From positions 1-64,000 of the forward strand of contig JYFJ02001206.1 of the NCBI GenBank assembly GCA_000934665.2: 64,000 nucleotides of DNA. The letters run 5' to 3'. The DNA comes from Catajapyx aquilonaris (lineage: Eukaryota). Shown here piece after piece: positions 1-64,000 of this stretch. The notes below the pieces were generated by a model. It was not told where the DNA came from. It saw only the letters and a list, made by a program, of their open reading frames with translations, and searched no databases. Numbering within the stretch: the first letter of the stretch is position 1; each line of letters starts with the position of its first letter. The position numbers and the translations under genes were made by a program.

Positions 1-135
1 AAAATTTGCAACATATTTAATGAATTATATTAATATATTCATTTTTATATTATTTTCATAACCTATACATGGCCAATGTTGGATTATTGATTATTATTGA
101 TATATTGAACATCGATAATTTAAACATTTGCAGAT

Positions 136-137
<2 letters not shown>

Positions 138-170
<33 letters not shown>

Positions 171-447
171 TCATACCCCGTTATCAGCCGGCGGCTCTTT
201 AGGGAGGATATTTTTGTTTTGTTTTGACTGGAACTCTTCGTTTCGTTTTTACTGCGCTTTTTGGGATATAATAGGAAAGGAAGGAGGCGGCTGTGGCCTA
301 TTAGTTTAAGCAACAACTCCGGAATTCTCCTGGAGGAACCGTGGGAAACCACAGAAAACCACGGTTAGAGTTGCCGGCACCGGGATTCGAACCCGGGACC
401 TCCCGATTAGCAGTCGGATACCATATCCCCTCCGCCACCACACTGCT
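138..447 (-). mobile_element. tRNA-derived SINE with (ATT)n tail
   Basis: Minus strand has an A-box TGGCGGAGGGG, a stem-loop CCGA-CTGCTAA-TCGG and a B-box GGTTCGAATCC (about 369-447). These run into a non-tRNA body (GGTTTTCTGTGGTTTCCC...AGGCCACAGCCGCCTCCTTCC) resembling invertebrate SINE cores, which ends in an (ATT)n tail at 138-170. Confidence 0.85.
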
Positions 448-3400
448 TCGGTACATTTGAAAATTTATTGATTGGTTATTTGGCGATTTTATCATTGATA
501 TTTGATATATGGAACATCGATAATAAAGAATTGAAAATTTTTGATATGTTATCTCTCGATTTTATAATCGATTATTATTGACATATCGAACATCGATAAT
601 TAAAATTTTCCGATTTTTGTCTAGACATACCGAACATAATAATAATCGATGATAAAAAATCGACAAATATATGAAAAATCTGCCAATTTGTAATTTCACT
701 AATTACAATTTTTTTAAAAATATAATATAAAATTATATAGTTCATAACCTATAGAGACCTAACGTTTGAGTCAAGTAGGAACCATCTTCTTTTTATCTCG
801 ATACATCCTCATTTCACAACATTCCCGAACAAGATTGGACCACTTGAAGCTACCAGCATTCTCTTGGGATGGAACCGGCTATAAAAACCACCAGACGGTT
901 TGTGACTATTGAAGTTGACAGGTTGACAATTTGAAGGCGCCGCTCGTAGACTCTAGGAAAAAAAAAAACCATTTCCTTGAAGCTGGAGATAAACTTTTGG
1001 ATTCACTCTCGTTCCGGGCCTCCAGATGGAAAAGAGGGGCTGGTCTTTTTTGTTCCCTCCATTGGGGGAGGGGGGGGGGGTGGAAAACGGAAGTCAGTCA
1101 ATAACATTAAGTGTGTCTGTTGGTATATAGTAGTTTCCGCTTCTGTCGCCCTTGATGGATAGGCGCTGGAGACGCTCGTAGCCAATCATCAATCACTCAC
1201 AGAATTGCTTACGAACTCGACTGCTTTTCATTGGAGCGTATCTCAAGAAATATTTCTTAGCCAGTTATTTTTGGAATGATTTTTTTTTTTGCAAGAGTGG
1301 GTGTGTTTGAACGGCTGTTTTTTTGCAGCTTGAAATGGCACGGTGTTGAGCTCATTACTGCTAAGTGGCTTTCATCTCCGGAGTGACTGTCTTGTGAGAA
1401 TTTACGATGAATATTTCATGCGATCGCTCGCGACATGCGGTTATATCTAGAAGCATTGAAGTGCTCGCTCGAAAAAAAAATTACAGAGTGAAGTTTGCAC
1501 TCTGAAAATTCGAATCTGGCGAATTATTAAGGCGTCTATTAATTTTTAGACAGATTTCAAGTGTTAGCTAACAGTTTACGTCAATTAACACAGCAAATTG
1601 CAGTGAACGTAAGTTTGGCCAAAATTACTGCGGGGACATTTTGAACTGACCTCCCTTGCGGATACAGCCCTATCTTCAGCGGATACACAGCCCATATCAT
1701 ATGTGGTACAGTACCGTACCCCTTGCCCATTGTCAGTTATTTCAAACTCACTGCTATTTTGAACCCAATTTGATCCCCCCAAAATATCACTATAACCAGT
1801 TTCAAGTTCACCCCTGCTGAGACTACTTACAAAACTGGCCACGCGTCCTTTTCACCCCCATTCCCCAACTCAATTTCTCCCTACAGGGTGACTCAAAACT
1901 ATCCTACCATTGTACAGACTCACCCCAATACAAAATCCCTGTGGTCAGTTCTGACTCACCCTGTACCTCGAATTGCTCATTTGTGTGTCTGGGGACCCCC
2001 TCCCCCCCACCTTTTCTTCACAGACAATCTAAGGCTGCTCATAGAAGCGTGCCAATTGTATAGTAGGGTAGGAGGTGAAGGTATAGGTGTAGGTAGGTGG
2101 AGAGAGAGGGTGAGAGGTGATGTGGGGGGGGGGTGATGGGAGATGGGTGAGGGGGAGGTCTAAAGCGGAGTCGACTATCGATCGTTGTTTTGGGGGAAGC
2201 ACCTGGACCCAGTCGAGGATAAGAGAAGTCTGAACCCATTCGAGGGTGGGATGGGAGAGAGAAAAAAAACTACAGGGTCCAAGAAGTACCAAGTGGGCTC
2301 AAATGGTATTTACCATACTGTAATACTACTACATGGAATCAATAAATATTAGCTATAACTATTGCTTTAATAAAGCTAGGTCAAAATCTTCCTATAGCCA
2401 CAACATGCCTCTCAGCAACCATATATCCTGAAGCATCACGTAACAAATTACACCTCCAAAAGTTGGAAAAGGAAAGTTTTCACTCTTGACTTGCCATTGG
2501 ACATCAAAAGAATCTTGAAACCCCCACCTGTACCATCACCCTATAGAAATCTGGACTCCTAAAAAAATACTATGGCTTCTCTATCAGAACTCCAGCATCT
2601 GTGGTCCCTTCTCTAATCTTCTCCTAGAGCCGAGGCACTACTAAAGCACTGTAAGCGATGAATAATGTAAGAGATTTGATGGACATAAAGCAAGGCCCTT
2701 TCGTCTATGGGTAAAATCCTATTCAGCAAGCCCACGAAATCTCAATCAGAAGTCAATATGCTGGAGGGACATCTCATTCAATGCAGATAGGAATCGGACC
2801 ACAGAAATTGGACTCAGCATTGTAACATGGTGTAATCAAGTTTTAGTGGGACAAAGGATGTAATTATGTCTGCGGTGTTATAAATTTTGAGAGTTGGGTT
2901 TCTCCGCAGACTGTACAGAGGATTGATGGGATGGCCACCATGGGGTGATCATGTGACAAAATGGCTCGCGGACTTTAGACAAATGGGACACACCACAGGT
3001 GGTAGCTGTTGACGCATTATTGTGACACTCACCACCTAACCTAACCTAACCAACCCTAACCTACATAAGAAGTTAGGATTTTGAAACTCAGATTTTAATA
3101 AGGATTAAACACCATCCATAACTCTACTAAAAAGTAATGAATAACATCACGAAATTCATTTTCATTTCTGGTTCAACACTCCACAAAACTTGCTTATGAC
3201 AAATGGCCCTCTCTGACTTCTAATGCTCAACTCTCGTGCAGTGTTCATTCTTTTTCCTCCTCTACAAATGAAACCTCCAACTTATCAAAACTACAGCAGA
3301 GTGATGTATAGAACCCAGAGTCATGTAGCCTATAGAAAAGGGGGCTCGAACAAGTGAAAAAAGGAAATGACATAGGAACTCCCTTGCTGGGTATTGTGTC

Positions 3401-3624
3401 TGGCACAATGCAATGGCCAGGAAGTTCGGGAAGATGAGTCCCTATTACGGAAACCAGATCATTACACCAACTCTCTTTTGAAGAGTAGGATCGGTAAGAT
3501 GAGAAAGGATCAAGTCAGGACCGGCTTGATCAGAAAATGATTCCGAAAAGAAAAAAGTCGTGCCCAATTTTTCAGAAAGACGATCCGTGTGTTTTCAGTC
3601 TGGATTTACTGAGTTGGGAAGACT

Positions 3625-3826
3625 TCAAACAAAAAGGGTTTTGGATAGGACCGTCGAACATCTTGTAGGCGAATTTAGCTATAAAATGGTAGAATGGTAG
3701 ACCATTTTATAGCTAAATTCGCCCACAAGATGGTCGACCTATCCAAATCCCTTTTTGGTTCGACCATTTGCAAACGACCTGAATGATAAGCTAATTATTA
3801 GCTTATCGCTCAAGTCGTTTGCAAAT
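3625..3826. repeat. Two adjacent inverted repeats (MITE/foldback remnants)
   Basis: AAAAAGGGTTTTGGATAGG...GGCGAATTTAGCTATAAAATGGT is mirrored by ACCATTTTATAGCTAAATTCGCC...CCTATCCAAATCCCTTTTT. It is followed by a second hairpin ATTTGCAAACGAC...GATAAGCTAA-T-TA-TTAGCTTATC...GTCGTTTGCAAAT. Confidence 0.8.
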
Positions 3827-4492
3827 CGTTTGTTTCACGCACATTTTGCATTTGCCCTCAATAATATTGACCCAAGTGTTAAATTCCCCTGCTGATGTCA
3901 GATGAAAAAATGTTCCAACAACACTACACCCATCTCTGAAAGTCGAAACTCTGGAAATTTGACACCTGACTCAACCCTGCTTTTCCAGCCCCCGACTGAA
4001 ACTTCAATTAAGCCATAATTTGCGGGCAAGGCGACGCCGCCGACGCTCAAGATTCATCGCATGAATTAATAATCATCACACTTTGCTCTCTTTTTTTTAA
4101 CTATATGAATAGTGTTTCCATGTCTACCCATAATATAAAGGTGTGCGAAGACTGGCAAGTGGCGGTTCCATGCTTGTGATTAATTACAAGGGACTACAAG
4201 GCGTTAGTCGTGCAATCCAATTTGTTCCCTACGAGTCTAGAGGGACTGGATTATTGGGAAATTGCGTGTCGGATTTTCTGTCCTATATATGTTTTTTTTT
4301 TTTTGCAAGAGTTTGCAGGTGTTTGTTCTCTCTCCTTGGCGTGGTAATTGCGATGTCGTTGTCAATCATGGGTTTGGACTTCTTCAAGGCGATAACATGG
4401 TGTATGTAGAAAGTAGGTTCAAAATGCAGTTTGCCCAAGTACGAAGAAAGAATGACAAAAAATATTCAAAATAATATACAGAGCGTTATTCA

Positions 4493-4730
4493 AAAACTGC
4501 TGCATGACCGTTACAAAACGGTTACATGTAACGGTTTTGTAACGGTCATGCTGCATAAAAAATAAGGGGACAAACAACCGGCTAAGTATACTGTTGTATG
4601 ACCGTTACAAAACCGTTACATGTAACGGTTTTGTAACGGTCATACAACAGTTTTCATATAAAACACAACCTTTCCTTTTTGCGGTGTCTACGCTATACTT
4701 ATCCGGTTTGTTTGTCTCCTTATTTTTTAT
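4493..4730. repeat. Duplicated ~60-bp palindrome interleaved with a 36-bp inverted repeat
   Basis: CTGTTGTATGACCGTTACAAAACCGTTACA|TGTAACGGTTTTGTAACGGTCATACAACAG (4591-4650) is a perfect palindrome, with a near-copy at 4502-4551. 4555-4590 and 4694-4730 are inverted copies of each other. Confidence 0.85.
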
Positions 4731-5497
4731 TTACGAAAGCATTACCGCGGCCTGGTATTACGACGCCGGTTTGTGCCAGGCAATCCCCGCAAAATGAAAA
4801 AGAAATGCGTCTCTGTAAGTAAAGGAAGAGAAAAAAAGCTCTCCTGGAAACTGCAGATAAGCAGTCGTCTGTTCCCACGTATCCAACCGTAAAATAATGC
4901 TCATCTGTCGGAAACCTTACCGAAAAATTGATTTCAGGGCGGGTGATCCAGACTTTGAAATATGTGAACCATAAACCGAACCGATTCAATGTGATCTGAA
5001 TCTCAAATTCCATTTTTTTAAAAAATCTATTTATGATCAGAATTTCACTCTTTAAGATTTGGGTTGTATCTGTATAATTCCAGCACAACCTGTCTAAACT
5101 GTAGAGAGTATTGAATAACAACGATTCGAAGCCAGGAACCAGTGTCATGCGCAAGAGCCCCATCATACTTTACCCCCAGAACAGTCATGCACTGAAAACA
5201 GACTCGCTCAGTGCTCGCTCGGTGCATGCATCGGGTCAAAGGGAAGCTTCCCAACTGCATGTAACTCATTTGTGAAGCCTTAATTGCACTAGTTCAGAGG
5301 GTGTTGTGACATCAGATCTCCTTTGCAAACCGAGAGAATTCACAAGACGAAAGTGGTGATTAATCTTGTACGTCCAACTTGATACTGCTGGCCACTATTG
5401 TATATACAAACAGCTTCTAGATGGACTGTATGTTGTTTGTGTTTATCAGTTTGTTTTTATTTTTGTGGGTGTTAGTTGGATTCTGTTCGTTTTCTGA

Positions 5498-5615
5498 TCG
5501 TTTGTTCTTAGCCGTTATTTCGTCGTTTGTTCTTAACCGTCATTTCGTCGTTTGTTCTTAACCGCCATTTCGTCGTTTGTTCTTAACAGTTAGGCCTATT
5601 TCGTCGTTTGTTCTT
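5498..5615. repeat. Minisatellite, ~25-bp unit TTTCGTCGTTTGTTCTTAACCGTCA, about 5 copies
   Basis: Directly visible tandem repeat upstream of the splice acceptor at 5649. Confidence 0.8.
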
Positions 5616-5773
5616 TCTTTTCTCATCGCTTGTTCGTGATCTTTCCAGATTTGGTTTCAAAAGCATGGCGTAGTGTGGAAGAAGGACACCTGGACCATTA
5701 GGAAGTAGCATCAGCTGGGATTGAAGTCGCAGGAAGAAGCTGCGGGTAGGCGCAGCTTATTCCAGTGGTGATC

Positions 5774-8700
5774 ATGTGGCTTGGAAGCAGGCCAGGGTCC
5801 AGGAGGGACCATCAAGCTCTGCTGGTGGGGCTTATGGTGGTCCTCACCTGTGCTGCGGTCAGTAAGAAGACAAACAACAGGTACTGAGCAGACCATTAAT
5901 GATTGATGATGTGTATCCAACAGGTGGGTCGGTCGACATGTCCAGTCTCGACGGAGATCTACCCTTGTGTGTGCAGCGTTAAGAGCAAGGGCTTGGATGT
6001 GATCTGCGAGAACACGGATGGAGAACATGTCAAGAAGGCAATGACGGTGTTTAAGGCCAAGCCGGTTGTCATCTTCTACCTCAAGGTCAGGCAGAACAAC
6101 ATGCCCAAGTTGCAGGATTACATCTTCCTCGGGATGGACATCCGGCACCTGATCATCATCAACAGGTCAGTGTACCCAGGTAGCACACTTCGTCGGCCCG
6201 ACGGCGGCAAATGACACCGGGCCAATGTAAAACGGTTAACTTTTTTTGTTACATCGGGCCGATGTTGGGCCGATGTTGGCATACAGTGCTGACCCGATCT
6301 ACCTTATACCCTATATTTATAATATGAAACCTGACGTCATATTTTCTGTTCTGCGGTTTATAACCTATTTATTGAGCACTTTTCTGCATCCCAGTAACCT
6401 GGCCGTGATCGAAGAAGCAGCTCTGAGTCCTCTAGGAACCCGTATGGAAAATTTGGAGTTGTCTTCGAACAAGTTGAGCACCATTCCGTCTTCGGCTCTT
6501 CACAAACTCCACGAGCTGACTTCCCTGAATCTGAACCATAACAAGATCAAGGTATTGCATGACAGGGCCTTCGATGGTCTGGCCAAGTTGGAGAGACTCA
6601 CTCTCTACGGGAATATGATAAGCAAGGTAGAAAACGGCTCGTTCATCGGCCTAGAAAGGTCAGTCTAAACAGATAAGTGGGCAATATTTTCCTGACAAAA
6701 TTTGACATGGTAATGACGGACATAAATTTTTTGAACGGCAGGGAACTGATTCGGCTGAATCTAGGCAGCAACCAGCTGTCGTCCATCCCGACCGTGGCGC
6801 TGTCCAGGCTGTCCAATCTGGATAAGTTGGAAATGCAGGAGAATCAGATTACCAACATTGAGGCTGGTCACTTCATAGGTACGTGTACTATTCATATCAA
6901 AAAGTAACAGGCAGTTATCCGATAAACGACCAGCGACGCCATATTGTCTTCCTTTCAGGGATGACCGTTAACGGTTAACAATATGGCGTCGCAGCGGTCT
7001 GCCGCTTCGCACTTTTATGACATAATTTCTTGGTTTTGGGGCTGAATTTACTATCAGAATTATTTTTGAGAACGTCTGAGAGGTCTGCAGAGGAGCATCA
7101 TATGCTATTTTCCTTAAATAGCTACAGCAATAGTGATTGGGCGTTAATATGTCCGCACTGGAGTCGGACATATCGTAACACGAACATTCCTACAGGTTTA
7201 CCCAAATTGGACACCTTGAACCTGATGCACAACAAGCTGTCCAGATTGAACGGCGGAGCCTTCAAGGATCTGACCAAGCTGAACTCCTTGGATCTGGAGT
7301 ACAACAACATTGTGCACTTTGACGACGACGCTTTCGAAGGGCTGGAAGGTATGGTGTGGCGACAATTCCACATGCCATGCAAAGAATTAGATGTCTAAAT
7401 TACATGCCTATTTTTGTTGCCTTTCTGCAGCGCAGCTGGAGTGGCTCAAGCTGGGTAACAACAACATCCAAGTGATCCCTTCAGCCGCGCTCCGTCGTCT
7501 GAACCGCCTTCGTCAACTGGATCTCCGTTCCAACAACATATCCCACATCGAGGAAGACGCCTTCCAAGGATACGGAGACACCATCAAGTTTCTCTACCTG
7601 CAGAAGAACAAGTGAGTCCAGCTGACTATTGTCCTACAGGTGGTCGACACTTATAACCTTACAATCCGCGCAGGATCAAGACCATACCCACGATGGCCCT
7701 GGCTGACCTGCACTCTCTGGAGTGGCTGTATCTGTCCACCAACAACATCAACCACTTGACACATGAAGTGATGGAACCAGTGTTGGACAGCCTTCAAGTC
7801 ATCGATTTGCACGGTTGGTTGCTCATCCCACCCTCATGCCATTTGAAGATATGAATTGTAGAAATGATCCAAGTCCGTTAAGTTATTCTAGAAAAAATAT
7901 TTGAAGAAAAATGACTGATCTTTCTGAAAATAAAGCATGATTTCATCAAGATATGATGTGATGGACATGATAATGGCTAAAGAAAGGATTTTTAAGGTTC
8001 TAAAAACCCTCCTAAAAGGTAGGCATTTAGGTCCTAAAATAGTCAATATAGGCTCTTAAATAGGCAGTAAAAATCATTTATTTACATTCCTATGCAATAT
8101 TATAGCCTCCGCATGTCCATGGAATTTTGTATAGGACATTAACAACTTAGCAGAACTGCGCCATATTTCGCATAAGTTATTTTCGTTGGTTAGTCGGCGT
8201 ACTCTGAAAATAACCTTTCGACGTCACACGAAGCAACCTGATCATACGTGAAAAGTGAAATATCTTTTACCATCCCGCATGCATACAGCTTCTTCGCCCT
8301 TTTGAAGGTGGAAGTGGGAGGGATGCCTTGAATGAGAAACCCTCAAAAACGCTCAAAAATATTACAGAATAGCATCAAAAAGGTGGGTAGATGCTAATAG
8401 GCCATTTAGGTTTTAACGCCCGAAATAGCCAATTTCAGGTTCTATAAAACTACAATTTTTGAGGTCCTTGTGTTATGAAACGGATAAATATTTCGGTTCC
8501 CGTGATCTGCCTACAGAATAAAAAGTACTCGAGGTAAAACCTAGAAATCCTTTCTCCAATAATGACGATGTTTCTCACTATTGAACTGCCAGTATTAATT
8601 TCCATCCTATCGAAGACTAATGCACATGCCTATTCAATTATGGACCGTGACAAGTTTATTGCCCGGTGAAACGATTACAATATCAATAATATTGGTCGCT

Positions 8701-9348
8701 GTCATAAAGCAAATGCAAACAAATTAACCAATCATGATTTGATTCTCTGGTCATACAACAATATCAATATTATTAACTGGTATGGGAGAGGCCTAATGTG
8801 GGGTCAGTGCTGGACATTAATTTCGTCGTACTCCTTGAGACATTTTCCGAGGTGGCAAAGGAGCAAATGAAAGTGATGGAGTGCGAGCCGTACGAGTAAG
8901 AAATGGTAGGCCCTGAGTGACGTCACTGGCTGGGCCCAGCCAGTGACGTCACCCAGGGCCTACCATTTCTTACTCGCACGGCTCGCACTCTATCACTTCA
9001 ATTCGTTCTTCTGCCGCATGTCGCTAGCAGTATGACGCGATTAATGTCCACTTTTGACCCCCCGTCTTTTGATACCCAGACAACCCTCTTGTGTGCGACT
9101 GTGAGCTCCGCTGGTACAAGGAGTGGCTGGAGGCAAAGCAGGAAAACGAGGAGGACCGTCCCCTGCTGAAGGACACCCAATGTACCTTCCCTGCCGACAG
9201 ACACGACTACCCTCTCCGGAACATGCCTCTGGAGAAGATGTACTGCGTCTCTCACCGCGGGGGCATGGGGGTCGGACGAGGGTCACCATTGGGGTCATCC
9301 GACCTCTCGTTGCTGGTCACCATCGTGACCGCCACATTGTTGCGTTAA
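5774..9348 (+). CDS. Extracellular leucine-rich-repeat protein (signal peptide, LRRNT, about 12 LRRs, LRRCT, hydrophobic C-terminus/possible GPI signal); resembles the Drosophila CG14762 family from memory
   Basis: Predicted exons 5774-5857, 5924-6165, 6395-6658, 6742-6878, 7196-7348, 7431-7611, 7674-7813 and 9080-9348 splice in frame with GT-AG. LRRNT CPVSTEIYPCVC, repeated LxxLxLxxNxL, LRRCT NPLVCDCELRWY, C-terminal LSLLVTIVTATLLR. Confidence 0.9.
7981..8555. mobile_element. Non-autonomous TIR element in an intron
   Basis: Left end AGAAAGGATTTTTAAGGTT and right end AACCTAGAAATCCTTTCT are imperfect inverted repeats. Internal AAATAGGC/AGGCATTTAGG motifs repeat. It makes this intron much longer than the others in the gene. 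Confidence 0.55.
8871..8998. repeat. 128-bp near-perfect palindrome (64-bp arms, 3 mismatches, no spacer)
   Basis: AAGTGATGGAGTGCGAGCC...CACTGGCTGGG|CCCAGCCAGTG...GGCTCGCACTCTATCACTT. Confidence 0.95.
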
Positions 9349-11521
9349 AAGAAAGTTGACCTCCTCTCCATCCGGTTACACAAGGTCCGACGAGGAAGAC
9401 CTTGCTGCATTCCGTTTTCTGTTCGTTTGTTTGTCCCCATCGCGTACCACGTCAGAGCAGAAGAAGACTCGTCAACAGGTTACTACCGTGTGTCTCATAA
9501 TTAAGCCCACATCCATATCAGTGGAATACGGACACGAGCTTAATTTTGAAACACACGATAGTTGGAGATAGTTTCTTCCTGGCTTTTCTCTCCAGGCAAG
9601 AAGTATAGATAAGAGACTTATGAGACAAGGGGTGACAAGAAGACTTCCTTCTTGTGCTGTGACGTCAGAAGGTGCTGAGGAAATGCAGAAACTAATTTTT
9701 TTTCGAAAGGAGGGGCACATTTTCTGTAGCCTGAGGTAGGCTATTAATTTACAAAGTTTTCATCGAGAGTACTCTCGACTTATCATCAAAATGTCGAGAT
9801 TAATTACTAAGATAGATGGAGTTGACTATGTAACATTATTTCCCCAAGAAGTTCAAAGAGAAATACTCAATATTGAGCTGATGAGTTAATGAGAGGGGAT
9901 TAAAAAATAAAAATAAATAAATAAAATAATAACAACAAACGTTACTTTTTCACCAAGAAACGCGCCTGAAGAGTCGAAGTAAAATAATATTTTTCATCTG
10001 CATATCATAAAAATCCGTTCCCCTTTTTCTGCGAGTTTCATCATATCACTTGTGAAAGGCTGATTAGGTTTTATCTATTGTCTGTATCCAGAGATGTTTA
10101 TAAACAATAGACACCTGCATATAAAAAAGTATAACGAAAAAAATATATATCTAGGGAAATAAATAAAAAAAACGCGCGTAACACTTCACCGGTATGATTT
10201 TCTAAAAAACGGAGCAATCATTTACACACCACACGTGTGATATTTTGTCATCGTTCGCTATGCAATCTAATCCATGTTAACTGCATCGTCATAAAAATAG
10301 AACCTGTGATTATTGGCACTTTGTTCACGGTATATTACACTATTCCATCTGACAAATTTCAAATCAAGAAACAGTGTGTTACGTCAATTTTAGTGTGAAG
10401 AATTTCCATGTTAAACATTCCCCCTTCCCCACTACCCCCAACTATCCGTTTGTGAAACTATTTTAAATGTGATTTTCTAACCTTTTTAAAAAGGTGGAGG
10501 CATACATCGCAGGCCTCTCCCTTGCATGTCGTTAGAATGCAATATTTTTCTACAGAAGAAACTAAATATCAGGTCGTTATCTAGGGTGCAAGGGAGAGGC
10601 TTCCGCTTTTAATATGACCACTTATTACCAAGTTAAAAACGTAGGTGTCAAATCTGGATCAATCGTGTGTGTACATGTAGCCTATATCGCTTTATCAGTC
10701 TGGAGAATAAAATAAGTAAAAAAAAAAGATTACAACAAAAGTGATGGTTATGGATTAATCATTGTAGCTGTCCTTGTCACTGTGAAGAATAAAAATGTGT
10801 TGGAAAAGTATGATTGTACATCATTATTAATGTGAAACTAGGAAAACGCTCGCTCTTTTCTAGGCCTACGGCCTGGGGTACCTATTCGGCGCACTATATC
10901 GCCGGGGGAATGGACAGTTTCCCCGGCAACCCAACAGGAGTTGTTTACACCCCCATTGCGCATGAGTAGAACGCGGGCCAATGGGGAGGTGGAGGTAACA
11001 ATATCCGGCGGACCAATCAGAGGGCTCGGCCAACTCCCGGGATTTTAATATTATAGATGTTAAAAATATTTTAATTAGCAAATGAGCACATCTGGGTTAA
11101 TATACAGCAGGGTGTGGTCAGGGTAACCTTCATACATACAGTGTAACGTAATCAGGTGTCACTTGAATTTCATCTTTTGAACACTTTCTAATGGAACAAT
11201 CATGTATCCCTCATTAGTATTATCGTAGGATTACGCAAGAAAGAAGCTATTGCTATGCAAACAAACTGTCGGTACAATATCCCAGGGAACTATCTCTCCA
11301 AGTGACATCTGCCATCGGGAGGTTTTCCTTTGATGCAACAAAAATACAATTGACAGGAAAGATAACACACTTGTGTCCGCGGCATTGAAAATGGGATGTG
11401 ACGACACCTTATATAAGCAGGTGCTTCAAAATGACATCCTGTAGTAAGAAGTCAGGTGTCCAGGGTATGGGGAAGGTCGGGCTTTGGACACTGTCCGTGA
11501 CATTTGACCCGGGGCACGGCC

Positions 11522-14089
11522 ATGACCTGGTTGGCAAGTCGAAACCAGAAGAAGACTGAAGCTGTAGCAATATTGCTGAGTATCAAATGGAGGTTGGTTA
11601 TTATTATTATTATTATTTATTATTAATTATTAATTGAGTATTATTATAATAATTATAGGACAGTGCCCAAGATGACCACCTGGTGGTGGATAATATTTGG
11701 GACGATCATTTTCGGAATTTCGGCTTCCTTTTTCTTTTGGACATTAACCATTGAACCACATGAGTTGACCACTACGTCGTCACATACAGCTACGTCAGCA
11801 CCATTAAGTACAGATGTTGGGTTGCGACAGTTACATGCTACCGGTTGTTGGGATGTGAACTGTCCATCTGAAACTGGGGTTAAATGGTGCTCGTGCACCA
11901 TTATTTGCTGGGGTGTCCATGCCGACAAAGTAAGGAGTTACTTACCTGTCTTTTTAAGCGGCAACCAATTAGAGTTGTCGTGCTCTAATGTGAACATCAC
12001 ATTGCAGTTGACTGCCATTGATTTCGACTACTTCCTTCCTTCCTATTGGCTAGAAAATGTGGCTGGTTGCCGCAAAAAATTTTGTTCCCGGATAGTTCAA
12101 ATTATCCTAAAAAACAGCAGTTTTAATATAGTGAATAGAGCTGCGTTCAGCGGATTGAAACATCTGGATAGTTTAGAAATCAACGGAAATCTAAACCTTA
12201 CTATGATTCAGAACTTTGCATTCAGTGGCCTGAATCAGTTGACCACCTTGCTCTTGAAACATAATGACAATTTAAACGAGTTGCAAATGAATGCTTTTTA
12301 TGGTTTGAAAGAATTGAAGACTTTGCACATAGTCAGTAGTCATCTGATCAGATTGGACAAATACATATTTTTAAGACTCAATCAGTTGACGTCACTATGT
12401 CTATCTGATAACGGACAGTTGACAGTCCTGCCTGTGGGATTGTTTGATCCACTTAAAAATTTACAAACATTAGACCTCCAATCAACCAACGTATCTGCCG
12501 CAGTCTTTCAAACTGCATTTAGTGTTGCCAACCGTAATCTTCTGACATTAGACCTGGAAGTAAGTACTGCTGTTTGTCGTGTGAAGTGGTCTTTTCAAGG
12601 GTGCTTCAAATATTTCTAGGCATGCCCACTGGGACACATAAGACACGAGACGTTTTTGCGTGTCCCGAACGTTGTGCAGCTGTACATGCGACGGAGTCGT
12701 CTAGTGACAATCGATGATGGAACCTTTAGCAGTCTCTCTAACTTGGTAAAACTCGACATAGAGAACATGAATTTGACCAGCCTTTCGAGAGACTCTTTTT
12801 CAGTCAACATGGCTTCCAAGAATAGGTCGCTCATCATAGCCATACGTAAGAAGACATTTTGACAACGAATGCAGGTAATACATAATTTCCATCAATTTCA
12901 GACAACCCTTGGAACTGTTCCTGTGATTTGGAGTGGTTAAGACAGTACCTGGTGGAAATCCACAAAGGAAGCAACATCCCCAGATGCGCAGGACCAGGTG
13001 AGATGCAGGGCAGGCTTTTCAACGAAACTGGCAGTTTTTGCGCCGACTTGTCAACAACAACAACAACAACTTACAAAACCACAAGCAAACCTACAACTAT
13101 AATAATAATAATAATAATAATTTTATTCCCATTTCACCCCTAAGGGTACTTGAGGGAAGACTTCCCTTGATACACATATACATTCACTCATTAATGCTNC
13201 TCCACACACTGTCACTCCACACACTGTCACTCCACATACTGTCACTCCACATACTGTCACTCCACATACTGTCACTCCACATACTGTCACTCCACATACT
13301 GTCACATCACTACCGATAAGCACTTCAGTACTTCCGACCCAAAACCCGAACAACAAGCCCTGCTGCGTTGCGTTTGAAAAGGGAGGCAATTGTCCCCAGA
13401 CAATAATGGCCTCTAACAACAATTGCCAGACTGACAAAAACGGGTCAAGACTATCGTTGTGCTCAAATCACTCGACCATTACAATAGAACTGCCCAGTCA
13501 GCCTCGTCGAGTCATCCTCTTCTCAGATAACGGACATCATTGTTGGACCAACGTGACCAGCAGCATGGTCATCACCCAGCTGAAACCGGGTCAGAGTTAC
13601 ACAGTCTGCGCATCTCCTGAGTCCAACAAGGTGGCCTTTGTTCCAAACGATTGCAAAACAGAACGGACCAGTTTGCACGAGAGTGAACGCCTCTGGTTGA
13701 CTCAAGGGTCGAAAGGGCTGGTGTTCGGCCTGATTCCGGTCATTCTGTTGTCTGGGTTGGTCGTAGGTCTTCTGGTCGTGAGTGGGCTTATGAAGAAACG
13801 GAGAAAGAAGAGGATCAGTCATAAGAGAGTGACGCATTTGGGACTGCCCAGACACTCCATGGCATTTGACAGCTGCTCTGGAATATACGACGACGTCGCA
13901 CCTTACGTGCAAGGCAGACAGTCTATTTGGTCCAACGAAACAGTTTCGGTTCGATCAGAGTTCAGCAGCGATTACATCACTGTGGTGGACTCCATGCCCA
14001 TCCTGCAGGACATTCTCAGAAATATGACGCCGGAAAAGGACAAAGGACAGCCAGTTGTTAAAGTGAACCGCAGTATTTCGATATCGTAG
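11522..14089 (+). CDS. LRR receptor A: N-terminal anchor, LRRs, LRRCT, mucin stalk, FN3-like domain, TM, Tyr-motif tail; last exon interrupted at about 13098-13199 (possible pseudogene or assembly problem)
   Basis: Exons 11522-11592, 11659-12559, 12620-12845 and 12902-14089. NPWNCSCDLEWL LRRCT; LKPGQSYTVC FN3-like strand; TM LVFGLIPVILLSGLVVGLLVV; tail IYDDV...SDYITV. The frame is broken by an (ATA)n-containing insert and an N at 13199. Confidence 0.8.
13200..13305 (+). repeat. Coding 15-bp tandem repeat (PHTVT x7) in the mucin stalk
   Basis: CTCCACAYACTGTCA repeated 7 times; in frame with the downstream ORF at 13406. Confidence 0.85.
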
Positions 14090-14592
14090 AGATGACATTG
14101 TTCCAGTGATTTTTAGAGGACAATACTGAAGTTCACGTGAAGAAAGAAATTCATCCAAATCAGTGAATTTCCAATCAGACCACTATACTGTTAAAATAAT
14201 AAATTCTGAGCAAATGGCTGACTATAATTGTATTTGCAAGTTCAAGGACATACTGTACTTCAGAAAGCTAAAAGTGCATCAACTTCTGCGAATATCTATC
14301 TAAGCAAACCTGATATTTTGACGTAAGTGCCACTCCCTGATTACCTGATTTGCATCAGAGTCCATCATCTCTCAGGCTACTATCTCCCTAAGAATTCTAT
14401 ATGTGATCACAGCTTGTACAGAGAGAAACTCCGACAGAAGATAACAAGCCTTGTGACAGGATGAAAATTGGAAAATTAATCGCCGATATTACATGAGATT
14501 ATGACGTTGTAAAAGTTGTTGACAAAGGATAGGTCGCGAAAGTTCCTCATTTGCATCTGCACCAGGAGTGACTGTGGACATGGTGCTTGGGA

Positions 14593-16921
14593 ATGTCCAA
14601 GTCTCACTATATAAGGATGGACAAGAGGCAGGAAGTCGTGGCAATAGTGCTGAATCTAAAAGTGAGGTATATGTATAGTTATAATTATTTTCCTTAGAAG
14701 TTGTCTGTCTTAGCCTGTCATTCTAACCCATTTGTATGATTTCGTAATTAACAGGCGGTCATCATGTCAGTCACCACACTGCTGCTGGCTCATACTTGCT
14801 TCTGTAGCCTTGATAACAATGGCCGTGACTTTTGCGTGGATATTCTACATAAGCACTGAGACAAGGTCAGGTCACCATGAGGATGTTGACCTGCCTCTCA
14901 AGCGACCAGTCAGCATGGGCTCACCTTCCTTCACATGCGAACAGCCGGAATGCCAGACTGATCGAGTCAACTTCACTGATTCATGCTTGTGGAATATCCG
15001 TTGCTGTGGAATTGGTCACGAGAGAGTCATACATGACCTTAAAACTATACTAAGCGGAAATGACCCTAACGTGACTTCCACTGCGAAGGAATTCAATTGC
15101 ACCAGGCTAAGTTTTACGCTAGCCTTGGTGTCAATCACATTCAATTCCACTGTTCAGTCACACTGGTTGGACGGTTTGACCGTTTGTAACAACACCCTGT
15201 GCTTCACAGTTACTGACCTTACCCTGGACTACAGCTCATTTGTTGACATAGATTCGTATGCTTTCACTGGATTAAACGAATTGTTGAATTTGCGACTGCG
15301 ATACAACCCAAACTTTGTGGATGTTAAAGAATATGCATTTGCCGGATTGCGACATCTTTCGTATTTGACCATGTCGAACAATCCAAGACTGACACGTTTG
15401 GCTGCAAAAGTATTTGATCCGCTTCAAAATCTGACAACGCTAGATATTCAAGCCACCAATATCACCGTAGAGGGATTTGAAGCAGCGTTTAGCAACATCA
15501 ACCGCAATGTGTCTACAGTAACCTTAAACGTAAGTCAGCAAGTCACAAATGCAAAATGATATGAGTCACGTCATTGGTCAAAATTAATTCCGGACGTACT
15601 CTTTTACACTCTTCAAAATTCATTCATATAGGCCTAATCGTAACCATTCTACTGTAACCTTTACCATTTTCGATCGTAATGCGAGTTATTTCGCATTAAA
15701 AAACTAAGTAGACTACTATCTAATTGTTTCAGAAAACTCCTCTCCGACGAATCAAGAAAACTACATTTCGGAACACTCCTAACCTGCAGGAGTTGTATGT
15801 GCCGAGCTGTGACATTGCAGAAATAGAAGAAGGAGCGTTTGGCATGCTGCACCGTCCTGGTACTGTTGAGATAAGCAACAACTCTCTGACCAGTCTTTCT
15901 CCAAGAGTGTTTCCAAAATATTTAGACAGCACTGGTCTACTCATACTGGCCACAGGTACGTTATGTTGAGAATCACTTTTAAGCGTGCACACCACGTGAA
16001 GCCATGTGATTTTTGATTCCAGAAAACCCTTGGAACTGCATCTGCGATTTGGATTGGCTCAGAAGGTACATTGTTGACGTTAAGGGAACAAACTTTCCAA
16101 CATGCGCTGGACCAGGTGATTTGAAAAACGTGGCATTTAACGAGACGGTCAGTTTTTGCATCAACTTCACAAGCACATCACGTCCATGGACATCCACATC
16201 CACAGCATCTACAACCCTAAACCCCAACAAAGAAACCTGCTACACTCCTTTCACTTCAGAGGGCCGGTATCCCACTACCAATGGTGAAACTTGCTACTTA
16301 CCGACCCATCCCGACTCCAACTGGACCGCATGCTCTTCACTCACATCAGTCACCATCATAATGTCTCCAGGGTGTCAGCCACACCAGATCGTCTTGTTCG
16401 ACGACACTGGGTATCACTGCTGGGAGAACGTGAATCACAGCATGGTCATCCACACTCTGTCTTCTGGTCACACCTACACTGTCTGCGCGTCACCTGCACA
16501 CGGACACCTGACCTTCTCTCCAAGAGACTGCCAGACTCAGAAGACACACCTGGCTGACTCTGACAAGCCGTGGCTAACTCAGGGGTCGAAGGGACTGGTG
16601 TTTAGCCTCATCCCGGTCGTCCTGGCGGCAGGTTTGGTCACAGGGCTCTTGTCCGTCAAGGGACTCAGGTTGCAGAAGACGAGGCACTCCACAGCTCACA
16701 AACGGATGCGGAGCTCCAACGCGATCATTCCTGCAGACATTTCATCGGTAAAGTATGACGATGTCTTACCATGTGTGCCAAGAAGGCAGCCAAACTGGTC
16801 GACCGAAACTGTGTCAGTTCCTACAGATGTCAGCAGTGATTACATCACGATTGTGGACTCCACGCCCATACTGCAGGACATCCTCAGGAAAGTAACTGAT
16901 CAAAATTACTTGACATACTAG
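14593..16921 (+). CDS. LRR receptor B (paralog of A; very short stalk)
   Basis: Exons 14593-14666, 14755-15529, 15733-15955 and 16023-16921 splice in frame. Same intron positions and the same WLTQGSKGLVF-TM and KYDDV...SDYITI tail. The start codon could alternatively be 14617. Confidence 0.85.
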
Positions 16922-17898
16922 TAGTGTGTGTGACATCTAGGTTAGACATCCGACTTATCCATATGTAACACGCAATTAGAATAAAATTTACTGTAATAAC
17001 CTCGTATAATTATGATTAGTGTATATAGATGAACAAGCCTGTAATAGAGCTAGAGCTTGTGGTGGGTGCACCTTCGGTGCCCGCGGTAAGGGTACCCGTA
17101 GCGACTTGAGGCAAAAATGATGAGAAAGGGCATTTGACTGTTTACCCAGATAAATGAAATTAATTAATTTAAAATTATTTGCTTAAAATTACAATTAGCG
17201 TGGTTAGAATAGTTCGCGGTAGTAACTGTACAGGAGCGCCACCTGGCAGCGTGTGGAGCACCCTCTATCGGAAGGTGGTGGAATGGGTGTGGGGAGGCGG
17301 CTAAGCAGGGATAGGGCCCAGAGAGATGCAAACACGATGCAGTAGTAGGTGAAATATGATGGAGAATGCTTTGTCAGAATTGTGTGACATTTATTCATTC
17401 CGATCATTAACAAATTGTGATGCAATTTCATCTCATAACCTGAAGTCCAGTCAGCCATATTTGACAATGTCAAGATCACTACATACTCCATTTTCTCTAA
17501 CTGTAAGAATAAGGCATTTAGATCAACTTGACTTAAACGAACCCTGATGAGATTACCCTATTTTGCATAAGATTTTATCTCACACCCAACAGCTACTATC
17601 TCATTCCCAAGCCATATGTGATCGGTGTCTCTTTTCCCCCTTCGATTGATGTCGGGCTTGCAGATTGGACAGACCAACTGACTGATAACACCTTGACATG
17701 CTGACAGGTGGAAGATCAATCCTGAGTATCTCCTGTGGGGATTAACGGGATGTGACGTTTTCAGCTCACACTACTGACTTACGTAACCTCTATATTTTGC
17801 CTGGAAAAACCAGTCAAAGACTTTTACTTCCTTGTGATCAATGGGACGGGTTAGGATATGGGTTAATAGATAGTGCCGGTGACCGGTGTGGTGCAGCC

Positions 17899-20800
17899 AT
17901 GACCTGGCTGGCCAGACATCATGGAAGGGAGGTCAAGGACAAGAGAAGGGTGGCGATTGAACTAGTTCTGGGCTTAAAATGGAGGTGAGTCATATGGACT
18001 AGTCAAGTTCTTGATTATAGAATTTACTGAATATTTCTTGAATGACAATTTTAATTTTCTGTCGAGAGTAAAACACGGATTTATACAAATAAAGTTGTTT
18101 ATCCTAATCTAGAGTTTGTGACTAGTTGATTCTTTCTGATTCAGAGATACCCCAGAGAAGCCTTGGGGATTGCGCCTGGCTGTTGCAACGTTGATGATGA
18201 TTCTGGTGTTGTTGATCTTAATGGCTCTGTATGGTGGCTTCGGATTAGATCTACACGATAGCACTAATGTAACAACTGTAATTACGACTACTGGTCAGGC
18301 TGTAGAATTTGTTGAGGGTTGTTACAAAGCAATATGCAAACCTCCAAAATTTAAATTCGGAGCAGATAAATGCGCATATACAATGAGTTGTTCTAAAATG
18401 AACAGTGATAAAATAGTTAGTGACGTGTGGTTTTATCTGAATGGTAATGACACCCAATTTAATGATGATGTTAGAAACCGCTGCATGGCCTCTAATATAT
18501 CACTTTCACTAGAACTTGATCATATTGTATTGCCCGATGTGATTCCTGCAAGTTGGCTGAACGGCGTAGAGGGTTGTGGTAAAAGGTTTTGTGCCATTGT
18601 CGAATACCTCACTCTTACTAGCAGTACGTTTCACACAATTGAGCCTTACGCATTCAGTAATTTGAGTATGTTGACCTTACTCCACGTAGAGGGCAATATT
18701 AAATTGTCTTTAGTGAAAGAGTATGCGTTCGTCGGATTGGAACAATTGATAGATTTGTCTCTGTCAAATAACCCCATTTTGACGCATTTAGATGAGAATG
18801 TTTTTGATAACCTCACATACTTAGACACATTGGATATTCGAGCCACTAACATTACTCTCGATGTTTTCAAAAGAACCATGAGTTCCCCAAGCCAGCTCAC
18901 GTCACTAACACTGAGCGTAAGTGATTCTTATGTCTGACACATTTAAGTTTGGAATGACTTCATCATTGTTGTCCTTTATAATCAAATCACTAGTACTACA
19001 ATGATTAATATCATCCAGCACTTTAAAAATCTGACTAGATTCATTTTAAAATGTGTAAATTTTCTAATAAGTTGTGATTTTCTCTCTCCAGCATTGTCCT
19101 TTGGAATACGTTCGGAATGATTCATTTTTAAATGTGCCTTTCATAAACTTGCTGTACATGGAAAATAGCCATATTACAGCAATAGAAGATGGAGCTTTGA
19201 CTGGTGTTGGTGTCCTGCAAGCAGTCGATCTGGCCCATAACAACCTGGTCACCCTTTCTAGAAATGTGTTTCCAATAATGACTGATGAACCCGGGCTTAT
19301 TATTGCCTTTGGTAATATGCCTAAAACCACTTTATCACATTTTTGTAATGCCTTTCTTACCCTTCCAAATTATTTCAGAAAACCCGTGGAATTGTACATG
19401 CGATTTAGAGTGGCTCAGAAATAGAATTGTGAAAAATATCGTCAAGGGCATGTCACTTCCCCGATGTTCAGCACCACATCATCTTTATGGCAAGGCCTTC
19501 AATGAGACAGGAAGTTTTTGCGACAATCATACAAGCACTCTTTCGCCATGGACGACTTCTGATTCTGACGTGACTACTAAGATACCCACTGAATATCCGA
19601 CAGATGAACCTACAGGCCCACCAACGAAAACAAGCCATGGAACGAGGCCATCTTACACTACATCTTGGACCACTAGTTCCACCACTAGCAGACCTTCCAG
19701 CCATATTCCGCTTCACACTACCACTTCTGCAACAACACTTTCGACTACTACAACTACAAGTCCAACTGCCACATATCCATCTACTACACAGCCATCTACC
19801 ACACAGCCATCCACAACAAGTAGTCCAACCACCCCACATCCATCACCAACGACCACGACACATTCATTTACAACAAATCCGACTCATCAAATCACATCTC
19901 CAGCTCCCACGAGCCATTCCACTACAGTGAGCTCAACACCTCTAAATTCACCCACCTCAAGTTCCACTTCTTCACACTCAAAGACAACAAGTCCCACCCC
20001 TTCTCCAACAACTGCTAGTCCCACAACGACAATTCCAACTACCACTTTTAAAACTACAACAATATCCTCTTCCACCAATTCTGATAGTACTAACCCTTCA
20101 ACAACAACTTCACAATCCACAACCTCATCAGGGTCCTCCTCCACAGCAGCACCCACAGATTCGCCTCACTCTACCAGCACTTTGACACCATTCACGTCCA
20201 CTCCAACCGACATGACAACCCACAGCCCGGTCGACAAACATTGTTGCAACGCCTACACAGGGCTAGGAAACTGCCCCTATCAAACAAGCAAAGACACCAG
20301 CAATAGCTGCCATCCAAACAAGTCCTCCAACACGACACTGTGTTACTTCCACTCCAACATCACAATATCATTTCTCAAGAGGAACATACCCCATCACATT
20401 ATGCTATACACCTACAATGGACAACGACACTGCTGGAAAAACGTGACCAATAACATTGTCATCCAGCAACTTCCTCCAGGCAAGAGCTTCACAGTTTGTG
20501 TGTCTCCTCAGTCCGGCCTCCTTACGTTCTCGCCCAATGATTGCACGATGAAAACAACAACTCTGAAACATAATGAAGAACCATGGCTGAGTCAAGGCAA
20601 CAAGGGACTAGTGTTTGGTCTCATTCCGGCGGTACTTGTGGTAGGGCTGATATCTGGAATTTTGATCGTCAGAGGACTAGGGAAGAGACCAAGAACGCGC
20701 CACATACGATCTGGAAAGCTGGCAATCTTCAGGAGAACCACCATATACCCAGAGGACAACGCGTCTGTGATATACGACGACGTATTGCCCTTCTTCCCTT

Positions 20801-20979
20801 CCAGACCATCAGTTTCGTCCAACGAAACCGTATCTGTTCGGTCAGAGGTCAGCAGTGATTACATTACAGTCCTGGATGCCGGGCCCATAGTACAGGACCT
20901 CTTGAAGAGCCTAGCATCACATGAATATTCTGGACACAAGAGTCCGGTGAAAATGACCCGTAGCATTTCGATATCATAA
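17899..20979 (+). CDS. LRR receptor C (paralog of A/B; ~240-aa Ser/Thr/Pro mucin stalk)
   Basis: Exons 17899-17984, 18145-18916, 19092-19311 and 19379-20979 splice in frame. First exon MTW...KWR matches receptor A. Tail VIYDDV...SDYITV...RSISIS. Confidence 0.88.
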
Positions 20980-21936
20980 GTGGATAATGCTAAGCCTTCC
21001 TGCAGATGCGATTTGGCTCTTATCATACTATCGCACCTGGCATTTGGCTCAGTAACACAGGGAGTGGTGGAAGTGTATCGCACATGTCCACATATGTCCG
21101 ACATATCCATTTCGTACATTCGCACAACGAATGAAGACAGTATCACTCTAGATCAGGTACGATTGACAAAGTCTTTCAATATGTCCATTACCATTATTGT
21201 TAGTTGGGCATTATTTATCTCGTAAGGTGCTACATAATGTGTACGTGCTCTTTAAATGATCTGACCGATAACTCTGCAAATTTATAATGATCAAAAGTGT
21301 TAGTTTCAGCATGGGATCGAGAACTGTCCTTGTGGTCACTGCGATGGAAGTCCTCGTGATGTCCTCGTTCAGCAAAAAGACTATTGGCCTCGATGGAAAC
21401 TAATACTTCTCCTTCTAATGATCGGATCGCTGACAATTTGGGCCATAGTGTATGGAATTGTGAAGCCACACTAACTCCTCTCTTGTAAAATATATAGACC
21501 TGTAGAAAAGTGACAATAAATGTGTTTGAGTTTATATTTATATTATATAATCAGGTGACACGTTCAGCCACGGTTGTTTGGTGCTTGTTGTGAGTGATAT
21601 GCTTAACTCCCGAGTGATGTGATCAATCTTAAACTAATCCCGTTGACATGTTTATCTTGACACCCTCACGCTTTGTCATATCGAGTTGCAAAATATTGTT
21701 TACTCACTGATTCATCGAATGCCTTTCTGTTCATAAGGACATCGTAACACAAGAATTCGAACTGTATTGGTTACTATCAATTGGAGCATTATGTAGCGTA
21801 CAAGTACAGGTGTGTCAGTTGTTGATAACATGAAGTTCAAATAACTACTGGTGAAGTGGGGTGAATGCGACTGTTATCTGGACGGATATTTCTTGCACCG
21901 ATATGTGTTAATGGCATTTGCTTCATCCTCAATGAC

Positions 21937-22358
21937 AGGGACACTCCACTCAAAAAACAAGTTTGGCTCTAAAAATCGGGCAAAAAATCCTGAATCCGAC
22001 GGTGCAATTCATTTTTCGCTACGCGGAACGGTAATCCCAGGGCGAGGTGTCAAAGTGTGTCGTCTGCTAATGAGCGGCGCCGCGCGCTGCCACGCGGGAA
22101 ACAGGGGAACTGGAGGGCTGCACCGCTCTGGGATGGGCCTAAGCGCGCGGGCAGGCGGGAGCAGCCCTCCAGTTCCCAAGGTCCCGAGGGCGTCGCTGGC
22201 GGACGGCCAGCTTCTAGCTCACTATTTGAATTTCCCCATTTTGACCCCTCGCCCTGGGATTACCGTTCCGCGTAGCGAAAAACGGATTGCACCTTCGGAT
22301 TCAGAATGTTTTGCCCGATTTTTAGAGCCAAACTTGTTTTTTAAAGTGGAGTGTCCCT
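21937..22358. mobile_element. MITE with ~118-bp TIRs, Kolobok-like ends
   Basis: AGGGACACTCCACT...GTCAAA (21937-22054) is mirrored by TTTGACC...AGTGGAGTGTCCCT (about 22240-22358), followed by TTAA. An inner IR GGGAACTGGAGGGCTGC/GCAGCCCTCCAGTTCCC is present. The left target site is degenerate. Confidence 0.8.
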
Positions 22359-23219
22359 TTAAATAGTTTCCACTGTAGTGTATTAGTTTATCAGATTTTT
22401 CACATTTGCATAATCCTAAAATAGAATCAACATCATGATTCGATCCATCTACTGTATGACGTAACATTTTCAATCAAGGTGTCTCATATGTTTTTATCTG
22501 AACCGAGGCAATAATCTCCAGACTGATATCTCCCAGGGGAATGACTTTTGACCTTGTCGGGGGATGGGTATTTTGGGGCCTCACATACGGAAGCAGGAGG
22601 TAATGTCATTTGGCCGTTGGATTCACGATGAATGGCCCATTTCACCATGACCTTTGTCCACCTACTCCATGTTGTGGAAGGATTCAAGAGGAAATGCACC
22701 CATTTTTTGCTAGCCACTGTGTACTACAAGAAACCACAGCTGGGATTGATAATAAAGTTCTATTTAAACGAGAAAAATTTCGTGAGTAATGTCAGATTAT
22801 CCATAGGAAGTCCTGAAAAGTTGGACGCAAAAGTAAATCAGTCATAAATCGTACAAAATAAATGTGTGATTAGCTGTATGTTTCGTGGTTTTAAAAATTG
22901 TTTCTGGTTTTAATATTAATTGTCTTTTCTGAACAGTACAAAATACAATCAGAACTTGATAATAGAAAAATCAGAATTTCCCCCAAAAACGGGGGTTTCC
23001 CGCTTTTTATTAGTCACCAAATCAGACAAACAAGAGAGGCTGCTCGGGAGAGGGTCACGATCAGTACCATGGAAACCGTAGCAGGAAATGCGGCGTGGAA
23101 AGGCGTCAACGAGGCTTCACTTGTAGGAAGAATCAACAGGAAATCTAAACATATGTAATCTCTGTGGTTCTTTCCCGAAGGAAACATTCCTTTAGCCCAC
23201 TGCAATTCACCACGACAAG

Positions 23220-24927
23220 ATGTTGCTACCCATTGTTTGTCTCCTTTTGCTCGTTACAACTCTAACAACAGGTAAGTGCAATCAATTGTAAGTGTGTTCA
23301 AAAACGTGTCCTGGCAGTATTGTCCGAAACATTTTTGGACACCACTTACCGGTTGAATTTTACAGGTGAATTACCTTGCATAAACAGCAGCACATGTGAT
23401 GACCTGCACTTGTTTCTGGCCAGAAGTTTTAGTATTTTGCATATGAATGGCTGCGGAAAGGTGATATCAGGTTCTCTGACTAGAAACGTCAATGCTGCTT
23501 CTCTGGACTATGACAAAGACAGCCTTACCTTATATTGGGCTCAATCCAGCTCTTTAGCCACGCCTCAGATATGCAGGTGAGTCTGAAGCAAATGTATTGT
23601 TGCCCATTGTTATACAAGTATTGTTTGTACCAGAAAAAATCTGAGCCGGAGAGGAAGGAACCCAACCTGCATCATACGAGAGGAAGACCAGACAATACCA
23701 GTCCAGATAGCCATCGATTGGGCTCATGACCTCCTCTATTGGATGACCTCTGACCCGTCCGGACATAACGACATACGGGTGTCCACGAAGGACGGAGACC
23801 ACATCACAACTGTCGTATCGGGACTGACAAACGCGAAGGGAATGACCCTTGACCCCATCGGAGGCTGGATCTTCTGGAGCTCACAGGGCCACGTATACAG
23901 GGCAGGTGGAGATGGAAGCCAGGCCAGAATAATCCAGACCTTCCTGACCCGAGGCATGATCTCCACCGACACCCTGACCTTCGACCTCCAGACGCGCAGG
24001 CTCCTCTGGGCAGAGGAAGGCATCAACGTCTTTTTCTCATGCCTACCAGACGGAACAGGATTGGTCAGACATGTGGCATCAGGTTCAACCATACCTTCCA
24101 TTGTTTCCATGAACAGCTATGGAGGAACCGTGTACTATTTGTCACAAAATAACCTGTACAGGTTGTGCACAAGTACTGGTCAGACTGAGGAAATCGCTGA
24201 ATTGTCAGAGGTATGTTGGACATCTGTTTTTATCATCACACTTAGCCATTTATTATTTCCAGATCGCAACTTCTCTCCGTGTTTACGACAAGAAGAGAAT
24301 ACGCAAACCGGACATGACGTCATGCCACAGCGATTGCGACTATTTGTGTCTTCCCCACCCCCAAGATGGCGCTTCTTACTCTATATGCCGTTGCCCAAAT
24401 GACGCGCAAAATGGTACAAGCTGTGAATATGGTAGGTACAACATAGCTATAGAAACAGCGACAATTCTAACACATGGCCCAGTTGCAGCTACCGAAGTCG
24501 CAAAAATCAGTGCACCGGAACTTCCTGTAGCAGCAATCGCAGGCATTGTCTTGGGTGTGCTTCTCATTGTGTTTGTCACATCAGTGGTATGTACTGATAT
24601 CCATTATGCAGGAGCATCTCACTAACCGGTACTTTCTTGCAGATTGTAGCTTGCATTGTTCGTAGAAGGAGGATTGATGAACGTCAAGAACCGAAAGTAC
24701 CACTGTTCACAGTGGGGTACCACCGTGATCCTCCTCGCTCCAGTGAAGTCCCACCATTGCCAGAACGTAATCAAGTCAACATACCCAACACGCAACAGTG
24801 TCAAGTGCAGGAAGAAGCGGACGACGACCACATCTACATGGAGATGGAGATGGACAAGTGTCCACAGCAGTGTGAGGAGGACCCATACTTGCGTCCCAGG
24901 AAGAAAGAAAATCCTTACGTTGTTTGA
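23220..24927 (+). CDS. Type-I receptor P1: signal peptide, LDLR class B (YWTD) beta-propeller, EGF, TM, Tyr/Pro-rich tail (cueball/LRP-like module)
   Basis: Exons 23220-23271, 23366-23576, 23634-24210, about 24263-24431, about 24483-24586 and 24643-24927. AIDWAHDLLYW and LDPIGGWIFWS repeats; EGF CDYLCLP...CRCP...C; TM IAGIVLGVLLIVFVTSVIVACIV; tail HIYMEM, PPLPER, NPYVV. Confidence 0.85.
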
Positions 24928-25043
24928 TATAAAGACAAACAATATGTAAAATTTTGTTTATAAGTTTCAGATCTGAACAACCAATACAATGGTTATTTTT
25001 ACATTGTTGTAGTTTGTTGTCCATTGTCGTTTCACTAGACGCA

Positions 25044-27142
25044 TCACAAGGTGGTGAGCTCCCCATTTCCAGCAGGTCGGTAATACACAGACGGTTCTTC
25101 GTCTGGTGATGGCGACATGTTGACGGTGATGGGAACGTCGACAAACACAAACTTCTGAGCATTGTCGTAGTCTTTCGCCATCGCCTTGTTTCCGACTCCA
25201 GTGTGATAACCGAACGAACTTCTAGGCGAGATGTCCTCCTCCTCGTTCTCGACCAATGGCTGGAAGCTGGTGACGTGGCTGGTACGAACAGACGAATGTG
25301 CAGGTGGCATTGTCATTCGACGAACATACTTGTCTTCCAAAGCATCCTCCCTGCATTTTCTTACGCAACATGCAATTACCTGCAAGGAATGAACGAATTA
25401 AACCACTGACAAAGAGCAGATTGTTGCTACAATGCAAAGTACTAACCACAACTACAATCACAGCAAATAACAATGCACCACCAGCAATGCTTCCGATTAA
25501 AATCCAGTCATGTTCATGTTCAGCAGCATCTGAAATAATAGATGACAGGTGTAATGTTCAGCCTGAATTACTTTTATAGGTTGCTTACCATGCATGGGCT
25601 GTGCAGTTACGTTGTTGTTAATAGTTGTGCTCTCAATTTTGGGTTCAGATGTGATGAACAGTTCGGTCGTCGACAGTGTTGTAGTGGTTGTTGGAAGTGT
25701 TGTCGTGGGCAGCGTTGTTGTTGTAGGCAGCGTTGTTGTAGTAGGCAACGTTGTTGTTGTGGTGGGCGGAGGGGTAGTGGTCGTAGTGGTTGTAGTAGTA
25801 GGCAACGTTGTTGCTGTTGTGGGCGGAGGGGTAGTGGTCGTAGTGGTTGTAGTAGTAGTTGTAGTAGTCGTAGTTGTAGTTGTAGTTGTAACTAATATCA
25901 AAGGAATTCATCAAACAATGCATCATTTCATATGCTGTAATGCTCACTTATTTCGCAACTAAATCCATCCGCTGTAAGTCGTTGTCCGTTTGGGCATGCG
26001 CAGACGGGGACAGTACCGTTGATTAATTGGCCAGGACGGGGCAGGCACAGATAAGCGCAATTACAGGTGAAGTTTGTGGTGACCTGCCTTTCTTTTGAAA
26101 TGACTCTCAGATGGTTTACAACCTGCAAGTAAATCACATTATGCGTTCTGCTGCAAATGTTTTACACCCTGTACTGCTTACAACAGTTAGGTCCACGACA
26201 GCTTCCACCACTGGATTGTCTTGGCAGAACCGGTAGATCTTGGTGCCAACAGACACAAAGACCAGCCCGTCCACCATGGCCAGTCCCCTGGCGCCAATGA
26301 ACTTTGACCCCTCCGACCCAACGATCTGGTTCTGTGACCCATCCGACCCGGAATAGTACGCGACATGTCCATCCATCCCCACCCAAACCAGCGCTCCTCT
26401 TTGGGTATCGAAGGAGAGGACTGTTGGAGTACGACCCACGCCAAGGTCCACCACCTCCTTGACCTCTGACCCATCCCCAGCTGCCCTCCATATTCCATTT
26501 CCGGAAGACCAGAAGAGCCAGCCGCCAACCGAGTCCACCACAAGGCCATGTGACGATCCTGGTAGACCCTCCAGAAGGGTCACGGTACGTGACCCGTCCA
26601 AACTGGACACTACCAGTGACCTTGACCCCGAGTCCTGATGGATCCAGTACAGAAGGTCATGGCTTTTATCCAGGGCCAGGTCTGCTACCAGTTGGCTGGC
26701 AATTCGTTTCTTCCTGTATGTCGGTGGCCCATACCTGCCGAGACAATAATGTCGTTATCATAACGACCAAAGACAACGACGCTCGTGTGAACCCATACCT
26801 GAATATAGCCTGGTAACGTCCGTCGCTGTACACAACAAACTGCTTCTCGTCATAGTAATCAAAAGTAGTAATGAAACCAGCACTCAGCAACGGACCAACT
26901 TCTTTACCACATCCTGTCACCTGAGTCACCTTCGTCTTTGTCCCAACCAGCAACGACAATTGGGATAACTCACTCTCCGCACACTGACCATCACCGGACA
27001 CTGCCGGACACTCATTGCCTGAAACAGAAGACTGCTACAACCTAATCCCAACAACTACGACAACGACCGTGTGAACCTCACCTTTTGTCCACAAAGCCAC
27101 ATACACAAGCTGTAACAACAGAAGAACGTACAGGTTGGCCAT
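25044..27142 (-). CDS. Type-I receptor P2: signal peptide, YWTD propeller, EGF, poly-Thr mucin, TM, tail; donor of the 5' half of the two chimeric genes
   Basis: Exons 27142-27082, 27018-26799, 26734-26182, 26122-25948, 25891-25589, 25529-25447 and 25379-25044 splice in frame. LALDKSHDLLYW, VDSVGGWLFWS; CNCAYLCLPRP...CACPNG...DGFSC. Confidence 0.88.
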
Positions 27143-27668
27143 GCTGAAAAATCAGAATAATGTACAAAATAAACATGTGACAATGTGGGAAAAAAATGTG
27201 TCGCAATGTACATGGGAGGAATTTTTAGATGAGGAAACTGTGGTCAAGACTCGTTCCTTTCGGCCAGGAAATTCAACGGTTTCCTTCTTGATCCACAATC
27301 AAGAAATAGGTCTATATAAATTGACACAATAAATCAAGATGCTAACTTGTCATTAATCACTGATGAAATTGTATGAAGACAATACTCACAATGCTCCCAA
27401 CAGAAGACCAAAGATGTGACTGATCAGATGATAAAGTGGTAAGGATGTGAATTCATCCTCATCACAAGCTACTCCGGAAAAAATAAGCCGCAATCACATG
27501 TTAATACTGGGCGTTGATTTTTTATATTTAGATCGCCAATCCCGGTTGTGTAATATATCAGTAAAAAATTTAAAGCAATATTATAACTATTTTGTTGAGT
27601 AAAAATAACGATATCCTTCAGATTGATTGTCAATATCATGAAGTCAACAATTTGGTCGATGGCAGGAC

Positions 27669-27730
27669 AAAAACCACAGAGGTTTTGGTTTTGTCAGGTC
27701 TTATGATATTTGTTGTTTTGAAGGAAGCTG
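27669..27730 (+). promoter_or_regulatory. Conserved PPO upstream block with RUNX (AACCACA) and ETS-like (AGGAAG) motifs
   Basis: Alignable with 33007-33068 upstream of the second PPO, while the flanks are not. TATATAAA at 28017-28024. Confidence 0.55.
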
Positions 27731-28093
27731 ATGGTCGGCCTGGATTCTCCAAACCGAGATAACAGCATCCTAAGTACGTCGCAGAAACACTAGAACCACC
27801 CTCAACAATAACTCAGATATATCACACTTGAGTTGTAAATAAAAATTAACATTTTATAACTACAGTATAATTCAGATTTTAACACTTAAGATTGATCCTG
27901 CTTTTGCCACATCCACAACATCCGGTGGTCTGGAACTTCTAAGGTGCGATAACAGATACAATCGCGAACAACCGGAGGTGCTGCCACATCCGCTATCGGT
28001 CCCCCTCAGAACGGCTTATATAAACGCATAAAGGTGAGGGAACTTCACTACTGACAAGCACAGAACCTTGTCTGCCATACCCCTGTATCCACC

Positions 28094-30726
28094 ATGTCTG
28101 ACCTGCAAACCAGAGAGTACACCGTCCTCCATATGCTGGAGAGAGTCTCCGAGCCCCTCTTCTACCCCAAGGGCAACGGGAACGTCGTGTACCATCTACC
28201 ATCCGACTACATCGTAAGGTCGTGACATCCCATGTCCCTCCAATGCCCTGTACTTTTGCTGAATTTCAGGATGACCGATGGCAGAGTACCGCCAACGATG
28301 TGATGACCGACATCGCCAGCACCACACCAGAGCTGGAGTTTCGCATCGAGGCCAGAGCATTTCCAGAGCTGGACGAGATTGTCCAGCAGATTCCTGCTGA
28401 CGTACCCTGGAGTGTGTTCATACCATCGCATCGTCGTGCTGCATACCGTCTGATGGAGATATTCATCAATCAGACGGACTTCGAAGGGTTCAAGTCCTGC
28501 CTGGCATCGTGCAGGGACAGGATCAACCGGACCATGTTCGTCTTCGCACTGGAAGCGGCCGTGATGAGACGTCCTGACCTGAGAGGCCTTCGTCTCCCTG
28601 CCATCTGGGAGGTTCTCCCTGACCGGTTCGTAGACGCAGGGGTTATCGCCAGGGCTGGTCAGGAGGCTGGAGTCCCCGCTTCAAACAGGGTCAGTCACTT
28701 CCATATTGCCTAATAAGACCGTTAATAACCGTTAATAAGAGCACAACCGTTACAAGTCTGTCCACTTTCAGAGGTCCGTACGTCTGGAGCGAGACTTCAC
28801 CGGGACTGACCTTGACCCCGAGCATCGTGTGGCCTACTGGCGTGAGGATTTGGGTATGAATGCCCACCATTGGCACTGGCATTTGGTCTACACCCTGAAT
28901 GCACTGGATAAGGACCGAAAGGGAGAGCTGTTCTACTACATGCACCAACAGCTGGTCTGCAGGTAGAGACTTCAATACACGTATGAGTTGCATTGTACCG
29001 TGACCATTTTGCAGGTATGACAACGAGCGTCTCAGCACCGGGCTGTACCGCATACGGCGTCTGCAGGACTGGAGTCAGCCAATCCAAGAGGCCTACTACC
29101 CGAAGTTGACCAATGAAAACGCAGGGTTCGTCTGGGGGACACGCTCTCGCAACAATATCCTGACTGTAAGTCATGTCATCTATCAGGGTATTGTGACGTT
29201 ACTGATCTCTTGACCTTTCAGGACATTGTTCGCCCTGACTTGGACGTGATTTTTGACATTGACGACATGCGACGGTGGCGCGAACGCATATTCGAGGCCA
29301 TCCACCAGGGATTTGTCACAAGGGTATGTTTCTAAGTATTGTCTTCAACAATGTTACAACACTTTCTATGCAGGAAACTGGCGAAAGAATCCCGCTGAAT
29401 GACGATCGTGGTATCGATGTCCTGGGCGACATCGTCGAGGCTAGTGACCTCAACCCGAATCCGAACGTGTATGGTGACCTGCACAACATGGGACACGTAG
29501 CTCTGGCCTACATCCACGATCCGGATGGTCGCCACAGGGTTCGTATTAAGTGTGTTAAAATTTGGCATCAATTAAAAATGATCATTTTCAGGAGAGAAGC
29601 GGTATGATGGGAGACGTCAGCACAGCCATGCGTGACCCTGTGTTTTTCCGCTGGCACAAGTTCGTCGATGACATTTTCCAGGAGCACAAGGCTACACTAG
29701 CTGCCTACACAGAGAACCAGCTGGGCTTCCCCAACGTGTCCATCCAAAGTGTGACTGTCCAGACCCAAGGTGCCCGAACCACCAACCGTCTGACCACCTT
29801 CTGGCAGGAGAAGAACCTCGATCTGACCCGAGGTCTTGACCTACGTCCTTTCCGACGCGAGGGTGCGGTCAACGTCATCTTCACGCACTTGCAGCACGAT
29901 CCATTCACCTACACAATCACTGTGAGTATTGTCACATTGCCGTACATTCCAACAAAGTCGTAACTGCAATTATGTGGTGCAGGTCAACAACTCAGGGGGT
30001 TCTCCAGTAACCGGAACAGTCCGAATCTTCATGGCTCCACGTCGTGACGAATCCGGTACTCTGTACCGGTCTCTTCGAGAACAACGTGGACTCTTCTTGG
30101 AACTGGACAAGTTCTCCCAGACATGTAAGTGGTGGAATCATATTGACAACGACCATTAAATAAGTGACCTTTGTTCCTCAGTGCAACCTGGAAGCAACAC
30201 CATAACACGTCGTTCGGACGAATCCACTGTGTCCATCCCGTTCGAACAGACTTTTGCTCAGCTGCGAGACGCTGCTCCAATTCCGGAGCAGCCCACTGAC
30301 GCCGGGGGTGAACTTTTGACCCCTGACCAGCAGTACTGCGGATGCGGTTGGCCTCAGCATCTTCTGATCCCTCGAGGAAACGCGACCGGAATGGAGTTTG
30401 ACCTCTTCGTCATGATATCCAACGACCAGGTTCGACCTCAGAATGTGTGGACATAACATGACCCTTGTTGACCTCTTCTCTAATTCCAGTTGAACTTTGG
30501 TACCCGTACGTCTAACCCAGCCTGCCGTTCTTCCCTGAGCTACTGCGGGTTGCGAGACCAGCTGTACCCAGATTCTCGTCCGATGGGTTTCCCCTTCGAC
30601 CGTAACCCTGCACAGAACGACAACATGTCTGTCGCACTGATGCAGCAGCGTTACCCGAACATGCGTGTCATCAATGTGACCATTCAGAACAACAACAACC
30701 GCATCGAGATGGCCAGGGACACATAG
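28094..30726 (+). CDS. PPO: Prophenoloxidase 1 (type-3 copper, haemocyanin superfamily), 10 exons
   Basis: No signal peptide; EPLFYPKG N-terminus; CuA HHWHWH...GELFYYMH; Cu[10 protein letters not shown]...[24 protein letters not shown]...MGFPFDR. Exon 1 is 28094-28213. Confidence 0.92.
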
Positions 30727-32154
30727 TAGACGGATGCTGCAAACATATAATCAACATGTAATCTGCCACATAATTATGTAGTCACAATATTAGCAGAATA
30801 TTATCACCTTTTCCTCTTTACATTTTTTTTGTTTGTTTTCCATGTAATCAACATTACTCCAAATAAAAATAAGGTTACATACCTACATTATCTTCCTTTA
30901 TTGAATATTCCCAGATACAAGGCCTTAGCATTGCAAGTACAACGTGAAAGTTTTCTGCTTGATGTCTATACGCTTTCACACCTGAATATTTTATACATGA
31001 AAGGTCTGATTGGATCTTGGTGATGGTCAACTATACTTCACTACCAGTTCACATGGTGGTCAACTACTTCGCTACCAGCTGGACTGAAAACGCCACGTAC
31101 TCTGAAGATAAACACTAGATATTTTACCAATAATAGCAGTTATATACTTACACGTTCATGCTCGTCACTGTGAATGTGTTTGGATTTTGAAATAATTTTC
31201 CTCGTCTAGAAGGTCTTAAATAAATTTTCAAAAACTCAGAAACTCGAAATTCAAGTACTGTACTACCGGCCAACTGCTTGGCTGATTTAATTATTATGAA
31301 ATGTATTAAAACATACGGATCATCTACGAGTACATTGAGAACCGTGGCAGATGAATTTACTGAAATCTCCGTACTTAGCGAGAAATAAATAAATTTGGGA
31401 GTTTTCCCAAGAGCAAGCAAGCCGCAGATGAGAATTCATTTAATTCTCGTGAAGTACGACGATTTCAGCAAATTAGTCTGGCACTGTTCTCAAGGCAGAT
31501 GTCCCATGTGTTTTAATGTATTTCATAAAGTCCCCCTAACACTTTGAATTTCGAGTTTTTACAGCGATATTTTTGAAAATATATTATTAATTTAGGGACT
31601 TCCAGACAATGAAAATTTATTGTTCAAAAGACCTCCATAGTGTTTTGCATGAACGTGTAAGTGCATCTGTTATTATTTGTAAAATATCTTGTCCTTATAT
31701 CTTCAGAGTACTTGTAAGCCAAAAATCTATAGGCGTTGCAGTGTTCTATTTGGAAATTAATTTCGGGCCTTCAAGACCACGAAAATGGTTCAAAACATGT
31801 CCATAGGGTTTTCCCTGAACGGGTAAGTATAGCTGTTATTATTATTTACAAAATATAATGTCCGTATCATCTGAGTAGGCCTACGTGTAATCGAAAATCT
31901 AGGCGTTTTCGGCCGATCTGATATAGCGAAGTGGTTTAGGACGTTCTGCACTTCACACTACCTGTTCTGTTATTCATAATAAATCATAATTATTTTATAA
32001 TAAATTATTACCTAAGGAAGTAAGAATGTTAAATTATTTTATTTATTTCTCATGGCCTCACGACCCTCCCCAGTTGGGCACTAGTTAGTTGCTGTACCTG
32101 TCAATGTATTTAAAATAAGAGCTGCGTTTGAAATAAAAGCAAGGAGCAAGTTAG

Positions 32155-32173
32155 TTATTTATTATTATTATTA

Positions 32174-32246
<73 letters not shown>

Positions 32247-32307
32247 TATTATTATTTCTATATTATTTTGATACCCCATGTTCACAGGTCACTGACCTGC
32301 TTATGGG
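32155..32307 (-). mobile_element. 3' end of a retroposon (hairpin plus (AAT)n tail), back-to-back with the next SINE
   Basis: Minus strand CCCCATAAGCAGGTCAGTGACCTGTGAACATGGGGTATCAAAAT... runs into a long (AAT)n microsatellite. Confidence 0.45.
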
Positions 32308-32350
32308 GACACATGTTTTTCAAACATTATTTTTATAATAAAGAAGAAAG

Positions 32351-32747
32351 GGGGAGGTGTGGTGGCCGTGATGGTAACGTCACGGCTTGCTGAGTGAAAG
32401 GCCCCAGGTTCGATCCCCGCCTGGGGAACTTTCCTTTCACCTGCGTCGGGAGGGTCTCTGACCTGCACCTTGGAGGTGTCTGGCAACCTAACCTCCTGGG
32501 GAACAGCACATGACCCAAGTTGCAGACAATGCACTTGCACCCCATGTTCCCTCCCCAAAAATCCCTATCCCTACCCTACATCCTAGACTCCTTGCACCGG
32601 TGTATGAGGTTAAACGGAGAGAAAATGGTGGTATCCCACCCCCCTAAAAAGGCGAAGCCTTATCACAGGGTAACGTAAAAAAATAATAATAATAATAATA
32701 ATAACAATAATAATAATAATAATAATAATAACAACAACAACAACAAC

Positions 32748-32792
<45 letters not shown>
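32351..32792 (+). mobile_element. tRNA-derived SINE with (AAT)n tail
   Basis: A-box TGGCCGTGATGG and B-box GGTTCGATCCC, a ~250-bp body, then (AAT/AAC)n at 32682-32792. Confidence 0.8.
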
Positions 32793-32794
<2 letters not shown>

Positions 32795-33006
32795 AGAAAA
32801 ATATAGTAGGAAACAGCAGAAGTAAAAGGGAATATATTACAGTCCTTTTTTAATTATGTAGTATTATTATGCAGTAATAGTTATACATTTTAATACTGCA
32901 TATTCGGTAAACTAATTTCATGCTTCAGCCACAAAGAGAAAGGAAACCACCATATCCTTTATAGGCGAATTGACTTAAAATATTTTATTGGCGTCGGTGG
33001 AGGGCT

Positions 33007-33068
33007 AAAAACCACAGATTGGGGTTTTGGCAGTCAGATCTGACATGATGTTTTTCAAAGGAAGCTGC
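33007..33068 (+). promoter_or_regulatory. Second copy of the PPO upstream RUNX/ETS block
   Basis: AAAAACCACAGA...GGTTTTGG...GTCAG.TCT...ATGAT...AAGGAAGCTG, matching 27669-27730. Confidence 0.55.
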
Positions 33069-33372
33069 GGGAAGGTCCTCAACAACCACTGCGCTGCTGT
33101 ATCTCACATCCTTCTAAGAATTTGTGGCTTTAGCGATTTTCGGTTTCCTTCCGACAAGATTACACCTTTGTCCACAAAAAGTGAAATTTATCTGTAAAAA
33201 AATAATTTGAGTTCCTTAACCTCCTGAAGGTGGAACAGAGGTTATACCTCATGAGCCACGTGCGCAGGATACATCACCGCTAACATCCTCTCTAAATTGT
33301 ATAAGAAGCCAACGAGGTGAGGGCGAGTCATCATATGCCAGTCAGGCCAATCAAGAACTCCGAACTGTCAAG

Positions 33373-36003
33373 ATGTCCGACGATATGCAGACACGAGAGT
33401 ACACTCTCCTCCACATGCTGGAGAGAGTGTCAGAGCCCCTCTTCTACCCAAAGGGCAATGGGAACGTCATCTACCACATGCCTCCAGACTACATCGTAAG
33501 TCCTCCTGAATACCATTGATTCACTGTACTTATGTATTATGTATTTCAGGATGACCGCTGGCAGAGCACCGCCAACGATGTGATGACCGACATTGCCAGC
33601 ACCTCACCCGAGCTGGAGTTTCGCATCGAGGCCAGAGACTTTCCAGAGCTGGACGAGATTGTCCAGCAGATTCCAGTGGACATACCCTGGAGCGTGTTCA
33701 TACCGTCGCATCGCCGTGCTGCATACCGTCTGATGGAGATATTCATCAACCAGACGGACTTCGAAGGGTTCAAGTCCTGCCTGGCATCGTGCAGGGACAG
33801 GATCAACCGGACCATGTTCGTCTTCGCACTGGAAGCGGCCGTGATGAGACGTCCTGACCTGAGAGGCCTTCGTCTCCCTGCCATCTGGGAGGTGCTCCCT
33901 GACCGGTTCGTAGACGCAGGGGTCATCGCCAGGGCTGGTCAGGAGGCTGGAGTCCCCGCTCCAAACAGGGTCAGTCACTTCCATATTGCCTAAGAGCACA
34001 ACCGTTACAAGTGTCCACTTTCAGAGGTCCGTACGTCTGGAGCGAGACTTCACCGGAACTGACCTTGACCCCGAGCATCGTGTTGCATATTGGAATGAGG
34101 ATCTGGGCATGAATGCTCACCATTGGCACTGGCATTTGGTCTACACCCTGAATGCACTGGACAAGGATCGAAAGGGAGAGCTGTTCTTCTACATGCACCA
34201 ACAGATGATTTGCAGGTAATTGCTTCCATCACTAATCAAATGTTTCCGAGTTAAAAATGTCTTTGTAGGTATGACGTGGAGCGTCTTTGCAACGGGCTGC
34301 ACCGCGTGCAGCGTCTTCAAGATTGGGACAAGCCAATAGAACAGGCCTACTATCCGAAGCTGACCAATGAAAACGCAGGGTTCGTCTGGGGAACACGTTC
34401 TCGCAACAGTATCCTCACGAATATTATACGTCCTGATATTGACATAATATTCGACATTGATGACCTGCGTCGTTGGCGTGACCGCATCTTCGAGGCCATC
34501 CACCAAGGATTTGTAACCAGGGTATGTGTTCAAGTCTGCACATGTAACCTCACATTGACGTATGTCGTTACGTAGGCAACCGGTGAACGAATCTCGCTGA
34601 ATGACGACCGCGGCATCGACGTTCTTGGTGACATCGTCGAGGCGAGTGATCTCAACCCGAATCCGAACATGTACGGCGACCTGCACAACCTGTTACATGT
34701 TGCTTTGGGCTACATCCACGATCCTGATGGACGGCACAGGGTGAGTCAACCCATTCGCCTTGATAGAGTGCTGCAACTAATCCACAATTTGACATTGCAG
34801 GAAAGAAGCGGCGTCATTACAGACGTCAGCACAACAATGAGAGACCCCATATTTTACCGTCTACACAAGTTCGTCGACGACATTTTCCAGGAGCACAAGG
34901 CCACGCTAAATGCATACACAGAGAATCAGCTGGGCTTCCCCAATGTGTCCATCCAAAGTGTGACTGTTCAGACCCAAGGATCCAGAACCAGCAACCGTAT
35001 GACCACCTTCTGGCAGGAGAAGAACCTTGACCTGACACGAGGTCTTGACCTGCGTCCTTTCCGTCGCGAGGGTGCGGTCAACGTCATCTTCACGCACTTG
35101 CAGCAAGATCCATTCACCTACACAATCACCGTGAGTATTGCAACACTGCCGTACGCAAAAAAGTTGTAACTACAATATTGTTTGGAACAGGTCACCAACT
35201 CTGGCGGTTCTCCAGTCACTGGAACAGTCCGTATTTACCTTGCCCCACGTCGTGACGAATCCGGAAAAGTGTACCGGTCTTTCCGTGAACAGCGTATTCT
35301 CTACATGGAACTGGACAAGTTCTCTCAAACACGTAAGTCCAACGACATCGACCATAGTGTGAACTCACTAAGTGACCTTTGTTCCTCAGTGCAACCTGGA
35401 AGCAACACCATAACACGTCGTTCGGACGAATCCACTGTGACCATTCCGTTCGAGCAGACCTTTGCTCAGTTGCGAGACGCCGCACCTCCGATACCGCCAC
35501 AGCCCACTGATGCCGGGGGTGAACTCTTGACCCCAGAAGACCAGTACTGCGGATGCGGTTGGCCTCAGCATCTCCTGATACCAAGAGGAAACGCGACCGG
35601 AATGGAGTTTGACCTCTTCGTCATGATATCCAACGACCAGGTATAGCAATTCGCAAATTCGCACCTTTAAAAGTAGCTGTTCCAAAGTAGCTGCTTTTCA
35701 GAAAAGAGCAGGGCCAAAAATCGCCACTCATCCAAACAGACATGCTGACCTCTTCTCTGTTTCCAGTTGAACTTTGGCACCCGTGGGCCAAACCCGAGTT
35801 GCCGTTCCTCCCTGAGCTACTGCGGATTGAGGGACAAGCTGTACCCGGACCCGAGGCCCATGGGTTTCCCCTTTGACCGCAACCCTGCGCCCAACGACAA
35901 CCCGAGTGCCCAGGACCTGCAACAGCGCTATCCGAACATCCGCATATCTACCGTGACCATCCAGCACAACAACAATCGCGTGGAGATGCCAGCCAGGGCT
36001 TAG
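33373..36003 (+). CDS. PPO: Prophenoloxidase 2 (tandem paralog), 9 exons
   Basis: Same architecture as PPO1 with all six Cu-ligand His present (HHWHWH/YMH; HNLLH/YRLH). Lacks the intron PPO1 has at 29166-29221. Confidence 0.92.
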
Positions 36004-36958
36004 ATTGATGCACTGTTGTTAGAAAGGGTTCACGCATGGGCGTTGTTGGTCGTTGGGCTGTTGATGTCCGCAACGACCACTACACCCGCTTGAACTAGCA
36101 ACTTTTGATTTTTTTTTTTTGCTATGCCATACCTAATGTAATGCTTGTTGCTTATGTTTCAATTTAGAGTAGTGTTTGACCTTTCATATGATTTTTATGT
36201 TGATGACCTTGTAGAGCCAATTGACATTGCTTAATTCTCTCATTATTATACCACATATGTAATGTTCTTTGTACTCACAAATTATATTTGTTGTGACAAT
36301 AAATAGTGTGCGACCCATTATTGTCTCTGAGATTTTAATTGGATATCGTATTGTGTGGCTGAGCTTCATGAACCTACGTCATCCCTTTATCCGGATTTTT
36401 TATTTTTTTTTGAAAATAAGTATGCAGAAATTTTCAGATATTTTCAGTTGGTGTTGTAACTGAATAATTGAAAACTCCATGTATTTTGGAAACATGTTTT
36501 TGAAAGAAAAGGTACAACAAATGCAAGTTATCTACGTCATATGCGTCAATATGTACTACCTATACGAGTATAAGTTCTACCGTCAGACACAAATACCTAT
36601 ATGACGCACTTATACTACTCAAATCTGCAGCCAACCTAGATTCTTAGATTTATCTATAGTATAGATACACTCTTCAGGTAGCTTCACTCTATCATGCACT
36701 ACTGACTAGTGAGATCCTGCGCATAGCAAGCGCATAGCATACAGTAGTATTAGCAAGTAGAAGGCACTGGTCCTGGGGACCAGGAAACAAAACAACTGAT
36801 GCATTGAAATGTGGTATGTATTATAATATAATAATTGTGGCGTAATTAGACCTTTACACTGTCCTGCATCACGTGACCTGTTAACTCTATAGATTACAGA
36901 GAAAGACAGGCAGATAAAAGTGCGTTGTCTGTCACAATTACTAATTTGGTGAAAAGAG

Positions 36959-38652
36959 ATGCATCTTCTCCCAAGATGTTCCTTGTTCAGCATCATATAC
37001 GTAGTCATTACACTTGTAATGTTACAAGTTACTCGTGGTATGCCTGATGATTGGACACAACGTCCAAACAAAAACGACGCCTACCTTTTGAGTAATTCTT
37101 CGTTGGCCTGGGAGGATGCCAGACGCACATGCAGATCTCTCGGTGGTGAACTTTTGACAATTAAGTCTGTCAAGGAGAGGGTAAGCTTAGCCATTCATTC
37201 GCTTGTGATTTTTGTACATGCCATTGTTGCAGAAATGGTTAGAGGGGCAGTTTGGAGAACTTACGACCAAGTGGTGGTGGATAGGAGTGAATGACTTTGA
37301 CGTAGAAGGAGAATGGAAATGGGTCGATGGAAGTTCTGTGAATGACATTGTTATGTAAGTTACATTGCATCATGTGGTAATTTGAAAACATATTTGAAAT
37401 TGTTCTCCCATTTTGTTACAGTCAGTGGGCTACCACACAGCCTAATCATGGCGAACAATATGGCGAAATATGTGCCCAATATAGCAACGAATCGAAAGGT
37501 CTGTCTGATGTGCTTTGTAAGGAACTCAGATGCTCATTATGCAGAAATGGTACAGTAAATATAATATAAGTTAGTAAAATTACCAGCTAATATTGGCCAT
37601 TATTTTAGCTAAGGACAATATGCCATACTGGAATGAACGGCTACTTTCATGGCATGACGCTTATGAGACATGTACAAGTGCAAAAAATAAAAATTCGCAT
37701 TTGTACTGGATTACTACCTCAGAGGACATGGTACGAAATATTTTCTAACTATTATCACTGTTGGCTTAATTGAATATTTTGTTTCAGGAAAAACTCACGG
37801 AACTGGCTATAAACCAGCGAAACACAAACTGCAGCGAATTCTGGATCGGCCTCAAAAGAATTAAGTCTCAGTGGAAATGGACCAATGAAGATCGTTCCCT
37901 GATGAATCCAAAAATTGCGTAAGTATTTTAATTCAGACACTGAAAAAAATTAATCCCTATTCATTATTAGGAAATGGGAACCTGGGAAGCCTGAAGAGAC
38001 CACACAGGAGCACTGTGCTGCTCTGAGTGGCAAAGGACTGTTGCACGACTACGCTTGCTATATCAACCTTCCTTTCATTTGCAAGAAGAAAATTCGACAA
38101 ATATTGCCCACTACAGGTTGGTAAACATGAACAATATTTATTAATATGACTCAAAAAAATTTAATTTAGAAAACGATGGAACCACGGAATCTACTCGAGT
38201 TGATTCTACTGGTGTGAAGACATCAGACGCATCTGACACAACGGAATTCTCGTCGTCTCTGACCAACACAGAGTTGCCGAAGAACCTACCAACAATGTCG
38301 GATCAAGATTTCAATTTAGTTACCTACATTGCGCTTGGAAGTTTAATCCTACTTGTAGTTCTGCTTGTAAGTGTTTCTCTAATAGGTTGGATGAACACAA
38401 ACTACAATCATGTACAAAATTTATATTGTGAATTTTGGCATCCAAAAAATGTCATTAAAATTATTTACATAGAGTTGATCCAATCAGCTCTGTGGCACTA
38501 ATTTATTTTCCTAATTACTAATTAGCTTATAATTTTGCGCTAATCACTCTACTTCGCAGGTTGGGAAGTTATTAGCACCTCGATTCAGAAATTATTTCCG
38601 GACGGATTACAGAAGAGGCTCTAGTGATGAAGGACCACTGCAACAAATGTAA
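36959..38652 (+). CDS. C-type lectin receptor L1: SP, 2 CTLDs, stalk, TM, short (~25 aa) tail
   Basis: 8 exons from 36959-37180 to 38560-38652. WEDARRTC, WWIGVND, QPN, FWIGL, FICKK; TM YIALGSLILLVVLL|VGKLL. Confidence 0.82.
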
Positions 38653-38845
38653 TATCTGTCATGAATAAAAAGGAATTACTCTCACGTCCTTTGTTACCAT
38701 TCTCAATAAAACCCTGATAATGATTAATTAGATTAAGCTTATGTTCTTTTGTTCTAAGTTTTTTCCACACAGTCAGTAATTTCAAGGTCAAGTAACACCT
38801 TACTACTGCCTGTAACCTTCTGTAACATACTGTTCATCCAACTAT

Positions 38846-38925
38846 ACAGGTAAATACGAGGTAAATCCGAGGTAAATCCGAGGTAAATCCGAGGCAAATT
38901 CGAGGTAACTACGAGGTAAATACGT
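38846..38925. repeat. 10-bp tandem repeat (GAGGTAAATCC-like) x7
   Basis: Directly visible. Confidence 0.8.
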
Positions 38926-39322
38926 AGCTACAAAGCTGTACGTCAACGAAACCCTACAAAACATTGCAAGATTGTTAAATTCGAATCACGTGACAGACTC
39001 ATGCCCACCTTTTCCATGTATAAAACCAGCTTCTGTATGCAGTAAGAAGGTCATAACTTTAGCAAACAAAAACAGCCTTTATCAATCCTGAAGGTGATAT
39101 TCAGTGCACAAAGTCAAGTGGAATATTCTTTAGATTACACTTCGCATATCGACCCGCACGCCATGGCAACAACAGCGTCTTAAGGTAGCTGATGGACTCT
39201 CACACTATCTCCGACAAAAATAGTGCGGGACATTTATGTGCTTAAAGTGATGCACAATAGTCTGCATTGAGTGGTGACAAATAATGACGACCCAGAGGAT
39301 GATGACTTTTCCCTGAAAGACA

Positions 39323-41106
39323 ATGACTGAGACAGTGTGGGCAATCTTCTCACTGACACTCATCATAATCAGTAAGTATCATTGTGTCAAAAAATAATTA
39401 GATGAAAATCATTTCAATAGTAACACACACGTCTAATATGGCATCATTATGTCCTGAACAAGGTGAGTTAGAGTGTGCTTACTATGAGGATTTACATGGC
39501 TGGATAGCCCGACCCAGCACCAACGAATCGTACATCTTCCTCAACACCACTCTTTCATGGAACGATGCAAGTAGGTCCTGCTATGGTATGAGCGCTGAAC
39601 TCGTGGTCATTCGGGACGAACATGAGAAGGTACAGTACGCTCAATATTTACCTACATTATCGTGCAAAACTAAACAAATTGTTGGCAGGAATGGCTAGAT
39701 GGCGCATTAGAAACGACCACAAATGATGATGGTTGGTGGATCGGAATGGTGAAGACCACTGAAAGAAGCTGGAGATGGGTGGACGGATTTCCTGTCCATG
39801 GTCCTCATTTGTGAGTGCATCAAATGGGACAGTTGCTCCAACCTTTAAATGTATTAACTTTACAGAAAGAAATGGATGGAGGACAAACCAACTGAGGAAA
39901 AACAGCGAGAGTGTGCAGAATTCACCAAAAATATCACAATCAACTCTGTTCCTTGCAACCACCACAAATGTTTCATCTGCTACAATGGTGAGCATTGGAA
40001 ATCTGTCTTTTATCCCATTGTTACACTATGTTGCATTTCAGAATCATCTGGACTGAACAACCTGCCAAATCCATTTTCGTACGATTCATTTGAGTTCCAC
40101 TCAGAACCAGTCACTTGGAAAAAAGCAAAGGAGAAGTGCAAGAAAAAATCATGGTCATTGCTTCAGATTCATGACAACAAGAAAAAGGTAGGCTACAGCA
40201 GGCTGCTGGTAAGTCGGATGTATGTAATGCAATATGTTGTGTATGGCAATATTTCTTATTCAGGGTATAGTGAACTATTACTTGTTGTATGACGAGAGCA
40301 GTTGCAAGTCGTGGTGGGTAGGACTGCTAGGGAAGGATTCAAAGTGGACATGGTTGGACAAGACAGCTTTGAACACAAGTACCATGTAAGCATACAGGAA
40401 CATGCTGTGCAGTTTTATTAAGTGGACAATAACTATCACAATTTATGCTTAGTCCTTGGGAAAACTCATCAAACAGCATCACTGAAGCAGGGTCATGTGT
40501 CCAGATCAACCAGGGATTCCTAAGAGAGTTTCAGTGTGATCAAAAGTTAGCTTACATTTGCAAGAAGTTTTTATACAGGCCATACAACGTGGTGCTCGCA
40601 GCTCCTAATGTCTGTTTAATAATTGGTGAGTTAACCATTAATTCCTTGATTTTTCAGTAATTTTACAGGCTCTCCTTTTCAGATAACTACGACTGCTCAT
40701 GGTCCACAATCCTAATAATATTGGGCTTGGTTGCTGGAGTCCTCGTAATCTTGGTAATGTTAATCTATCCCACACAGGATCAACCACATTAAACTAATTT
40801 CCTTGAATTCAGATAGTGATAGTGTGTTGCTGCTGCTTCAAACGCCGAAGAAATACATCGGGTCCTAGGGTGCACTTTTACAGGCAAATGTCAAGGGTTG
40901 ACCAACACATTCCGCCGGGCACCTTGAATCACAGAACTAGCCGTCCCATATCACCGAACCAGCATGTCAGTGATGAAGCCAATGGACCTTCATTTTCCGT
41001 ATCCCATGACAATACTGCCAATTGGGTGAATAGTCATCCACAGCCGATGAATGACAATGCCAGTGAAACTGTTTCAAGTGTGCACTATTATGAAGATGTG
41101 GTGTAG
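39323..41106 (+). CDS. C-type lectin receptor L2: SP, 2 CTLDs, TM, CCCC juxtamembrane, tail ending HYYEDVV
   Basis: Exon 1 is 39323-39371; WNDASRSC, WWIGM, WKKAKEKC, WWVGL, YICKK; last exon 40813-41106. Confidence 0.82.
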
Positions 41107-41950
41107 CAGGACAGCAATATCTCGAATAATGGATACTTACGGCCCAGTCGTGAACGTGAATCGCAAGCCCAGTGGGAAGTTTAGTGCTAACAGTTTTGTA
41201 GAATATACACTCCAAAAAATAATATCATTATTTCTTGCTCATACAAATGTCAATAATATGGGGGGTACTGACAAGACAACAGTGTACACTAAAACTCGCT
41301 AAAACTGGTCAATATGCCACCGTTCATCATAATCGAACAAAATAATTATACGACTTTTGCTATTAAATCTTCTAACATAAATTGCAATATTGTTTGACTG
41401 CAATTGCGAGGGATTTTCCCGCACGTTATCATAATCTCAAAAAAAAAAATTGCAACGTTCGCGACAAGTCCTCCCTCTCTCGGCAGAAAGATTTACGAAA
41501 TCGTCCTTGCTTTATTATTTTTCACCTCGATAAAATCACAAAGGAACACAAGGCACGTTATCATTATTCTTATACTCAAGAAGGAAAAAAAGGAGGAAAG
41601 TAATTTTCTTAGAAGCGGAACTGTCTCAACCAATGGTGACTATGAAACTTGATAACAAACGAGAAAGTTTTGTCCTTATCATTTTGAATCCTGATTACTT
41701 TGATGGCCGTCCCCCGGTATTAATAACTACTTGAAAATAACTACAAAATCCAACACTATAGAGTAGCAGTTACTATACCATGATTGTAACGGATACCATT
41801 TAGAAGGATAACAACCTGTCTCATTGATATTGGGTGTCAAAGAATAGTAGCCTTCATGATTATGCAGAGAGTGGTTTATCGTTGTCAATAATTGTAAACA
41901 AAGCAGTACTACATAATTTACATATTTTTGTTGGGTTCATCACGAGCAGT

Positions 41951-43857
41951 TCAACGACGGTCAGGAATGAGATAGCCACCCTCTTCAGCAGGACGTGATA
42001 TGTTCTGGTATTCACCTGCTTCTGGGACGCGTCTACGTCCTCCCATCTGGTCAGCGTACTCATAATCATGCACCGTTGCATAATAAGGTACCTGATCACT
42101 CTGAGCAACTGGTTTTCCACAGGACACTGTTGAATTGTGGTCTCCTGCCGATCCAGCAAGGTGCAATGCTGAACTAGCTTCTTGGTGACATTTGCTGAGA
42201 TCTCCACCTTCTGGCGGATATTTTCTGCTCAAATGGTTTCTGCAGTGTTTGTACAAGCTCCAAGCGACAACCAACTGTAATGTACAACAAAGGTGTAAGA
42301 GCGTAGCAGTAACTTATCTTTATGACACAATGATGCTAACCAGCAATAAGAGAGACTCCACCACTAGTGCTGCGATTAGTGTGCTGTACATCGCTCCACA
42401 CTCGTCCTTAGAGACAGGTGTCAATGGTGGTACTATAAATGAATCAAATAATAATTTGCTGTGGTGCATAGCAATCGATATGACAGAATGAGTGACAAAC
42501 CATGAATGTCGCACTCTGTCGTTTCCAACTTTTCGCATATGAACGGCCTCTCATCTGAACATGGATATGCATTCAGTTCTCCTTGCACAAGTTCAGCGCA
42601 GGCATCCTCAACTGCTATACCATTAGGTTCACCATTTGACCACTGCCTAGAATGCATGAAGAAAGTAGCAATGCCATTCTGTTGTCGTCTGAAGCCACCA
42701 AAAAGAAACTCACAAAACAGTTTCGTTCAGAAATTCTTCGTTAGTCCATTTCCAATAATTGGTTGACCCATATCTTTCGAGTCCGATCCACCAACTAAGA
42801 CATGTTCCTCCCCCACTTGATGTTATGATTTTCATAAGACCCTGCACATATACATTAGACCAAAGGAAAGGAAGTTACATAAAACTCCAAAGACCACCAG
42901 GTAATGGGGAACACTGAGAAATAACTTGAACTGGAATTAAAACTGGTTGTAATAATTAGTTACCGCTTCGAATTCCGTCGTGACAATGGCCAGCGACATT
43001 CCTCTTGACTCACATTCTCTTCGGGATTCATGCCATGACAACCTCTTTTCAGACGGGATGTACGCCAAGGACTGGGTTGTACCTGAAGCAGTGCCTTAAG
43101 AATTGGTACTTTGAGTGGACTATTTAGCAAGATCTAATTGCAAAATGTTACTTACTTGTTTCGCAAATGGAGCATAACTCTGCCTGACATCCACGATCAC
43201 TCAGGCGATTGTTGCTTTTGTCATATTGTACGCAGTCTTGTCTAGAATTTCCACGACTTGAATTTCTAGCTCTCTGGTTGCTAAAAATATTTGAAATAAA
43301 AAAATACGTTGTACAGAGGCCTACGTGTCCGAGTTATTGTTATTAAAATGGCTGAAATCACCACTGAAGACACTAGATGCCACGAATTGTTTGTTCAGTA
43401 CTAATTTATTGCAATACTCACGATATGCTTGTATGCAGATCAGTTCCGCTGATCCATTGCCAGTGGCCATCAGGATCTTCGAACAATCCAACAGCCCATC
43501 CAGTACGGCCAATAACTGTTGCTATCCAAGACTGCCAATGTGAAACAACAGTGTCAGTACCTAACCACGCCCATCAAAAGTACGAAATGCATACTTGCTC
43601 TTCTCGTGAACTAATTTCCATAAGGTCGCCACCCTTCTCTTGACAGTATTTTCTTGCCAAAAACCACTGCATCCTATTGATGTTGAACTGGTAACTGCTA
43701 CAGGAGTTCGGTAGTCTTATCCATTCAGGACTAAACATTTGCAGAGTGACTGCAACTATTCGAAATTATCTTTTCATCTTAGTATAATCCGGGTTGGTGT
43801 ACTGTACTTACCACTTAAATTAAGGAGAGTCAGTGTGAGGATAGCACAGCCCTTCAT
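41951..43857 (-). CDS. C-type lectin receptor L3: SP, 2 CTLDs (EPN in the second), TM containing Glu, tail YYATV/YEY/YQNI/YLIP
   Basis: 9 exons splice in frame from MKGCAILTLTLLNLSG (43857-43812) to LVVAWSLYK...DRR (ends 41951). Confidence 0.85.
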
Positions 43858-43869
43858 AGCCTTCACTCT

Positions 43870-44035
43870 CCCTACGTGAGTTATATAAACACATGTTTTT
43901 CCACAGGATTTCGAGCGATATTGACCGGATATACGTACCGTTTCACTTGCGGTTTTCCTCCTGGTGCATGGCGTCAACGTCTTCCGGTGAATGGGAAGTT
44001 ACATTTGATTTAAAAATTTAAAAAATCAGCAAAGG
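43870..44035 (-). promoter_or_regulatory. L3 promoter module (TATA, RUNX-like TGCGGT, ETS-like CCGGAAG), with copies at about 47965-48190 and 52280-52467
   Basis: TTTATATAA (minus strand) about 25 bp upstream of the L3 ATG. Clear three-way similarity around GGTGCRTGGCGTY...TTCCGG.GA.ATGGGAAGTT.CATTTGATT. Confidence 0.6.
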
Positions 44036-44315
44036 TTGCCTATTGACACATAATAAATTGTACAACCTCCAGAGTTAATTATTATTTAGCACTGTTGATT
44101 GTAAAATGCACAAATCAATAGTTAAGCGCGAGAAAAAAATAATTTATTGGCATGTTCCACAATTGACAAGAATGACACTTTTGCAGGGAAGTCACCTGCG
44201 TCGCCCCAGACTGGCGGTGTCGTGATACACATATTTTTTAGAGGACCGTCACTGACCATATTGCGGATACTACAGCCCTACCTTCAGCGTATGCAGGCCT
44301 TTCCGCAGATACACG

Positions 44316-47300
44316 CTAGGAGAGTAGGTCAAAGTACTGGCGCGGATTAATAGGCGGCCGCGATCGCGGCCAGCCGCGGCCGATGATACGGTGGTGTGTG
44401 TTCCGGAAACTCGCACTGCTAGCATTCTCCATGATCGGACCTGGAAGAACAGGCACACCGCCATCTGGAATATGGTTCTCATGGGTCACTGAAACTTCTT
44501 CCTGATGGTCCGGACGACAACGCAGGTCGTCGTTGCTGCTGTTGGGTTGTTGTTGTTTGTCATATTTGGTTTGACTGTATCGGACCTCGCCATTGTTGGG
44601 GCACTTCATGGTGTCCACCACCGGGTGTCTCTCTGGGCGACGGCGATGGCAGCACCACACTGTCACGCAGATCTGAAGTTGAGCACACCACGTGACGTTG
44701 TCGTGAGAAAATAACGACTCATGACAACGACTGTAAAAGTGGGTTCATGCTACCAACCACAAGAATGGCACGTTGGAGGTAGGAGCATTGTGTCAGAAGA
44801 GGTGCTTACCATCAGTAAGAGACAGACCACTGCTAGTGCCGTGATCAACGATATGTTGATGATGAAGCAAGGCCCAGACAAGAACGACGTATCTTGGTCT
44901 GCTAAACACAAATTGTTCAGTTTATGTATAGGTAAGTGACACTTAACTAGTTGACAAACCATGGCGGTCGTGATCGTGTGTCTCCTCATCGGTGTCAGTG
45001 TCAGAATCACCAGTACTTTCAATAATGGTTTCCACATTTGTGGTTGTAGCTTCGGTAACTATCTTTTCGCATATGAATGGCATTGAGTGAGAGCAAGGGT
45101 AGTCGTCAAATTGTCCTACAGACAACTGAACGCAGTCTTCCTTTTGCCTCAGACCATTCGGCTCACCTCTAGACCACCCCCTGTTTAATATCAAAAAAAT
45201 AATATCAAATTTAATCTGCCCCACCAGACAGTTCTAACCACAGGCCTAAGGACTGCTGGCAAGTACCACTGTTAAAATGTGAGATTCAGTTAGGAAGAAG
45301 CAATTCACATAGTGTAGTGCTGATGACTTACAAAATTGTTTCATCCAGAAAATCTTGGTTAATCCACTTCCATTTGGTGGATTCGTGCCGTTCGAGTCCA
45401 ACCCACCATTCCTGGCAACTATCTGTGTTGTTTGCTATCACATTTCTGAGCATATCCTGTGGGCAAAATGCAGTGGTTAAGTGTAACACTTGATGATATA
45501 AATCATACTCTATGAGTCTATGTCTTTAAAAAGTTCCGGTCAAGCGTATCCATGTTTGCTATACCAGCACCAGAACTCGAGCAAGTGGTTGTACTTGTAT
45601 AGCGCCAAGAGTGGTTTGCCCTAAATATATTGTGACATCCAGTGTTATACCGCTTCATCCTTGGAAGTGACAGTGGCCAGGGACAATCCTTCGGCCTCGC
45701 AGGTTCTGTACGCTTCATACCACGACAGTGTCCTCGTTGACGGCTCGTACGATACTGATCCATTAGTTCCTCCTGAATTCAATTGCACCATGAGAATAGC
45801 ATATGGATTACAAAAATGGTGACATACGTGACTGGCACATGTAGCATAGAACTGTCTGACACCTCCTGTCGTTGAGGCCTTGATTAGATCTGTCAACTTC
45901 ACCACAATCTGCAAAGTCATTTCCATTGTTGGGTTGGCCCTCCCTCCAGGTTCTGAAATATTGTCGTGTATTGGATTGTTTTATTTAGATGGAAAGCAAT
46001 TTGTCACAGTTTATGACTCACGCTATACTGTCATCCAGCTTCCTTCTGCTTGTCCATAGCCACTGCCCCTCTACTTCAGAATCGGTCAATCCAATAGCCC
46101 ATCCCTTCGTGTCGTTTATTCCAATCACACCAATTATCCAGGTCTGACAGGAATGTTCATCAAACATCAAAATTAATATTCAAAGATTCAATTAAAATTT
46201 ACTACCTTCTCTTCCTGTGAATCAATTGCAAGCAGGTCACCTCCTCTTGACCTGCAATATTCCATGGCCGATACCCACGGAATGTGATTCTCGTTGAATA
46301 TGTAACTGCTGGACGAGTCGTTTCGAACCAGCCATAATTCAGGGTTATTGATAGTTGTGGACTCCGATGTGATGAACAGTTCGGTGGTCGACAGCAGCGT
46401 CTCCGTGGTTGTTGGCAGTGTTGTTGTTGTTGTGGGCGGAGGGGTCGTAGTCGTAGTCGTAGTCGTAGTCGTAGTCGTAGTCGTAGTCGCATTCGTCGTT
46501 GTAGTTGTAACTAATATCAAAGGAATTCAAACAATGCATCATCAATAATATCATATCATGCTGTAATACTCACTTGTCTCGCAACGAATACCATCCGCTG
46601 TAAGTCGCTGTCCTTCTGGACATGCGCAGACGGGGACAGTACCGTTGGTTGATGGGTCAGGACGGGGCAGGCACAGATAAGCGCAATTACAGGTGAAGTT
46701 TGTGGTCATCTGCCTTTCTTTTGAAATGACTCTCAGATGGTTTACATCCTGCAAGTGAACCACATTATACTTTCTGCGGCAAATATGTTACACCCTGTAT
46801 TCACAACGGTTACCGGTATGTCCACGACATTTTCTACCACTGGATTGTCCTGGCAGAACCGGTAAATCTGGGTGCCAACAGACACAAAGACCAGCCCGTC
46901 CACCACGGCCAGTCCCGTGGCGCCTATGAACTCTGACCCCTCCGACCCAACGATCTGGTGCTGTGACCCATCCGACCAGGAATAGTACGCGACATGTCCG
47001 TCCATCTCCACCCAAACCAGCGCTCCTCTTTGAGCATCGAAGGAGAGGACAGTTGCAGTACTACCCTCGCCAAGGTCCACCACCTCCTTGACCTCTGACC
47101 CATCCCCAGCTGCCCTCCATATTCCGTTTCCGGCTGTCCAGAAGAGCCAGCCGCCAATCGAGTCCACCACAAGGCCATGTGACGATCCTGGCAGACCCTC
47201 CAGAAGGGTCACGATACGTGACCCGTCCAAACTGGACACTGCCAGTGACCTTGACCCCGAGTCCTGTTGGATCCAGTACAAAAGGTCATGGCTTCTATCC

Positions 47301-47787
47301 AGGGCCAGGTCTGCGACCAGTTTGCTAGCGATTCGTACATTCCTGTATGTCGGTGGCCCATTACTGCCGAGACAATAATGTCGTTATCATAATGACCAAA
47401 GACAACGACGCTCGTGTGAACCCATCTTTACCTGAATATAGACTGGTTACGTCCGTCGCTGTACACAAAATACTGCTTCTCGGCATAGTAATCAAAAGTA
47501 GTAATGAAACCAACACTGACATTGAACAGAGGACCTAATTCATTACCACATCCTGTCAACTTCGTCACCTTCGTCTTTGTCCCGACCAGCAACGACAATT
47601 GGGATATCTCACTGTTCGCACACTGACCATCACTAGACAATGCCGGACACTCATTACCTGAAACAGAAGATGATTGATACAACCAAATCTCAACAACTCT
47701 GACAAAAAAGACCGGGTGAACCTCACCTTTGGTCCACAAAGCCACACACACAAGCTGTAACAACAGAAGATGGTACAGGTTGGCCAT
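44316..47787 (-). CDS. Chimeric receptor X1: SP, YWTD propeller, EGF, mucin, 2 CTLDs, TM, remodelled tail
   Basis: 12 exons splice in frame. Exons 1-4 match P2. Exon 5 (46510-46206) goes from poly-Thr directly into a CTLD. The remaining exons match L4. Stop at 44316. Confidence 0.85.
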
Positions 47788-48502
47788 GCTGAAAAATCAG
47801 AATAATGTACCAAATACGCATTGTGACAATGTGGAAAAAAATGTGTCGCAGTGATCATGGAGGAATTTGCAGATGAGGAAAGAGTGGTCAAGGCTCTTTC
47901 CTAATGATGTAGGCCTACATACCGTACCCTCCAAACTAAGCAGGGACCTTCATCGTCCTCACTGGGCCTACGTGATAGCAACATGTTTGTAACTAGCTAT
48001 ACACGTATTCATACGTTTTTCACCAAGGATATCGAGCGATATTGAGCGGATACAGGTGCCGTTTCAATCGCGGTTGTCCTCTTGGTGCGTGGCGTTGACG
48101 CTTTCCGGCAGATGGGAAGTTACATTTGATTACAACGTTTAACTATCAGCGAAGGTCCCAATCACGGACTAGGTATCTAAGGACTGTCCAACACTTCTCC
48201 TATCATAGCATTGGGACCATAAACACTTAAACAGGTTCCTTGTGTGTTTCCCCCATTAATCATATTTTCCAGGCCTGCTGGAATGTGTGGCATTGGAATT
48301 CTGGGAGGAGTCTCGTCCGGACATCAGCCAGTCGTACCCCTTCTGTAATTCTGTAACTGCTGCAGAAATGCACAAAGAAATAAGCGCGAGTGAAAATAAT
48401 TTATTGGCATGTTCAACAATTGACAAGAGTGACACTTTTGCAGGGAAGTCACCTGCATCTCCCCAGACTGGTTGCGTCGTAATAGTCATACTTTTCAGAG
48501 GA

Positions 48503-51500
48503 TTATACCTCCTGTTGGGGACAGTAGTTGGTGTACTGCCCACAGACACCGCCAACAGTCTGGTCCATTGAGATGGCCTCGTAGATCTCGGCATAGTCGC
48601 CACTGCCCGCATCCGATAACCTGGATCCTACAGGAGGGGACACCAGATTGGCCCTGCTGCTACCATTCCTCATGATCAGACCTGGAAGAACAGCCACAAC
48701 ACCAACTGGAACAATATGGTTCTCATAGGTCACTGAAGCTCTGTCCTGATGGTGCGGACGACAACGCAGGTCGTCGTTGCTCCTGTTGGGTTGTTGTTGG
48801 TTGCCAATTTTGGTTTGACTGTATCGGACCTCGTCCTCGTTGGGGCACTTCATGGTGTCCTCCACCGGGTGACTCTCTCGGCGGGGGGGATGGCAGCAAC
48901 ACGCCGTCAAACCGAACTGAAGTTGAGGACACAAAGTGTCGTTATCGACTGTAAAATTGGGTTCATGCTACGAACCACATAGATGACAACCCATGGAGCT
49001 AGGAACATTGTGTCAGGAGAGTTGCTTACCATCAGTAAGACACAGGCCAGTGCTAGTGCAGTGATCAACGACATGTTGACGATGAAGCATGGCCCAGAAA
49101 GGAACGACGCATCTTGGTGTGCTAAATACATTTAAAAAATTGTTGAGTTTATGTAGGTAAGTGACACTTAACTAGTTGACAAACCATGGTGGTGGTTGTT
49201 GCGTGTCTCTTCATCGGTGTTCGTGTCAGAATCATAAGAACTTTCAGGAGTGGGTTCCGCAGTTGAAACATTGGTGGTTATAGCTTCGGTAACTATTTTT
49301 TCGCATATGAATGGCCTTGGGTGAGAGCAAGGGTAGTCGTCAAAATCTCCTTCATACAATTGAACGCAGTCTTCCTTTTGCCTCAGACCATTCGGCTCAC
49401 CTCCAGACCACCCCCTGTTTAATATCACAAATTAATACCAATTTCACCTTACCCCACAAGACAGTTCTAGCAGTAGTGGCTACCACAGGCCTAAAGACTG
49501 TTGTTAAAGCCTTCCTAAGCAAATACCGGTACATAACGGTATACCATTGTTACAATGTAATATTCAGTTAGGAAGAAGCAATGATTCACATAGGGCTGAT
49601 CACTTACAAAATTGTTTCATCGAGAAACTTCTGGTTAGTCCACTTCCATTTGGTGGATTCGTGTCGTTCGAGTCCAACCCACCATTCCTGGCAACTATCT
49701 GTGTTGCTTGCTATCACCTTTCTGAGCATACCCTATGGGTAAAACGAAGTGGTTAAGTGTAACACTTGATGCTCTATGTCTTCCCGACCAAACGTATCCA
49801 TCTGCTACATGCCACCATCAGAACTCTAGCATGTGGTTGTATAGCGCCAGGAGAGGTTTGGCCAAAATTGTAACATCCAGTATTATACCGCTTCATTCTT
49901 GGAAATGACAGTGGCCAATGACAATCCTTCAGCCTGGCAGGTTTTGTACGCTTCATACCACGACAGTGTCCTTGTTGACGGCTCGTACGATACTGATCCA
50001 TTAGTTCCTCCTGAATTCAATAATAATGCACCATGAGAATAGCATATGGATTACAAAAATGGTGACTTACGTGATTGGCACATGTAGCATAGAACTGTCT
50101 GACACCTCCTGTCGTTGAGGCCTTGATTTGATCTGTCAACTTCACCACAATCTGCAAAGTCATTTCCATTGTTGGGTTGGCCCTCCCTCCAGGTTCTGAA
50201 ATATTGCCGTGTATTGGATTGTTTTACTATAGATGGAAAGCAATTTTTGTCACAGTTTATGACTCACGCTATGCTGTCATCCAGCTTCCTTCTGCTTGTC
50301 CATAGCCACTGCCCCTCTACTTCAGAATCGGTCAATCCAATAGCCCATCCCTTCGTGTCGTTTATTCCAATCACTCCGATTATCCAGGACTGACAGGAAT
50401 GTTCATCAAACATCAAAATTAATTCACAGATTGAATTAAATTTACTACCTTCTCTTCCTGTGAATCAATTTCAAGCAGGTCACCTCCTCTTGACCTGCAA
50501 TATTCCATGGCCGATACCCACGGAATGTGATTCTCGTTGAATGTGTAACTCCTGGACGAGTAGTTTCGAACCAGAGTTGTGGGCTCCGATGTGATGAACA
50601 GTTCGGTGGTTGTTGGCAGCGTTGTTGTTGTGGGCTGAGTCGTAGTCGTCGTTGTTGTTGTAACTAATATTAAAGGCATTCAAATCATGCATCATTTCAT
50701 ATCATGCTGTAATGCTCACATATTTCGCAACTAAAACCATCCGCTGTAAGTCGCTGTCCTTTTGGGCATGCGCAGACGGGGACAGTACCGTTGGTTGATG
50801 GGTCAGGACGGGGCAGGCACAGATATGTGCAATTGCAGGCGAAGTTTGTGGTGACCTGCCTTTTATTTGAAATGACTCTCAGATGGTCTACATCCTGCAA
50901 GTTAACCACATTATACTTTCTGCTGCAAATATGTTACACCTTGTATCCACAACGGTTACCGGTATGTCCACAACATTTTCTACCACTGGATTGTCCTGGC
51001 AGAACCGGTAAATCTGGGTGCCAACAGACACAAAGACCAGGCCATCTGCCACGGCCAGTCCCCTGGCGCCTATGAACTTTGACCCCTCCGACCCAACGAT
51101 CTGGTGCTGTGACCCATCCGACCAGGAATAGTACGCGACATGTCCGTCCATCTCCACCCAAATCAGCTCTCCTCTTTGGGCATCGAAGGAGAGGGCTGTT
51201 GCAGTACGACCCACGCCGAGGTCTACCACCTCCTTGACCTCTGACCCATCCGCAGCTGCCCTCCATATTCCGTTTCCGGCTGTCCAGAAGAGCCAGCCGC
51301 GAACAGAGTCAACGACAAGGCCATGTGACGATCCGGGCAGACCCTCCATAAGAGTCACGGTTCGCGAACCGTCCAAACTGGACACTTCGAGTGACCTCGA
51401 CCCAGAGCCCTGATGGGTCCAGTACAAAAGGTCATGGCTGTTATACAGGGCCAGGTCTTCTACCATTTTGCTAGCGATTCGTATCTTCCTGTATGTCGGT

Positions 51501-51926
51501 GGCCCATACCTGCGAGACAATAATGTCGTTATATAACGACCACGGACAACGACGCTCCTGTGAACCCATCTCTACCTGAACATAGCCTGGAAACGTCCGT
51601 CGCTGTACACAAAATACTGCTTCTCGGCATAGTAATCAAAAGTAGTAATGTAACGAGCACTCAGCAGAGGACCAACTTCTTTACCACATCCTGTCACCTG
51701 AGTCACCATCGTCTTTGTCCCGACCAGCAACGACAATTGGGATATCTCACTATCCTCACACTGACCATCAGCGGACAATGCCGGACACTCATTACCTGAA
51801 ACAGAAGATGACTGCTGCAACCAAATTCCAACAACTATGACAAAAGAAGACCGTGTGAACCTCACCTTTTGTCCACAAAGCCACATACACAAGCTGTAAC
51901 AACAGAAGAACGTACAGGTTGGCCAT
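48503..51926 (-). CDS. Chimeric receptor X2: same propeller-EGF-mucin-CTLD-CTLD-TM-tail architecture
   Basis: 12 exons in frame from MANLYVLLLLQLVYVALWTK (51926-51866). Fused exon about 50663-50449 reads TTELFITSEPTTLVRNYSS. Tail ends QYTNYCPQQEV. Confidence 0.85.
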
Positions 51927-52690
51927 GCTGAAAAATCAGAAGAATGTACAAAATACACATTAGGACAATGTGGATAAAATGTGGATGTGGTCGCAATGTA
52001 CTGTACATGGAGGAATTTTTAGATGAGGAAAGAGTGGTCGAGCGTCTTTCCGTTCGGCCAGGAAATTCAACGGTTTTCTTCATGGTCCACAATCAGAAAA
52101 TACGCATAAGTTAAGTGACACAACAAATCAGCTAGGTCCTAACTCGTTGATAACTGATAAAAAATTAATGTGTGAAGACAATACTCACAATGCTTACGAC
52201 AGAAGTCCAAAGATGTCTGTTGACTTGTGTTTAGACGATATAGTAGTAAGGATATGAATTCATCGTCCCATGCACACAATTTTCACCCAGGATATCGAAC
52301 AATATTGAATGGATTAATCCGGTCAATATATAAGTACTCTTTCAATCAAGGTTTTCCACCTGGTGCGTGGCGTCGCCGTTTTCCGGCAGATGGGAAGTTG
52401 CATTTGATTACCACGTTTAAATATCAGCAAAGTTCCAATCGCGGACTAGGTATCTAAGGACTGTCCACTTCCCCTCTTACAGCATTGGGAGGGACACGGG
52501 GAGGTAATGCGGTACGGAACCACAGGCGGCGCGCTGATCGTGGCCCAAACCGAAGAGGAGCACTCCTCCATGGTGAGTTATTATTTAACACTGTGGACTT
52601 CAGAAATGGACAAAGAAATAATTAAGCGCGAGCGAAAATAATTTATTGGCATGTTCCACAATTGACAAGAATGACACTTTTGCAGGGAAG

Positions 52691-54968
52691 TCACCTGCGT
52701 CTCCCCAGACTGGTGGCGTCGTGATACATATACTTTTTAGAGGAACCAGAAGACTGCTGATAGGCCATGTTTCCGTAAACAGGCTCTTCCTCCTGTTGGG
52801 GACAGTAGTTGGCGTACTGCCCACAGACATCTCCAACAGACTGGTCCATGGAGATGGCCTCGTATACCTCGGCATAGTCGCCACTGACTATATCCGGAGA
52901 CCTGGATCCTCCAGGAGGTGCCACCAGGTTGGCCCTGCTGCTAGCATTCTCCTTGGTTAGACCTGGAAGAACAGCCACACCACCAACTGGAACATGGTTC
53001 TCATAGGTCACTGAAGCTTCTTCCTGATGGTCCTGACGACAACGCAGGTCGTCGTTGCTTCTGTTGGGTTGTTGTTGTTTGCCAATTTTGGTTTGACTGT
53101 ATCGGACCTCGCCCTTGTTGCGGCACTTCATGGTGTAGAAGTCCTCCACCGGGAGTCTCTCTCGGCGACGGCGGTGGCAGCACCACACTGTGATTCCAAT
53201 CTGAAGTTGAGGACACCACGTGTCGTTGTTGTGAGAAAATAATGGCTCATGACAACGACTGTAAAATTGGGTTCATGCTACCAACCACAAGAATGGCACG
53301 TTGGAGGTAGGAGCATTGTGTCAGAAGAGGTGCTTACCATCAGTAAGAGACAGACCACTGCTAGTGCCGTGATCAACGATATGTTGATGATGAAGCAAGG
53401 CCCAGACAAGAACGACGTATCTTGGTCTGCTAAACACAAATTGTTCAGTTTATGTAGGTAAGTGACACTTAACTAGATGACAAACCATGGTGGTGGTGAT
53501 CGTATGTCTCCTCATCGGTGTCCGTGTCAGAATCACCAGTACTTTCAGTAGTGGTTTCCACAGTTGAAACATTGGTGGTTGTAGCCTCAATAACTATCTT
53601 CTCGCATATGAATGGCCTTGAGTGAGAGCAAGGGTAGTCGTCAAATTGTCCTACAGACAACTGAACACAGTCTTCCTTTTGGCTCAGACCATTCGGCTCA
53701 CCTCTAGACCACCCCCTGTTTAATATCAAAAATTAATATCAAATTTTACCCTGCCCCACCTGTTCTAACATTAATGCCTACTGCCTACCCTAAGGAGTGA
53801 TGGTAAAAGAAGCCTAAGCAAGTACATACCGATATTAAAATGTAAACCGTTAGTAAGAAGCGATGCTGATACTTACAAAATGGTTTCATTCAGAAAATCC
53901 TGGTTAATCCACTTCCATTTGGTGGATTCGTGTCGTTCGAGTCCAACCCACCATTCTTGGCAATGGTCTGTGTTGATTGATATTACCTCTCGGAGCATAT
54001 CCTGTGAGTGAAATGCAGTGGTTTGTCATAACACTTGGTACTGTAATACTTGTCCAAAATAAAGTTTTGGCCAAACGTATCTTGTTGCTATGCGGTTGTA
54101 TAGCGCCAAGAGAGGTTTGCCCAAAATGGTGACATCCAGTGTTATACCGCTTCATTCTTGGAAGTGACAGTGGCCAGTGACGAACCTTCAGCCAGGCAGG
54201 TTTTGTACGCTTCATACCACGACTGTAGCCTAGTTGACGGCTTGTACAATACTGATCCATTAGTTCCTCCTGAATTCAATTACACCATGAGAATAGCATA
54301 TGGATTACAAAAATGGGGACTTACGTGATTGGCACATGTAGCATAGAACTGTCTGACACCTCCTGTCGTTGAGGCTTTGAGTAGACCGGAAAACCTCGCC
54401 ACAATCTTCATGGTAATTTCCATTGTTGGGTTGGCCCTCCCTCCAGTTGCTGAAGTATTATATTCGACTGTTGTACTATAAATGTCATGAAAATTGTCAG
54501 AGTTTATGACTCACGCTATACTATCATCCAGCTTCCTTCCGCTTGTCCATATCCACTGGCCCTCTACTTCAGGATCGGTCAATCCAATAGCCCATCCCAT
54601 AGTACCATTTGTTCTGGCAATCACTCTGATTATCCAGGACTGACAGGAATATTCATCAAACATCAAAATTTATAATTTAAATATTCAATTAAAATTTACT
54701 ACCTTCTCTTCTTCTGAATCAATTTCAAGCAGGTCACCTCCCCTTGACCTGCAATATTCCCTGGCCGATACCCACGTCATTTGATTCTCGTTGAATATGT
54801 ACCTTCCTGAGGAACCATGTCGTACCAGCCATTGTTCAGCATTCAACCTGTTTGCTGTTAACGTACCTGCAAACACCACATTTAGTCATACACTTTAGAA
54901 TTACAAGTGAATGTACAGTACATACCGATACTGAAGTATGCAAGTATGAGAACAGCCCAGCCTTTCAT
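52691..54968 (-). CDS. C-type lectin receptor L4: SP, 2 CTLDs (QPN, EPN), TM, long multi-Tyr tail; donor of the 3' half of X1/X2
   Basis: Own signal exon MKGWAVLILAYFSIG (54968-54926) and exon 2 at 54866-54703. Tail YSQT, YENH, YAEVYEAI, YANY, VYGNM, YMYHD. Confidence 0.87.
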
Positions 54969-55222
54969 TGTATTCACTTATTACTTGCTAGAAATGTCTG
55001 CACCAACTTTTCAGTGGGGAATTTAAGCGGAAATAGCAGGGGGCGATATTTCACCGCAGTTTTCCTTCTGACGTCACGCGGTTAGGAGTCTAACAGTCTA
55101 TTGATATAGCTGAGACTACAAAAGTGCACTAACACAAATAAATGCATACAATGTAGCTTTATTTTTCAACATATCCTCCTTGAAGCAATCTATGGTACAA
55201 TACATTAAAAATCGCAACCCCA

Positions 55223-57125
55223 TTAGAATCTTCTCCTGTCCAAAGTACTAGCGTCCTGATAGTAATAGACTTCTCCCAGATTGGGCTCGTATCCTACGTT
55301 GACCCTGAGAAGAGACAACCTCCCATCCTCCTGTTGTTGGTGGATGTTAGGCACCATGTAGCCTCCAGAAGTACTATTGCTGTATATGGAGCTGGTCGGT
55401 ACGTCGTAGTTTCCACTGACGACAAAGATACGTTCAGTCGACGACCCAGGTGTAGGTGTCCTGTGGCTCACACTCTGCTGGAAGGTTGCCACACTCGGTG
55501 GACGGACATTTGGGGTCGGAGGTTCCTCCAACTGTTGGTCCTGGTCGTTGATTTTGGTCAGAGAGCTAGTGTAGCTGAATTCGTCGTCTGCGTTACCGTA
55601 GGCGTAGAGCAGATTGTTGTCGAAGTAGTCCTCCGACGAACGCTGCTCTCGGTGCCGGTTGCCGTACCACTTTATGTCCAAAACCTGGAGAGCATTGCCC
55701 CTCATTGTATTGTTTACACGCTCCAGGAGGTAAAGAGACTGTAACAAACCTTTGTCACGATGCAAACGATGGTCAGAAGTGCGCTCGATATGATGATGAT
55801 AACGGTAGAATCGCCGATATGGTGATCTGCAACAGCTGAAATTATTGTAGATGAAGCACTCTTATTGTTAGAGTCCTGATATCTGTAAAAAATACAATAT
55901 GTCACTGTATGAAACATTCCCGACCTTCAGATTCTGCAAGTGTCCTCTTACAAATATAAGCGCCCCTAAAATGACAACCGGAGTCAATTACTTTCCCTTC
56001 ACGATCCAACCATGCGCAGTCTTCTCCCAACTTTCCACCAGGTTCTCTGGGTGCCCAAGTCCTGGTAATGAACAAAGGTAAGCAATAATGACGTATGCAA
56101 TGTAATGGCTTTCTGAGAAAGTGAATACTTGCAACAAGGAAGTGTCCAGCTCATGATTTATCCACCTCCATTTGTCACCCATCCTTTCCAGTCCTATCCA
56201 CCATGAGTTACAAAAGCTAGTGTCTTGTGATATCATATGTTGAAACAAGCCCTGCGCAAAGTGGATCCCTCGTTTCAACATAATACTCGTACAGTCAGGT
56301 CACTGAATACACCATTAATATTACCAATTCCAGCTGAGACGTGACCGTAGCCAGTGTCCAACCTTGTTCCTGGCATGCCTTCACCGAGTCGTACCAAGTC
56401 TTTCCTAGCGAATATTTCTCCTGTGAAGCGACGAAATTATTTTCTACAAAATAAACAGAAAACATTGAGGATCTCTCTATAAGACACACAGAGATACTGC
56501 ATACCTGTTTTACAAACAAAACACTTTCGACTATTACACGAAGAGTCCAATATCCTTGAATCTCTCCTTCGATACTCGACGCAATCTACAGGTCTGCCGT
56601 TGTCAGGCTGTCCGAACACCCATTGGCTGTAAAATTAGGAAACATCATCGTAACAAGGTGCCAACGATGCACCTGGTACTACCTTACAGTACTGTCGAAT
56701 CATAGGGTGTGCCATCTTCCCACACCCACCAGCCTTCTTCTTCCCAGTCACTTAGTCCTGTGGCCCAATACACATTATAACTTGCTATAGAACCTTTGAT
56801 AAATTCCTGTTGGGCCAAAATGTCAAGTCAAAAGGTCTTCAACTACATAATCTTTCAAAAATATCTTACCAGTTCTTCTGTCGAACGTATGTCTGTCAGG
56901 TGTCCGTTCTCTTTTTGACAGGCACGTCTAGCACTTCTTCGTGACACAGACACATTGCAAAACAGGTACGAATCGGAAGAATTGGGACGTCTGATCCAAT
57001 TGGCACAAGGTTGAAGGGCATCAAAAGTATCTGAATAGATTGCCAAAACAAGTACTAACGATTTGATCAAAATAATCAGGTACGTTACCTAGTACGAGTA
57101 TGAGCCAAACAATAAGCAGCTTCAT
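55223..57125 (-). CDS. C-type lectin receptor L5: SP, 2 CTLDs (QPD, EPG), TM, tail with YDVP/YMVP/YEPN/YYYQD
   Basis: MKLLIVWLILVLG signal exon; in-frame CTLD exons; tandem paralog of L6, including upstream sequence. Confidence 0.82.
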
Positions 57126-57644
57126 ATTATAATCGGTGAGTCACTGCTATATCACATCCGAACAACCTTACTAACTCGGCTCTAGTGCTTGACGATAATA
57201 TTCAGCAACGGAATAACCGCCACCGGAAAAATGGCCTTATCACACTTTTATATAAGACTTCCTTCCACGCATATTCTGACGCATCAGGTGCCAAAATGCA
57301 ATCAAAAATGGCAATGTTTACCACCAGAAGCTTGTGTGTAGTTTTATCCTGGCATGAAGCAACACACATCGCATCATGTACGCCACTGAAATGATGCTCA
57401 TAGTGGACAATACCAGCATCCATTATGGGTCCACTCTGCTTTCCTTCATATCGCTTGAGTATAAACTAAATAATAAGTAGTTCAACATCTATACAAATCA
57501 GATTTATTTTTTAACACACCGAAACAGTACGTAAGAAGCATTAATAAATTAAATATGATAACTTTAACTCACATTAGGCTAATTTACATGTCAACCATAT
57601 GGCAGCTACCTGTACACGCCATTGCATTGGTTTGTGTTGCCCCA

Positions 57645-59549
57645 TTAGAATCTTCTTCTGTCCAAACCACTAGCGTCTTGATAGTAATAGACTTCTCCTA
57701 GGTTTGGCTCATAACCAACGTTGACCCTGAGAGGAGAGTACCTCTCGTCCTCCTCCTGCTGGTGGTGGAAGTTGGGCACCACGTAGCCTCCCGCCGTACT
57801 GTTGCTGTAGATGGAGCTGGCTGGTACATCGTAGTCTCCACTGACTACAGCGAAGTTGCGTTCAGTCGACAACCCAGGGTTGGGTGCAGGAGGCCTGTGG
57901 GTCACACCTCGCTGGAAGGTGGCCACGCTCGGTGGACGAGGAGGGACCGTCGGCGGTTCCTCCGATTGTTGGGCCTCGCAACAATGGTCCCTGTCGCGGA
58001 TTCGGGTCCTGGAGCTGGTGTAGCTGAACTCGCCGTCTGCGTTACCGTAGGCGTAGCGAAGCTTGCTGGTGAAGTAGTCCTCCGACGAACGCTGCTCTCT
58101 GCGACGATGGCGGTACCACGTTATGGCCAGAACCTGGGGAGTACAGTCGACAATTGTTTACACGATCGAGGAGGTGAAGCGACTGGAACAAACCGTTGTC
58201 ACGATGCACAGTAAGGTCAGTAGTGTACTCAATATTATGACGACGATAGTGCAATAGTCAGGATGGTAATCTGCCACAGCTGAAAAATAGTTGATACAAT
58301 TAACTCTAATGTCGCCTTGTCAATTATGTTCTGGCATACTGAACCTGCATGTGTCCGTTTGCAAATGTACGGAGTGTCGTAACGACAACCGTAGTCGCCT
58401 ACCCTCCCATCAGTATTCAAAGATGCACAATCTTCTCTGTAGTTTCCACTAGGCTGTCCAGATCCCCACTGCCTGGTAATCAACATATGTAAGCAATTCA
58501 ACCGTACACAACATAATGTCCTTCTGAGAAAATGAATACTTGCAACAAAAAAGGGTCCAGCTCATCTAGATTCAACCACCTCCATTTGTCAGCCACTGTC
58601 CTCTCCAATCCTATCCACCATCTGTCACATGAGCTGTTGTCCTGCGATACCGTCTGTCGAAACAAACTCTGCACATATGTTTAGTGTTAACCCTTTGTTT
58701 CTACATATACAGATCACTAGAAACTTCACCAATATTACCAAGTCCTGCTGAGACGTGATCGTGGCCAGTGTCCAACCTCGATTTTGACATACCTTGGCCG
58801 AGTCATGCCAATTCTTCGCTTCTGAATTTATCTCCCGATCTTGTGAAGCGACAAAAAATGGCAGCCCATTAATTTCTACAAAATAAATAAAATACAGTGG
58901 ATTATTTCCATGACAGTGTGTGGGATGCAGCATACCTGTTCTACAAACAAAACACTTTCGACCAAAACATGAAAAGTCATTTAATCTTGAATCGCTTTTT
59001 CGATATTCAACGCAATCTATAGGCCTTCCGTTGTTCGGTTGTGAGTTATCCCATTGGCTGAAAAAAGGGAATGTCAGTATAACAGGGTATGGACAATGTA
59101 TCCGTTACTAACTTACAGTACTGTCGAATTAAAGGGTGTACCATCTTCCCACAACCATCGACCTTCTTCTTCCCAGTCACTCAGTCCAATTGCCCAGAAG
59201 CTCACATTATAATTTGATATACAACCTCTGATAAATCTCTATGGAGGAATATGAATGTTAATTTCAAGTAAGAACGTCTTCAACTGTATCTTACCAGTTC
59301 TTCACTAGAACGTATGTCTGTCAAGTATCCTTGTTCCTTTTGGCAATGACGTCTAGCACTTCCTATAGACACAGACACATTGCAAAACAGGTACGAATAT
59401 GAAGAATTGGGACGTCTGATCCAATTGGCACAAGGTTGGGCATCGAAAGTATCTGATTAAAAAATATCGCCATTACAAAATATAGCCAGATTGATCAAAG
59501 TAGTTACGTTACCTAGTAGGAGTATTAGTCCAACAATAAGCAGTTTCAT
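57645..59549 (-). CDS. C-type lectin receptor L6 (paralog of L5; QPN, QPS)
   Basis: MKLLIVGLILLG signal exon; same exon layout; tail GDYDVP...GGYVVP...EVYYYQDASGLDRRRF. Confidence 0.82.
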
Positions 59550-59993
59550 AGTCGGTGACTCACTGTTGTATGACACCCGAACAACCTCACTAACTCGACT
59601 CTAGTGCTGGCAGATAATATTCAGCAGCGGAATTCCCGTCACCGGAAAAAGGCTCTTATCACACTTACACGCATTTTGGTTTCCTTTCACGTACATTCTT
59701 ACACAACAACTCTAAACACAGTTGACATAATATTTTAAAAAATGGCAATCAAATTCATATACAAAAAATAACGACTGGTCGACTTTTTATGTATGAGTAG
59801 CATTACAATGGTTTACATGTAGTTTGAGCATACAGTTTTTGGGTATACTGTACACAAAATGGACACACAAAGTGACTCATGCTTATGACGGCATATCTGA
59901 AGTGATAAACACAACAGGGTGACTATATGAACATTTTGTCAACAGATGGCATGAACTGGGCCAAAAATCAGTCCACCAACCACTACATGACAA

Positions 59994-62007
59994 TCAAACA
60001 TTTCCCACAGGTTGGTAAATATTGTCATCCGATATCCGATTTTCAGGCTGGTAAGAAGTATGACCAGTTCGACGTTCCACAGGTACCACATCGTCATACT
60101 CGTTTTCGTCAGGTAGAGGCCTCGGGTCACGACGAGGCTGCTGTTGCTGGACAGGACGAGGAGGAGGCCCATACTCATTAGGTTGGATATGACTAGTAGG
60201 ATTGTTGCGATTTCGAACTGATCTATTTACAGCTTCAGTGGCTTCAGTCTTAGGAACAGGCGGAGGCATTTGATTAGGAACAGGCGGGGGCATTTGATTC
60301 AAGAAATTGTCTTCCACAGGCTTCCGATTTCGGGTCTTCTCTCGGTACCACATGTAGGACATACCCTGTTGAAAGTTATTTACATGATTATCGCCAAAAT
60401 TAGCCAAATGACTTATCGAGCATATGTGCCCAGTCAACTGATAGGACACCAATGATATAGATAATTACAATCAGTGCAGCCAGTGTGACGGTGAAAAAGA
60501 CTGCCAGGACGATAACGGCGTCATTGTTGCGGTCACTTCCTTGTGGAGGACACACTGGAGATGCAACAAGTAATTAGCACTAATGGTGTTGAAAGAGATG
60601 ATGCCACAGCAGCCTACCTGTTGATGTGGTAACACTGCTTGTTGTTGTGGTCGTCAAATTCGTTGTACTGGTCGGCACAGTAGTGACCGGAACTTTCGTC
60701 GTTGTTTCCGTTGTAATGGTGGTAGGGAGGTCATTAACCGTACAAATAAACGAGCCGAATTCACCACATGCAACAGTAGCCAAATATCTTCCGTTAAATT
60801 TGACACACATGCTGTCGTTGGCTGGAGGATTAATCCAATCTCTGTGTAGCACAAATAGTTGTGTCACATGTAATATCTACTAATAATAATGAGCACAACT
60901 AACATGATTGAAGAGTTGAATAAACTTCCGTCCATCCAGTGCCAATTTCCGTCCACAAAGGTCAGTCCAACCCACCACCAGGGGCCGAATGACTTGAACT
61001 CATAGCTTTCCAGAGTTTGGTTAATCGTGTCCTGTAGGTCATATTGGCATCAATTTAACACTGATCAACTATTCCAAGACAAATTAGTGGGTTGCCGGCA
61101 TATTAGAAAGGAGAGGTTGTAATCGACCAGGAAGTGATTGAGCGCCCTGTAATCACCGAGGTGATTATTACAGGGCAGGCAACTTATGATAACTGCTACA
61201 CAATGGGTTTCACAATGATATAGACAAAACAAAGTTCATAGGCATCATGTGACCAAAAAATCATTTAGAAAACACCAGGGTCCAGTTGCCAAAAGTTGGC
61301 AAAAGTAAAACTGGTTAGTGTGGTAAATGCAGCAGGGAGGGGAGCGACATCCGACGGCAAAGCGGTAAAGTGCAGAAGTAAGTGAGTCGCCACCAGGTCG
61401 CCACCGGCCAGGAGGCGCCGCCCTGAGAGCCGAGCGGCGAAAATGGGAATTCCGTGGACCCGGCTTTTTTGAGGTTTCTGGGGGTATTTTGCATTTGACA
61501 AAGTCCCTCCGCACTTTTTCCAAAAAGAAAAGTGGTTTGCAAATATAGAAAACGCGGGCTAAATTTTGAGACCCCTCCCAATAATGTAGGCCGTACGGTG
61601 CGGGAGGAGTTTCCACGATAGTCGTAGATTAACAATTGAAAGTGTAAATATCGATAGGCACTGTCTAAGAACATGGCTCCAGCTATTGTTCAGGACGACT
61701 TACTGACGAATCCCCAGTAGATGTGACTCACCTTCTCTTCTTCAGTCTTAATCAGCACCAAGTCGCCCCTTGTCAAGCAGTATCTTCTCGCCTCACCCCA
61801 CTGAAGCATTGTTGTGCAAAATTCATAGCTGTGGTTTGCTCCAGGGATCTCACTGCATGAATATGCCTCAGGAAGAGTGTCCCCTGAAACAAAGCCTCAT
61901 GTGGATTTGCAACAATCAAGTACATTCCACTTACCTGTTGCTATGAAGGTCCATAACAGCCCTGCAACCAGGAGATAAGTAGTTTTTGAGCAATAGTGAG
62001 GCAGCAT
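59994..62007 (-). CDS. Single-CTLD receptor L7: SP, CTLD, mucin, TM, Pro-rich tail with EYDDV and NIYQPV
   Basis: Signal exon 62007-61935 (MLPHYCSK...FIATG); WGEARRYC, WWWVGL, FICTV; TM VIVLAVFFTVTLAALI|GMSYMWY. Confidence 0.8.
61060..61690. mobile_element. Probable transposon-derived insertion enlarging an L7 intron
   Basis: ~700-bp intron with a GC-rich core where homologous introns are ~60-200 bp. No clean TIR or TSD identified. Confidence 0.35.
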
Positions 62008-62598
62008 TAGAGCATATGTGCGTCGAACCCGAGTTGGTAGAAATGTGAGCTTTAATGTGGTTCGTTATCTTGTCAGCTCTCTCACTTTTTCCTGGTAGTG
62101 ATAATGATTGGAGCAAGATAATTGCGACATTAGATTTCTGCAGGTAGTGATATACCTATGATTTCCTTTACATTGTAGAGAATGAACGTCCTTCAATTCT
62201 ATGGCTCCTCATGCTTAAAAGTGACCTTACTCTAAGCAGTCTAAGGTGTGCCAACTACTACAAAATGGTTTACCTGTTATCATTTCCATCTAAGGAATGT
62301 GGATTAGGCTGTAATCATTCGGTAGAAGGTTACTGATTACGTTTCATAAAAATATAATCTGCATTGTTGTCGGTTACTGTCTTGCCACAATTTCCTAGTA
62401 AGTGAATTATAAATAATTTTTATGTATGTTTGTACAGTGTTTTCTGGAGCTGATTGTTCATTTTTTTGACATGCAGTACCGTTATAATTATGCATATTAA
62501 CACATTTGTTTAGAGGAAATATGGTCATATGGGGGTTGATGTTACATTATGAGAATAATAACTTCCTGAAAAAACGATACAAAAGATTCATTTTTTCC

Positions 62599-64000
62599 TT
62601 ACATGATTGATTTTCTTGGGGGCAAAGGAGGAGTTCGTTGAGTGTTATGCGTCGCTGCAGAACTTGCATCAGCATAAATTTCATCATCATTTGCATTTTT
62701 ATGTACATTTCCTCCATCATTATAAATGGGTTCTTCAGTGACGTTTCCTGCATCATCATAAGTACTCTCATCATTGTTTGCATGAACCTGGACCGGTGTG
62801 GTACTTTCTGCATCATCGTAAACAGGATTATGATTCTGGCCATTTGTAGCATCATCATAAATAGGATGTTGATTATGGCCATTTGTAGCATCATCATAAA
62901 TAGGATTTTGATCCTGGTCATTCTCCACGACATTTGTAGCGTCGTCGTAAACAGCAGAATTTTCGCAGTGCCCATGTCGAGAATTATGTGTCACATTCAT
63001 ATCTTCATATATAGGTGCCTTAATATTTCCAGCCTCTTCATACACTTTGTTGTGATGTCTGGAAGTGGGTGACACATTTCCTGCATCAACATAAGTTTGT
63101 GGTCTGTTGTTCTGATGTGAAAAATCACGTGATATATTTCCAGCATCGATATATGTGCTGTTGTCCTGGATACTTGTTGCTGGAGATTGCTGATGACTTC
63201 TGGGTGGTAAATGCCGATTGTCTTCCTGGCTATGGATTTGAACTATTGCTGATGACCCAAGACCACTCGGGCTGGCTTGATGGGAATTGCTTACCTGATC
63301 CGGGCTATAAAAATTAGTAGACCTTACAGAATTCATTAGAGACTTGCCCAGTCCTGGCCTTCTTTTATGCCACAAAAAGGTCATAACCTGCAAAATGGAT
63401 AATCACTGTATATTGCGTAAGTAGTACTTAATTATAGAAAATAAGACCTTTGTGTGCAGGGTTTCTAAAAATATGCAATTACCAGTAATCCTATCAGGGT
63501 GATTGCAAACAAAGTGCCCAAAGCGATAGCAGCACCCCTACTTTTATCTCCTTGTACAATGACCACCGTTGCTTCTGTAAAATAATTAATATGCATATAA
63601 TTTATTAAAATGCTACTATATGTAATCAAATTATATTAATTCAATGACATACTTGTAGTACTTTGGAGATGTGTCGTCCTTGTCGATTCTGTAGTATTTG
63701 CATATGTTGTGGTTGTCTCTTTTGTGTGGTTGGAAGTGTGGTTGTAATATTCATTGTTGTAGTTACAGCTGTGGCAGCTGTTGTTGCATTATGTGGCTCT
63801 GATGTGACTTTTGACGTTGATTTCGTGGTATGACCAGTTGCCTTGATGGTCAAGTTCTGAATAATTTTTCCTGCATGGACGTCACGAACTTTGCAGATGA
63901 CCGAGTGGGTAAAATCACAGGGAAAAACATTCATTCCTTCATGTGTAATTGCCACGCACCCGGTGGTTTTTTGCAACTCCACATCACTTCTGTAACAAAA
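62599..64000 (-). CDS. C-type lectin receptor L8 (5' part outside window): CTLD end, mucin, TM, ~260-aa tail with an array of Y-x-[DE] motifs
   Basis: GCVAI...FPCDFTHSVICKV; TM exon about 63574-63483 (GAAIALGTLFAITLIGLL); last exon 63387-62599. Confidence 0.85.

Follow-up and report, generated by a model that had tools for sequence, protein, structure and literature searches.

A predicted tandem array of non-catalytic type I receptor genes with two embedded prophenoloxidase genes in insect-like arthropod DNA

Analysis of a 64,000-nucleotide stretch of DNA (the window) revealed, between 11.6 and 64 kb, a gene-dense block that combines 15 receptor genes with two intact arthropod-type prophenoloxidase (PPO) genes (Table 1). 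The receptor genes, namely three LRR-FN3, two YWTD-EGF, eight C-type-lectin and two YWTD-EGF-lectin fusion genes, follow four ectodomain designs: (i) LRR-LRRCT-mucin-FN3, which is a FLRT-like layout, (ii) YWTD propeller-EGF-mucin, (iii) tandem C-type lectin domains (CTLDs), and (iv) fusions of the last two. According to the gene models, all 15 are type I membrane proteins, each with a single C-terminal hydrophobic segment followed by basic residues and then a tail. With modest confidence, we regard the block as a lineage-specific tandem array of non-catalytic type I receptors from an insect-like arthropod, with two functional-looking PPO genes embedded in it. The adjacency of the PPO genes to the receptor arrays is a map fact.

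Table 1. Genes and the main repeat block in the analysed window
Feature	Coordinates	Strand	Predicted features	Support
LRR1	11672..14089	+	Signal/anchor, Cys-rich N-terminus, LRRs, LRRCT, PHTVT-repeat stalk, FN3-like, TM, 103-aa tail (IYDDVAP, SSDYITVVD)	Pfam LRR_8 (2.7e-17)
LRR2	14819..16921	+	LRR1 architecture, 89-aa tail (KYDDVLP, SSDYITIVD)	Pfam LRR_8 (5e-18)
LRR3	18194..20979	+	LRR1 architecture, ~300-aa Ser/Thr/Pro-rich stalk, 103-aa tail (IYDDVLP, SSDYITVLD, PFFPSR)	Pfam LRR_8
YWTD1	23266..24927	+	YWTD propeller, EGF-like module, TM, 89-aa tail (HIYMEM, PPLPER, DPYLRP)	
YWTD2	25044..27142	-	Signal peptide, YWTD propeller, EGF-like, poly-Thr mucin, TM, 106-aa tail	
PPO-A	28094..30726	+	10 exons, arthropod-type, open frame	Pfam Hemocyanin_N/M/C; tblastn match with beetle phenoloxidase query
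Repeat block	31005..33005	.	Very high-copy, between PPO-A and PPO-B	
PPO-B	33373..36003	+	Tandem copy of PPO-A	Pfam, translation and intron check
CTLa	36959..38649	+	Signal peptide, 2 CTLDs, stalk, TM, short tail	Lectin_C thirds, X5 contig
CTLb	39402..41106	+	2 CTLDs, TM, 90-aa tail ending HYYEDVV	Lectin_C, X5 joints
CTLc	41951..43765	-	2 CTLDs (EPN in second), TM, 103-aa tail with 8 Tyr	Lectin_C
Fusion gene A	44316..47787	-	YWTD-EGF-mucin-CTLD-CTLD-TM-tail	ORF reading, PDB matches of YWTD exon
Fusion gene B	48503..51926	-	Fusion gene A architecture	ORF reading; 4.15-4.3 kb repeat unit
CTLd	52691..54885	-	CTLD-CTLD-TM, 168-aa tail (SGDYAEVYEAI, YMYHDATSLGRRR)	Lectin_C
CTLe	55223..57088	-	2 CTLDs, TM, 152-aa tail with 12 Tyr, C-terminal YYYQDASTLDRRRF	Lectin_C
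CTLf	57645..59549	-	CTLe paralogue, 161-aa tail with 13 Tyr	Lectin_C (6.9e-08)
CTLg	59994..61896	-	One CTLD-like domain, Thr-rich stalk, TM, 138-aa tail (PPPVP twice, ENEYDDVVP, NIYQPV)	In-window HMM in 2 of 3 exons: exon 1 (1.7e-12), exon 2 (1.3e-07), none in exon 3; no Pfam match
CTLh	62599..64000	-	Truncated by window end; CTLD-like end, Thr-rich stalk, TM, 260-aa tail with PPLPPRK and 12 Tyr, of which Y-x-D-A accounts for 8	Weak in-window HMM match (E 0.0025 among 877 ORFs)

Genes were called by chaining stop-to-stop ORFs of both strands via GT..AG splice sites, and the evidence for the models is ORF reading and scoring of splice sites, save for spliced contigs of one run (X5), whose joints touch three genes. 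The frame is open from end to end in 16 of the 17 models; the exception, CTLa, ends in unspliced intron read-through, so that its modelled tail is unreliable, and the true tail is short (~38 aa, on an exon inferred near 38533-38649). Some internal exons (in CTLe, CTLf and at the LRR1 exon 3/4 join) are probably mis-joined; the uncertain LRR1 join adjoins a single N at 13199, which lies beside a 15-nt x 7 repeat. The 5' exon of YWTD1 was not found by ORF reading in the window. Pfam, run on 148 of the 150 ORFs of at least 90 aa (the two ORFs over the N were excluded), identified LRR_8, Hemocyanin_N/M/C and Lectin_C domains, and no kinase, TIR or death domain. Lectin_C was detected at E<=0.05 in 20 of the 37 short exons of the lectin genes, as successive thirds of the profile, and above the Pfam cut-off in six. 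The gene counts given in an earlier sequence-only reading, its claim that kinase and TIR domains are lacking, and its placement of the receptors around two PPO genes all agree with these models and domain matches.

Both PPO genes are functional-looking as judged from their sequences. The PPO-A model contains the copper-site motifs HHWHWH and HNMGH and the CGCGWPQH motif and has no hydrophobic segment, and the frame of PPO-B is open after splicing of short in-frame introns. The two copies, spaced at 5.2-5.3 kb, are 83-95% identical in nucleotide sequence and are under purifying selection (dN/dS 0.16, dS 0.48). They share with arthropod prophenoloxidases the three hemocyanin domains, the copper-site histidines, CGCGWPQH and the absence of a signal peptide. 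The canonical insect Arg-Phe activation site is missing at the expected N-terminal place, and at the exon 1/2 junction DYI is joined to DDRW. Of 38 PPO matches, the 33 with names are without exception from insects (35-51% identity over one exon), and none is a close relative, the best reaching 51%; together with LRR relatives from wasps, bees, sawflies and one beetle, these insect matches fit the proposed arthropod origin. In the repeat block between the PPO genes, DNA word depth reaches ~1e5 vs 25-30 elsewhere, and the block includes a palindromic stretch (31094-31714) and (TTA)n and (AAT)n arrays.

Recent local duplication in tandem, together with gene conversion and the shuffling of exons, has enlarged the array. 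The duplicated units measure 4.15-4.3 kb (present three times), 5.2-5.3 kb (the PPO pair) and 2.4 kb (CTLe/f) and are 75-98% identical, and dS is low and mosaic (0.07-0.32) among the fusion genes, CTLd and YWTD2, vs 0.48 for the PPO pair. The YWTD-EGF-mucin 5' halves of the fusion genes are ~92% identical in nucleotide sequence to YWTD2 (25-27 kb), whereas their CTLD-CTLD-TM-tail halves are 86-98% identical, in conserved blocks, to CTLd (52.7-54.9 kb), which is this repeat unit minus its YWTD-EGF half. Recombination of recognition and tail modules, much as suggested earlier, is visible in these joins. Tails in the array are truncated, frameshifted or internally amplified: compared with fusion gene B and CTLd, fusion gene A has a frameshift in its tail, the tail of fusion gene B stops earlier than in CTLd, and the CTLh tail includes a 39-nt x 2.9 tandem repeat (62810-62922). 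CTLD1 is under purifying selection (dN/dS 0.26-0.31), and the CTLe/f tails are under stronger purifying selection than their ectodomains (0.24 vs 0.41). In contrast to these, the tails of the fusion genes are close to neutral: dN/dS is 0.89 between B and CTLd and 1.19 between B and the frameshifted A. Part of the receptor array may therefore be decaying. In the LRR genes, dN is lower in tails (0.35-0.41) than in ectodomains (0.58-0.60). The LRR family is old and evolves slowly, unlike the fast-evolving receptors of the vertebrate complexes named in the sequence-only reading.

At least three receptors (YWTD1, CTLa and CTLb) are transcribed and spliced. X5 contigs contain GT..AG joints at predicted introns of YWTD1 (24585>24642), CTLa (37354>37422, plus a piece ending at 38366) and CTLb (40185>40262, 40385>40453, 40624>40682 and 40752>40812), and these joints are absent in the DNA runs X1 and X2; a further X5 contig covers part of PPO-A (30486-30857). 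This expression, the open frames in nearly all models and dN/dS values below 1 in all globular domains make it highly improbable that the block is an assembly artefact or consists mainly of pseudogene copies from a repeat that has collapsed or expanded. Such an explanation would account for the N beside a tandem repeat, the defective fusion-gene tails, and a raised DNA depth (40-53 vs 25-30) at 25.7-27.7 kb, a stretch with words common to paralogues. Unitigs of two DNA runs, which may be the assembly's own source data, bridge 23050-25791, 27136-28317 and 35613-42412 with 0-3 differences. Misassembly is thereby countered at the links of YWTD2 to PPO-A and of PPO-B to CTLa, CTLb and CTLc, but not at the 31-33 kb inter-PPO repeat, which none of the DNA unitigs listed bridges.

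The LRR and YWTD ectodomains resemble those of known adhesion and endocytic receptors. Like FLRT-type proteins, the LRR genes encode an LRR block, LRRCT, an FN3-like domain, one TM segment and a cytoplasmic tail; in the AF2 model of LRR2, a beta-sandwich at residues 94-178 is FN3-like, and pLDDT falls below 50 for residues 234-284, LRR2 being the only tail in which disorder was checked by a structure model. The last exon of LRR2 has 18 relatives. An uncharacterised insect family named FLRT-like by NCBI (XP_017890707.1, XP_043523347.1, XP_065173501.1) shares with all three LRR genes a juxtamembrane W-L-x-x-G-x-K and a tail S-x-Y-(I/V)-(S/T) block, although identity is only 20-23%, and the likeness to vertebrate FLRT is one of layout. 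PPPLPP and GSKR blocks, present in the wasp and beetle proteins, are absent from the window tails, which have YDDV instead. Among solved chains, the YWTD exon of fusion gene A matches LRP4 (6e-18), LRP6 (1e-13), LRP2, LDLR and nidogen, and the EGF exon of YWTD2 gives weak EGF-family matches. The YWTD genes share with the LDL-receptor family, whose endocytic members have this design next to the membrane, the order of six-blade-type YWTD propeller, EGF-like module, O-glycosylated stalk, TM and short tail, but no class A (LA) repeats were found by Pfam in the window ORFs, and NPxY is absent from the YWTD1 and YWTD2 tails. In vertebrates, the mannose receptor family, which comprises type I proteins with several CTLDs, functions in endocytosis. 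These likenesses favour receptors for endocytosis, scavenging or adhesion in epithelia, neurons or other tissues outside the immune system, with the PPO genes as chance neighbours and the tyrosine motifs serving mainly as YxxPhi and acidic-cluster sorting signals, an alternative that we consider rather unlikely. Of the 14 tails, 12 have YxxPhi sites, yet the number of these sites (21 vs 17.4 expected, P=0.21) does not exceed that in shuffled tails; the most enriched motif, YxDA, is no YxxPhi signal, and the enrichment of PxxPxR/K points to SH3 adaptors.

These motif counts come from 2000 composition-preserving shuffles of 14 tails. The modelled tails (89-260 aa, the unreliable CTLa model aside) are richer in Tyr than the ectodomains (97 of 1845 residues, 5.3%, vs 183 of 6068, 3.0%). 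Enrichment, which is inflated by paralogy and internal repeats, was observed for YxDA (11 vs 0.3 expected; 8 of the 11 in the CTLh tail), Y[DE][DE] (12 vs 1.5), YDxV (4 vs 0.5, P=0.0005; three from LRR paralogues), PxxPx[RK] (6 vs 1.5, P=0.0045) and YxN (12 vs 5.9, P=0.01). ITIM-like motifs (5 vs 3.6) and YxxP (8 vs 7.4) were at chance. The tail motifs listed in the sequence-only reading do occur, and YDxV, PxxPxR/K and YxN exceed the shuffles, whereas the ITIM-like and YxxP instances do not. CTLe has 12 of the 13 CTLf Tyr columns in common with it, and in none of seven paralogue pairs does conservation of Tyr columns exceed that of the remaining tail columns (Fisher P 0.08-0.79). In the LRR tails, the SSDYIT(V/I)(V/L)D block aligns with S-Y-(V/I)-S-x-(V/I)-E of the distant wasp, bee and beetle homologues. 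For the favoured non-catalytic array, we suggest that the ectodomains would bind glycans (EPN, QPD and QPN motifs occur in the lectin domains) or protein ligands, and that the enzyme-free tails would act as docking and sorting platforms. A cytoplasmic Tyr kinase might phosphorylate them, with acidic-Tyr motifs (YDDV, YxDA, YYYQDA) and PxxPxR/K recruiting SH2/SH3 adaptors; alternatively or additionally, the tail motifs may drive AP-2 endocytosis.

The sequence-only reading went further and proposed a haemocyte receptor complex, co-regulated with PPO under GATA/RUNX control, as a counterpart in arthropods to the natural-killer and leukocyte receptor complexes; if so, the phosphotyrosine tails would tune melanisation, phagocytosis or encapsulation, and truncated and frameshifted tails would represent paired activating and inhibitory forms. 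The position of the PPO genes between the arrays, with unitig-backed links on both sides, the faster evolution of the CTLe/f ectodomains and a birth-and-death-like pattern (young duplicates, swapped domains, shortened and frameshifted tails) are consistent with this proposal. Upstream GATA and RUNX sites are present, but composition accounts for the GATA sites (33 vs 25.6+-4.9 in shuffled promoters, P=0.086) and background density for the RUNX sites (7, where random windows have 6.6+-2.4, P=0.48), and the claimed co-regulation is not supported. The chance-level ITIM-like motifs, the lack of Ig domains by Pfam, and an ancient LRR family with a layout common to FLRT adhesion molecules also oppose it, and a single locus cannot separate PPO linkage from coincidence. 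We therefore consider the proposal distinctly unlikely.

Receptors of the natural killer complex are type II, carry one lectin-like domain, and have an N-terminal ITIM or pair with ITAM adaptors. The lectin receptors of the window, by contrast, are type I proteins, which also speaks against the haemocyte proposal; most have a pair of CTLDs, and their long tails lie at the C-terminus. Common to both are tandem lectin-domain receptors without catalytic domains and with tails varying among close paralogues (available parts of PMC1193534 and PMC11484026). The statement that no such locus had been described was too strong, because the excerpted PMC6852320 describes the Nimrod cluster on Drosophila chromosome II (NimA, NimB1-5 and NimC1-4), an arthropod haemocyte-receptor gene cluster and a precedent for the haemocyte proposal. 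Both are tandem clusters of related receptor genes; Nimrod members are single-pass or secreted, and some are haemocyte-specific phagocytosis receptors (same excerpt). Nimrod proteins have NIM/EGF repeats, in contrast to the LRR-FN3, YWTD-EGF and CTLD ectodomains, and the PPO genes inside the block, of the window.

Immulectins are soluble, whereas the window lectin genes encode a TM segment and tails of ~40 to 260 aa. As far as PMC10341621 is available, immulectins have at least two CRDs, CTL-X lectins contain further modules, EGF among them, beside a CRD, and the YWTD-EGF-CTLD-CTLD combination was not found among the CTL-X modules given there. The same part of that source connects immulectins with tandem CRDs, along with further insect lectins, to encapsulation, melanisation and the activation of prophenoloxidase, which favours the haemocyte proposal, and describes CTL-X lectins as mainly developmental, which favours non-immune functions.

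Hand-picked open reading frames (ORFs) on both strands were chained with splice weights learned by our own gene finder, which supplied these weights only (donor AAG/GTAAGT, acceptor TTTCAG/G). The chaining yielded 17 genes in 52.5 kb: three LRR genes (LRR1-3), two YWTD-EGF genes (YWTD1 and YWTD2), eight lectin genes (CTLa-CTLh), two fusion genes (A and B) with the layout YWTD-EGF-mucin-CTLD-CTLD-TM-tail, and two prophenoloxidase genes (PPO-A and PPO-B), which are exactly the counts proposed by a sequence-only reading of this DNA. The DNA is eukaryotic, with a GC content of 38-52% across the window; the predicted introns are short (n=51, median ~63 nt), and the lectin genes, which are AT-richer, were missed by the gene finder itself. 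Pfam was run on 148 of the 150 stop-to-stop ORFs of at least 90 aa (two ORFs over the N at 13199 were excluded); the YWTD matches were marginal, and no kinase, TIR, death or Ig domain was found in the 148 ORFs, in line with the earlier description of the receptors as lacking kinase and TIR domains. In each of the 15 receptor models, a single C-terminal hydrophobic segment precedes basic residues and a tail; together with signal-like N-terminal segments, this order implies a predicted type I topology.

With slightly better than even confidence, we read the locus as a lineage-specific array of non-catalytic, adaptor-type type I receptors that have been duplicated and exon-shuffled, with two conserved PPO genes embedded in it. 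The ectodomains would bind glycans or protein ligands, and the tails would serve as docking or sorting platforms.

Positions of the features discussed in the text (X5, small sequencing run whose contigs show spliced joints)
Feature	Position	Strand	Evidence or remark
tRNA-like site	372-439	-	Rfam
Self-complementary stretches	3627-3760; 4493-4654		
Further LRR gene	5899-9345	+	
LRR_8 matches	11.6-19.4 kb; 5.9-9.3 kb (separate gene)		Pfam
Tandem repeat in LRR1 stalk	13199-13305		15 nt x 7.1
Foldback or MITE-like element	21937-22358		420 nt, between LRR3 and YWTD1
Stretches bridged by DNA unitigs	23050-25791; 27136-28317; 35613-42412		
Spliced joint, YWTD1	24585>24642		X5, GT..AG
YWTD2	25-27 kb		
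PPO-A	28094-30726	+	
PPO-A exon 1/2 junction	28207-28275	+	DYI/DDRW
Hemocyanin_N/M/C matches	28.1-30.5 kb; 33.5-35.6 kb		Pfam
Contig over PPO-A last exon and 3' end	30486-30857		X5, unspliced
High-copy repeat between PPO genes	31005-33005		
Palindromic stretch in this repeat	31094-31714		
(TTA)n and (AAT)n arrays in this repeat	32159-32267; 32682-32792		
PPO-B	33373-36003	+	
PPO-B exon 1/2 junction	33489-33555	+	DYI/DDRW
PPO-B exon with protein matches	34576-35166		
Spliced joint, CTLa	37354>37422		X5, GT..AG
End of CTLa exon	38366		X5
Lectin_C pieces	39.8-59.1 kb		Pfam
Spliced joints, CTLb	40185>40262; 40385>40453; 40624>40682; 40752>40812		X5, GT..AG
Fusion gene A	44316-47787	-	
Fusion gene A tail	44316-44672	-	
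Fusion gene B	48503-51926	-	
Fusion gene B tail	48503-48916	-	
Tandem repeat in CTLh tail	62810-62922	-	39 nt x 2.9

Each lectin domain is encoded by three exons, and 20 of 37 short exons match Lectin_C at E<=0.05, the matches falling on consecutive thirds of this profile (2-32, 26-66 and 63-107); six of the 37, as well as four longer ORFs, lie above the Pfam cut-off. When the full set of 877 ORFs of at least 40 aa was searched with in-window HMMs, untrained exons were recovered for both fusion genes, CTLb, CTLe and CTLf, two of the three exons of CTLg were backed, and CTLh, which is interrupted by the window end, gave a weak match (E 0.0025). By profile, the lectin receptors contain CTLDs, with two CRDs in CTLa-f and in both fusion genes, and EPN, QPD and QPN variants are read in their ORFs. 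The YWTD exon matched the solved chains of LRP4 (6e-18), LRP6 (1.2e-13) and nidogen (8e-08), and also LRP2 and LDLR, by phmmer; each propeller is followed by a single EGF-like module, with EGF_LRP2, FXa_inhibition and cEGF matches below their cut-offs. A word-based search among longer proteins returned no relatives of the YWTD exon, and the same method also missed the relatives of the LRR2 last exon.

Comparison of the copies revealed the following relationships: (i) three copies of a 4.15-4.3 kb unit lie on the minus strand, namely the two fusion genes and CTLd, the last being the unit without its YWTD-EGF half, (ii) both fusion genes have a YWTD-EGF-mucin half ~92% identical to YWTD2, which has a different TM segment and tail, and (iii) CTLe and CTLf are a 2.4 kb duplicate pair. 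The dS values are 0.066 in CTLD1 and 0.16 in the YWTD region for fusion gene A versus B, 0.32 in CTLD1 and 0.13 in the tail for fusion gene B versus CTLd, and 0.07 at the N-terminus and 0.24 in the YWTD region for fusion gene B versus YWTD2. Recent duplication with exon shuffling and gene conversion among the fusion genes, CTLd and YWTD2 would fit such low, mosaic values. Discrete events are also seen in the tails: compared with fusion gene B and CTLd, the tail of fusion gene A shifts frame after ...ENASS and has lost the DYAEVYEAI block, that of fusion gene B stops ~30 codons before CTLd's YMYHDATSLGRRR end, and the tandem repeat in the CTLh tail multiplies a 13-residue unit with an IYDDAT motif, an internal amplification of a candidate docking site. 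Thus, the shared units, the mosaic dS and the tail events support the recombination of recognition and tail modules that had been proposed for this locus.

Tyrosine accounts for 97 of 1845 aa (5.3%) in the 15 modelled tails versus 183 of 6068 aa (3.0%) in the ectodomains. The modelled CTLa tail was rejected as an intron read-through, the real tail being short because its exon ends where an X5 contig places the end, and the motif test was run on the other 14 of the 15 tails with 2000 within-tail shuffles. The significant counts are inflated by the relatedness of the tails, as three of the four YDxV motifs belong to LRR paralogues and eight of the 11 YxDA motifs to the repeat-bearing CTLh tail.

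Motif counts in 14 receptor tails compared with 2000 within-tail shuffles
Motif	Observed	Shuffled mean	P
YxDA	11	0.3	0 of 2000 shuffles
Y[DE][DE]	12	1.5	0 of 2000 shuffles
YDxV	4	0.5	0.0005
PxxPx[RK]	6	1.5	0.0045
YxN	12	5.9	0.01
YxxM	4	1.5	0.05
NPxY	2	0.5	0.09
SxYxxV	2	0.7	0.15
YxxPhi	21	17.4	0.21
ITIM-like ([SIVL]xYxx[IVL])	5 (in 3/14 tails)	3.6+-1.8	0.30
YxxP	8	7.4	0.47

The reported richness of the tails in SH2/PTB-type and PxxPxR/K motifs therefore stands for YDxV, YxN and PxxPx[RK], which exceed the shuffles, but not for the ITIM-like, YxxP, SxYxxV and NPxY motifs. YDxV resembles the Nck/Dock SH2 sites of nephrin and Tir, and PxxPxR/K is a class II SH3 ligand. Y-x-D-A-(S/T/G) recurs in CTLd (YHDATS), in CTLe and CTLf (YQDAS) and in CTLh, three tail types that are otherwise dissimilar. 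A mainly endocytic or adhesive, non-immune role is a possible account of these receptors, if on the unlikely side. YxxPhi with acidic clusters is an AP-2 sorting signal, and YxxPhi is not enriched over the shuffles; with the LDL-receptor family the YWTD and fusion genes share a YWTD beta-propeller with flanking EGF, but no Ldl_recept_a match was obtained in the 148 ORFs and no NPxY is present in the tails of YWTD1, YWTD2 and the fusion genes.

The suggested comparison of dN/dS between ectodomains and tails gave a divided answer: tails evolve more slowly in CTLe/CTLf (0.24 versus 0.41 in the ectodomain) and dN is lower in the LRR tails than in the LRR ectodomains, but the fusion-gene tails reach 0.89-1.19. 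Twelve of 13 Tyr columns are common to CTLe and CTLf. A special conservation of tail tyrosines is not upheld across seven paralogue pairs, since none of them shows a significant advantage of Tyr columns over the rest of the tail (P 0.08-0.79). The CTLe tail exon gave no usable match in the ESM Atlas.

For the LRR genes, the notion of fast-evolving receptor novelties fails, since distant insect relatives share both layout and tail block. A HMMER search with the last exon of LRR2 against 1.84 billion representatives gave 18 matches at E<=0.001, after a word-based search among longer proteins had found no relatives. Eight of the 18 are named, six from wasps, bees and sawflies, one from a rove beetle and one a fish GP1b-alpha whose match is confined to LRRCT; the ten without a name come from Logan, ENA or JGI. 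The insect relatives (450-760 aa) are termed 'FLRT-like', which are NCBI automatic names only, or 'uncharacterized', and combine LRRs and LRRCT with a Thr-rich stalk, a domain that bears Cys and ends in ...Y-T-(I/V)-C, a W-L-x-x-G-x-K juxtamembrane motif and a TM. The insect tail block S-Y-(V/I)-S-x-(V/I)-E aligns with SSDYIT(V/I)(V/L)D of the window genes, and the ending IPS(L/V)S with SISIS.

An AlphaFold model of the LRR2 last exon (17 aligned sequences, mean pLDDT 65) consists of a beta-sandwich at residues 94-178 (block pLDDT 75-92), a TM helix and a tail of largely low confidence. Compared with 48,161 solved chains, the sandwich gave Z 7.1-8.9 for the best 50 entries, a range in which values under or near 8 may reflect a common arrangement, with rmsd mostly 2.2-3.5 A over 73-82 residues and 5.3 A over about 90 residues for two NMR entries; the inspected entries among these 50 are fibronectin type III (FN3) or cytokine-receptor FN3-like domains. 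The LRR_8 matches, the NPWNC.CDL.WL motif of LRRCT read in the LRR genes, the FN3-like model and the TM segment point to LRR1-3 as LRR-FN3-TM proteins with the layout of FLRT-like proteins, that is, an LRR block, LRRCT, a predicted FN3 domain and a single TM. LRR1-3 belong to an old family and extend an uncharacterised insect-wide group of LRR-FN3 receptors with a tail motif conserved over large distances.

Several insect LRR-FN3 homologues, including P0048, P0050 and P0053, have ~45 residues before the N-terminal hydrophobic segment, which favours a signal anchor that would leave both termini in the cytoplasm over cleavage of a signal peptide; unlike these, LRR1 and LRR3 begin directly with the hydrophobic segment. 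The single N at 13199 opens the tandem repeat encoding the PHTVT repeats of the LRR1 stalk. At this point it is uncertain how LRR1 exons 3 and 4 are joined, which may reflect a collapsed repeat. The further LRR gene upstream combines LRR_8 exons (1.1e-31, 4.9e-14) with an LRRNT-like Cys motif and an LRRCT-like motif, and its C-terminus is hydrophobic, lacks a tail and looks like a GPI-anchor signal; the gene is no paralogue of LRR1-3.

Each PPO gene has ten exons, with Hemocyanin_N, _M and _C in order on successive exons, and beetle phenoloxidase residues 1-658 are covered in both loci by tblastn. The in-frame stops of PPO-B were ruled out as nonsense codons, as they fall within short in-frame introns (~55-60 nt) bounded by GT..AG. 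In both models, HHWHWH...YMHQQ and HNMGH (PPO-A) or HNLLH (PPO-B)...(F/Y)R(W/L)HKF, the copper A and B ligand motifs, are intact, CGCGWPQH is kept, and a hydrophobic leader is absent. The genes are tandem copies 5.2-5.3 kb apart, with 83-95% nucleotide and 88% protein identity, dS 0.48 and dN/dS 0.16, the last value indicating purifying selection on both. One PPO-B exon gave 38 protein matches, of which the 33 named ones are all insect phenoloxidases (35-51% identity, none closer than 51%) from beetles, wasps and bees, aphids and other bugs, and mosquitoes. These matches indicate an arthropod source whose PPO is insect-like and for which close relatives are not well annotated. No R-F, the insect-type Arg-Phe activation site, occurs in the first 100 residues of either model, and an activation cleavage site, if any, would set these enzymes apart from other insect-like PPOs; activation may use a different Arg site, as is reported of crustacean enzymes. 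The sequence between the two genes is a very high-copy repeat (DNA word depth up to ~1e5 versus 25-30 elsewhere) bridged by none of the DNA unitigs among those listed. It contains a palindromic stretch and simple arrays, and one loose end resembles a tRNA-derived SINE box.

The 16 upstream regions of 500 nt (several 5' ends being approximate, and CTLh having no such region in the window) contain 33 WGATAR and 7 RACCRCA sites. The WGATAR count is above random windows (16.0+-4.2) but not above composition-matched shuffles (25.6+-4.9, P=0.086), whereas the RACCRCA count equals window density (6.6+-2.4, P=0.48) and is above shuffles (3.0, P=0.03). Thus, the GATA and RUNX motifs noted earlier are present, but they give no evidence of shared regulation. 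We regard the sequence-only reading of the locus, a co-regulated haemocyte receptor complex, as unlikely: module shuffling, expressed receptors and some tail motifs beyond chance agree with it, but the promoter motifs, the sole proxy tested for co-regulation, do not support it. If these are haemocyte receptors, the locus is a compact natural experiment in the shuffling of recognition and tail modules and offers peptide-testable candidate docking motifs (YDDV, YxDA and PxxPxR/K); if not, it is still a clear case in which YWTD, EGF and lectin modules were rapidly exchanged by exon shuffling.

We consider it very doubtful that the locus parallels, in an arthropod, the vertebrate NK and leukocyte receptor complexes as a birth-and-death haemocyte array gating melanisation, with LRR-FN3, YWTD-EGF and tandem CTLD ectodomains swapped onto phosphotyrosine/SH3 tails. 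Were it true, tail truncation, frameshift and amplification of the 39-nt YDDA unit would yield activating, inhibitory or decoy forms, the array would adjoin the PPO genes because it gates melanisation, and Y-x-D-A-(S/T/G) would be a docking motif previously unrecognised. The lectin receptors of the NK complex are type II, whereas those of the window are predicted to be type I from their C-terminal TM and tail, and the leukocyte receptor complex has Ig-superfamily ectodomains, whereas no Ig-family Pfam match was found in the 148 window ORFs.

To our knowledge, hardly any membrane lectins with a long tail of the signalling type have been described from insects and their relatives; most accounts of insect C-type lectins concern soluble proteins. 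Cell-surface receptors joining recognition to melanisation or encapsulation are also poorly defined. Insect lectins fall into the classes CTL-S, immulectin (at least two CRDs) and CTL-X, and have been linked with melanisation and the activation of prophenoloxidase (PMC10341621). CTLa-f and the fusion genes resemble immulectins in their two tandem CRDs but differ in that all have a TM segment, whereas immulectins are soluble. The earlier statement that no such locus is known to have been described holds in part. An arthropod haemocyte-receptor cluster is in print: the Nimrod family forms 'a cluster of 10 genes' on chromosome II of Drosophila, and haemocyte-specific expression is given for NimC1 and Eater (PMC6852320). 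Searches of open-access papers brought up no mixed array of membrane receptors of the LRR, YWTD and lectin kinds linked to PPO genes. The Nimrod ectodomains are NIM/EGF repeats, whereas the window genes have no EGF repeat arrays (Pfam, 148 ORFs). Compared with this cluster and with known insect lectins, the window locus is distinguished by tandem-CRD lectins that are membrane-anchored and long-tailed, by the YWTD-EGF-CTLD-CTLD fusion, by the mixture of three ectodomain kinds, and by the PPO genes inside the block.

The run search gave four DNA runs of one sample and X5, and no RNA-labelled run covering 26001-36000; two of the DNA runs (X1 and X2) and X5 were compared with 23001-43000. The GT..AG joints of X5 in YWTD1, CTLa and CTLb fall at or within a few bases of predicted introns, the only exception being one CTLb donor ~20 nt off. 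These joints are absent from the DNA runs, and X5 is therefore RNA-derived. Thus, YWTD1, CTLa, CTLb and PPO-A are transcribed in X5, a run without stated tissue whose contig depth cannot rank genes; the absence of X5 cover over PPO-B, CTLc and most of YWTD2 within 23001-43000 carries no weight on expression. DNA unitigs bridge three stretches, the second running from the YWTD2 5' end to PPO-A and the third from the PPO-B 3' end via CTLa and CTLb into CTLc, and thus support those linkages, although the runs may be the assembly's own data. That the array is an artefact or a product of wholesale decay is highly improbable.

The tRNA-like site near the window start is a weak Rfam match (29.8 bits, gathering score 29) but has no ARAGORN call; it was rejected as a tRNA and may be a tRNA-derived repeat. 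The foldback or MITE-like element between LRR3 and YWTD1 is 77% identical to its own reverse complement, and similar self-complementary stretches occur at two sites upstream.

Follow-up and report, generated by a model that had tools for sequence, protein, structure and literature searches.

Introduction

In the LDL-receptor family, a propeller of YWTD blades is directly followed by an EGF module. Other receptors and lectins combine related modules in different orders: shrimp C-type lectins (MjGCTL and the LdlrLec type) carry an LDLa module, with MjGCTL described as having a signal peptide, LDLa, and CRD only (PMC5379193), and Group XIV receptors (e.g., CD248) comprise signal peptide, CLECT, CCP, EGF, and TM (PMC9471012). 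At the level of genes, chimeras form after duplication by the joining of parts of neighbouring genes (Buljan et al. 2010, PMC2926785), and precedents include the tandem-duplication chimeras of Drosophila yakuba (PMC5460883) and the fusion genes of Oryza (PMC9199173). The locus described here lies in a 64-kb window (the whole stretch of DNA that was analysed) and contains two genes, X1 and X2, whose front halves resemble one neighbouring gene, P2, and whose back halves resemble another, L4. With a probability of roughly 0.8, X1 and X2 are protein-coding chimeras that arose by the full scenario set out below, within a tandem array of receptor-like genes belonging to an animal, probably a non-insect arthropod.

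Gene models and domain content

X1 was modelled by a by-eye reading of three frames, followed by a check of the joined translation and its splice sites, and the exon borders of X2 were transferred from X1 by alignment, with all splice sites kept.

44316..47787, minus strand: X1, chimeric gene of 12 exons and 833 aa; 44316 is the final base of the stop codon
47787-47727, 47657-47432, 47363-46805, 46748-46574, 46510-46206, 46143-46022, minus strand: X1 exons 1-6
45952-45828, 45772-45651, 45456-45332, 45180-44948, 44901-44810 (TM), 44672-44316, minus strand: X1 exons 7-12
48503..51926, minus strand: X2, chimeric gene of 12 exons and 823 aa; 51926 is the A of the ATG
51926-51866, 51795-51576, 51509-50951, 50894-50720, 50663-50449, 50389-50268, minus strand: X2 exons 1-6
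50195-50071, 50010-49889, 49732-49608, 49414-49173, 49121-49030 (TM), 48916-48503, minus strand: X2 exons 7-12

Neither reading frame contains an internal stop, and GT-AG borders are present at 11/11 introns in each gene (22/22). The interval 44316..51926 marked out by an earlier sequence-only reading is exact, running from the end of the X1 stop codon to the X2 ATG, and the open 12-exon models that it proposed for both genes were confirmed at 833 and 823 aa.

46805..47657, minus strand: X1 exons 2-3, probable beta-propeller of the YWTD type (LDL-receptor class B), from a P2-like gene (Pfam, Atlas, HMMER)
46574..46748, minus strand: X1 exon 4, EGF-like module 3' of the propeller (Pfam)
46347..46510, minus strand: opening part of X1 exon 5, mucin-like stalk rich in Thr and Pro (translations, alignment)
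45828..46343, minus strand: X1 CTLD1, second part of exon 5 plus exons 6-7 (Pfam Lectin_C)
45060..45772, minus strand: X1 CTLD2, exons 8 and 9 plus the first part of exon 10 (Pfam Lectin_C)

The X1 propeller ORF scores 17.1 bits (E 0.0077) against Pfam Ldl_recept_b, short of the 21 bits required, and 27/30 of its Atlas feature matches belong to the Ldl_recept_b set. HMMER retrieved 3592 relatives from a representative library, the closest of them at most 39% identical, and Ldl_recept_b was found in 115/115 of those scanned with Pfam (70 + 45, the shortest of the best 150). A word-indexed protein search with this ORF yielded 3816 candidates but none at E <= 0.001, an outcome ascribed to its filter in view of the HMMER relatives. 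Exon 4 matches FXa_inhibition (3.3e-5), EGF_LRP2 (0.0016), and cEGF (0.0093), each under its curated cut-off, and the mucin-like stalk that follows varies in length between P2, X1, and X2 in the alignment. Lectin_C scores were obtained for single-exon ORFs that hold the C-terminal halves of the two CTLDs, and exceed the cut-off of 22.6 bits in both cases: 2.3e-5 and 25.5 bits for the exon-7 ORF of CTLD1 (its exon-5 ORF gives 0.0095), and 1.7e-5 and 25.9 bits for the exon-10 ORF of CTLD2. In translation, CTLD1 carries QPN, with LND at the WND position, and CTLD2 carries EPN, with FDD at that position; the first motifs are near-canonical or canonical, but neither domain retains WND itself. One strongly hydrophobic segment is present close to the C-terminus, and the order of domains read from the translations is propeller-EGF-mucin-CTLD-CTLD-TM.

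Relatives of the two halves

25044..27142, minus strand: P2 (576 aa, encoded by 7 exons), nearest relative of the 5' half
52691..54968, minus strand: L4 (515 aa, encoded by 9 exons), nearest relative of the 3' half
23587..24927, plus strand: P1, an older P-type paralog without fusion (propeller-EGF-TM-tail), opposite in strand to X1 and P2

P2 comprises a signal peptide, propeller, EGF module, and long mucin stalk, and has its own TM exon (25529-25447) and tail exon (25379-25044); its exon 3 ends at 26182. L4 begins with its own signal-peptide exon (54968-54926) and continues through CTLD1, CTLD2, an acidic stalk, and TM to a long tail that terminates ...YMYHDATSLGRRR*. The propeller of P1 is 32% identical to that of X1 and P2 (tblastn), and its ORFs include TM and tail. 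The proposal that X1 and X2 have a P2-like front and an L4-like back, in exons and introns, was borne out by self-BLASTN, with E = 0 for every pair. X1 and X2 themselves are 84.2% identical over 3577 columns (44416-47901 versus 48657-52051). The front of X1 (46405-47902) matches P2 25792-27258 at 88.0% over 1506, and that of X2 (50638-52267) matches P2 25866-27460 at 86.7% over 1642, a likeness that covers exons, introns, and ~200 bp of upstream DNA (P2 27.5-25.6 kb). The back of X1 (44416-46342) matches L4 52938-54839 at 84.0% over 1977, and that of X2 (48360-50554) matches L4 52598-54809 at 81.4% over 2282; this likeness (81-84%) reaches ~400 bp into the 3' flank (L4 54.8-52.3 kb). The sequence-only reading placed both parents in the window, and the closest relatives of both halves are present there; P2 and L4 are the closest relatives to survive, and may or may not be the literal donors.

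The junction and the proposed origin

46332..46352, minus strand: X1 fusion junction, within exon 5 (pairwise alignments of X1 with P2, L4, and X2)
50574..50575, minus strand: X2 junction point, site of a 21-nt in-frame deletion (alignment and translation)

X1 tracks P2 as far as ...ACAACTAT(C/T)AA(T/C)AAC and tracks L4 starting from (C/G)CTGAA..ATGGCTGG, being P2-type up to 46344 and L4-type from 46343. The alignments thus agree with the switch predicted at a shared Asn codon (46346-46344), across which the protein reads ...ESTTINN followed by PELWLVR. A further in-frame deletion had been proposed for X2 and is confirmed: the 21 nt absent from X2 correspond to X1 46352-46332, and their loss removes ...INNPELW to leave ...SEPTTLVR. 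The same deletion takes out the Trp that opens CTLD1 in L1, L3, L4, L5, and L6.

These features would be accounted for by a non-homologous join of two gene copies at the DNA level, with microhomology of at most a few bases. One piece would have been the 5'-most 1.8 kb of a P2-like gene copy, running from ~200 bp of upstream sequence through signal peptide, YWTD propeller, and EGF module into the mucin exon, most of which it includes; the other would have been an L4-like gene copy from codon 24, carrying two CTLDs, the acidic stalk, TM, tail, and 3' UTR with flank. The in-frame join would have dropped the last 8 codons of the P2 mucin exon together with the P2 TM and tail exons; on the L4 side, the promoter, the exon for the signal peptide, and the initial 9 codons of exon 2 would have been left out. 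A tandem duplication of the chimera would then have given X1 and X2, after which X2 would have lost the 21 nt at the junction, and X1, X2, P2, and L4 would since have swapped sequence through gene conversion. No second copy of the P2 3' (TM/tail) part or of the L4 5' (promoter/signal-peptide) part was found in the 64-kb window, nor was a reciprocal fusion product or its relics found anywhere in it. If transcribed, presumably from P2-type upstream DNA, X1 and X2 would encode a type I membrane glycoprotein with a P-type propeller-EGF head, an O-glycosylated stalk, an L-type tandem-lectin ectodomain (QPN, EPN) that may bind glycans, and a shortened L-type tail, possibly serving as a receptor.

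Gene conversion and the age of the fusion

44740..44928, minus strand: X1 tract of 189 bp identical to L4 53268-53456, covering the TM exon and flanking intron; recent gene-conversion tract

The most similar pair among X1, X2, P2, and L4 changes along the genes in both halves. X1 and X2 are 97-99% identical (sliding identity) at the junction and CTLD1 (46346-45780), and X1 and L4 reach 99-100% over the tract listed above, in which the longest identical run (189) was attained in 0/2000 shuffles. This strongly mosaic identity indicates gene conversion. The many substitutions attributed to X1 and X2 are accordingly present elsewhere in the two genes but unevenly spread, the 46346-45780 stretch being nearly free of them.

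Both halves of X1 and X2 stand at a dS of ~0.20-0.21 from their parental relatives, and the dS between X1 and X2 is 0.16 in the P half and 0.11 in the L half, overall the smallest of the three pairwise values in each half. These values do not establish the chimeras as newborn, and the fusion is not datable because gene-conversion mosaics make dates unreliable; simple tree-based dating was likewise rejected because the most similar pair shifts along the genes. An old fusion, in which likeness to P2 and L4 has been upheld by concerted evolution that halts at the junction, where homology ends, would fit the activity of conversion in both halves, the switching of the closest pair, and identical runs longer than in any of 2000 shuffles. 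Against it, the likeness runs evenly across introns and on into ~200 bp of DNA upstream and ~400 bp of the 3' flank, and a great age is considered unlikely.

C-terminal tails and flanking DNA

44245..44416, minus strand: 3' end of the X1 CDS, non-homologous to X2 or L4 (identity 47-51%)
43895..44245, minus strand: X1 3' flank, block F, common to X2 48015-48502 and L4 52280-52744 (BLASTN)
52051..52267, minus strand: X2 upstream DNA, homologous to P2 upstream 27258-27460 (BLASTN)

A C-terminal tail motif common to L4, L5, and L6 is absent from both X1 and X2. In X1 it was lost through a 170-bp replacement, in which the segment 44245..44416 takes the place of the L4-type tail and supplies a new stop, and block F of X1 preserves an out-of-frame relic of the ancestral C-terminal codons, ...KKYVYHDTASLGRRR*, along with AATAAA. 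In X2 the motif was lost through a stop within a 39-nt deletion scar, with a relic still in frame downstream; the two losses are independent. The replaced end of X1 contains a 16-bp palindrome (44356-44371) that occurs nowhere else in the window, and 44000-44700 is free of repeats; neither observation supports a mobile-element origin of this end. On the other side of X2, its upstream segment adjoins block F of L4 at ~52268-52280.

Selection and maintenance of the reading frames

Values of dN/dS are 0.37-0.62 for the propeller, 0.26-0.32 for CTLD1, and 0.36-0.48 for CTLD2, compared with ~0.8 for the EGF module, 0.4-0.8 for stalk and TM, and >1 (not significant) for the tail. When the comparison is restricted to X1 and X2 and made separately for each half, the P half gives 0.48 (P = 0.00065), and the L half, in this strictly post-fusion comparison, gives 0.75, which is not significant (P = 0.21); the X1-X2 tail gives 2.5, also not significant. 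Indels between X1 and X2 are multiples of three in 7/7 cases in exons, including ones private to X1 or to X2, versus 4/30 in introns (P = 3e-5). Random placement of the 203 observed X1-X2 substitutions introduced a mean of 8 stops, and 0/5000 simulations were free of them, versus 0 stops and 0 frameshifts in X1 and X2 across 2 x 2.5 kb.

The same data allow for the possibility that X1 and X2 are non-functional or decaying by-products of an unstable tandem array, with frames kept open mainly by conversion from functional P2 and L4. Exon identity between X1 and X2 (91.3%) is no higher than intron identity (91.0%), exons and introns being equal in the parent comparisons as well; the mosaic stretches shared by X1 with X2 and with L4 suit this explanation; the tails show dN/dS >1 and were truncated separately; and X2 is without the conserved Trp that opens CTLD1. 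Conversion from functional parents could hold the frames open without selection on X1 and X2 themselves. The stop-free and frameshift-free coding regions, the in-frame exon indels (private ones included), the P-half ratio, and the retention of GT-AG at all 22 introns argue against mere decay, which is judged improbable though well short of negligible. The earlier statement that the open frames imply selection is consequently upheld in part: dN/dS below 1 on the propeller and CTLDs and the in-frame exon indels favor it, but conservation is no higher in exons than in introns, and both tails are truncated. Evidence for selection on X1 and X2 is moderate.

It is possible, though tentative, that the chimeric genes are expressed, selected, lineage-specific receptors of undescribed architecture, in which an L-type ectodomain has come under P2-type regulation and the loss of the tail motif represents a functional shift (e.g., non-signalling, decoy, or co-receptor) rather than decay.

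Direction of the event

From the gene structures, the fused state of X1 and X2 is derived, and fusion is the better reading because P2 and L4 are each complete, with separate starts and ends, and the older paralogs (P1; L1, L3, L5, and L6) are unfused, in keeping with the sequence-only reading. Fission, with an X-like fused gene as the ancestor and P2 and L4 as products of partial duplications, has nothing specific in its favor, and pairwise distances by themselves give no polarity. Fission would require P2 to have acquired TM and tail exons, whereas the final exon of P2 opens like that of P1 (VIACCVRK versus IVACIVRR, a weak tail similarity with E 0.017); it would also require L4 to have acquired a promoter and an exon for the signal peptide, whereas a hydrophobic leader immediately ahead of CTLD1 is likewise found in L1, L3, L5, and L6; and propeller matches in the window are confined to P1, P2, X1, and X2. 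Fission was rejected on these grounds as highly improbable. Misjoining of reads from P-type and L-type genes, a concern since tandem copies of 80-90% identity assemble poorly, was rejected as scarcely credible because the same junction, in frame and with intact splice sites, recurs in a second, diverged copy, so that a single misjoining event is excluded; the two copies differ by the 21-nt deletion, by many substitutions elsewhere, and in their flanks, and the window contains a single N, at 13199.

Implications

Under the fusion scenario, one 64-kb window would document a natural case of domain shuffling with unusual completeness: the closest relatives of both sources, older unfused paralogs, the exact breakpoint, the later doubling of the chimera, the loss of 21 nt at its junction, and conversion that is still under way. 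If expressed, X1 and X2 would show an immune-type receptor repertoire gaining a new ectodomain combination in one step, and would provide a test case for how a new gene is slowed or steered in its divergence by conversion with its parents.

Comparison with known systems

Searches for the same architecture elsewhere were limited in extent. A query with the two CTLDs of L4 matched 0/150 of the best 150 of the 3592 propeller relatives (phmmer), and Lectin_C is not among the 25 most frequent Pfam families (of 41 and 71) in the 115 of these that were scanned; the best 150 are mostly long and repeat-rich, many with bacterial secretion or dockerin domains. Neither Ldl_recept_b with Lectin_C nor an architecture of C-type lectin with YWTD was found in a limited literature search. 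On this weak evidence, the propeller-EGF-CTLD combination may be unusual.

Among described proteins, those of the LDL-receptor family have a YWTD propeller followed by EGF, to which the probable propeller and EGF-like module of X1 and X2 correspond (with Pfam and HMMER support), but X1 and X2 differ from the family proper in being without class A repeats and without an NPxY tail: Pfam gave no Ldl_recept_a match on X1 exon ORFs, and NPxY is absent from the tail. Attractin is likewise a large type I protein with a beta-propeller, EGF, and CTLD in one ectodomain; its propeller, however, is of the kelch rather than the YWTD type, it includes CUB and laminin EGFs, and its one CTLD is not set off by a mucin stalk, such that no homology is implied, and neither CUB nor Kelch matches were obtained on X1 exon ORFs (Pfam). 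The shrimp LDLa lectins resemble X1 and X2 in joining an LDL-receptor-type module to a CTLD in an invertebrate recognition protein, with EPN/QPD-type variants, but combine a small class A module with one CRD, as opposed to the class B propeller, EGF, mucin stalk, two CTLDs, and TM of X1 and X2 (PMC5379193). Group XIV receptors are also type I membrane proteins assembled from CTLD and EGF modules, and have a single, N-terminal CTLD, whereas in X1 and X2 two CTLDs are membrane-proximal and the EGF is part of the propeller unit (PMC9471012); the order in Group XIV receptors and selectins, a single N-terminal CTLD and then EGF/CCP, is not that of X1 and X2.

The closest parallel concerns the mode of origin. 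In known chimeric genes and in X1 and X2, one copy gives the 5' end with its regulatory DNA and another the 3' end, the sources are retained, and a new domain combination results. X1 and X2 differ from those examples in that the breakpoint falls within a coding exon in either partner and yet preserves the reading frame, and in that the chimera was itself duplicated and is still exchanging sequence with both sources. The formation of a new receptor gene by the joining of parts of two genes is an event of a type already well documented, of which X1 and X2 are a very clean example.

Gene models and the fusion junction

The structure of X1 and X2, two genes in which a propeller (YWTD, LDL-receptor class B type), EGF and mucin portion is joined to two C-type lectin-like domains (CTLDs) and a transmembrane (TM) segment, is real, and its reading as a chimeric fusion, including the direction of the event, is well supported; P2 and L4 are the closest relatives of the two halves. 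The X1 model was obtained by three-frame reading, selection of frame-keeping GT-AG introns and a check of the joined translation, and the exon borders of X2, P2 and L4 were transferred from X1 via alignment. The 12-exon models proposed in the sequence-only reading are indeed open: none of the four genes contains an internal stop, and their many short introns (44-194 nt) are all GT-AG.

Gene models and exons (all minus strand)
47787-44316: X1, 12 exons, 833 aa (joined translation)
51926-48503: X2, 12 exons, 823 aa (borders mapped by alignment)
27142-25044: P2, propeller gene, 7 exons, 576 aa, exon 3 ending at 26182 (borders mapped by alignment)
25529-25447: P2's own TM exon
25379-25044: P2's own tail exon
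54968-52691: L4, two-CTLD gene, 9 exons, 515 aa (borders mapped by alignment)
54968-54926: L4's own signal-peptide exon

Self-BLASTN matches (all minus strand)
X1 44416-47901 and X2 48657-52051: 84.2%
X1 44416-46342 and L4 52938-54839: 84.0%
X1 46405-47902 and P2 25792-27258: 88.0%
X2 50638-52267 and P2 25866-27460: 86.7%
X2 48360-50554 and L4 52598-54809: 81.4%

These similarities cover exons, introns and flanks. Homology in the X1 alignment switches abruptly, being P2-type through the Asn codon at 46346-46344 and L4-type from 46343 (...ESTTINN/PELWLVR, where P2 has ...ESTTINNNVTAQPMH and L4 ...ANRLNAEQWLVR), and the two sources share a few bases at most at the join. X2 has this join too, but without the 21 nt that correspond to X1 46352-46332, and reads ...SEPTT/LVR; for both genes, self-BLASTN and the junction alignment confirm the description from the sequence and its coordinates. 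The junction lies in exon 5, 8 codons short of the end of the P2 mucin exon and 9 codons into L4 exon 2, and since P2 has its own TM and tail exons and L4 its own signal-peptide exon, the chimera amounts to essentially the entire P2 ectodomain set on essentially the entire mature L4 protein.

The Thr/Pro mucin stalk is very unequal in length (P2 25589-25891, X1 46347-46510, X2 50576-50663), all changes being in-frame gains or losses of repeats. Translations also reveal an in-frame TAA in the donor (A/GTTAAGTG) of the short intron (44-51 nt) preceding the TM exon in X1 (44948-44940), X2 (49173-49165) and L4 (53474-53466); speculatively, retention of this intron would stop the protein ahead of the TM segment and yield a soluble ectodomain.

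Domain content

Pfam was run on single exon ORFs. For each CTLD, the ORF that encodes the C-terminal half scored above the Lectin_C cut-off of 22.6 bits (25.5 and 25.9 bits). EGF-type models (3.3e-5 to 0.009) and Ldl_recept_b (0.0077) matched under cut-off. The propeller assignment is reinforced by Atlas feature matches and by HMMER relatives, with Ldl_recept_b present in all 115 of those scanned, out of 3592 found. The N-termini, read from the translations, are signal-peptide-like, and each protein has one strong hydrophobic window close to its C-terminus. The sugar/Ca2+ motif positions, likewise read from translations, are QPN and LND in CTLD1 and EPN and FDD in CTLD2, so that carbohydrate binding is plausible but not assured.

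Direction and proposed assembly of the fusion

Propeller-like sequence in the 64-kb window is confined to P1, P2, X1 and X2. P1, an unfused paralog on the opposite strand (23587-24927, plus), is 32% identical, has the architecture propeller-EGF-TM-tail, and begins its last exon (IVACIVRR) much as P2 does (VIACCVRK; weak match, E 0.017). In the lectin-family paralogs L1, L3, L5 and L6, as in L4, a hydrophobic leader immediately precedes the Trp that opens CTLD1. No second copy or relic of the 3' part of P2 or the 5' part of L4 was found anywhere in the window. The unfused architectures are therefore the older ones, bearing out the proposal of fusion rather than fission.

The P2-derived block begins ~200 bp 5' of the ATG, and a common 3' flank, block F, follows the stop of three genes (BLASTN):

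52280-52744, minus: block F of L4
48015-48502, minus: block F of X2
43895-44245, minus: block F of X1

Upstream of X2, 52267-52051 matches P2 27460-27258 and adjoins block F within about 12 bp, and the array is therefore read as (L4 + F)(P-part + L-part + F)(P-part + L-part + F), the P- and L-parts being the P2-type and L4-type portions. On the simplest reading, 1.8 kb copied from the 5' region of P2 would have displaced three parts of an L4-type array member, namely its promoter, its leader exon and the opening 9 codons of exon 2. Illegitimate recombination or template switching would have achieved this, after which the whole chimeric unit would have been tandemly duplicated. A second possible route to the junction, indistinguishable from the first in these data, is a single large tandem duplication that ran from L4 to P2, with a later deletion.

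L4 and the distant L5 and L6 end in Y-x-Y-x-D-A-x-x-L-x-R-R-R, a C-terminal motif that both chimeras have lost.

44316-44230: tail-motif region of X1
48503-48450: tail-motif region of X2
52744-52691: tail-motif region of L4
55223-55861: tail of L5
57645-58157: tail of L6

In X1 a 170-bp non-homologous replacement (44416-44245) removed the motif, whose relic codons sit in a different frame within the 3' UTR; in X2 a TAA lies within a 39-nt deletion scar, with the relic in frame 3' of the stop. These losses point to either relaxed signalling constraint or a move to a tail-less role. The X1 replacement segment, around which no flanking repeats were found, contains a perfect 16-bp GC-rich palindrome (44356-44371) that is unique in the window.

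Gene conversion and selection

Overall dS is smallest between X1 and X2 (P half 0.16, L half 0.11; 0.20-0.21 to P2 and L4). Identity is nevertheless mosaic: over 46346-45780, a stretch that starts at the junction and takes in CTLD1, X1 and X2 share 97-99% identity; between about 45200 and 44780, X1 and L4 share 95-100%, with 189 bp in a row free of differences, a length that 0 of 2000 shuffles reach; and along the P half the most alike pair shifts from X2-P2 to X1-P2 to X1-X2. The mosaic evidently stems from gene conversion involving all four genes, and divergence can therefore not be used to date the fusion. The chimeras, proposed to be newborn, are justly called young-looking, but "newborn" goes beyond these data.

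The suggestion that the open frames imply selection holds in part. Exon indels between X1 and X2 are all multiples of three (7 of 7, omitting exon 12 because the X1 end is non-homologous; introns 4 of 30; P = 3e-5), and dN/dS is below 1 in the propeller (0.37-0.62), CTLD1 (0.26-0.32) and CTLD2 (0.36-0.48). On the other hand, exon identity equals intron identity in all comparisons (e.g., 91.3% versus 91.0%), and dN/dS is near neutral for the EGF portion (about 0.8) and the X2 stalk plus TM (0.8). The X1-L4 value for stalk plus TM is 0.36 (significant at P = 0.04), tail values of 1.3-2.5 are not significant, and low mucin values depend on the repeat alignment and are to be disregarded. Random scatter of the 203 observed coding differences gave a mean of 8 stops and no stop-free run in 5000, an argument weakened by conversion having brought in part of the variation from functional parents. 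Function is plausible, with moderate evidence of constraint.

The surrounding cluster

The window is eukaryotic and carries a dense cluster of receptor-like genes. L5 and L6 (55218-57247 and 57640-59666, minus) are two-CTLD genes that make up an older tandem pair; their DNA is 73% identical and their tails are long and tyrosine-rich. Further CTLD genes or fragments lie on both strands, so that even without X1 and X2 the lectin family of this cluster counts at least seven members:

36953-38115, plus: L1
39402-40573, plus: a second plus-strand pair
42526-43765, minus: L3
61693-61896, minus: fragment

A second receptor-like family (11627-20979, plus) comprises several paralogous ORFs with LRR, LRRCT-like, Ser/Thr/Pro-rich mucin, TM and tail portions and a common ...SSDYITV... 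motif. A long ORF (62599-63402, minus), in which the tyrosine motif ...P(I/V)YDDA(T/E)N... recurs, resembles a cytoplasmic signalling tail made of repeats. Two tandem arthropod-type phenoloxidase/hemocyanin genes (28104-30718 and 33386-35998, plus) are 78-86% identical to each other, and one exon ORF has insect phenoloxidases as its best database matches, at only 45-51% identity. The DNA therefore probably comes from a poorly sampled arthropod that is not an insect.

Comparison with known combinations

The order propeller-EGF-mucin-CTLD-CTLD-TM had no match in limited checks of propeller relatives and literature, which do not suffice to establish novelty. Domain gain by joining portions of neighbouring genes after duplication is a well-documented type of event (PMC2926785, PMC5460883, PMC9199173), of which X1 and X2 are therefore a further case. 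The nearest described combinations are the shrimp LDLa-CTLD lectins (PMC5379193), attractin, which pairs a kelch propeller with a CTLD (PMC8636034), and the group XIV CTLD receptors (PMC9471012).

What the first reader, a model, noticed from the sequence alone, without database searches (positions are those of the whole stretch)
62599..63387. L8 tail is an array of 11 Y-x-[DE] motifs ending in PPLPPRK
TYIDAG, TYVDAG, VYEEAG, IYEDM, VYDDAT, NPIYDDAT, HPIYDDAT, NPVYDDA, TYDDAG, EPIYNDG and EIYADA recur every 9-21 residues, arising by internal duplication (a 39-bp repeat is visible at about 62805-62905). Acidic I/V-Y-D-D sites resemble Src/Abl substrates and Nck-type sites of nephrin and Tir, and two are NPxY. 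Such valency could nucleate signalling or actin condensates, which is striking for an invertebrate lectin receptor.
Basis: partly seen in the sequence, partly recalled or inferred. Interest (0 to 1): 0.7.

Follow-up and report, generated by a model that had tools for sequence, protein, structure and literature searches.

The report
Broken lectin receptor with tyrosine-repeat tail
An arthropod lectin-type receptor gene ends in an inner tail of eleven repeated tyrosine motifs plus a proline motif that would likely recruit and feed a Src-type kinase, but in this assembly a one-base frameshift upstream would keep that tail from being made.

Summary
62599-63387 (-) is the last exon of a signal/CTLD/Thr-rich stalk/TM receptor. 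11 of its 12 tyrosines have D/E at +2, 11-20 residues apart, made by in-frame duplication; PPLPPR-KSIM ends it.

(1) The stalk exon is one base short compared with neighbour L7, so with the canonical splice sites the gene stops at 234 aa, inside the TM exon. No reads could be laid, so real lesion versus assembly error is open. (2) The sites are not Nck/nephrin/Tir-type or Abl-type: +3 is Ala in 9 of 11, never Val or Pro. They score well on a c-Src kinase matrix (9 of 5000 shuffles reach the mean) but not on a Src-SH2 matrix (1579 of 5000). PPLPPR is a published Src and Drk SH3 ligand.

Best reading: a p130Cas-like tail (kinase dock plus many substrate sites) whose reader is unknown. No homologue was found. 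The scan has noted repeated tyrosine motifs in other invertebrate receptor tails on other DNA (e1-8576851). Moderate-low interest.

The parts
62599..63387 (-). Last exon of L8: end of TM (VMTFLW), basic stop-transfer HKRR, about 250-aa acidic, low-hydrophobicity tail, stop codon
   Evidence: net charge -21; 15% WFILVCM residues
62658..63165 (-). Array of 11 Y-x-[DE] motifs; Tyr codons start at 63153, 63093, 63042, 63009, 62949, 62898, 62859, 62820, 62760, 62724, 62676; core Y-x-D-A-[GT]-N
   Evidence: +2 D/E 11 of 11, +3 Ala 9 of 11, +5 Asn 8 of 11; DNA repeat families D1, D2
62810..62922 (-). Youngest duplication: 39-bp (13-codon) tandem array, 2.9 copies
62614..62631 (-). PPLPPR class II SH3 ligand (overlapping class I RxxPxxP), followed by KSIM-stop (possible class I PDZ end, recalled rule)
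   Evidence: PMC4509517, PMC3038869, PMC10532153
63483..63574 (-). TM exon (AAIALGTLFAITLIGLL); read out of frame in the assembled allele, giving a stop at about 63496-63494, 11 nt before the last junction
   Evidence: best 19-residue hydropathy 2.44 in the TM frame, 1.29 in the as-assembled frame
63653..63989 (-). Exon with the C-terminal part of the lectin domain and the Thr/Ser-rich stalk; 337 nt, one base short of the phase 2-in/1-out pattern of L7
63710..63740 (-). Approximate site of the one-base frame break (short AC repeat and a run of four A); the Thr/Ser-rich reading changes frame here
63990..64000 (-). Intron at the window edge; the gene continues beyond the window on G000:C504: exons 64159-64059 and 64373-64219 (lectin domain) and a tentative signal exon 64872-64842
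59994..62007 (-). L7, the adjacent intact gene with the same six-exon plan (intron phases 1,0,2,1,0); its 123-aa last exon carries one canonical YDDV

Best explanation
The stretch is the last exon of a single-lectin-domain, mucin-stalk, membrane receptor gene that is frameshifted upstream in this assembly, and its duplicated tyrosine array likely worked like the p130Cas substrate domain: a Src-family kinase would dock by its SH3 domain on the terminal PPLPPR and phosphorylate many acidic tyrosines. Shown: exon plan, lectin-domain likeness, TM, motif array, in-frame duplications, frame break, presence of candidate partners in the genome. Inferred: receptor clustering by an unknown ligand (the lectin domain lacks EPN/QPD/WND, so probably not a calcium-dependent sugar ligand) brings kinase and tail together; phosphorylation gives many individually weak sites (+3 Ala), so output would depend on avidity; PPLPPR may also bind Drk/Grb2. 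The phospho-reader is not identified. As assembled, the gene would give a 234-aa truncated, probably unanchored lectin. The absence of any other lesion in 501 codons implies the break is recent or an assembly error. My split: about 0.6 real allele, 0.3 assembly error, 0.1 rescued by cryptic splicing.
For: Exon phases of L8 match L7 up to the stalk exon (1,0,2 then 0,2 versus 1,0), and the Thr/Ser-rich reading switches frame near 63725. The L8 ectodomain scores 28.8 bits on a 4-domain profile of neighbour CTLDs, against a best of 9.1 among 1000 shuffles, and keeps the four Cys and WWIG. The tail frame has 0 stops in 262 codons versus 8 and 31 in the other frames. DNA repeats found without regard to frame are spaced in multiples of 3 in 7 of 7 (D1) and 5 of 5 (D2) intervals. 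+3 Ala is kept through 4 GCT and 5 GCA codons; pN/pS is 0.49 in the core of five related units versus 0.94-1.02 in the flanks of all 11. c-Src kinase matrix: mean 1.34; 9 of 5000 shuffles reach it; 7 of 11 sites exceed the 95th percentile (1.30) of 825 control Tyr. PMC4509517: a class II ligand beginning PPLPPR placed C-terminal to a Src site lowers Km from 28.7 to 6.1 uM. Drk binds PPLPPR in D-CblL and Sos. Cas has 15 YxxP motifs plus a Src-binding domain (PMC8791637). A Src-family SH2 gene, Grb2, Nck and WASp are in the genome.
Against: There is no homologue to show conservation. Motif units are duplicates, so shuffle tests overstate significance, and the units were chosen on their Tyr. pN/pS over +3..+5 for all 11 units is 0.99 and over +1..+5 is 0.74, so selection on the motif is only modestly supported. 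+2 Asp and +3 Ala are both slightly disfavoured on the c-Src kinase matrix, and the first two sites score poorly (0.15, -1.01). The matrices are for human proteins. No known SH2 consensus tested fits well. The signal exon is tentative. Only 3 neighbours (3564 coding bases, no break) were modelled, too few to estimate the assembly's indel error rate.
Confidence: 0.5

Rival explanations
1. Gene status rival: the frame break is an assembly error or a segregating null allele, and the species makes an intact receptor of about 500 aa. Compatible with any tail mechanism.
For: The break lies in a short AC repeat/A4 run; no other stop or splice lesion in 501 codons; tail frame fully open.
Against: L6, L7 and L9 (3564 coding bases) and long single-exon frames of 300-565 aa in the contig show no break. 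Single-N gaps at tandem repeats suggest a short-read assembly, where such indels are uncommon (inference). The lectin family is very large (149 of 150 scored candidates, 617 found), so broken copies are expected. No second haplotype copy exists in the assembly.
Confidence: 0.3
2. One reading: the phosphorylated tail binds Nck/Dock SH2 at many sites and nucleates Nck-WASp actin condensates, as nephrin does.
For: I/V at -1 in 8 of 11, D/E at +1 in 7 of 11, spacing 11-20, similar to nephrin's roughly 20-residue spacing (PMC9333988). Clustering depends on valency as well as affinity (PMC4238058). Nck and WASp genes are present. A weak Atlas look-alike is vaccinia A36 (score 0.79, a level that shuffled sequences often reach).
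Against: 0 of 11 sites have the +3 Val/Pro of the Nck consensus, while L7 and three LRR receptors on the same contig do carry YDDV, so the canonical site is available in this genome and L8 does not use it. The tail is not made from the assembled allele under canonical splicing.
Confidence: 0.17
3. The array is mostly a by-product of slippage and duplication in a fast-evolving disordered tail; only one or two sites and the PPLPPR end matter, or the gene is simply decaying.
For: Neighbour tails vary from 0 to 13 Tyr; flank pN/pS is about 1 and +3..+5 is 0.99 over all units; similar P-I-[YF]-D-D repeats occur in unrelated proteins such as a secreted fungal chitin-binding protein; the gene is broken as assembled.
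Against: Old, diverged units keep Y, +2 acid, +3 Ala and +5 Asn while linkers differ (column identity 0.5-0.8 versus about 0.1), with synonymous codon variation; duplications keep the frame.
Confidence: 0.22
4. The tail is mainly a trafficking signal: the NPxY motifs bind PTB/FERM adaptors for uptake or recycling of a scavenging lectin.
For: Two NPxY; a sub-threshold Pfam hit to the integrin beta tail over one of them (E 0.028, 14.5 bits against a cut-off of 23.4).
Against: Only 2 of 11; the third copy of the 39-bp array is HPIY; no hydrophobic residue at -5; no Yxx[LIV].
Confidence: 0.08

Closest known systems
p130Cas/BCAR1 substrate domain plus Src-binding domain (PMC8791637, passages)
   Same: Disordered region with more than ten repeated tyrosine motifs and a C-terminal Src-docking proline motif; multi-site phosphorylation
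   Different: Cas is a soluble adaptor with YxxP sites read by Crk and Nck; L8 is a membrane lectin-like receptor with YxDA sites (YxxP 0 of 12) and no sequence homology
Nephrin, Tir and vaccinia A36 Nck-recruiting tails (PMC4238058, PMC9333988, passages)
   Same: Membrane protein with acidic [IV]-Y-D-[DE] sites about 13-20 residues apart
   Different: Those have +3 Val and 1-3 sites; L8 has +3 Ala/Met/Gly and 11 sites; Nck binding is not shown
Oyster signalling C-type lectin receptors CgCLec-HTM and CgCLec-TM1 (review PMC13027682, passages)
   Same: Invertebrate transmembrane CTLD receptor with a tyrosine-based cytoplasmic motif
   Different: They use one hemITAM and Syk; L8 has no Yxx[LIV] and a divergent CTLD without EPN/QPD/WND
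PPLPPR SH3 ligands: Src class II peptide, Drosophila D-CblL and Sos (PMC4509517, PMC3038869, PMC10532153, passages)
   Same: Identical six-residue core
   Different: Here a single copy at the end of a receptor tail; binding untested

Membership tests
Type I membrane C-type-lectin-like receptor | CTLD with four core Cys and WIGL-like motif | tested here: met
   28.8 bits on a neighbour-CTLD profile versus at most 9.1 for 1000 shuffles; blastp to L9 E 2e-6; single-exon fragments gave no Pfam Lectin_C hit
Type I membrane C-type-lectin-like receptor | Signal peptide, TM helix, cytosolic tail in one open frame | tested here: not met
   All parts are present, but the frame breaks in the stalk exon as assembled; signal exon tentative
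Calcium-dependent sugar-binding C-type lectin | EPN/QPD and WND motifs (recalled) | tested here: not met
   The alignment shows none in L8; L6 and L9 domains keep QPN/EPN
Nck-recruiting tails (nephrin/Tir type) | pY-D-x-V/P sites | tested here: not met
   0 of 11
Nck-recruiting tails (nephrin/Tir type) | Phosphorylation-dependent Nck binding and clustering | not testable with these tools
   Needs biochemistry
ITAM/hemITAM/ITIM receptors | YxxL/I/V motifs (recalled) | tested here: not met
   Yxx[LIV] 0 of 12
Cas family | SH3, YxxP array, helical bundle and CCH domain | tested here: not met
   YxxP 0 of 12; no such Pfam domain in the tail
Src-family kinase substrates with SH3 dock (works-like) | Aliphatic -1, acidic flanks, PxxPxR ligand C-terminal to the sites | tested here: met
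   (sequence match only)
Src-family kinase substrates with SH3 dock (works-like) | Actual phosphorylation | not testable with these tools
   Needs kinase assay or phosphoproteomics
Abl substrates | +3 Pro, +1 Ala preference | tested here: not met
   +3 Pro 0 of 12; +1 Ala 1 of 11; the Abl matrix was seen only in part and not scored
PTB-binding NPxY | NPxY with hydrophobic -5 residue (recalled) | tested here: inconclusive
   NPxY in 2 of 11; -5 is D or N

The most novel reading that the evidence does not exclude
The receptor is intact in the species, and its Y-x-D-A-[GT]-N array is a selected, deliberately weak phosphotyrosine code. It would be read by an arthropod SH2/PTB protein with an undescribed +3-Ala preference, or by Nck/Src SH2 only at high valency, and coupled to a built-in Src dock. 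That would make a lectin-like receptor with a self-amplifying, threshold-type, Cas-like tail grown by exon-internal duplication.
Probability: 0.15. Interest if true: 0.6.

Novelty: new variant of a known kind. Interest (0 to 1): 0.3.

Why it matters
If the tail is made and phosphorylated, it shows how an invertebrate recognition receptor can build a Cas-like multi-site signalling module in a few duplication steps. It also gives a natural test of valency versus affinity: eleven weak YxDA sites in L8 against one canonical YDDV in its neighbour L7. If the frameshift is real, it is an ordinary birth-and-death casualty in a very large lectin family and mainly a caution that open last exons need their upstream frame checked.

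Tried and rejected
RNA runs: no RNA holder listed; this says nothing on expression, and with no run ids no reads were laid, so the frame break is unverified.

Homologue searches with the tail: none among 3015 candidates of near length or 6055 longer candidates; 3 hits at E<=0.001 among 1.84 billion representatives, all unrelated repeat proteins (scallop, anaerobic fungus, unnamed); none of 58 pattern matches in metagenome contigs; only self in the own genome by protein and DNA. Atlas hits were all under 0.85 with low recognition, and the named-only search was blank; leads only.

Own-genome motif patterns: the YDDATN pattern gave 4 matches, 3 in L8 and 1 in an 18-codon frame. The [IV]YDD[AV] pattern gave 157 matches (control 342); among the 100 listed, L8 was the only cluster; 57 were not listed.

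An ab initio gene finder I wrote failed to recover L6 and L7, so its output was dropped. Exon models of L4, L5, L10 and L11 were not made; they were read by eye only, which leaves the rate of broken copies in the cluster open.

Splice rescue: 24 donor/acceptor pairs keep an open frame (14 GT, 10 GC). All use non-consensus donors; three of the four GT donors have C at +3, seen in 0 of 25 modelled donors; the fourth (GTGACG) is not excluded. Judged minor.

Extracellular orientation (5 N-x-S/T sequons, sulfation-like YDD): rejected on signal-CTLD-stalk-TM order and HKRR after the TM.

No complex or fold prediction was run. No Rfam match for the intron repeat.

Ten literature searches listed no paper on an arthropod lectin receptor with such an array; the library is open-access only.

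Full report
Observation. The stretch 63387-62599 on the minus strand is one open frame of 262 codons that begins at an AG acceptor and ends KSIM-stop. It holds 12 tyrosines. None of 200,000 residue shuffles reached 11 (maximum 8), but the units are duplicates, so this overstates significance. Tandem Repeats Finder places the 39-bp array at 62810-62922. The wider repeat search finds 8 copies of a 24-nt core and 6 of a 23-nt core, whose spacings are multiples of three in 7 of 7 and 5 of 5 intervals. The other two frames have 8 and 31 stops. The frame has therefore been under coding constraint while the array grew.

Context. The window is G000:C504:1-64000 of a 286-Mb animal assembly. Its phenoloxidase matches insect proteins at 43-51% identity, so it is an arthropod without a close relative in that database. 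C-type lectin domains are much expanded: 149 of 150 scored candidates match, of 617 found. Gene labels other than L8 are my own numbering along the cluster. The ectodomain scores 28.8 bits against a profile of four neighbour lectin domains, versus at most 9.1 for 1000 shuffles, and keeps the four cysteines and WWIG. It lacks EPN/QPD and WND (motif roles recalled), so calcium-dependent sugar binding is unlikely.

The frame break. The adjacent intact gene L7 has the same six exons with intron phases 1,0,2,1,0. L8 gives 1,0,2,0,2, because its stalk exon is 337 nt, one base short. The Thr/Ser-rich reading moves from one frame to another near 63725, at a short AC repeat and a run of four A. With the canonical GT-AG sites the protein ends at 234 aa, reading the TM exon out of frame (best hydropathy 1.29 against 2.44 in the TM frame), with the stop 11 nt before the last junction. 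Read through with X at the break it is a 501-aa type I receptor with no other lesion. Twenty-four alternative donor/acceptor pairs would restore an open frame, but all use non-consensus donors: three of the four GT donors have C at +3, seen in 0 of 25 modelled donors, and one (GTGACG) is not excluded. There is no second copy in the assembly, no RNA holder was listed and no reads were laid. L6, L7 and L9 (3564 coding bases) have no break; four more neighbours were read by eye only. I put a real recent lesion at about 0.6, an assembly error at 0.3 and splice rescue at 0.1.

What the motifs look like. Across the 11 units +2 is acidic in 11, +3 is Ala in 9 (Met 1, Gly 1) and +5 is Asn in 8; linker columns have about 0.1 pairwise identity. 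Ala is encoded by GCT four times and GCA five times. pN/pS is 0.49 in the core of five related units and 0.60 in the 39-bp array, but 0.74 over +1..+5, 0.99 over +3..+5 and 0.94-1.02 in the flanks of all 11 (pairs are not independent and units were chosen on Tyr). Selection on the motif is thus modestly supported. On the c-Src kinase matrix of PMC10065799 (supplement 2, part 1 seen) the sites average 1.34. Ten of 11 exceed the shuffle median, 5 of 11 its 95th percentile, and 9 of 5000 shuffles reach the mean with their best 11 of 12 tyrosines; 7 of 11 exceed the 95th percentile of 825 phenoloxidase tyrosines. On the c-Src SH2 matrix (supplement 6, part 1 seen) they are unremarkable: 0 of 11 above the 95th percentile, 1579 of 5000 shuffles. 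Abl strongly prefers +3 Pro, found in 0 of 12. Nck's consensus is pYDxV (PMC2661883) or pY[DE][EL][PV] (PMC3514216), and the nephrin and Tir sites are YDEV/YDQV (PMC4238058); L8 matches in 0 of 11, whereas L7 and three LRR-TM genes in the window carry YDDV. There is no Yxx[LIV], so no ITAM, hemITAM or ITIM (definitions recalled), no YxN, and one YxxM. The two NPxY lack a hydrophobic -5 residue (rule recalled).

The end motif. PPLPPR (62631-62614) is the core of the class II Src SH3 ligand. Placed C-terminal to a Src site, that ligand lowered Km from 28.7 to 6.1 uM (PMC4509517). The same six residues bind Drosophila Drk in D-CblL and Sos (PMC3038869, PMC10532153). The genome has 41 SH2 matches of 53 candidates, including a Src-family SH2, Grb2 and Nck, and a WASp WH1 domain. 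Other SH2 identities were assigned by eye and are not relied on.

Mechanism. Most likely (0.5) the tail works like the p130Cas substrate domain (15 YxxP plus a Src-binding domain; PMC8791637), here built into a receptor. Ligand-driven clustering would let a Src-family kinase dock on PPLPPR and phosphorylate many acidic tyrosines, and the weak +3-Ala sites would act through avidity. Ligand, phosphorylation and reader are all inferred. The Nck/WASp condensate model is possible, because clustering depends on valency as well as affinity, but it lacks the defining +3 residue (0.17). Largely neutral repeat growth (0.22) and an NPxY trafficking role (0.08) are the other rivals.

Comparison and novelty. 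No homologue of the tail was found; the three database hits are unrelated repeat proteins and the Atlas hits are leads only. Invertebrate lectin receptors that signal through tyrosine motifs are known (oyster hemITAM receptors; review PMC13027682), as is Dock binding to an arthropod receptor tail (Dscam; review PMC12074976). Multi-tyrosine tails are common in this cluster: the last exons of L6, L7 and L9 have 13, 6 and 0 tyrosines. An earlier unchecked note reports repeated NxxY motifs in sea-squirt receptor tails. Ten searches of the open library listed nothing on this arrangement. All papers named were seen as search listings and passages only, plus the two supplement parts named; PMC7145657 and PMC9333988 likewise as passages. 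The primary Nck specificity paper (Frese 2006) was not available, so tolerance of +3 Ala by Nck is not settled.

Verdict: real feature, new variant of a known kind (multi-phosphotyrosine docking tail), on a gene that is broken as assembled; interest 0.3.

Noticed in passing
window 13154-14086, 16010-16918, 19282-20976 (+): Three LRR-TM paralogs all keep YDDV and DYIT[VI] in their cytoplasmic tails: a conserved canonical Nck/SLP-76-type site paired with an ITIM-like site.
   Followed up: partly
window 59994-62007 (-): L7, intact, has a proline-rich tail with ENEYDDVV (canonical Nck-type) and DNIYQPV, which score 2.49 and 2.73 on the c-Src kinase matrix; a better Nck candidate than L8. Its second intron is 700 bp against 50-100 typical, suggesting an insertion.
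   Followed up: partly
L002 2430-2700 (contig 64430-64700): A dispersed repeat of about 270 bp with about 40 scored copies at 84-96% identity lies in L8's first intron; SINE-like by eye, no Rfam match.
   Followed up: partly
window 58543-58473 (-): GC-AG intron in L6; the same GC donor appears by eye in L5.
   Followed up: partly
contig 65516-67072 (-), L002 3516-5072: L9, an intact two-CTLD receptor, has a 31-aa last exon with no tyrosine, beside neighbours with 6-13, in line with a mix of signalling and non-signalling tails.
   Followed up: partly
window 44319-44744 and 48506-48967 (-): Two tails paralogous to 52694-53272 diverge or end early relative to it, possibly truncated copies.
   Followed up: no
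contig 76109-76765 and 79946-80702 (L003): Two genes for secreted-looking proteins made of YEQPKYE/SYG repeats, with single-N gaps.
   Followed up: no
window 28102-30750 and 33520-35643 (+): Two tandem prophenoloxidase genes; the second matches insect phenoloxidases at 43-51% identity.
   Followed up: partly
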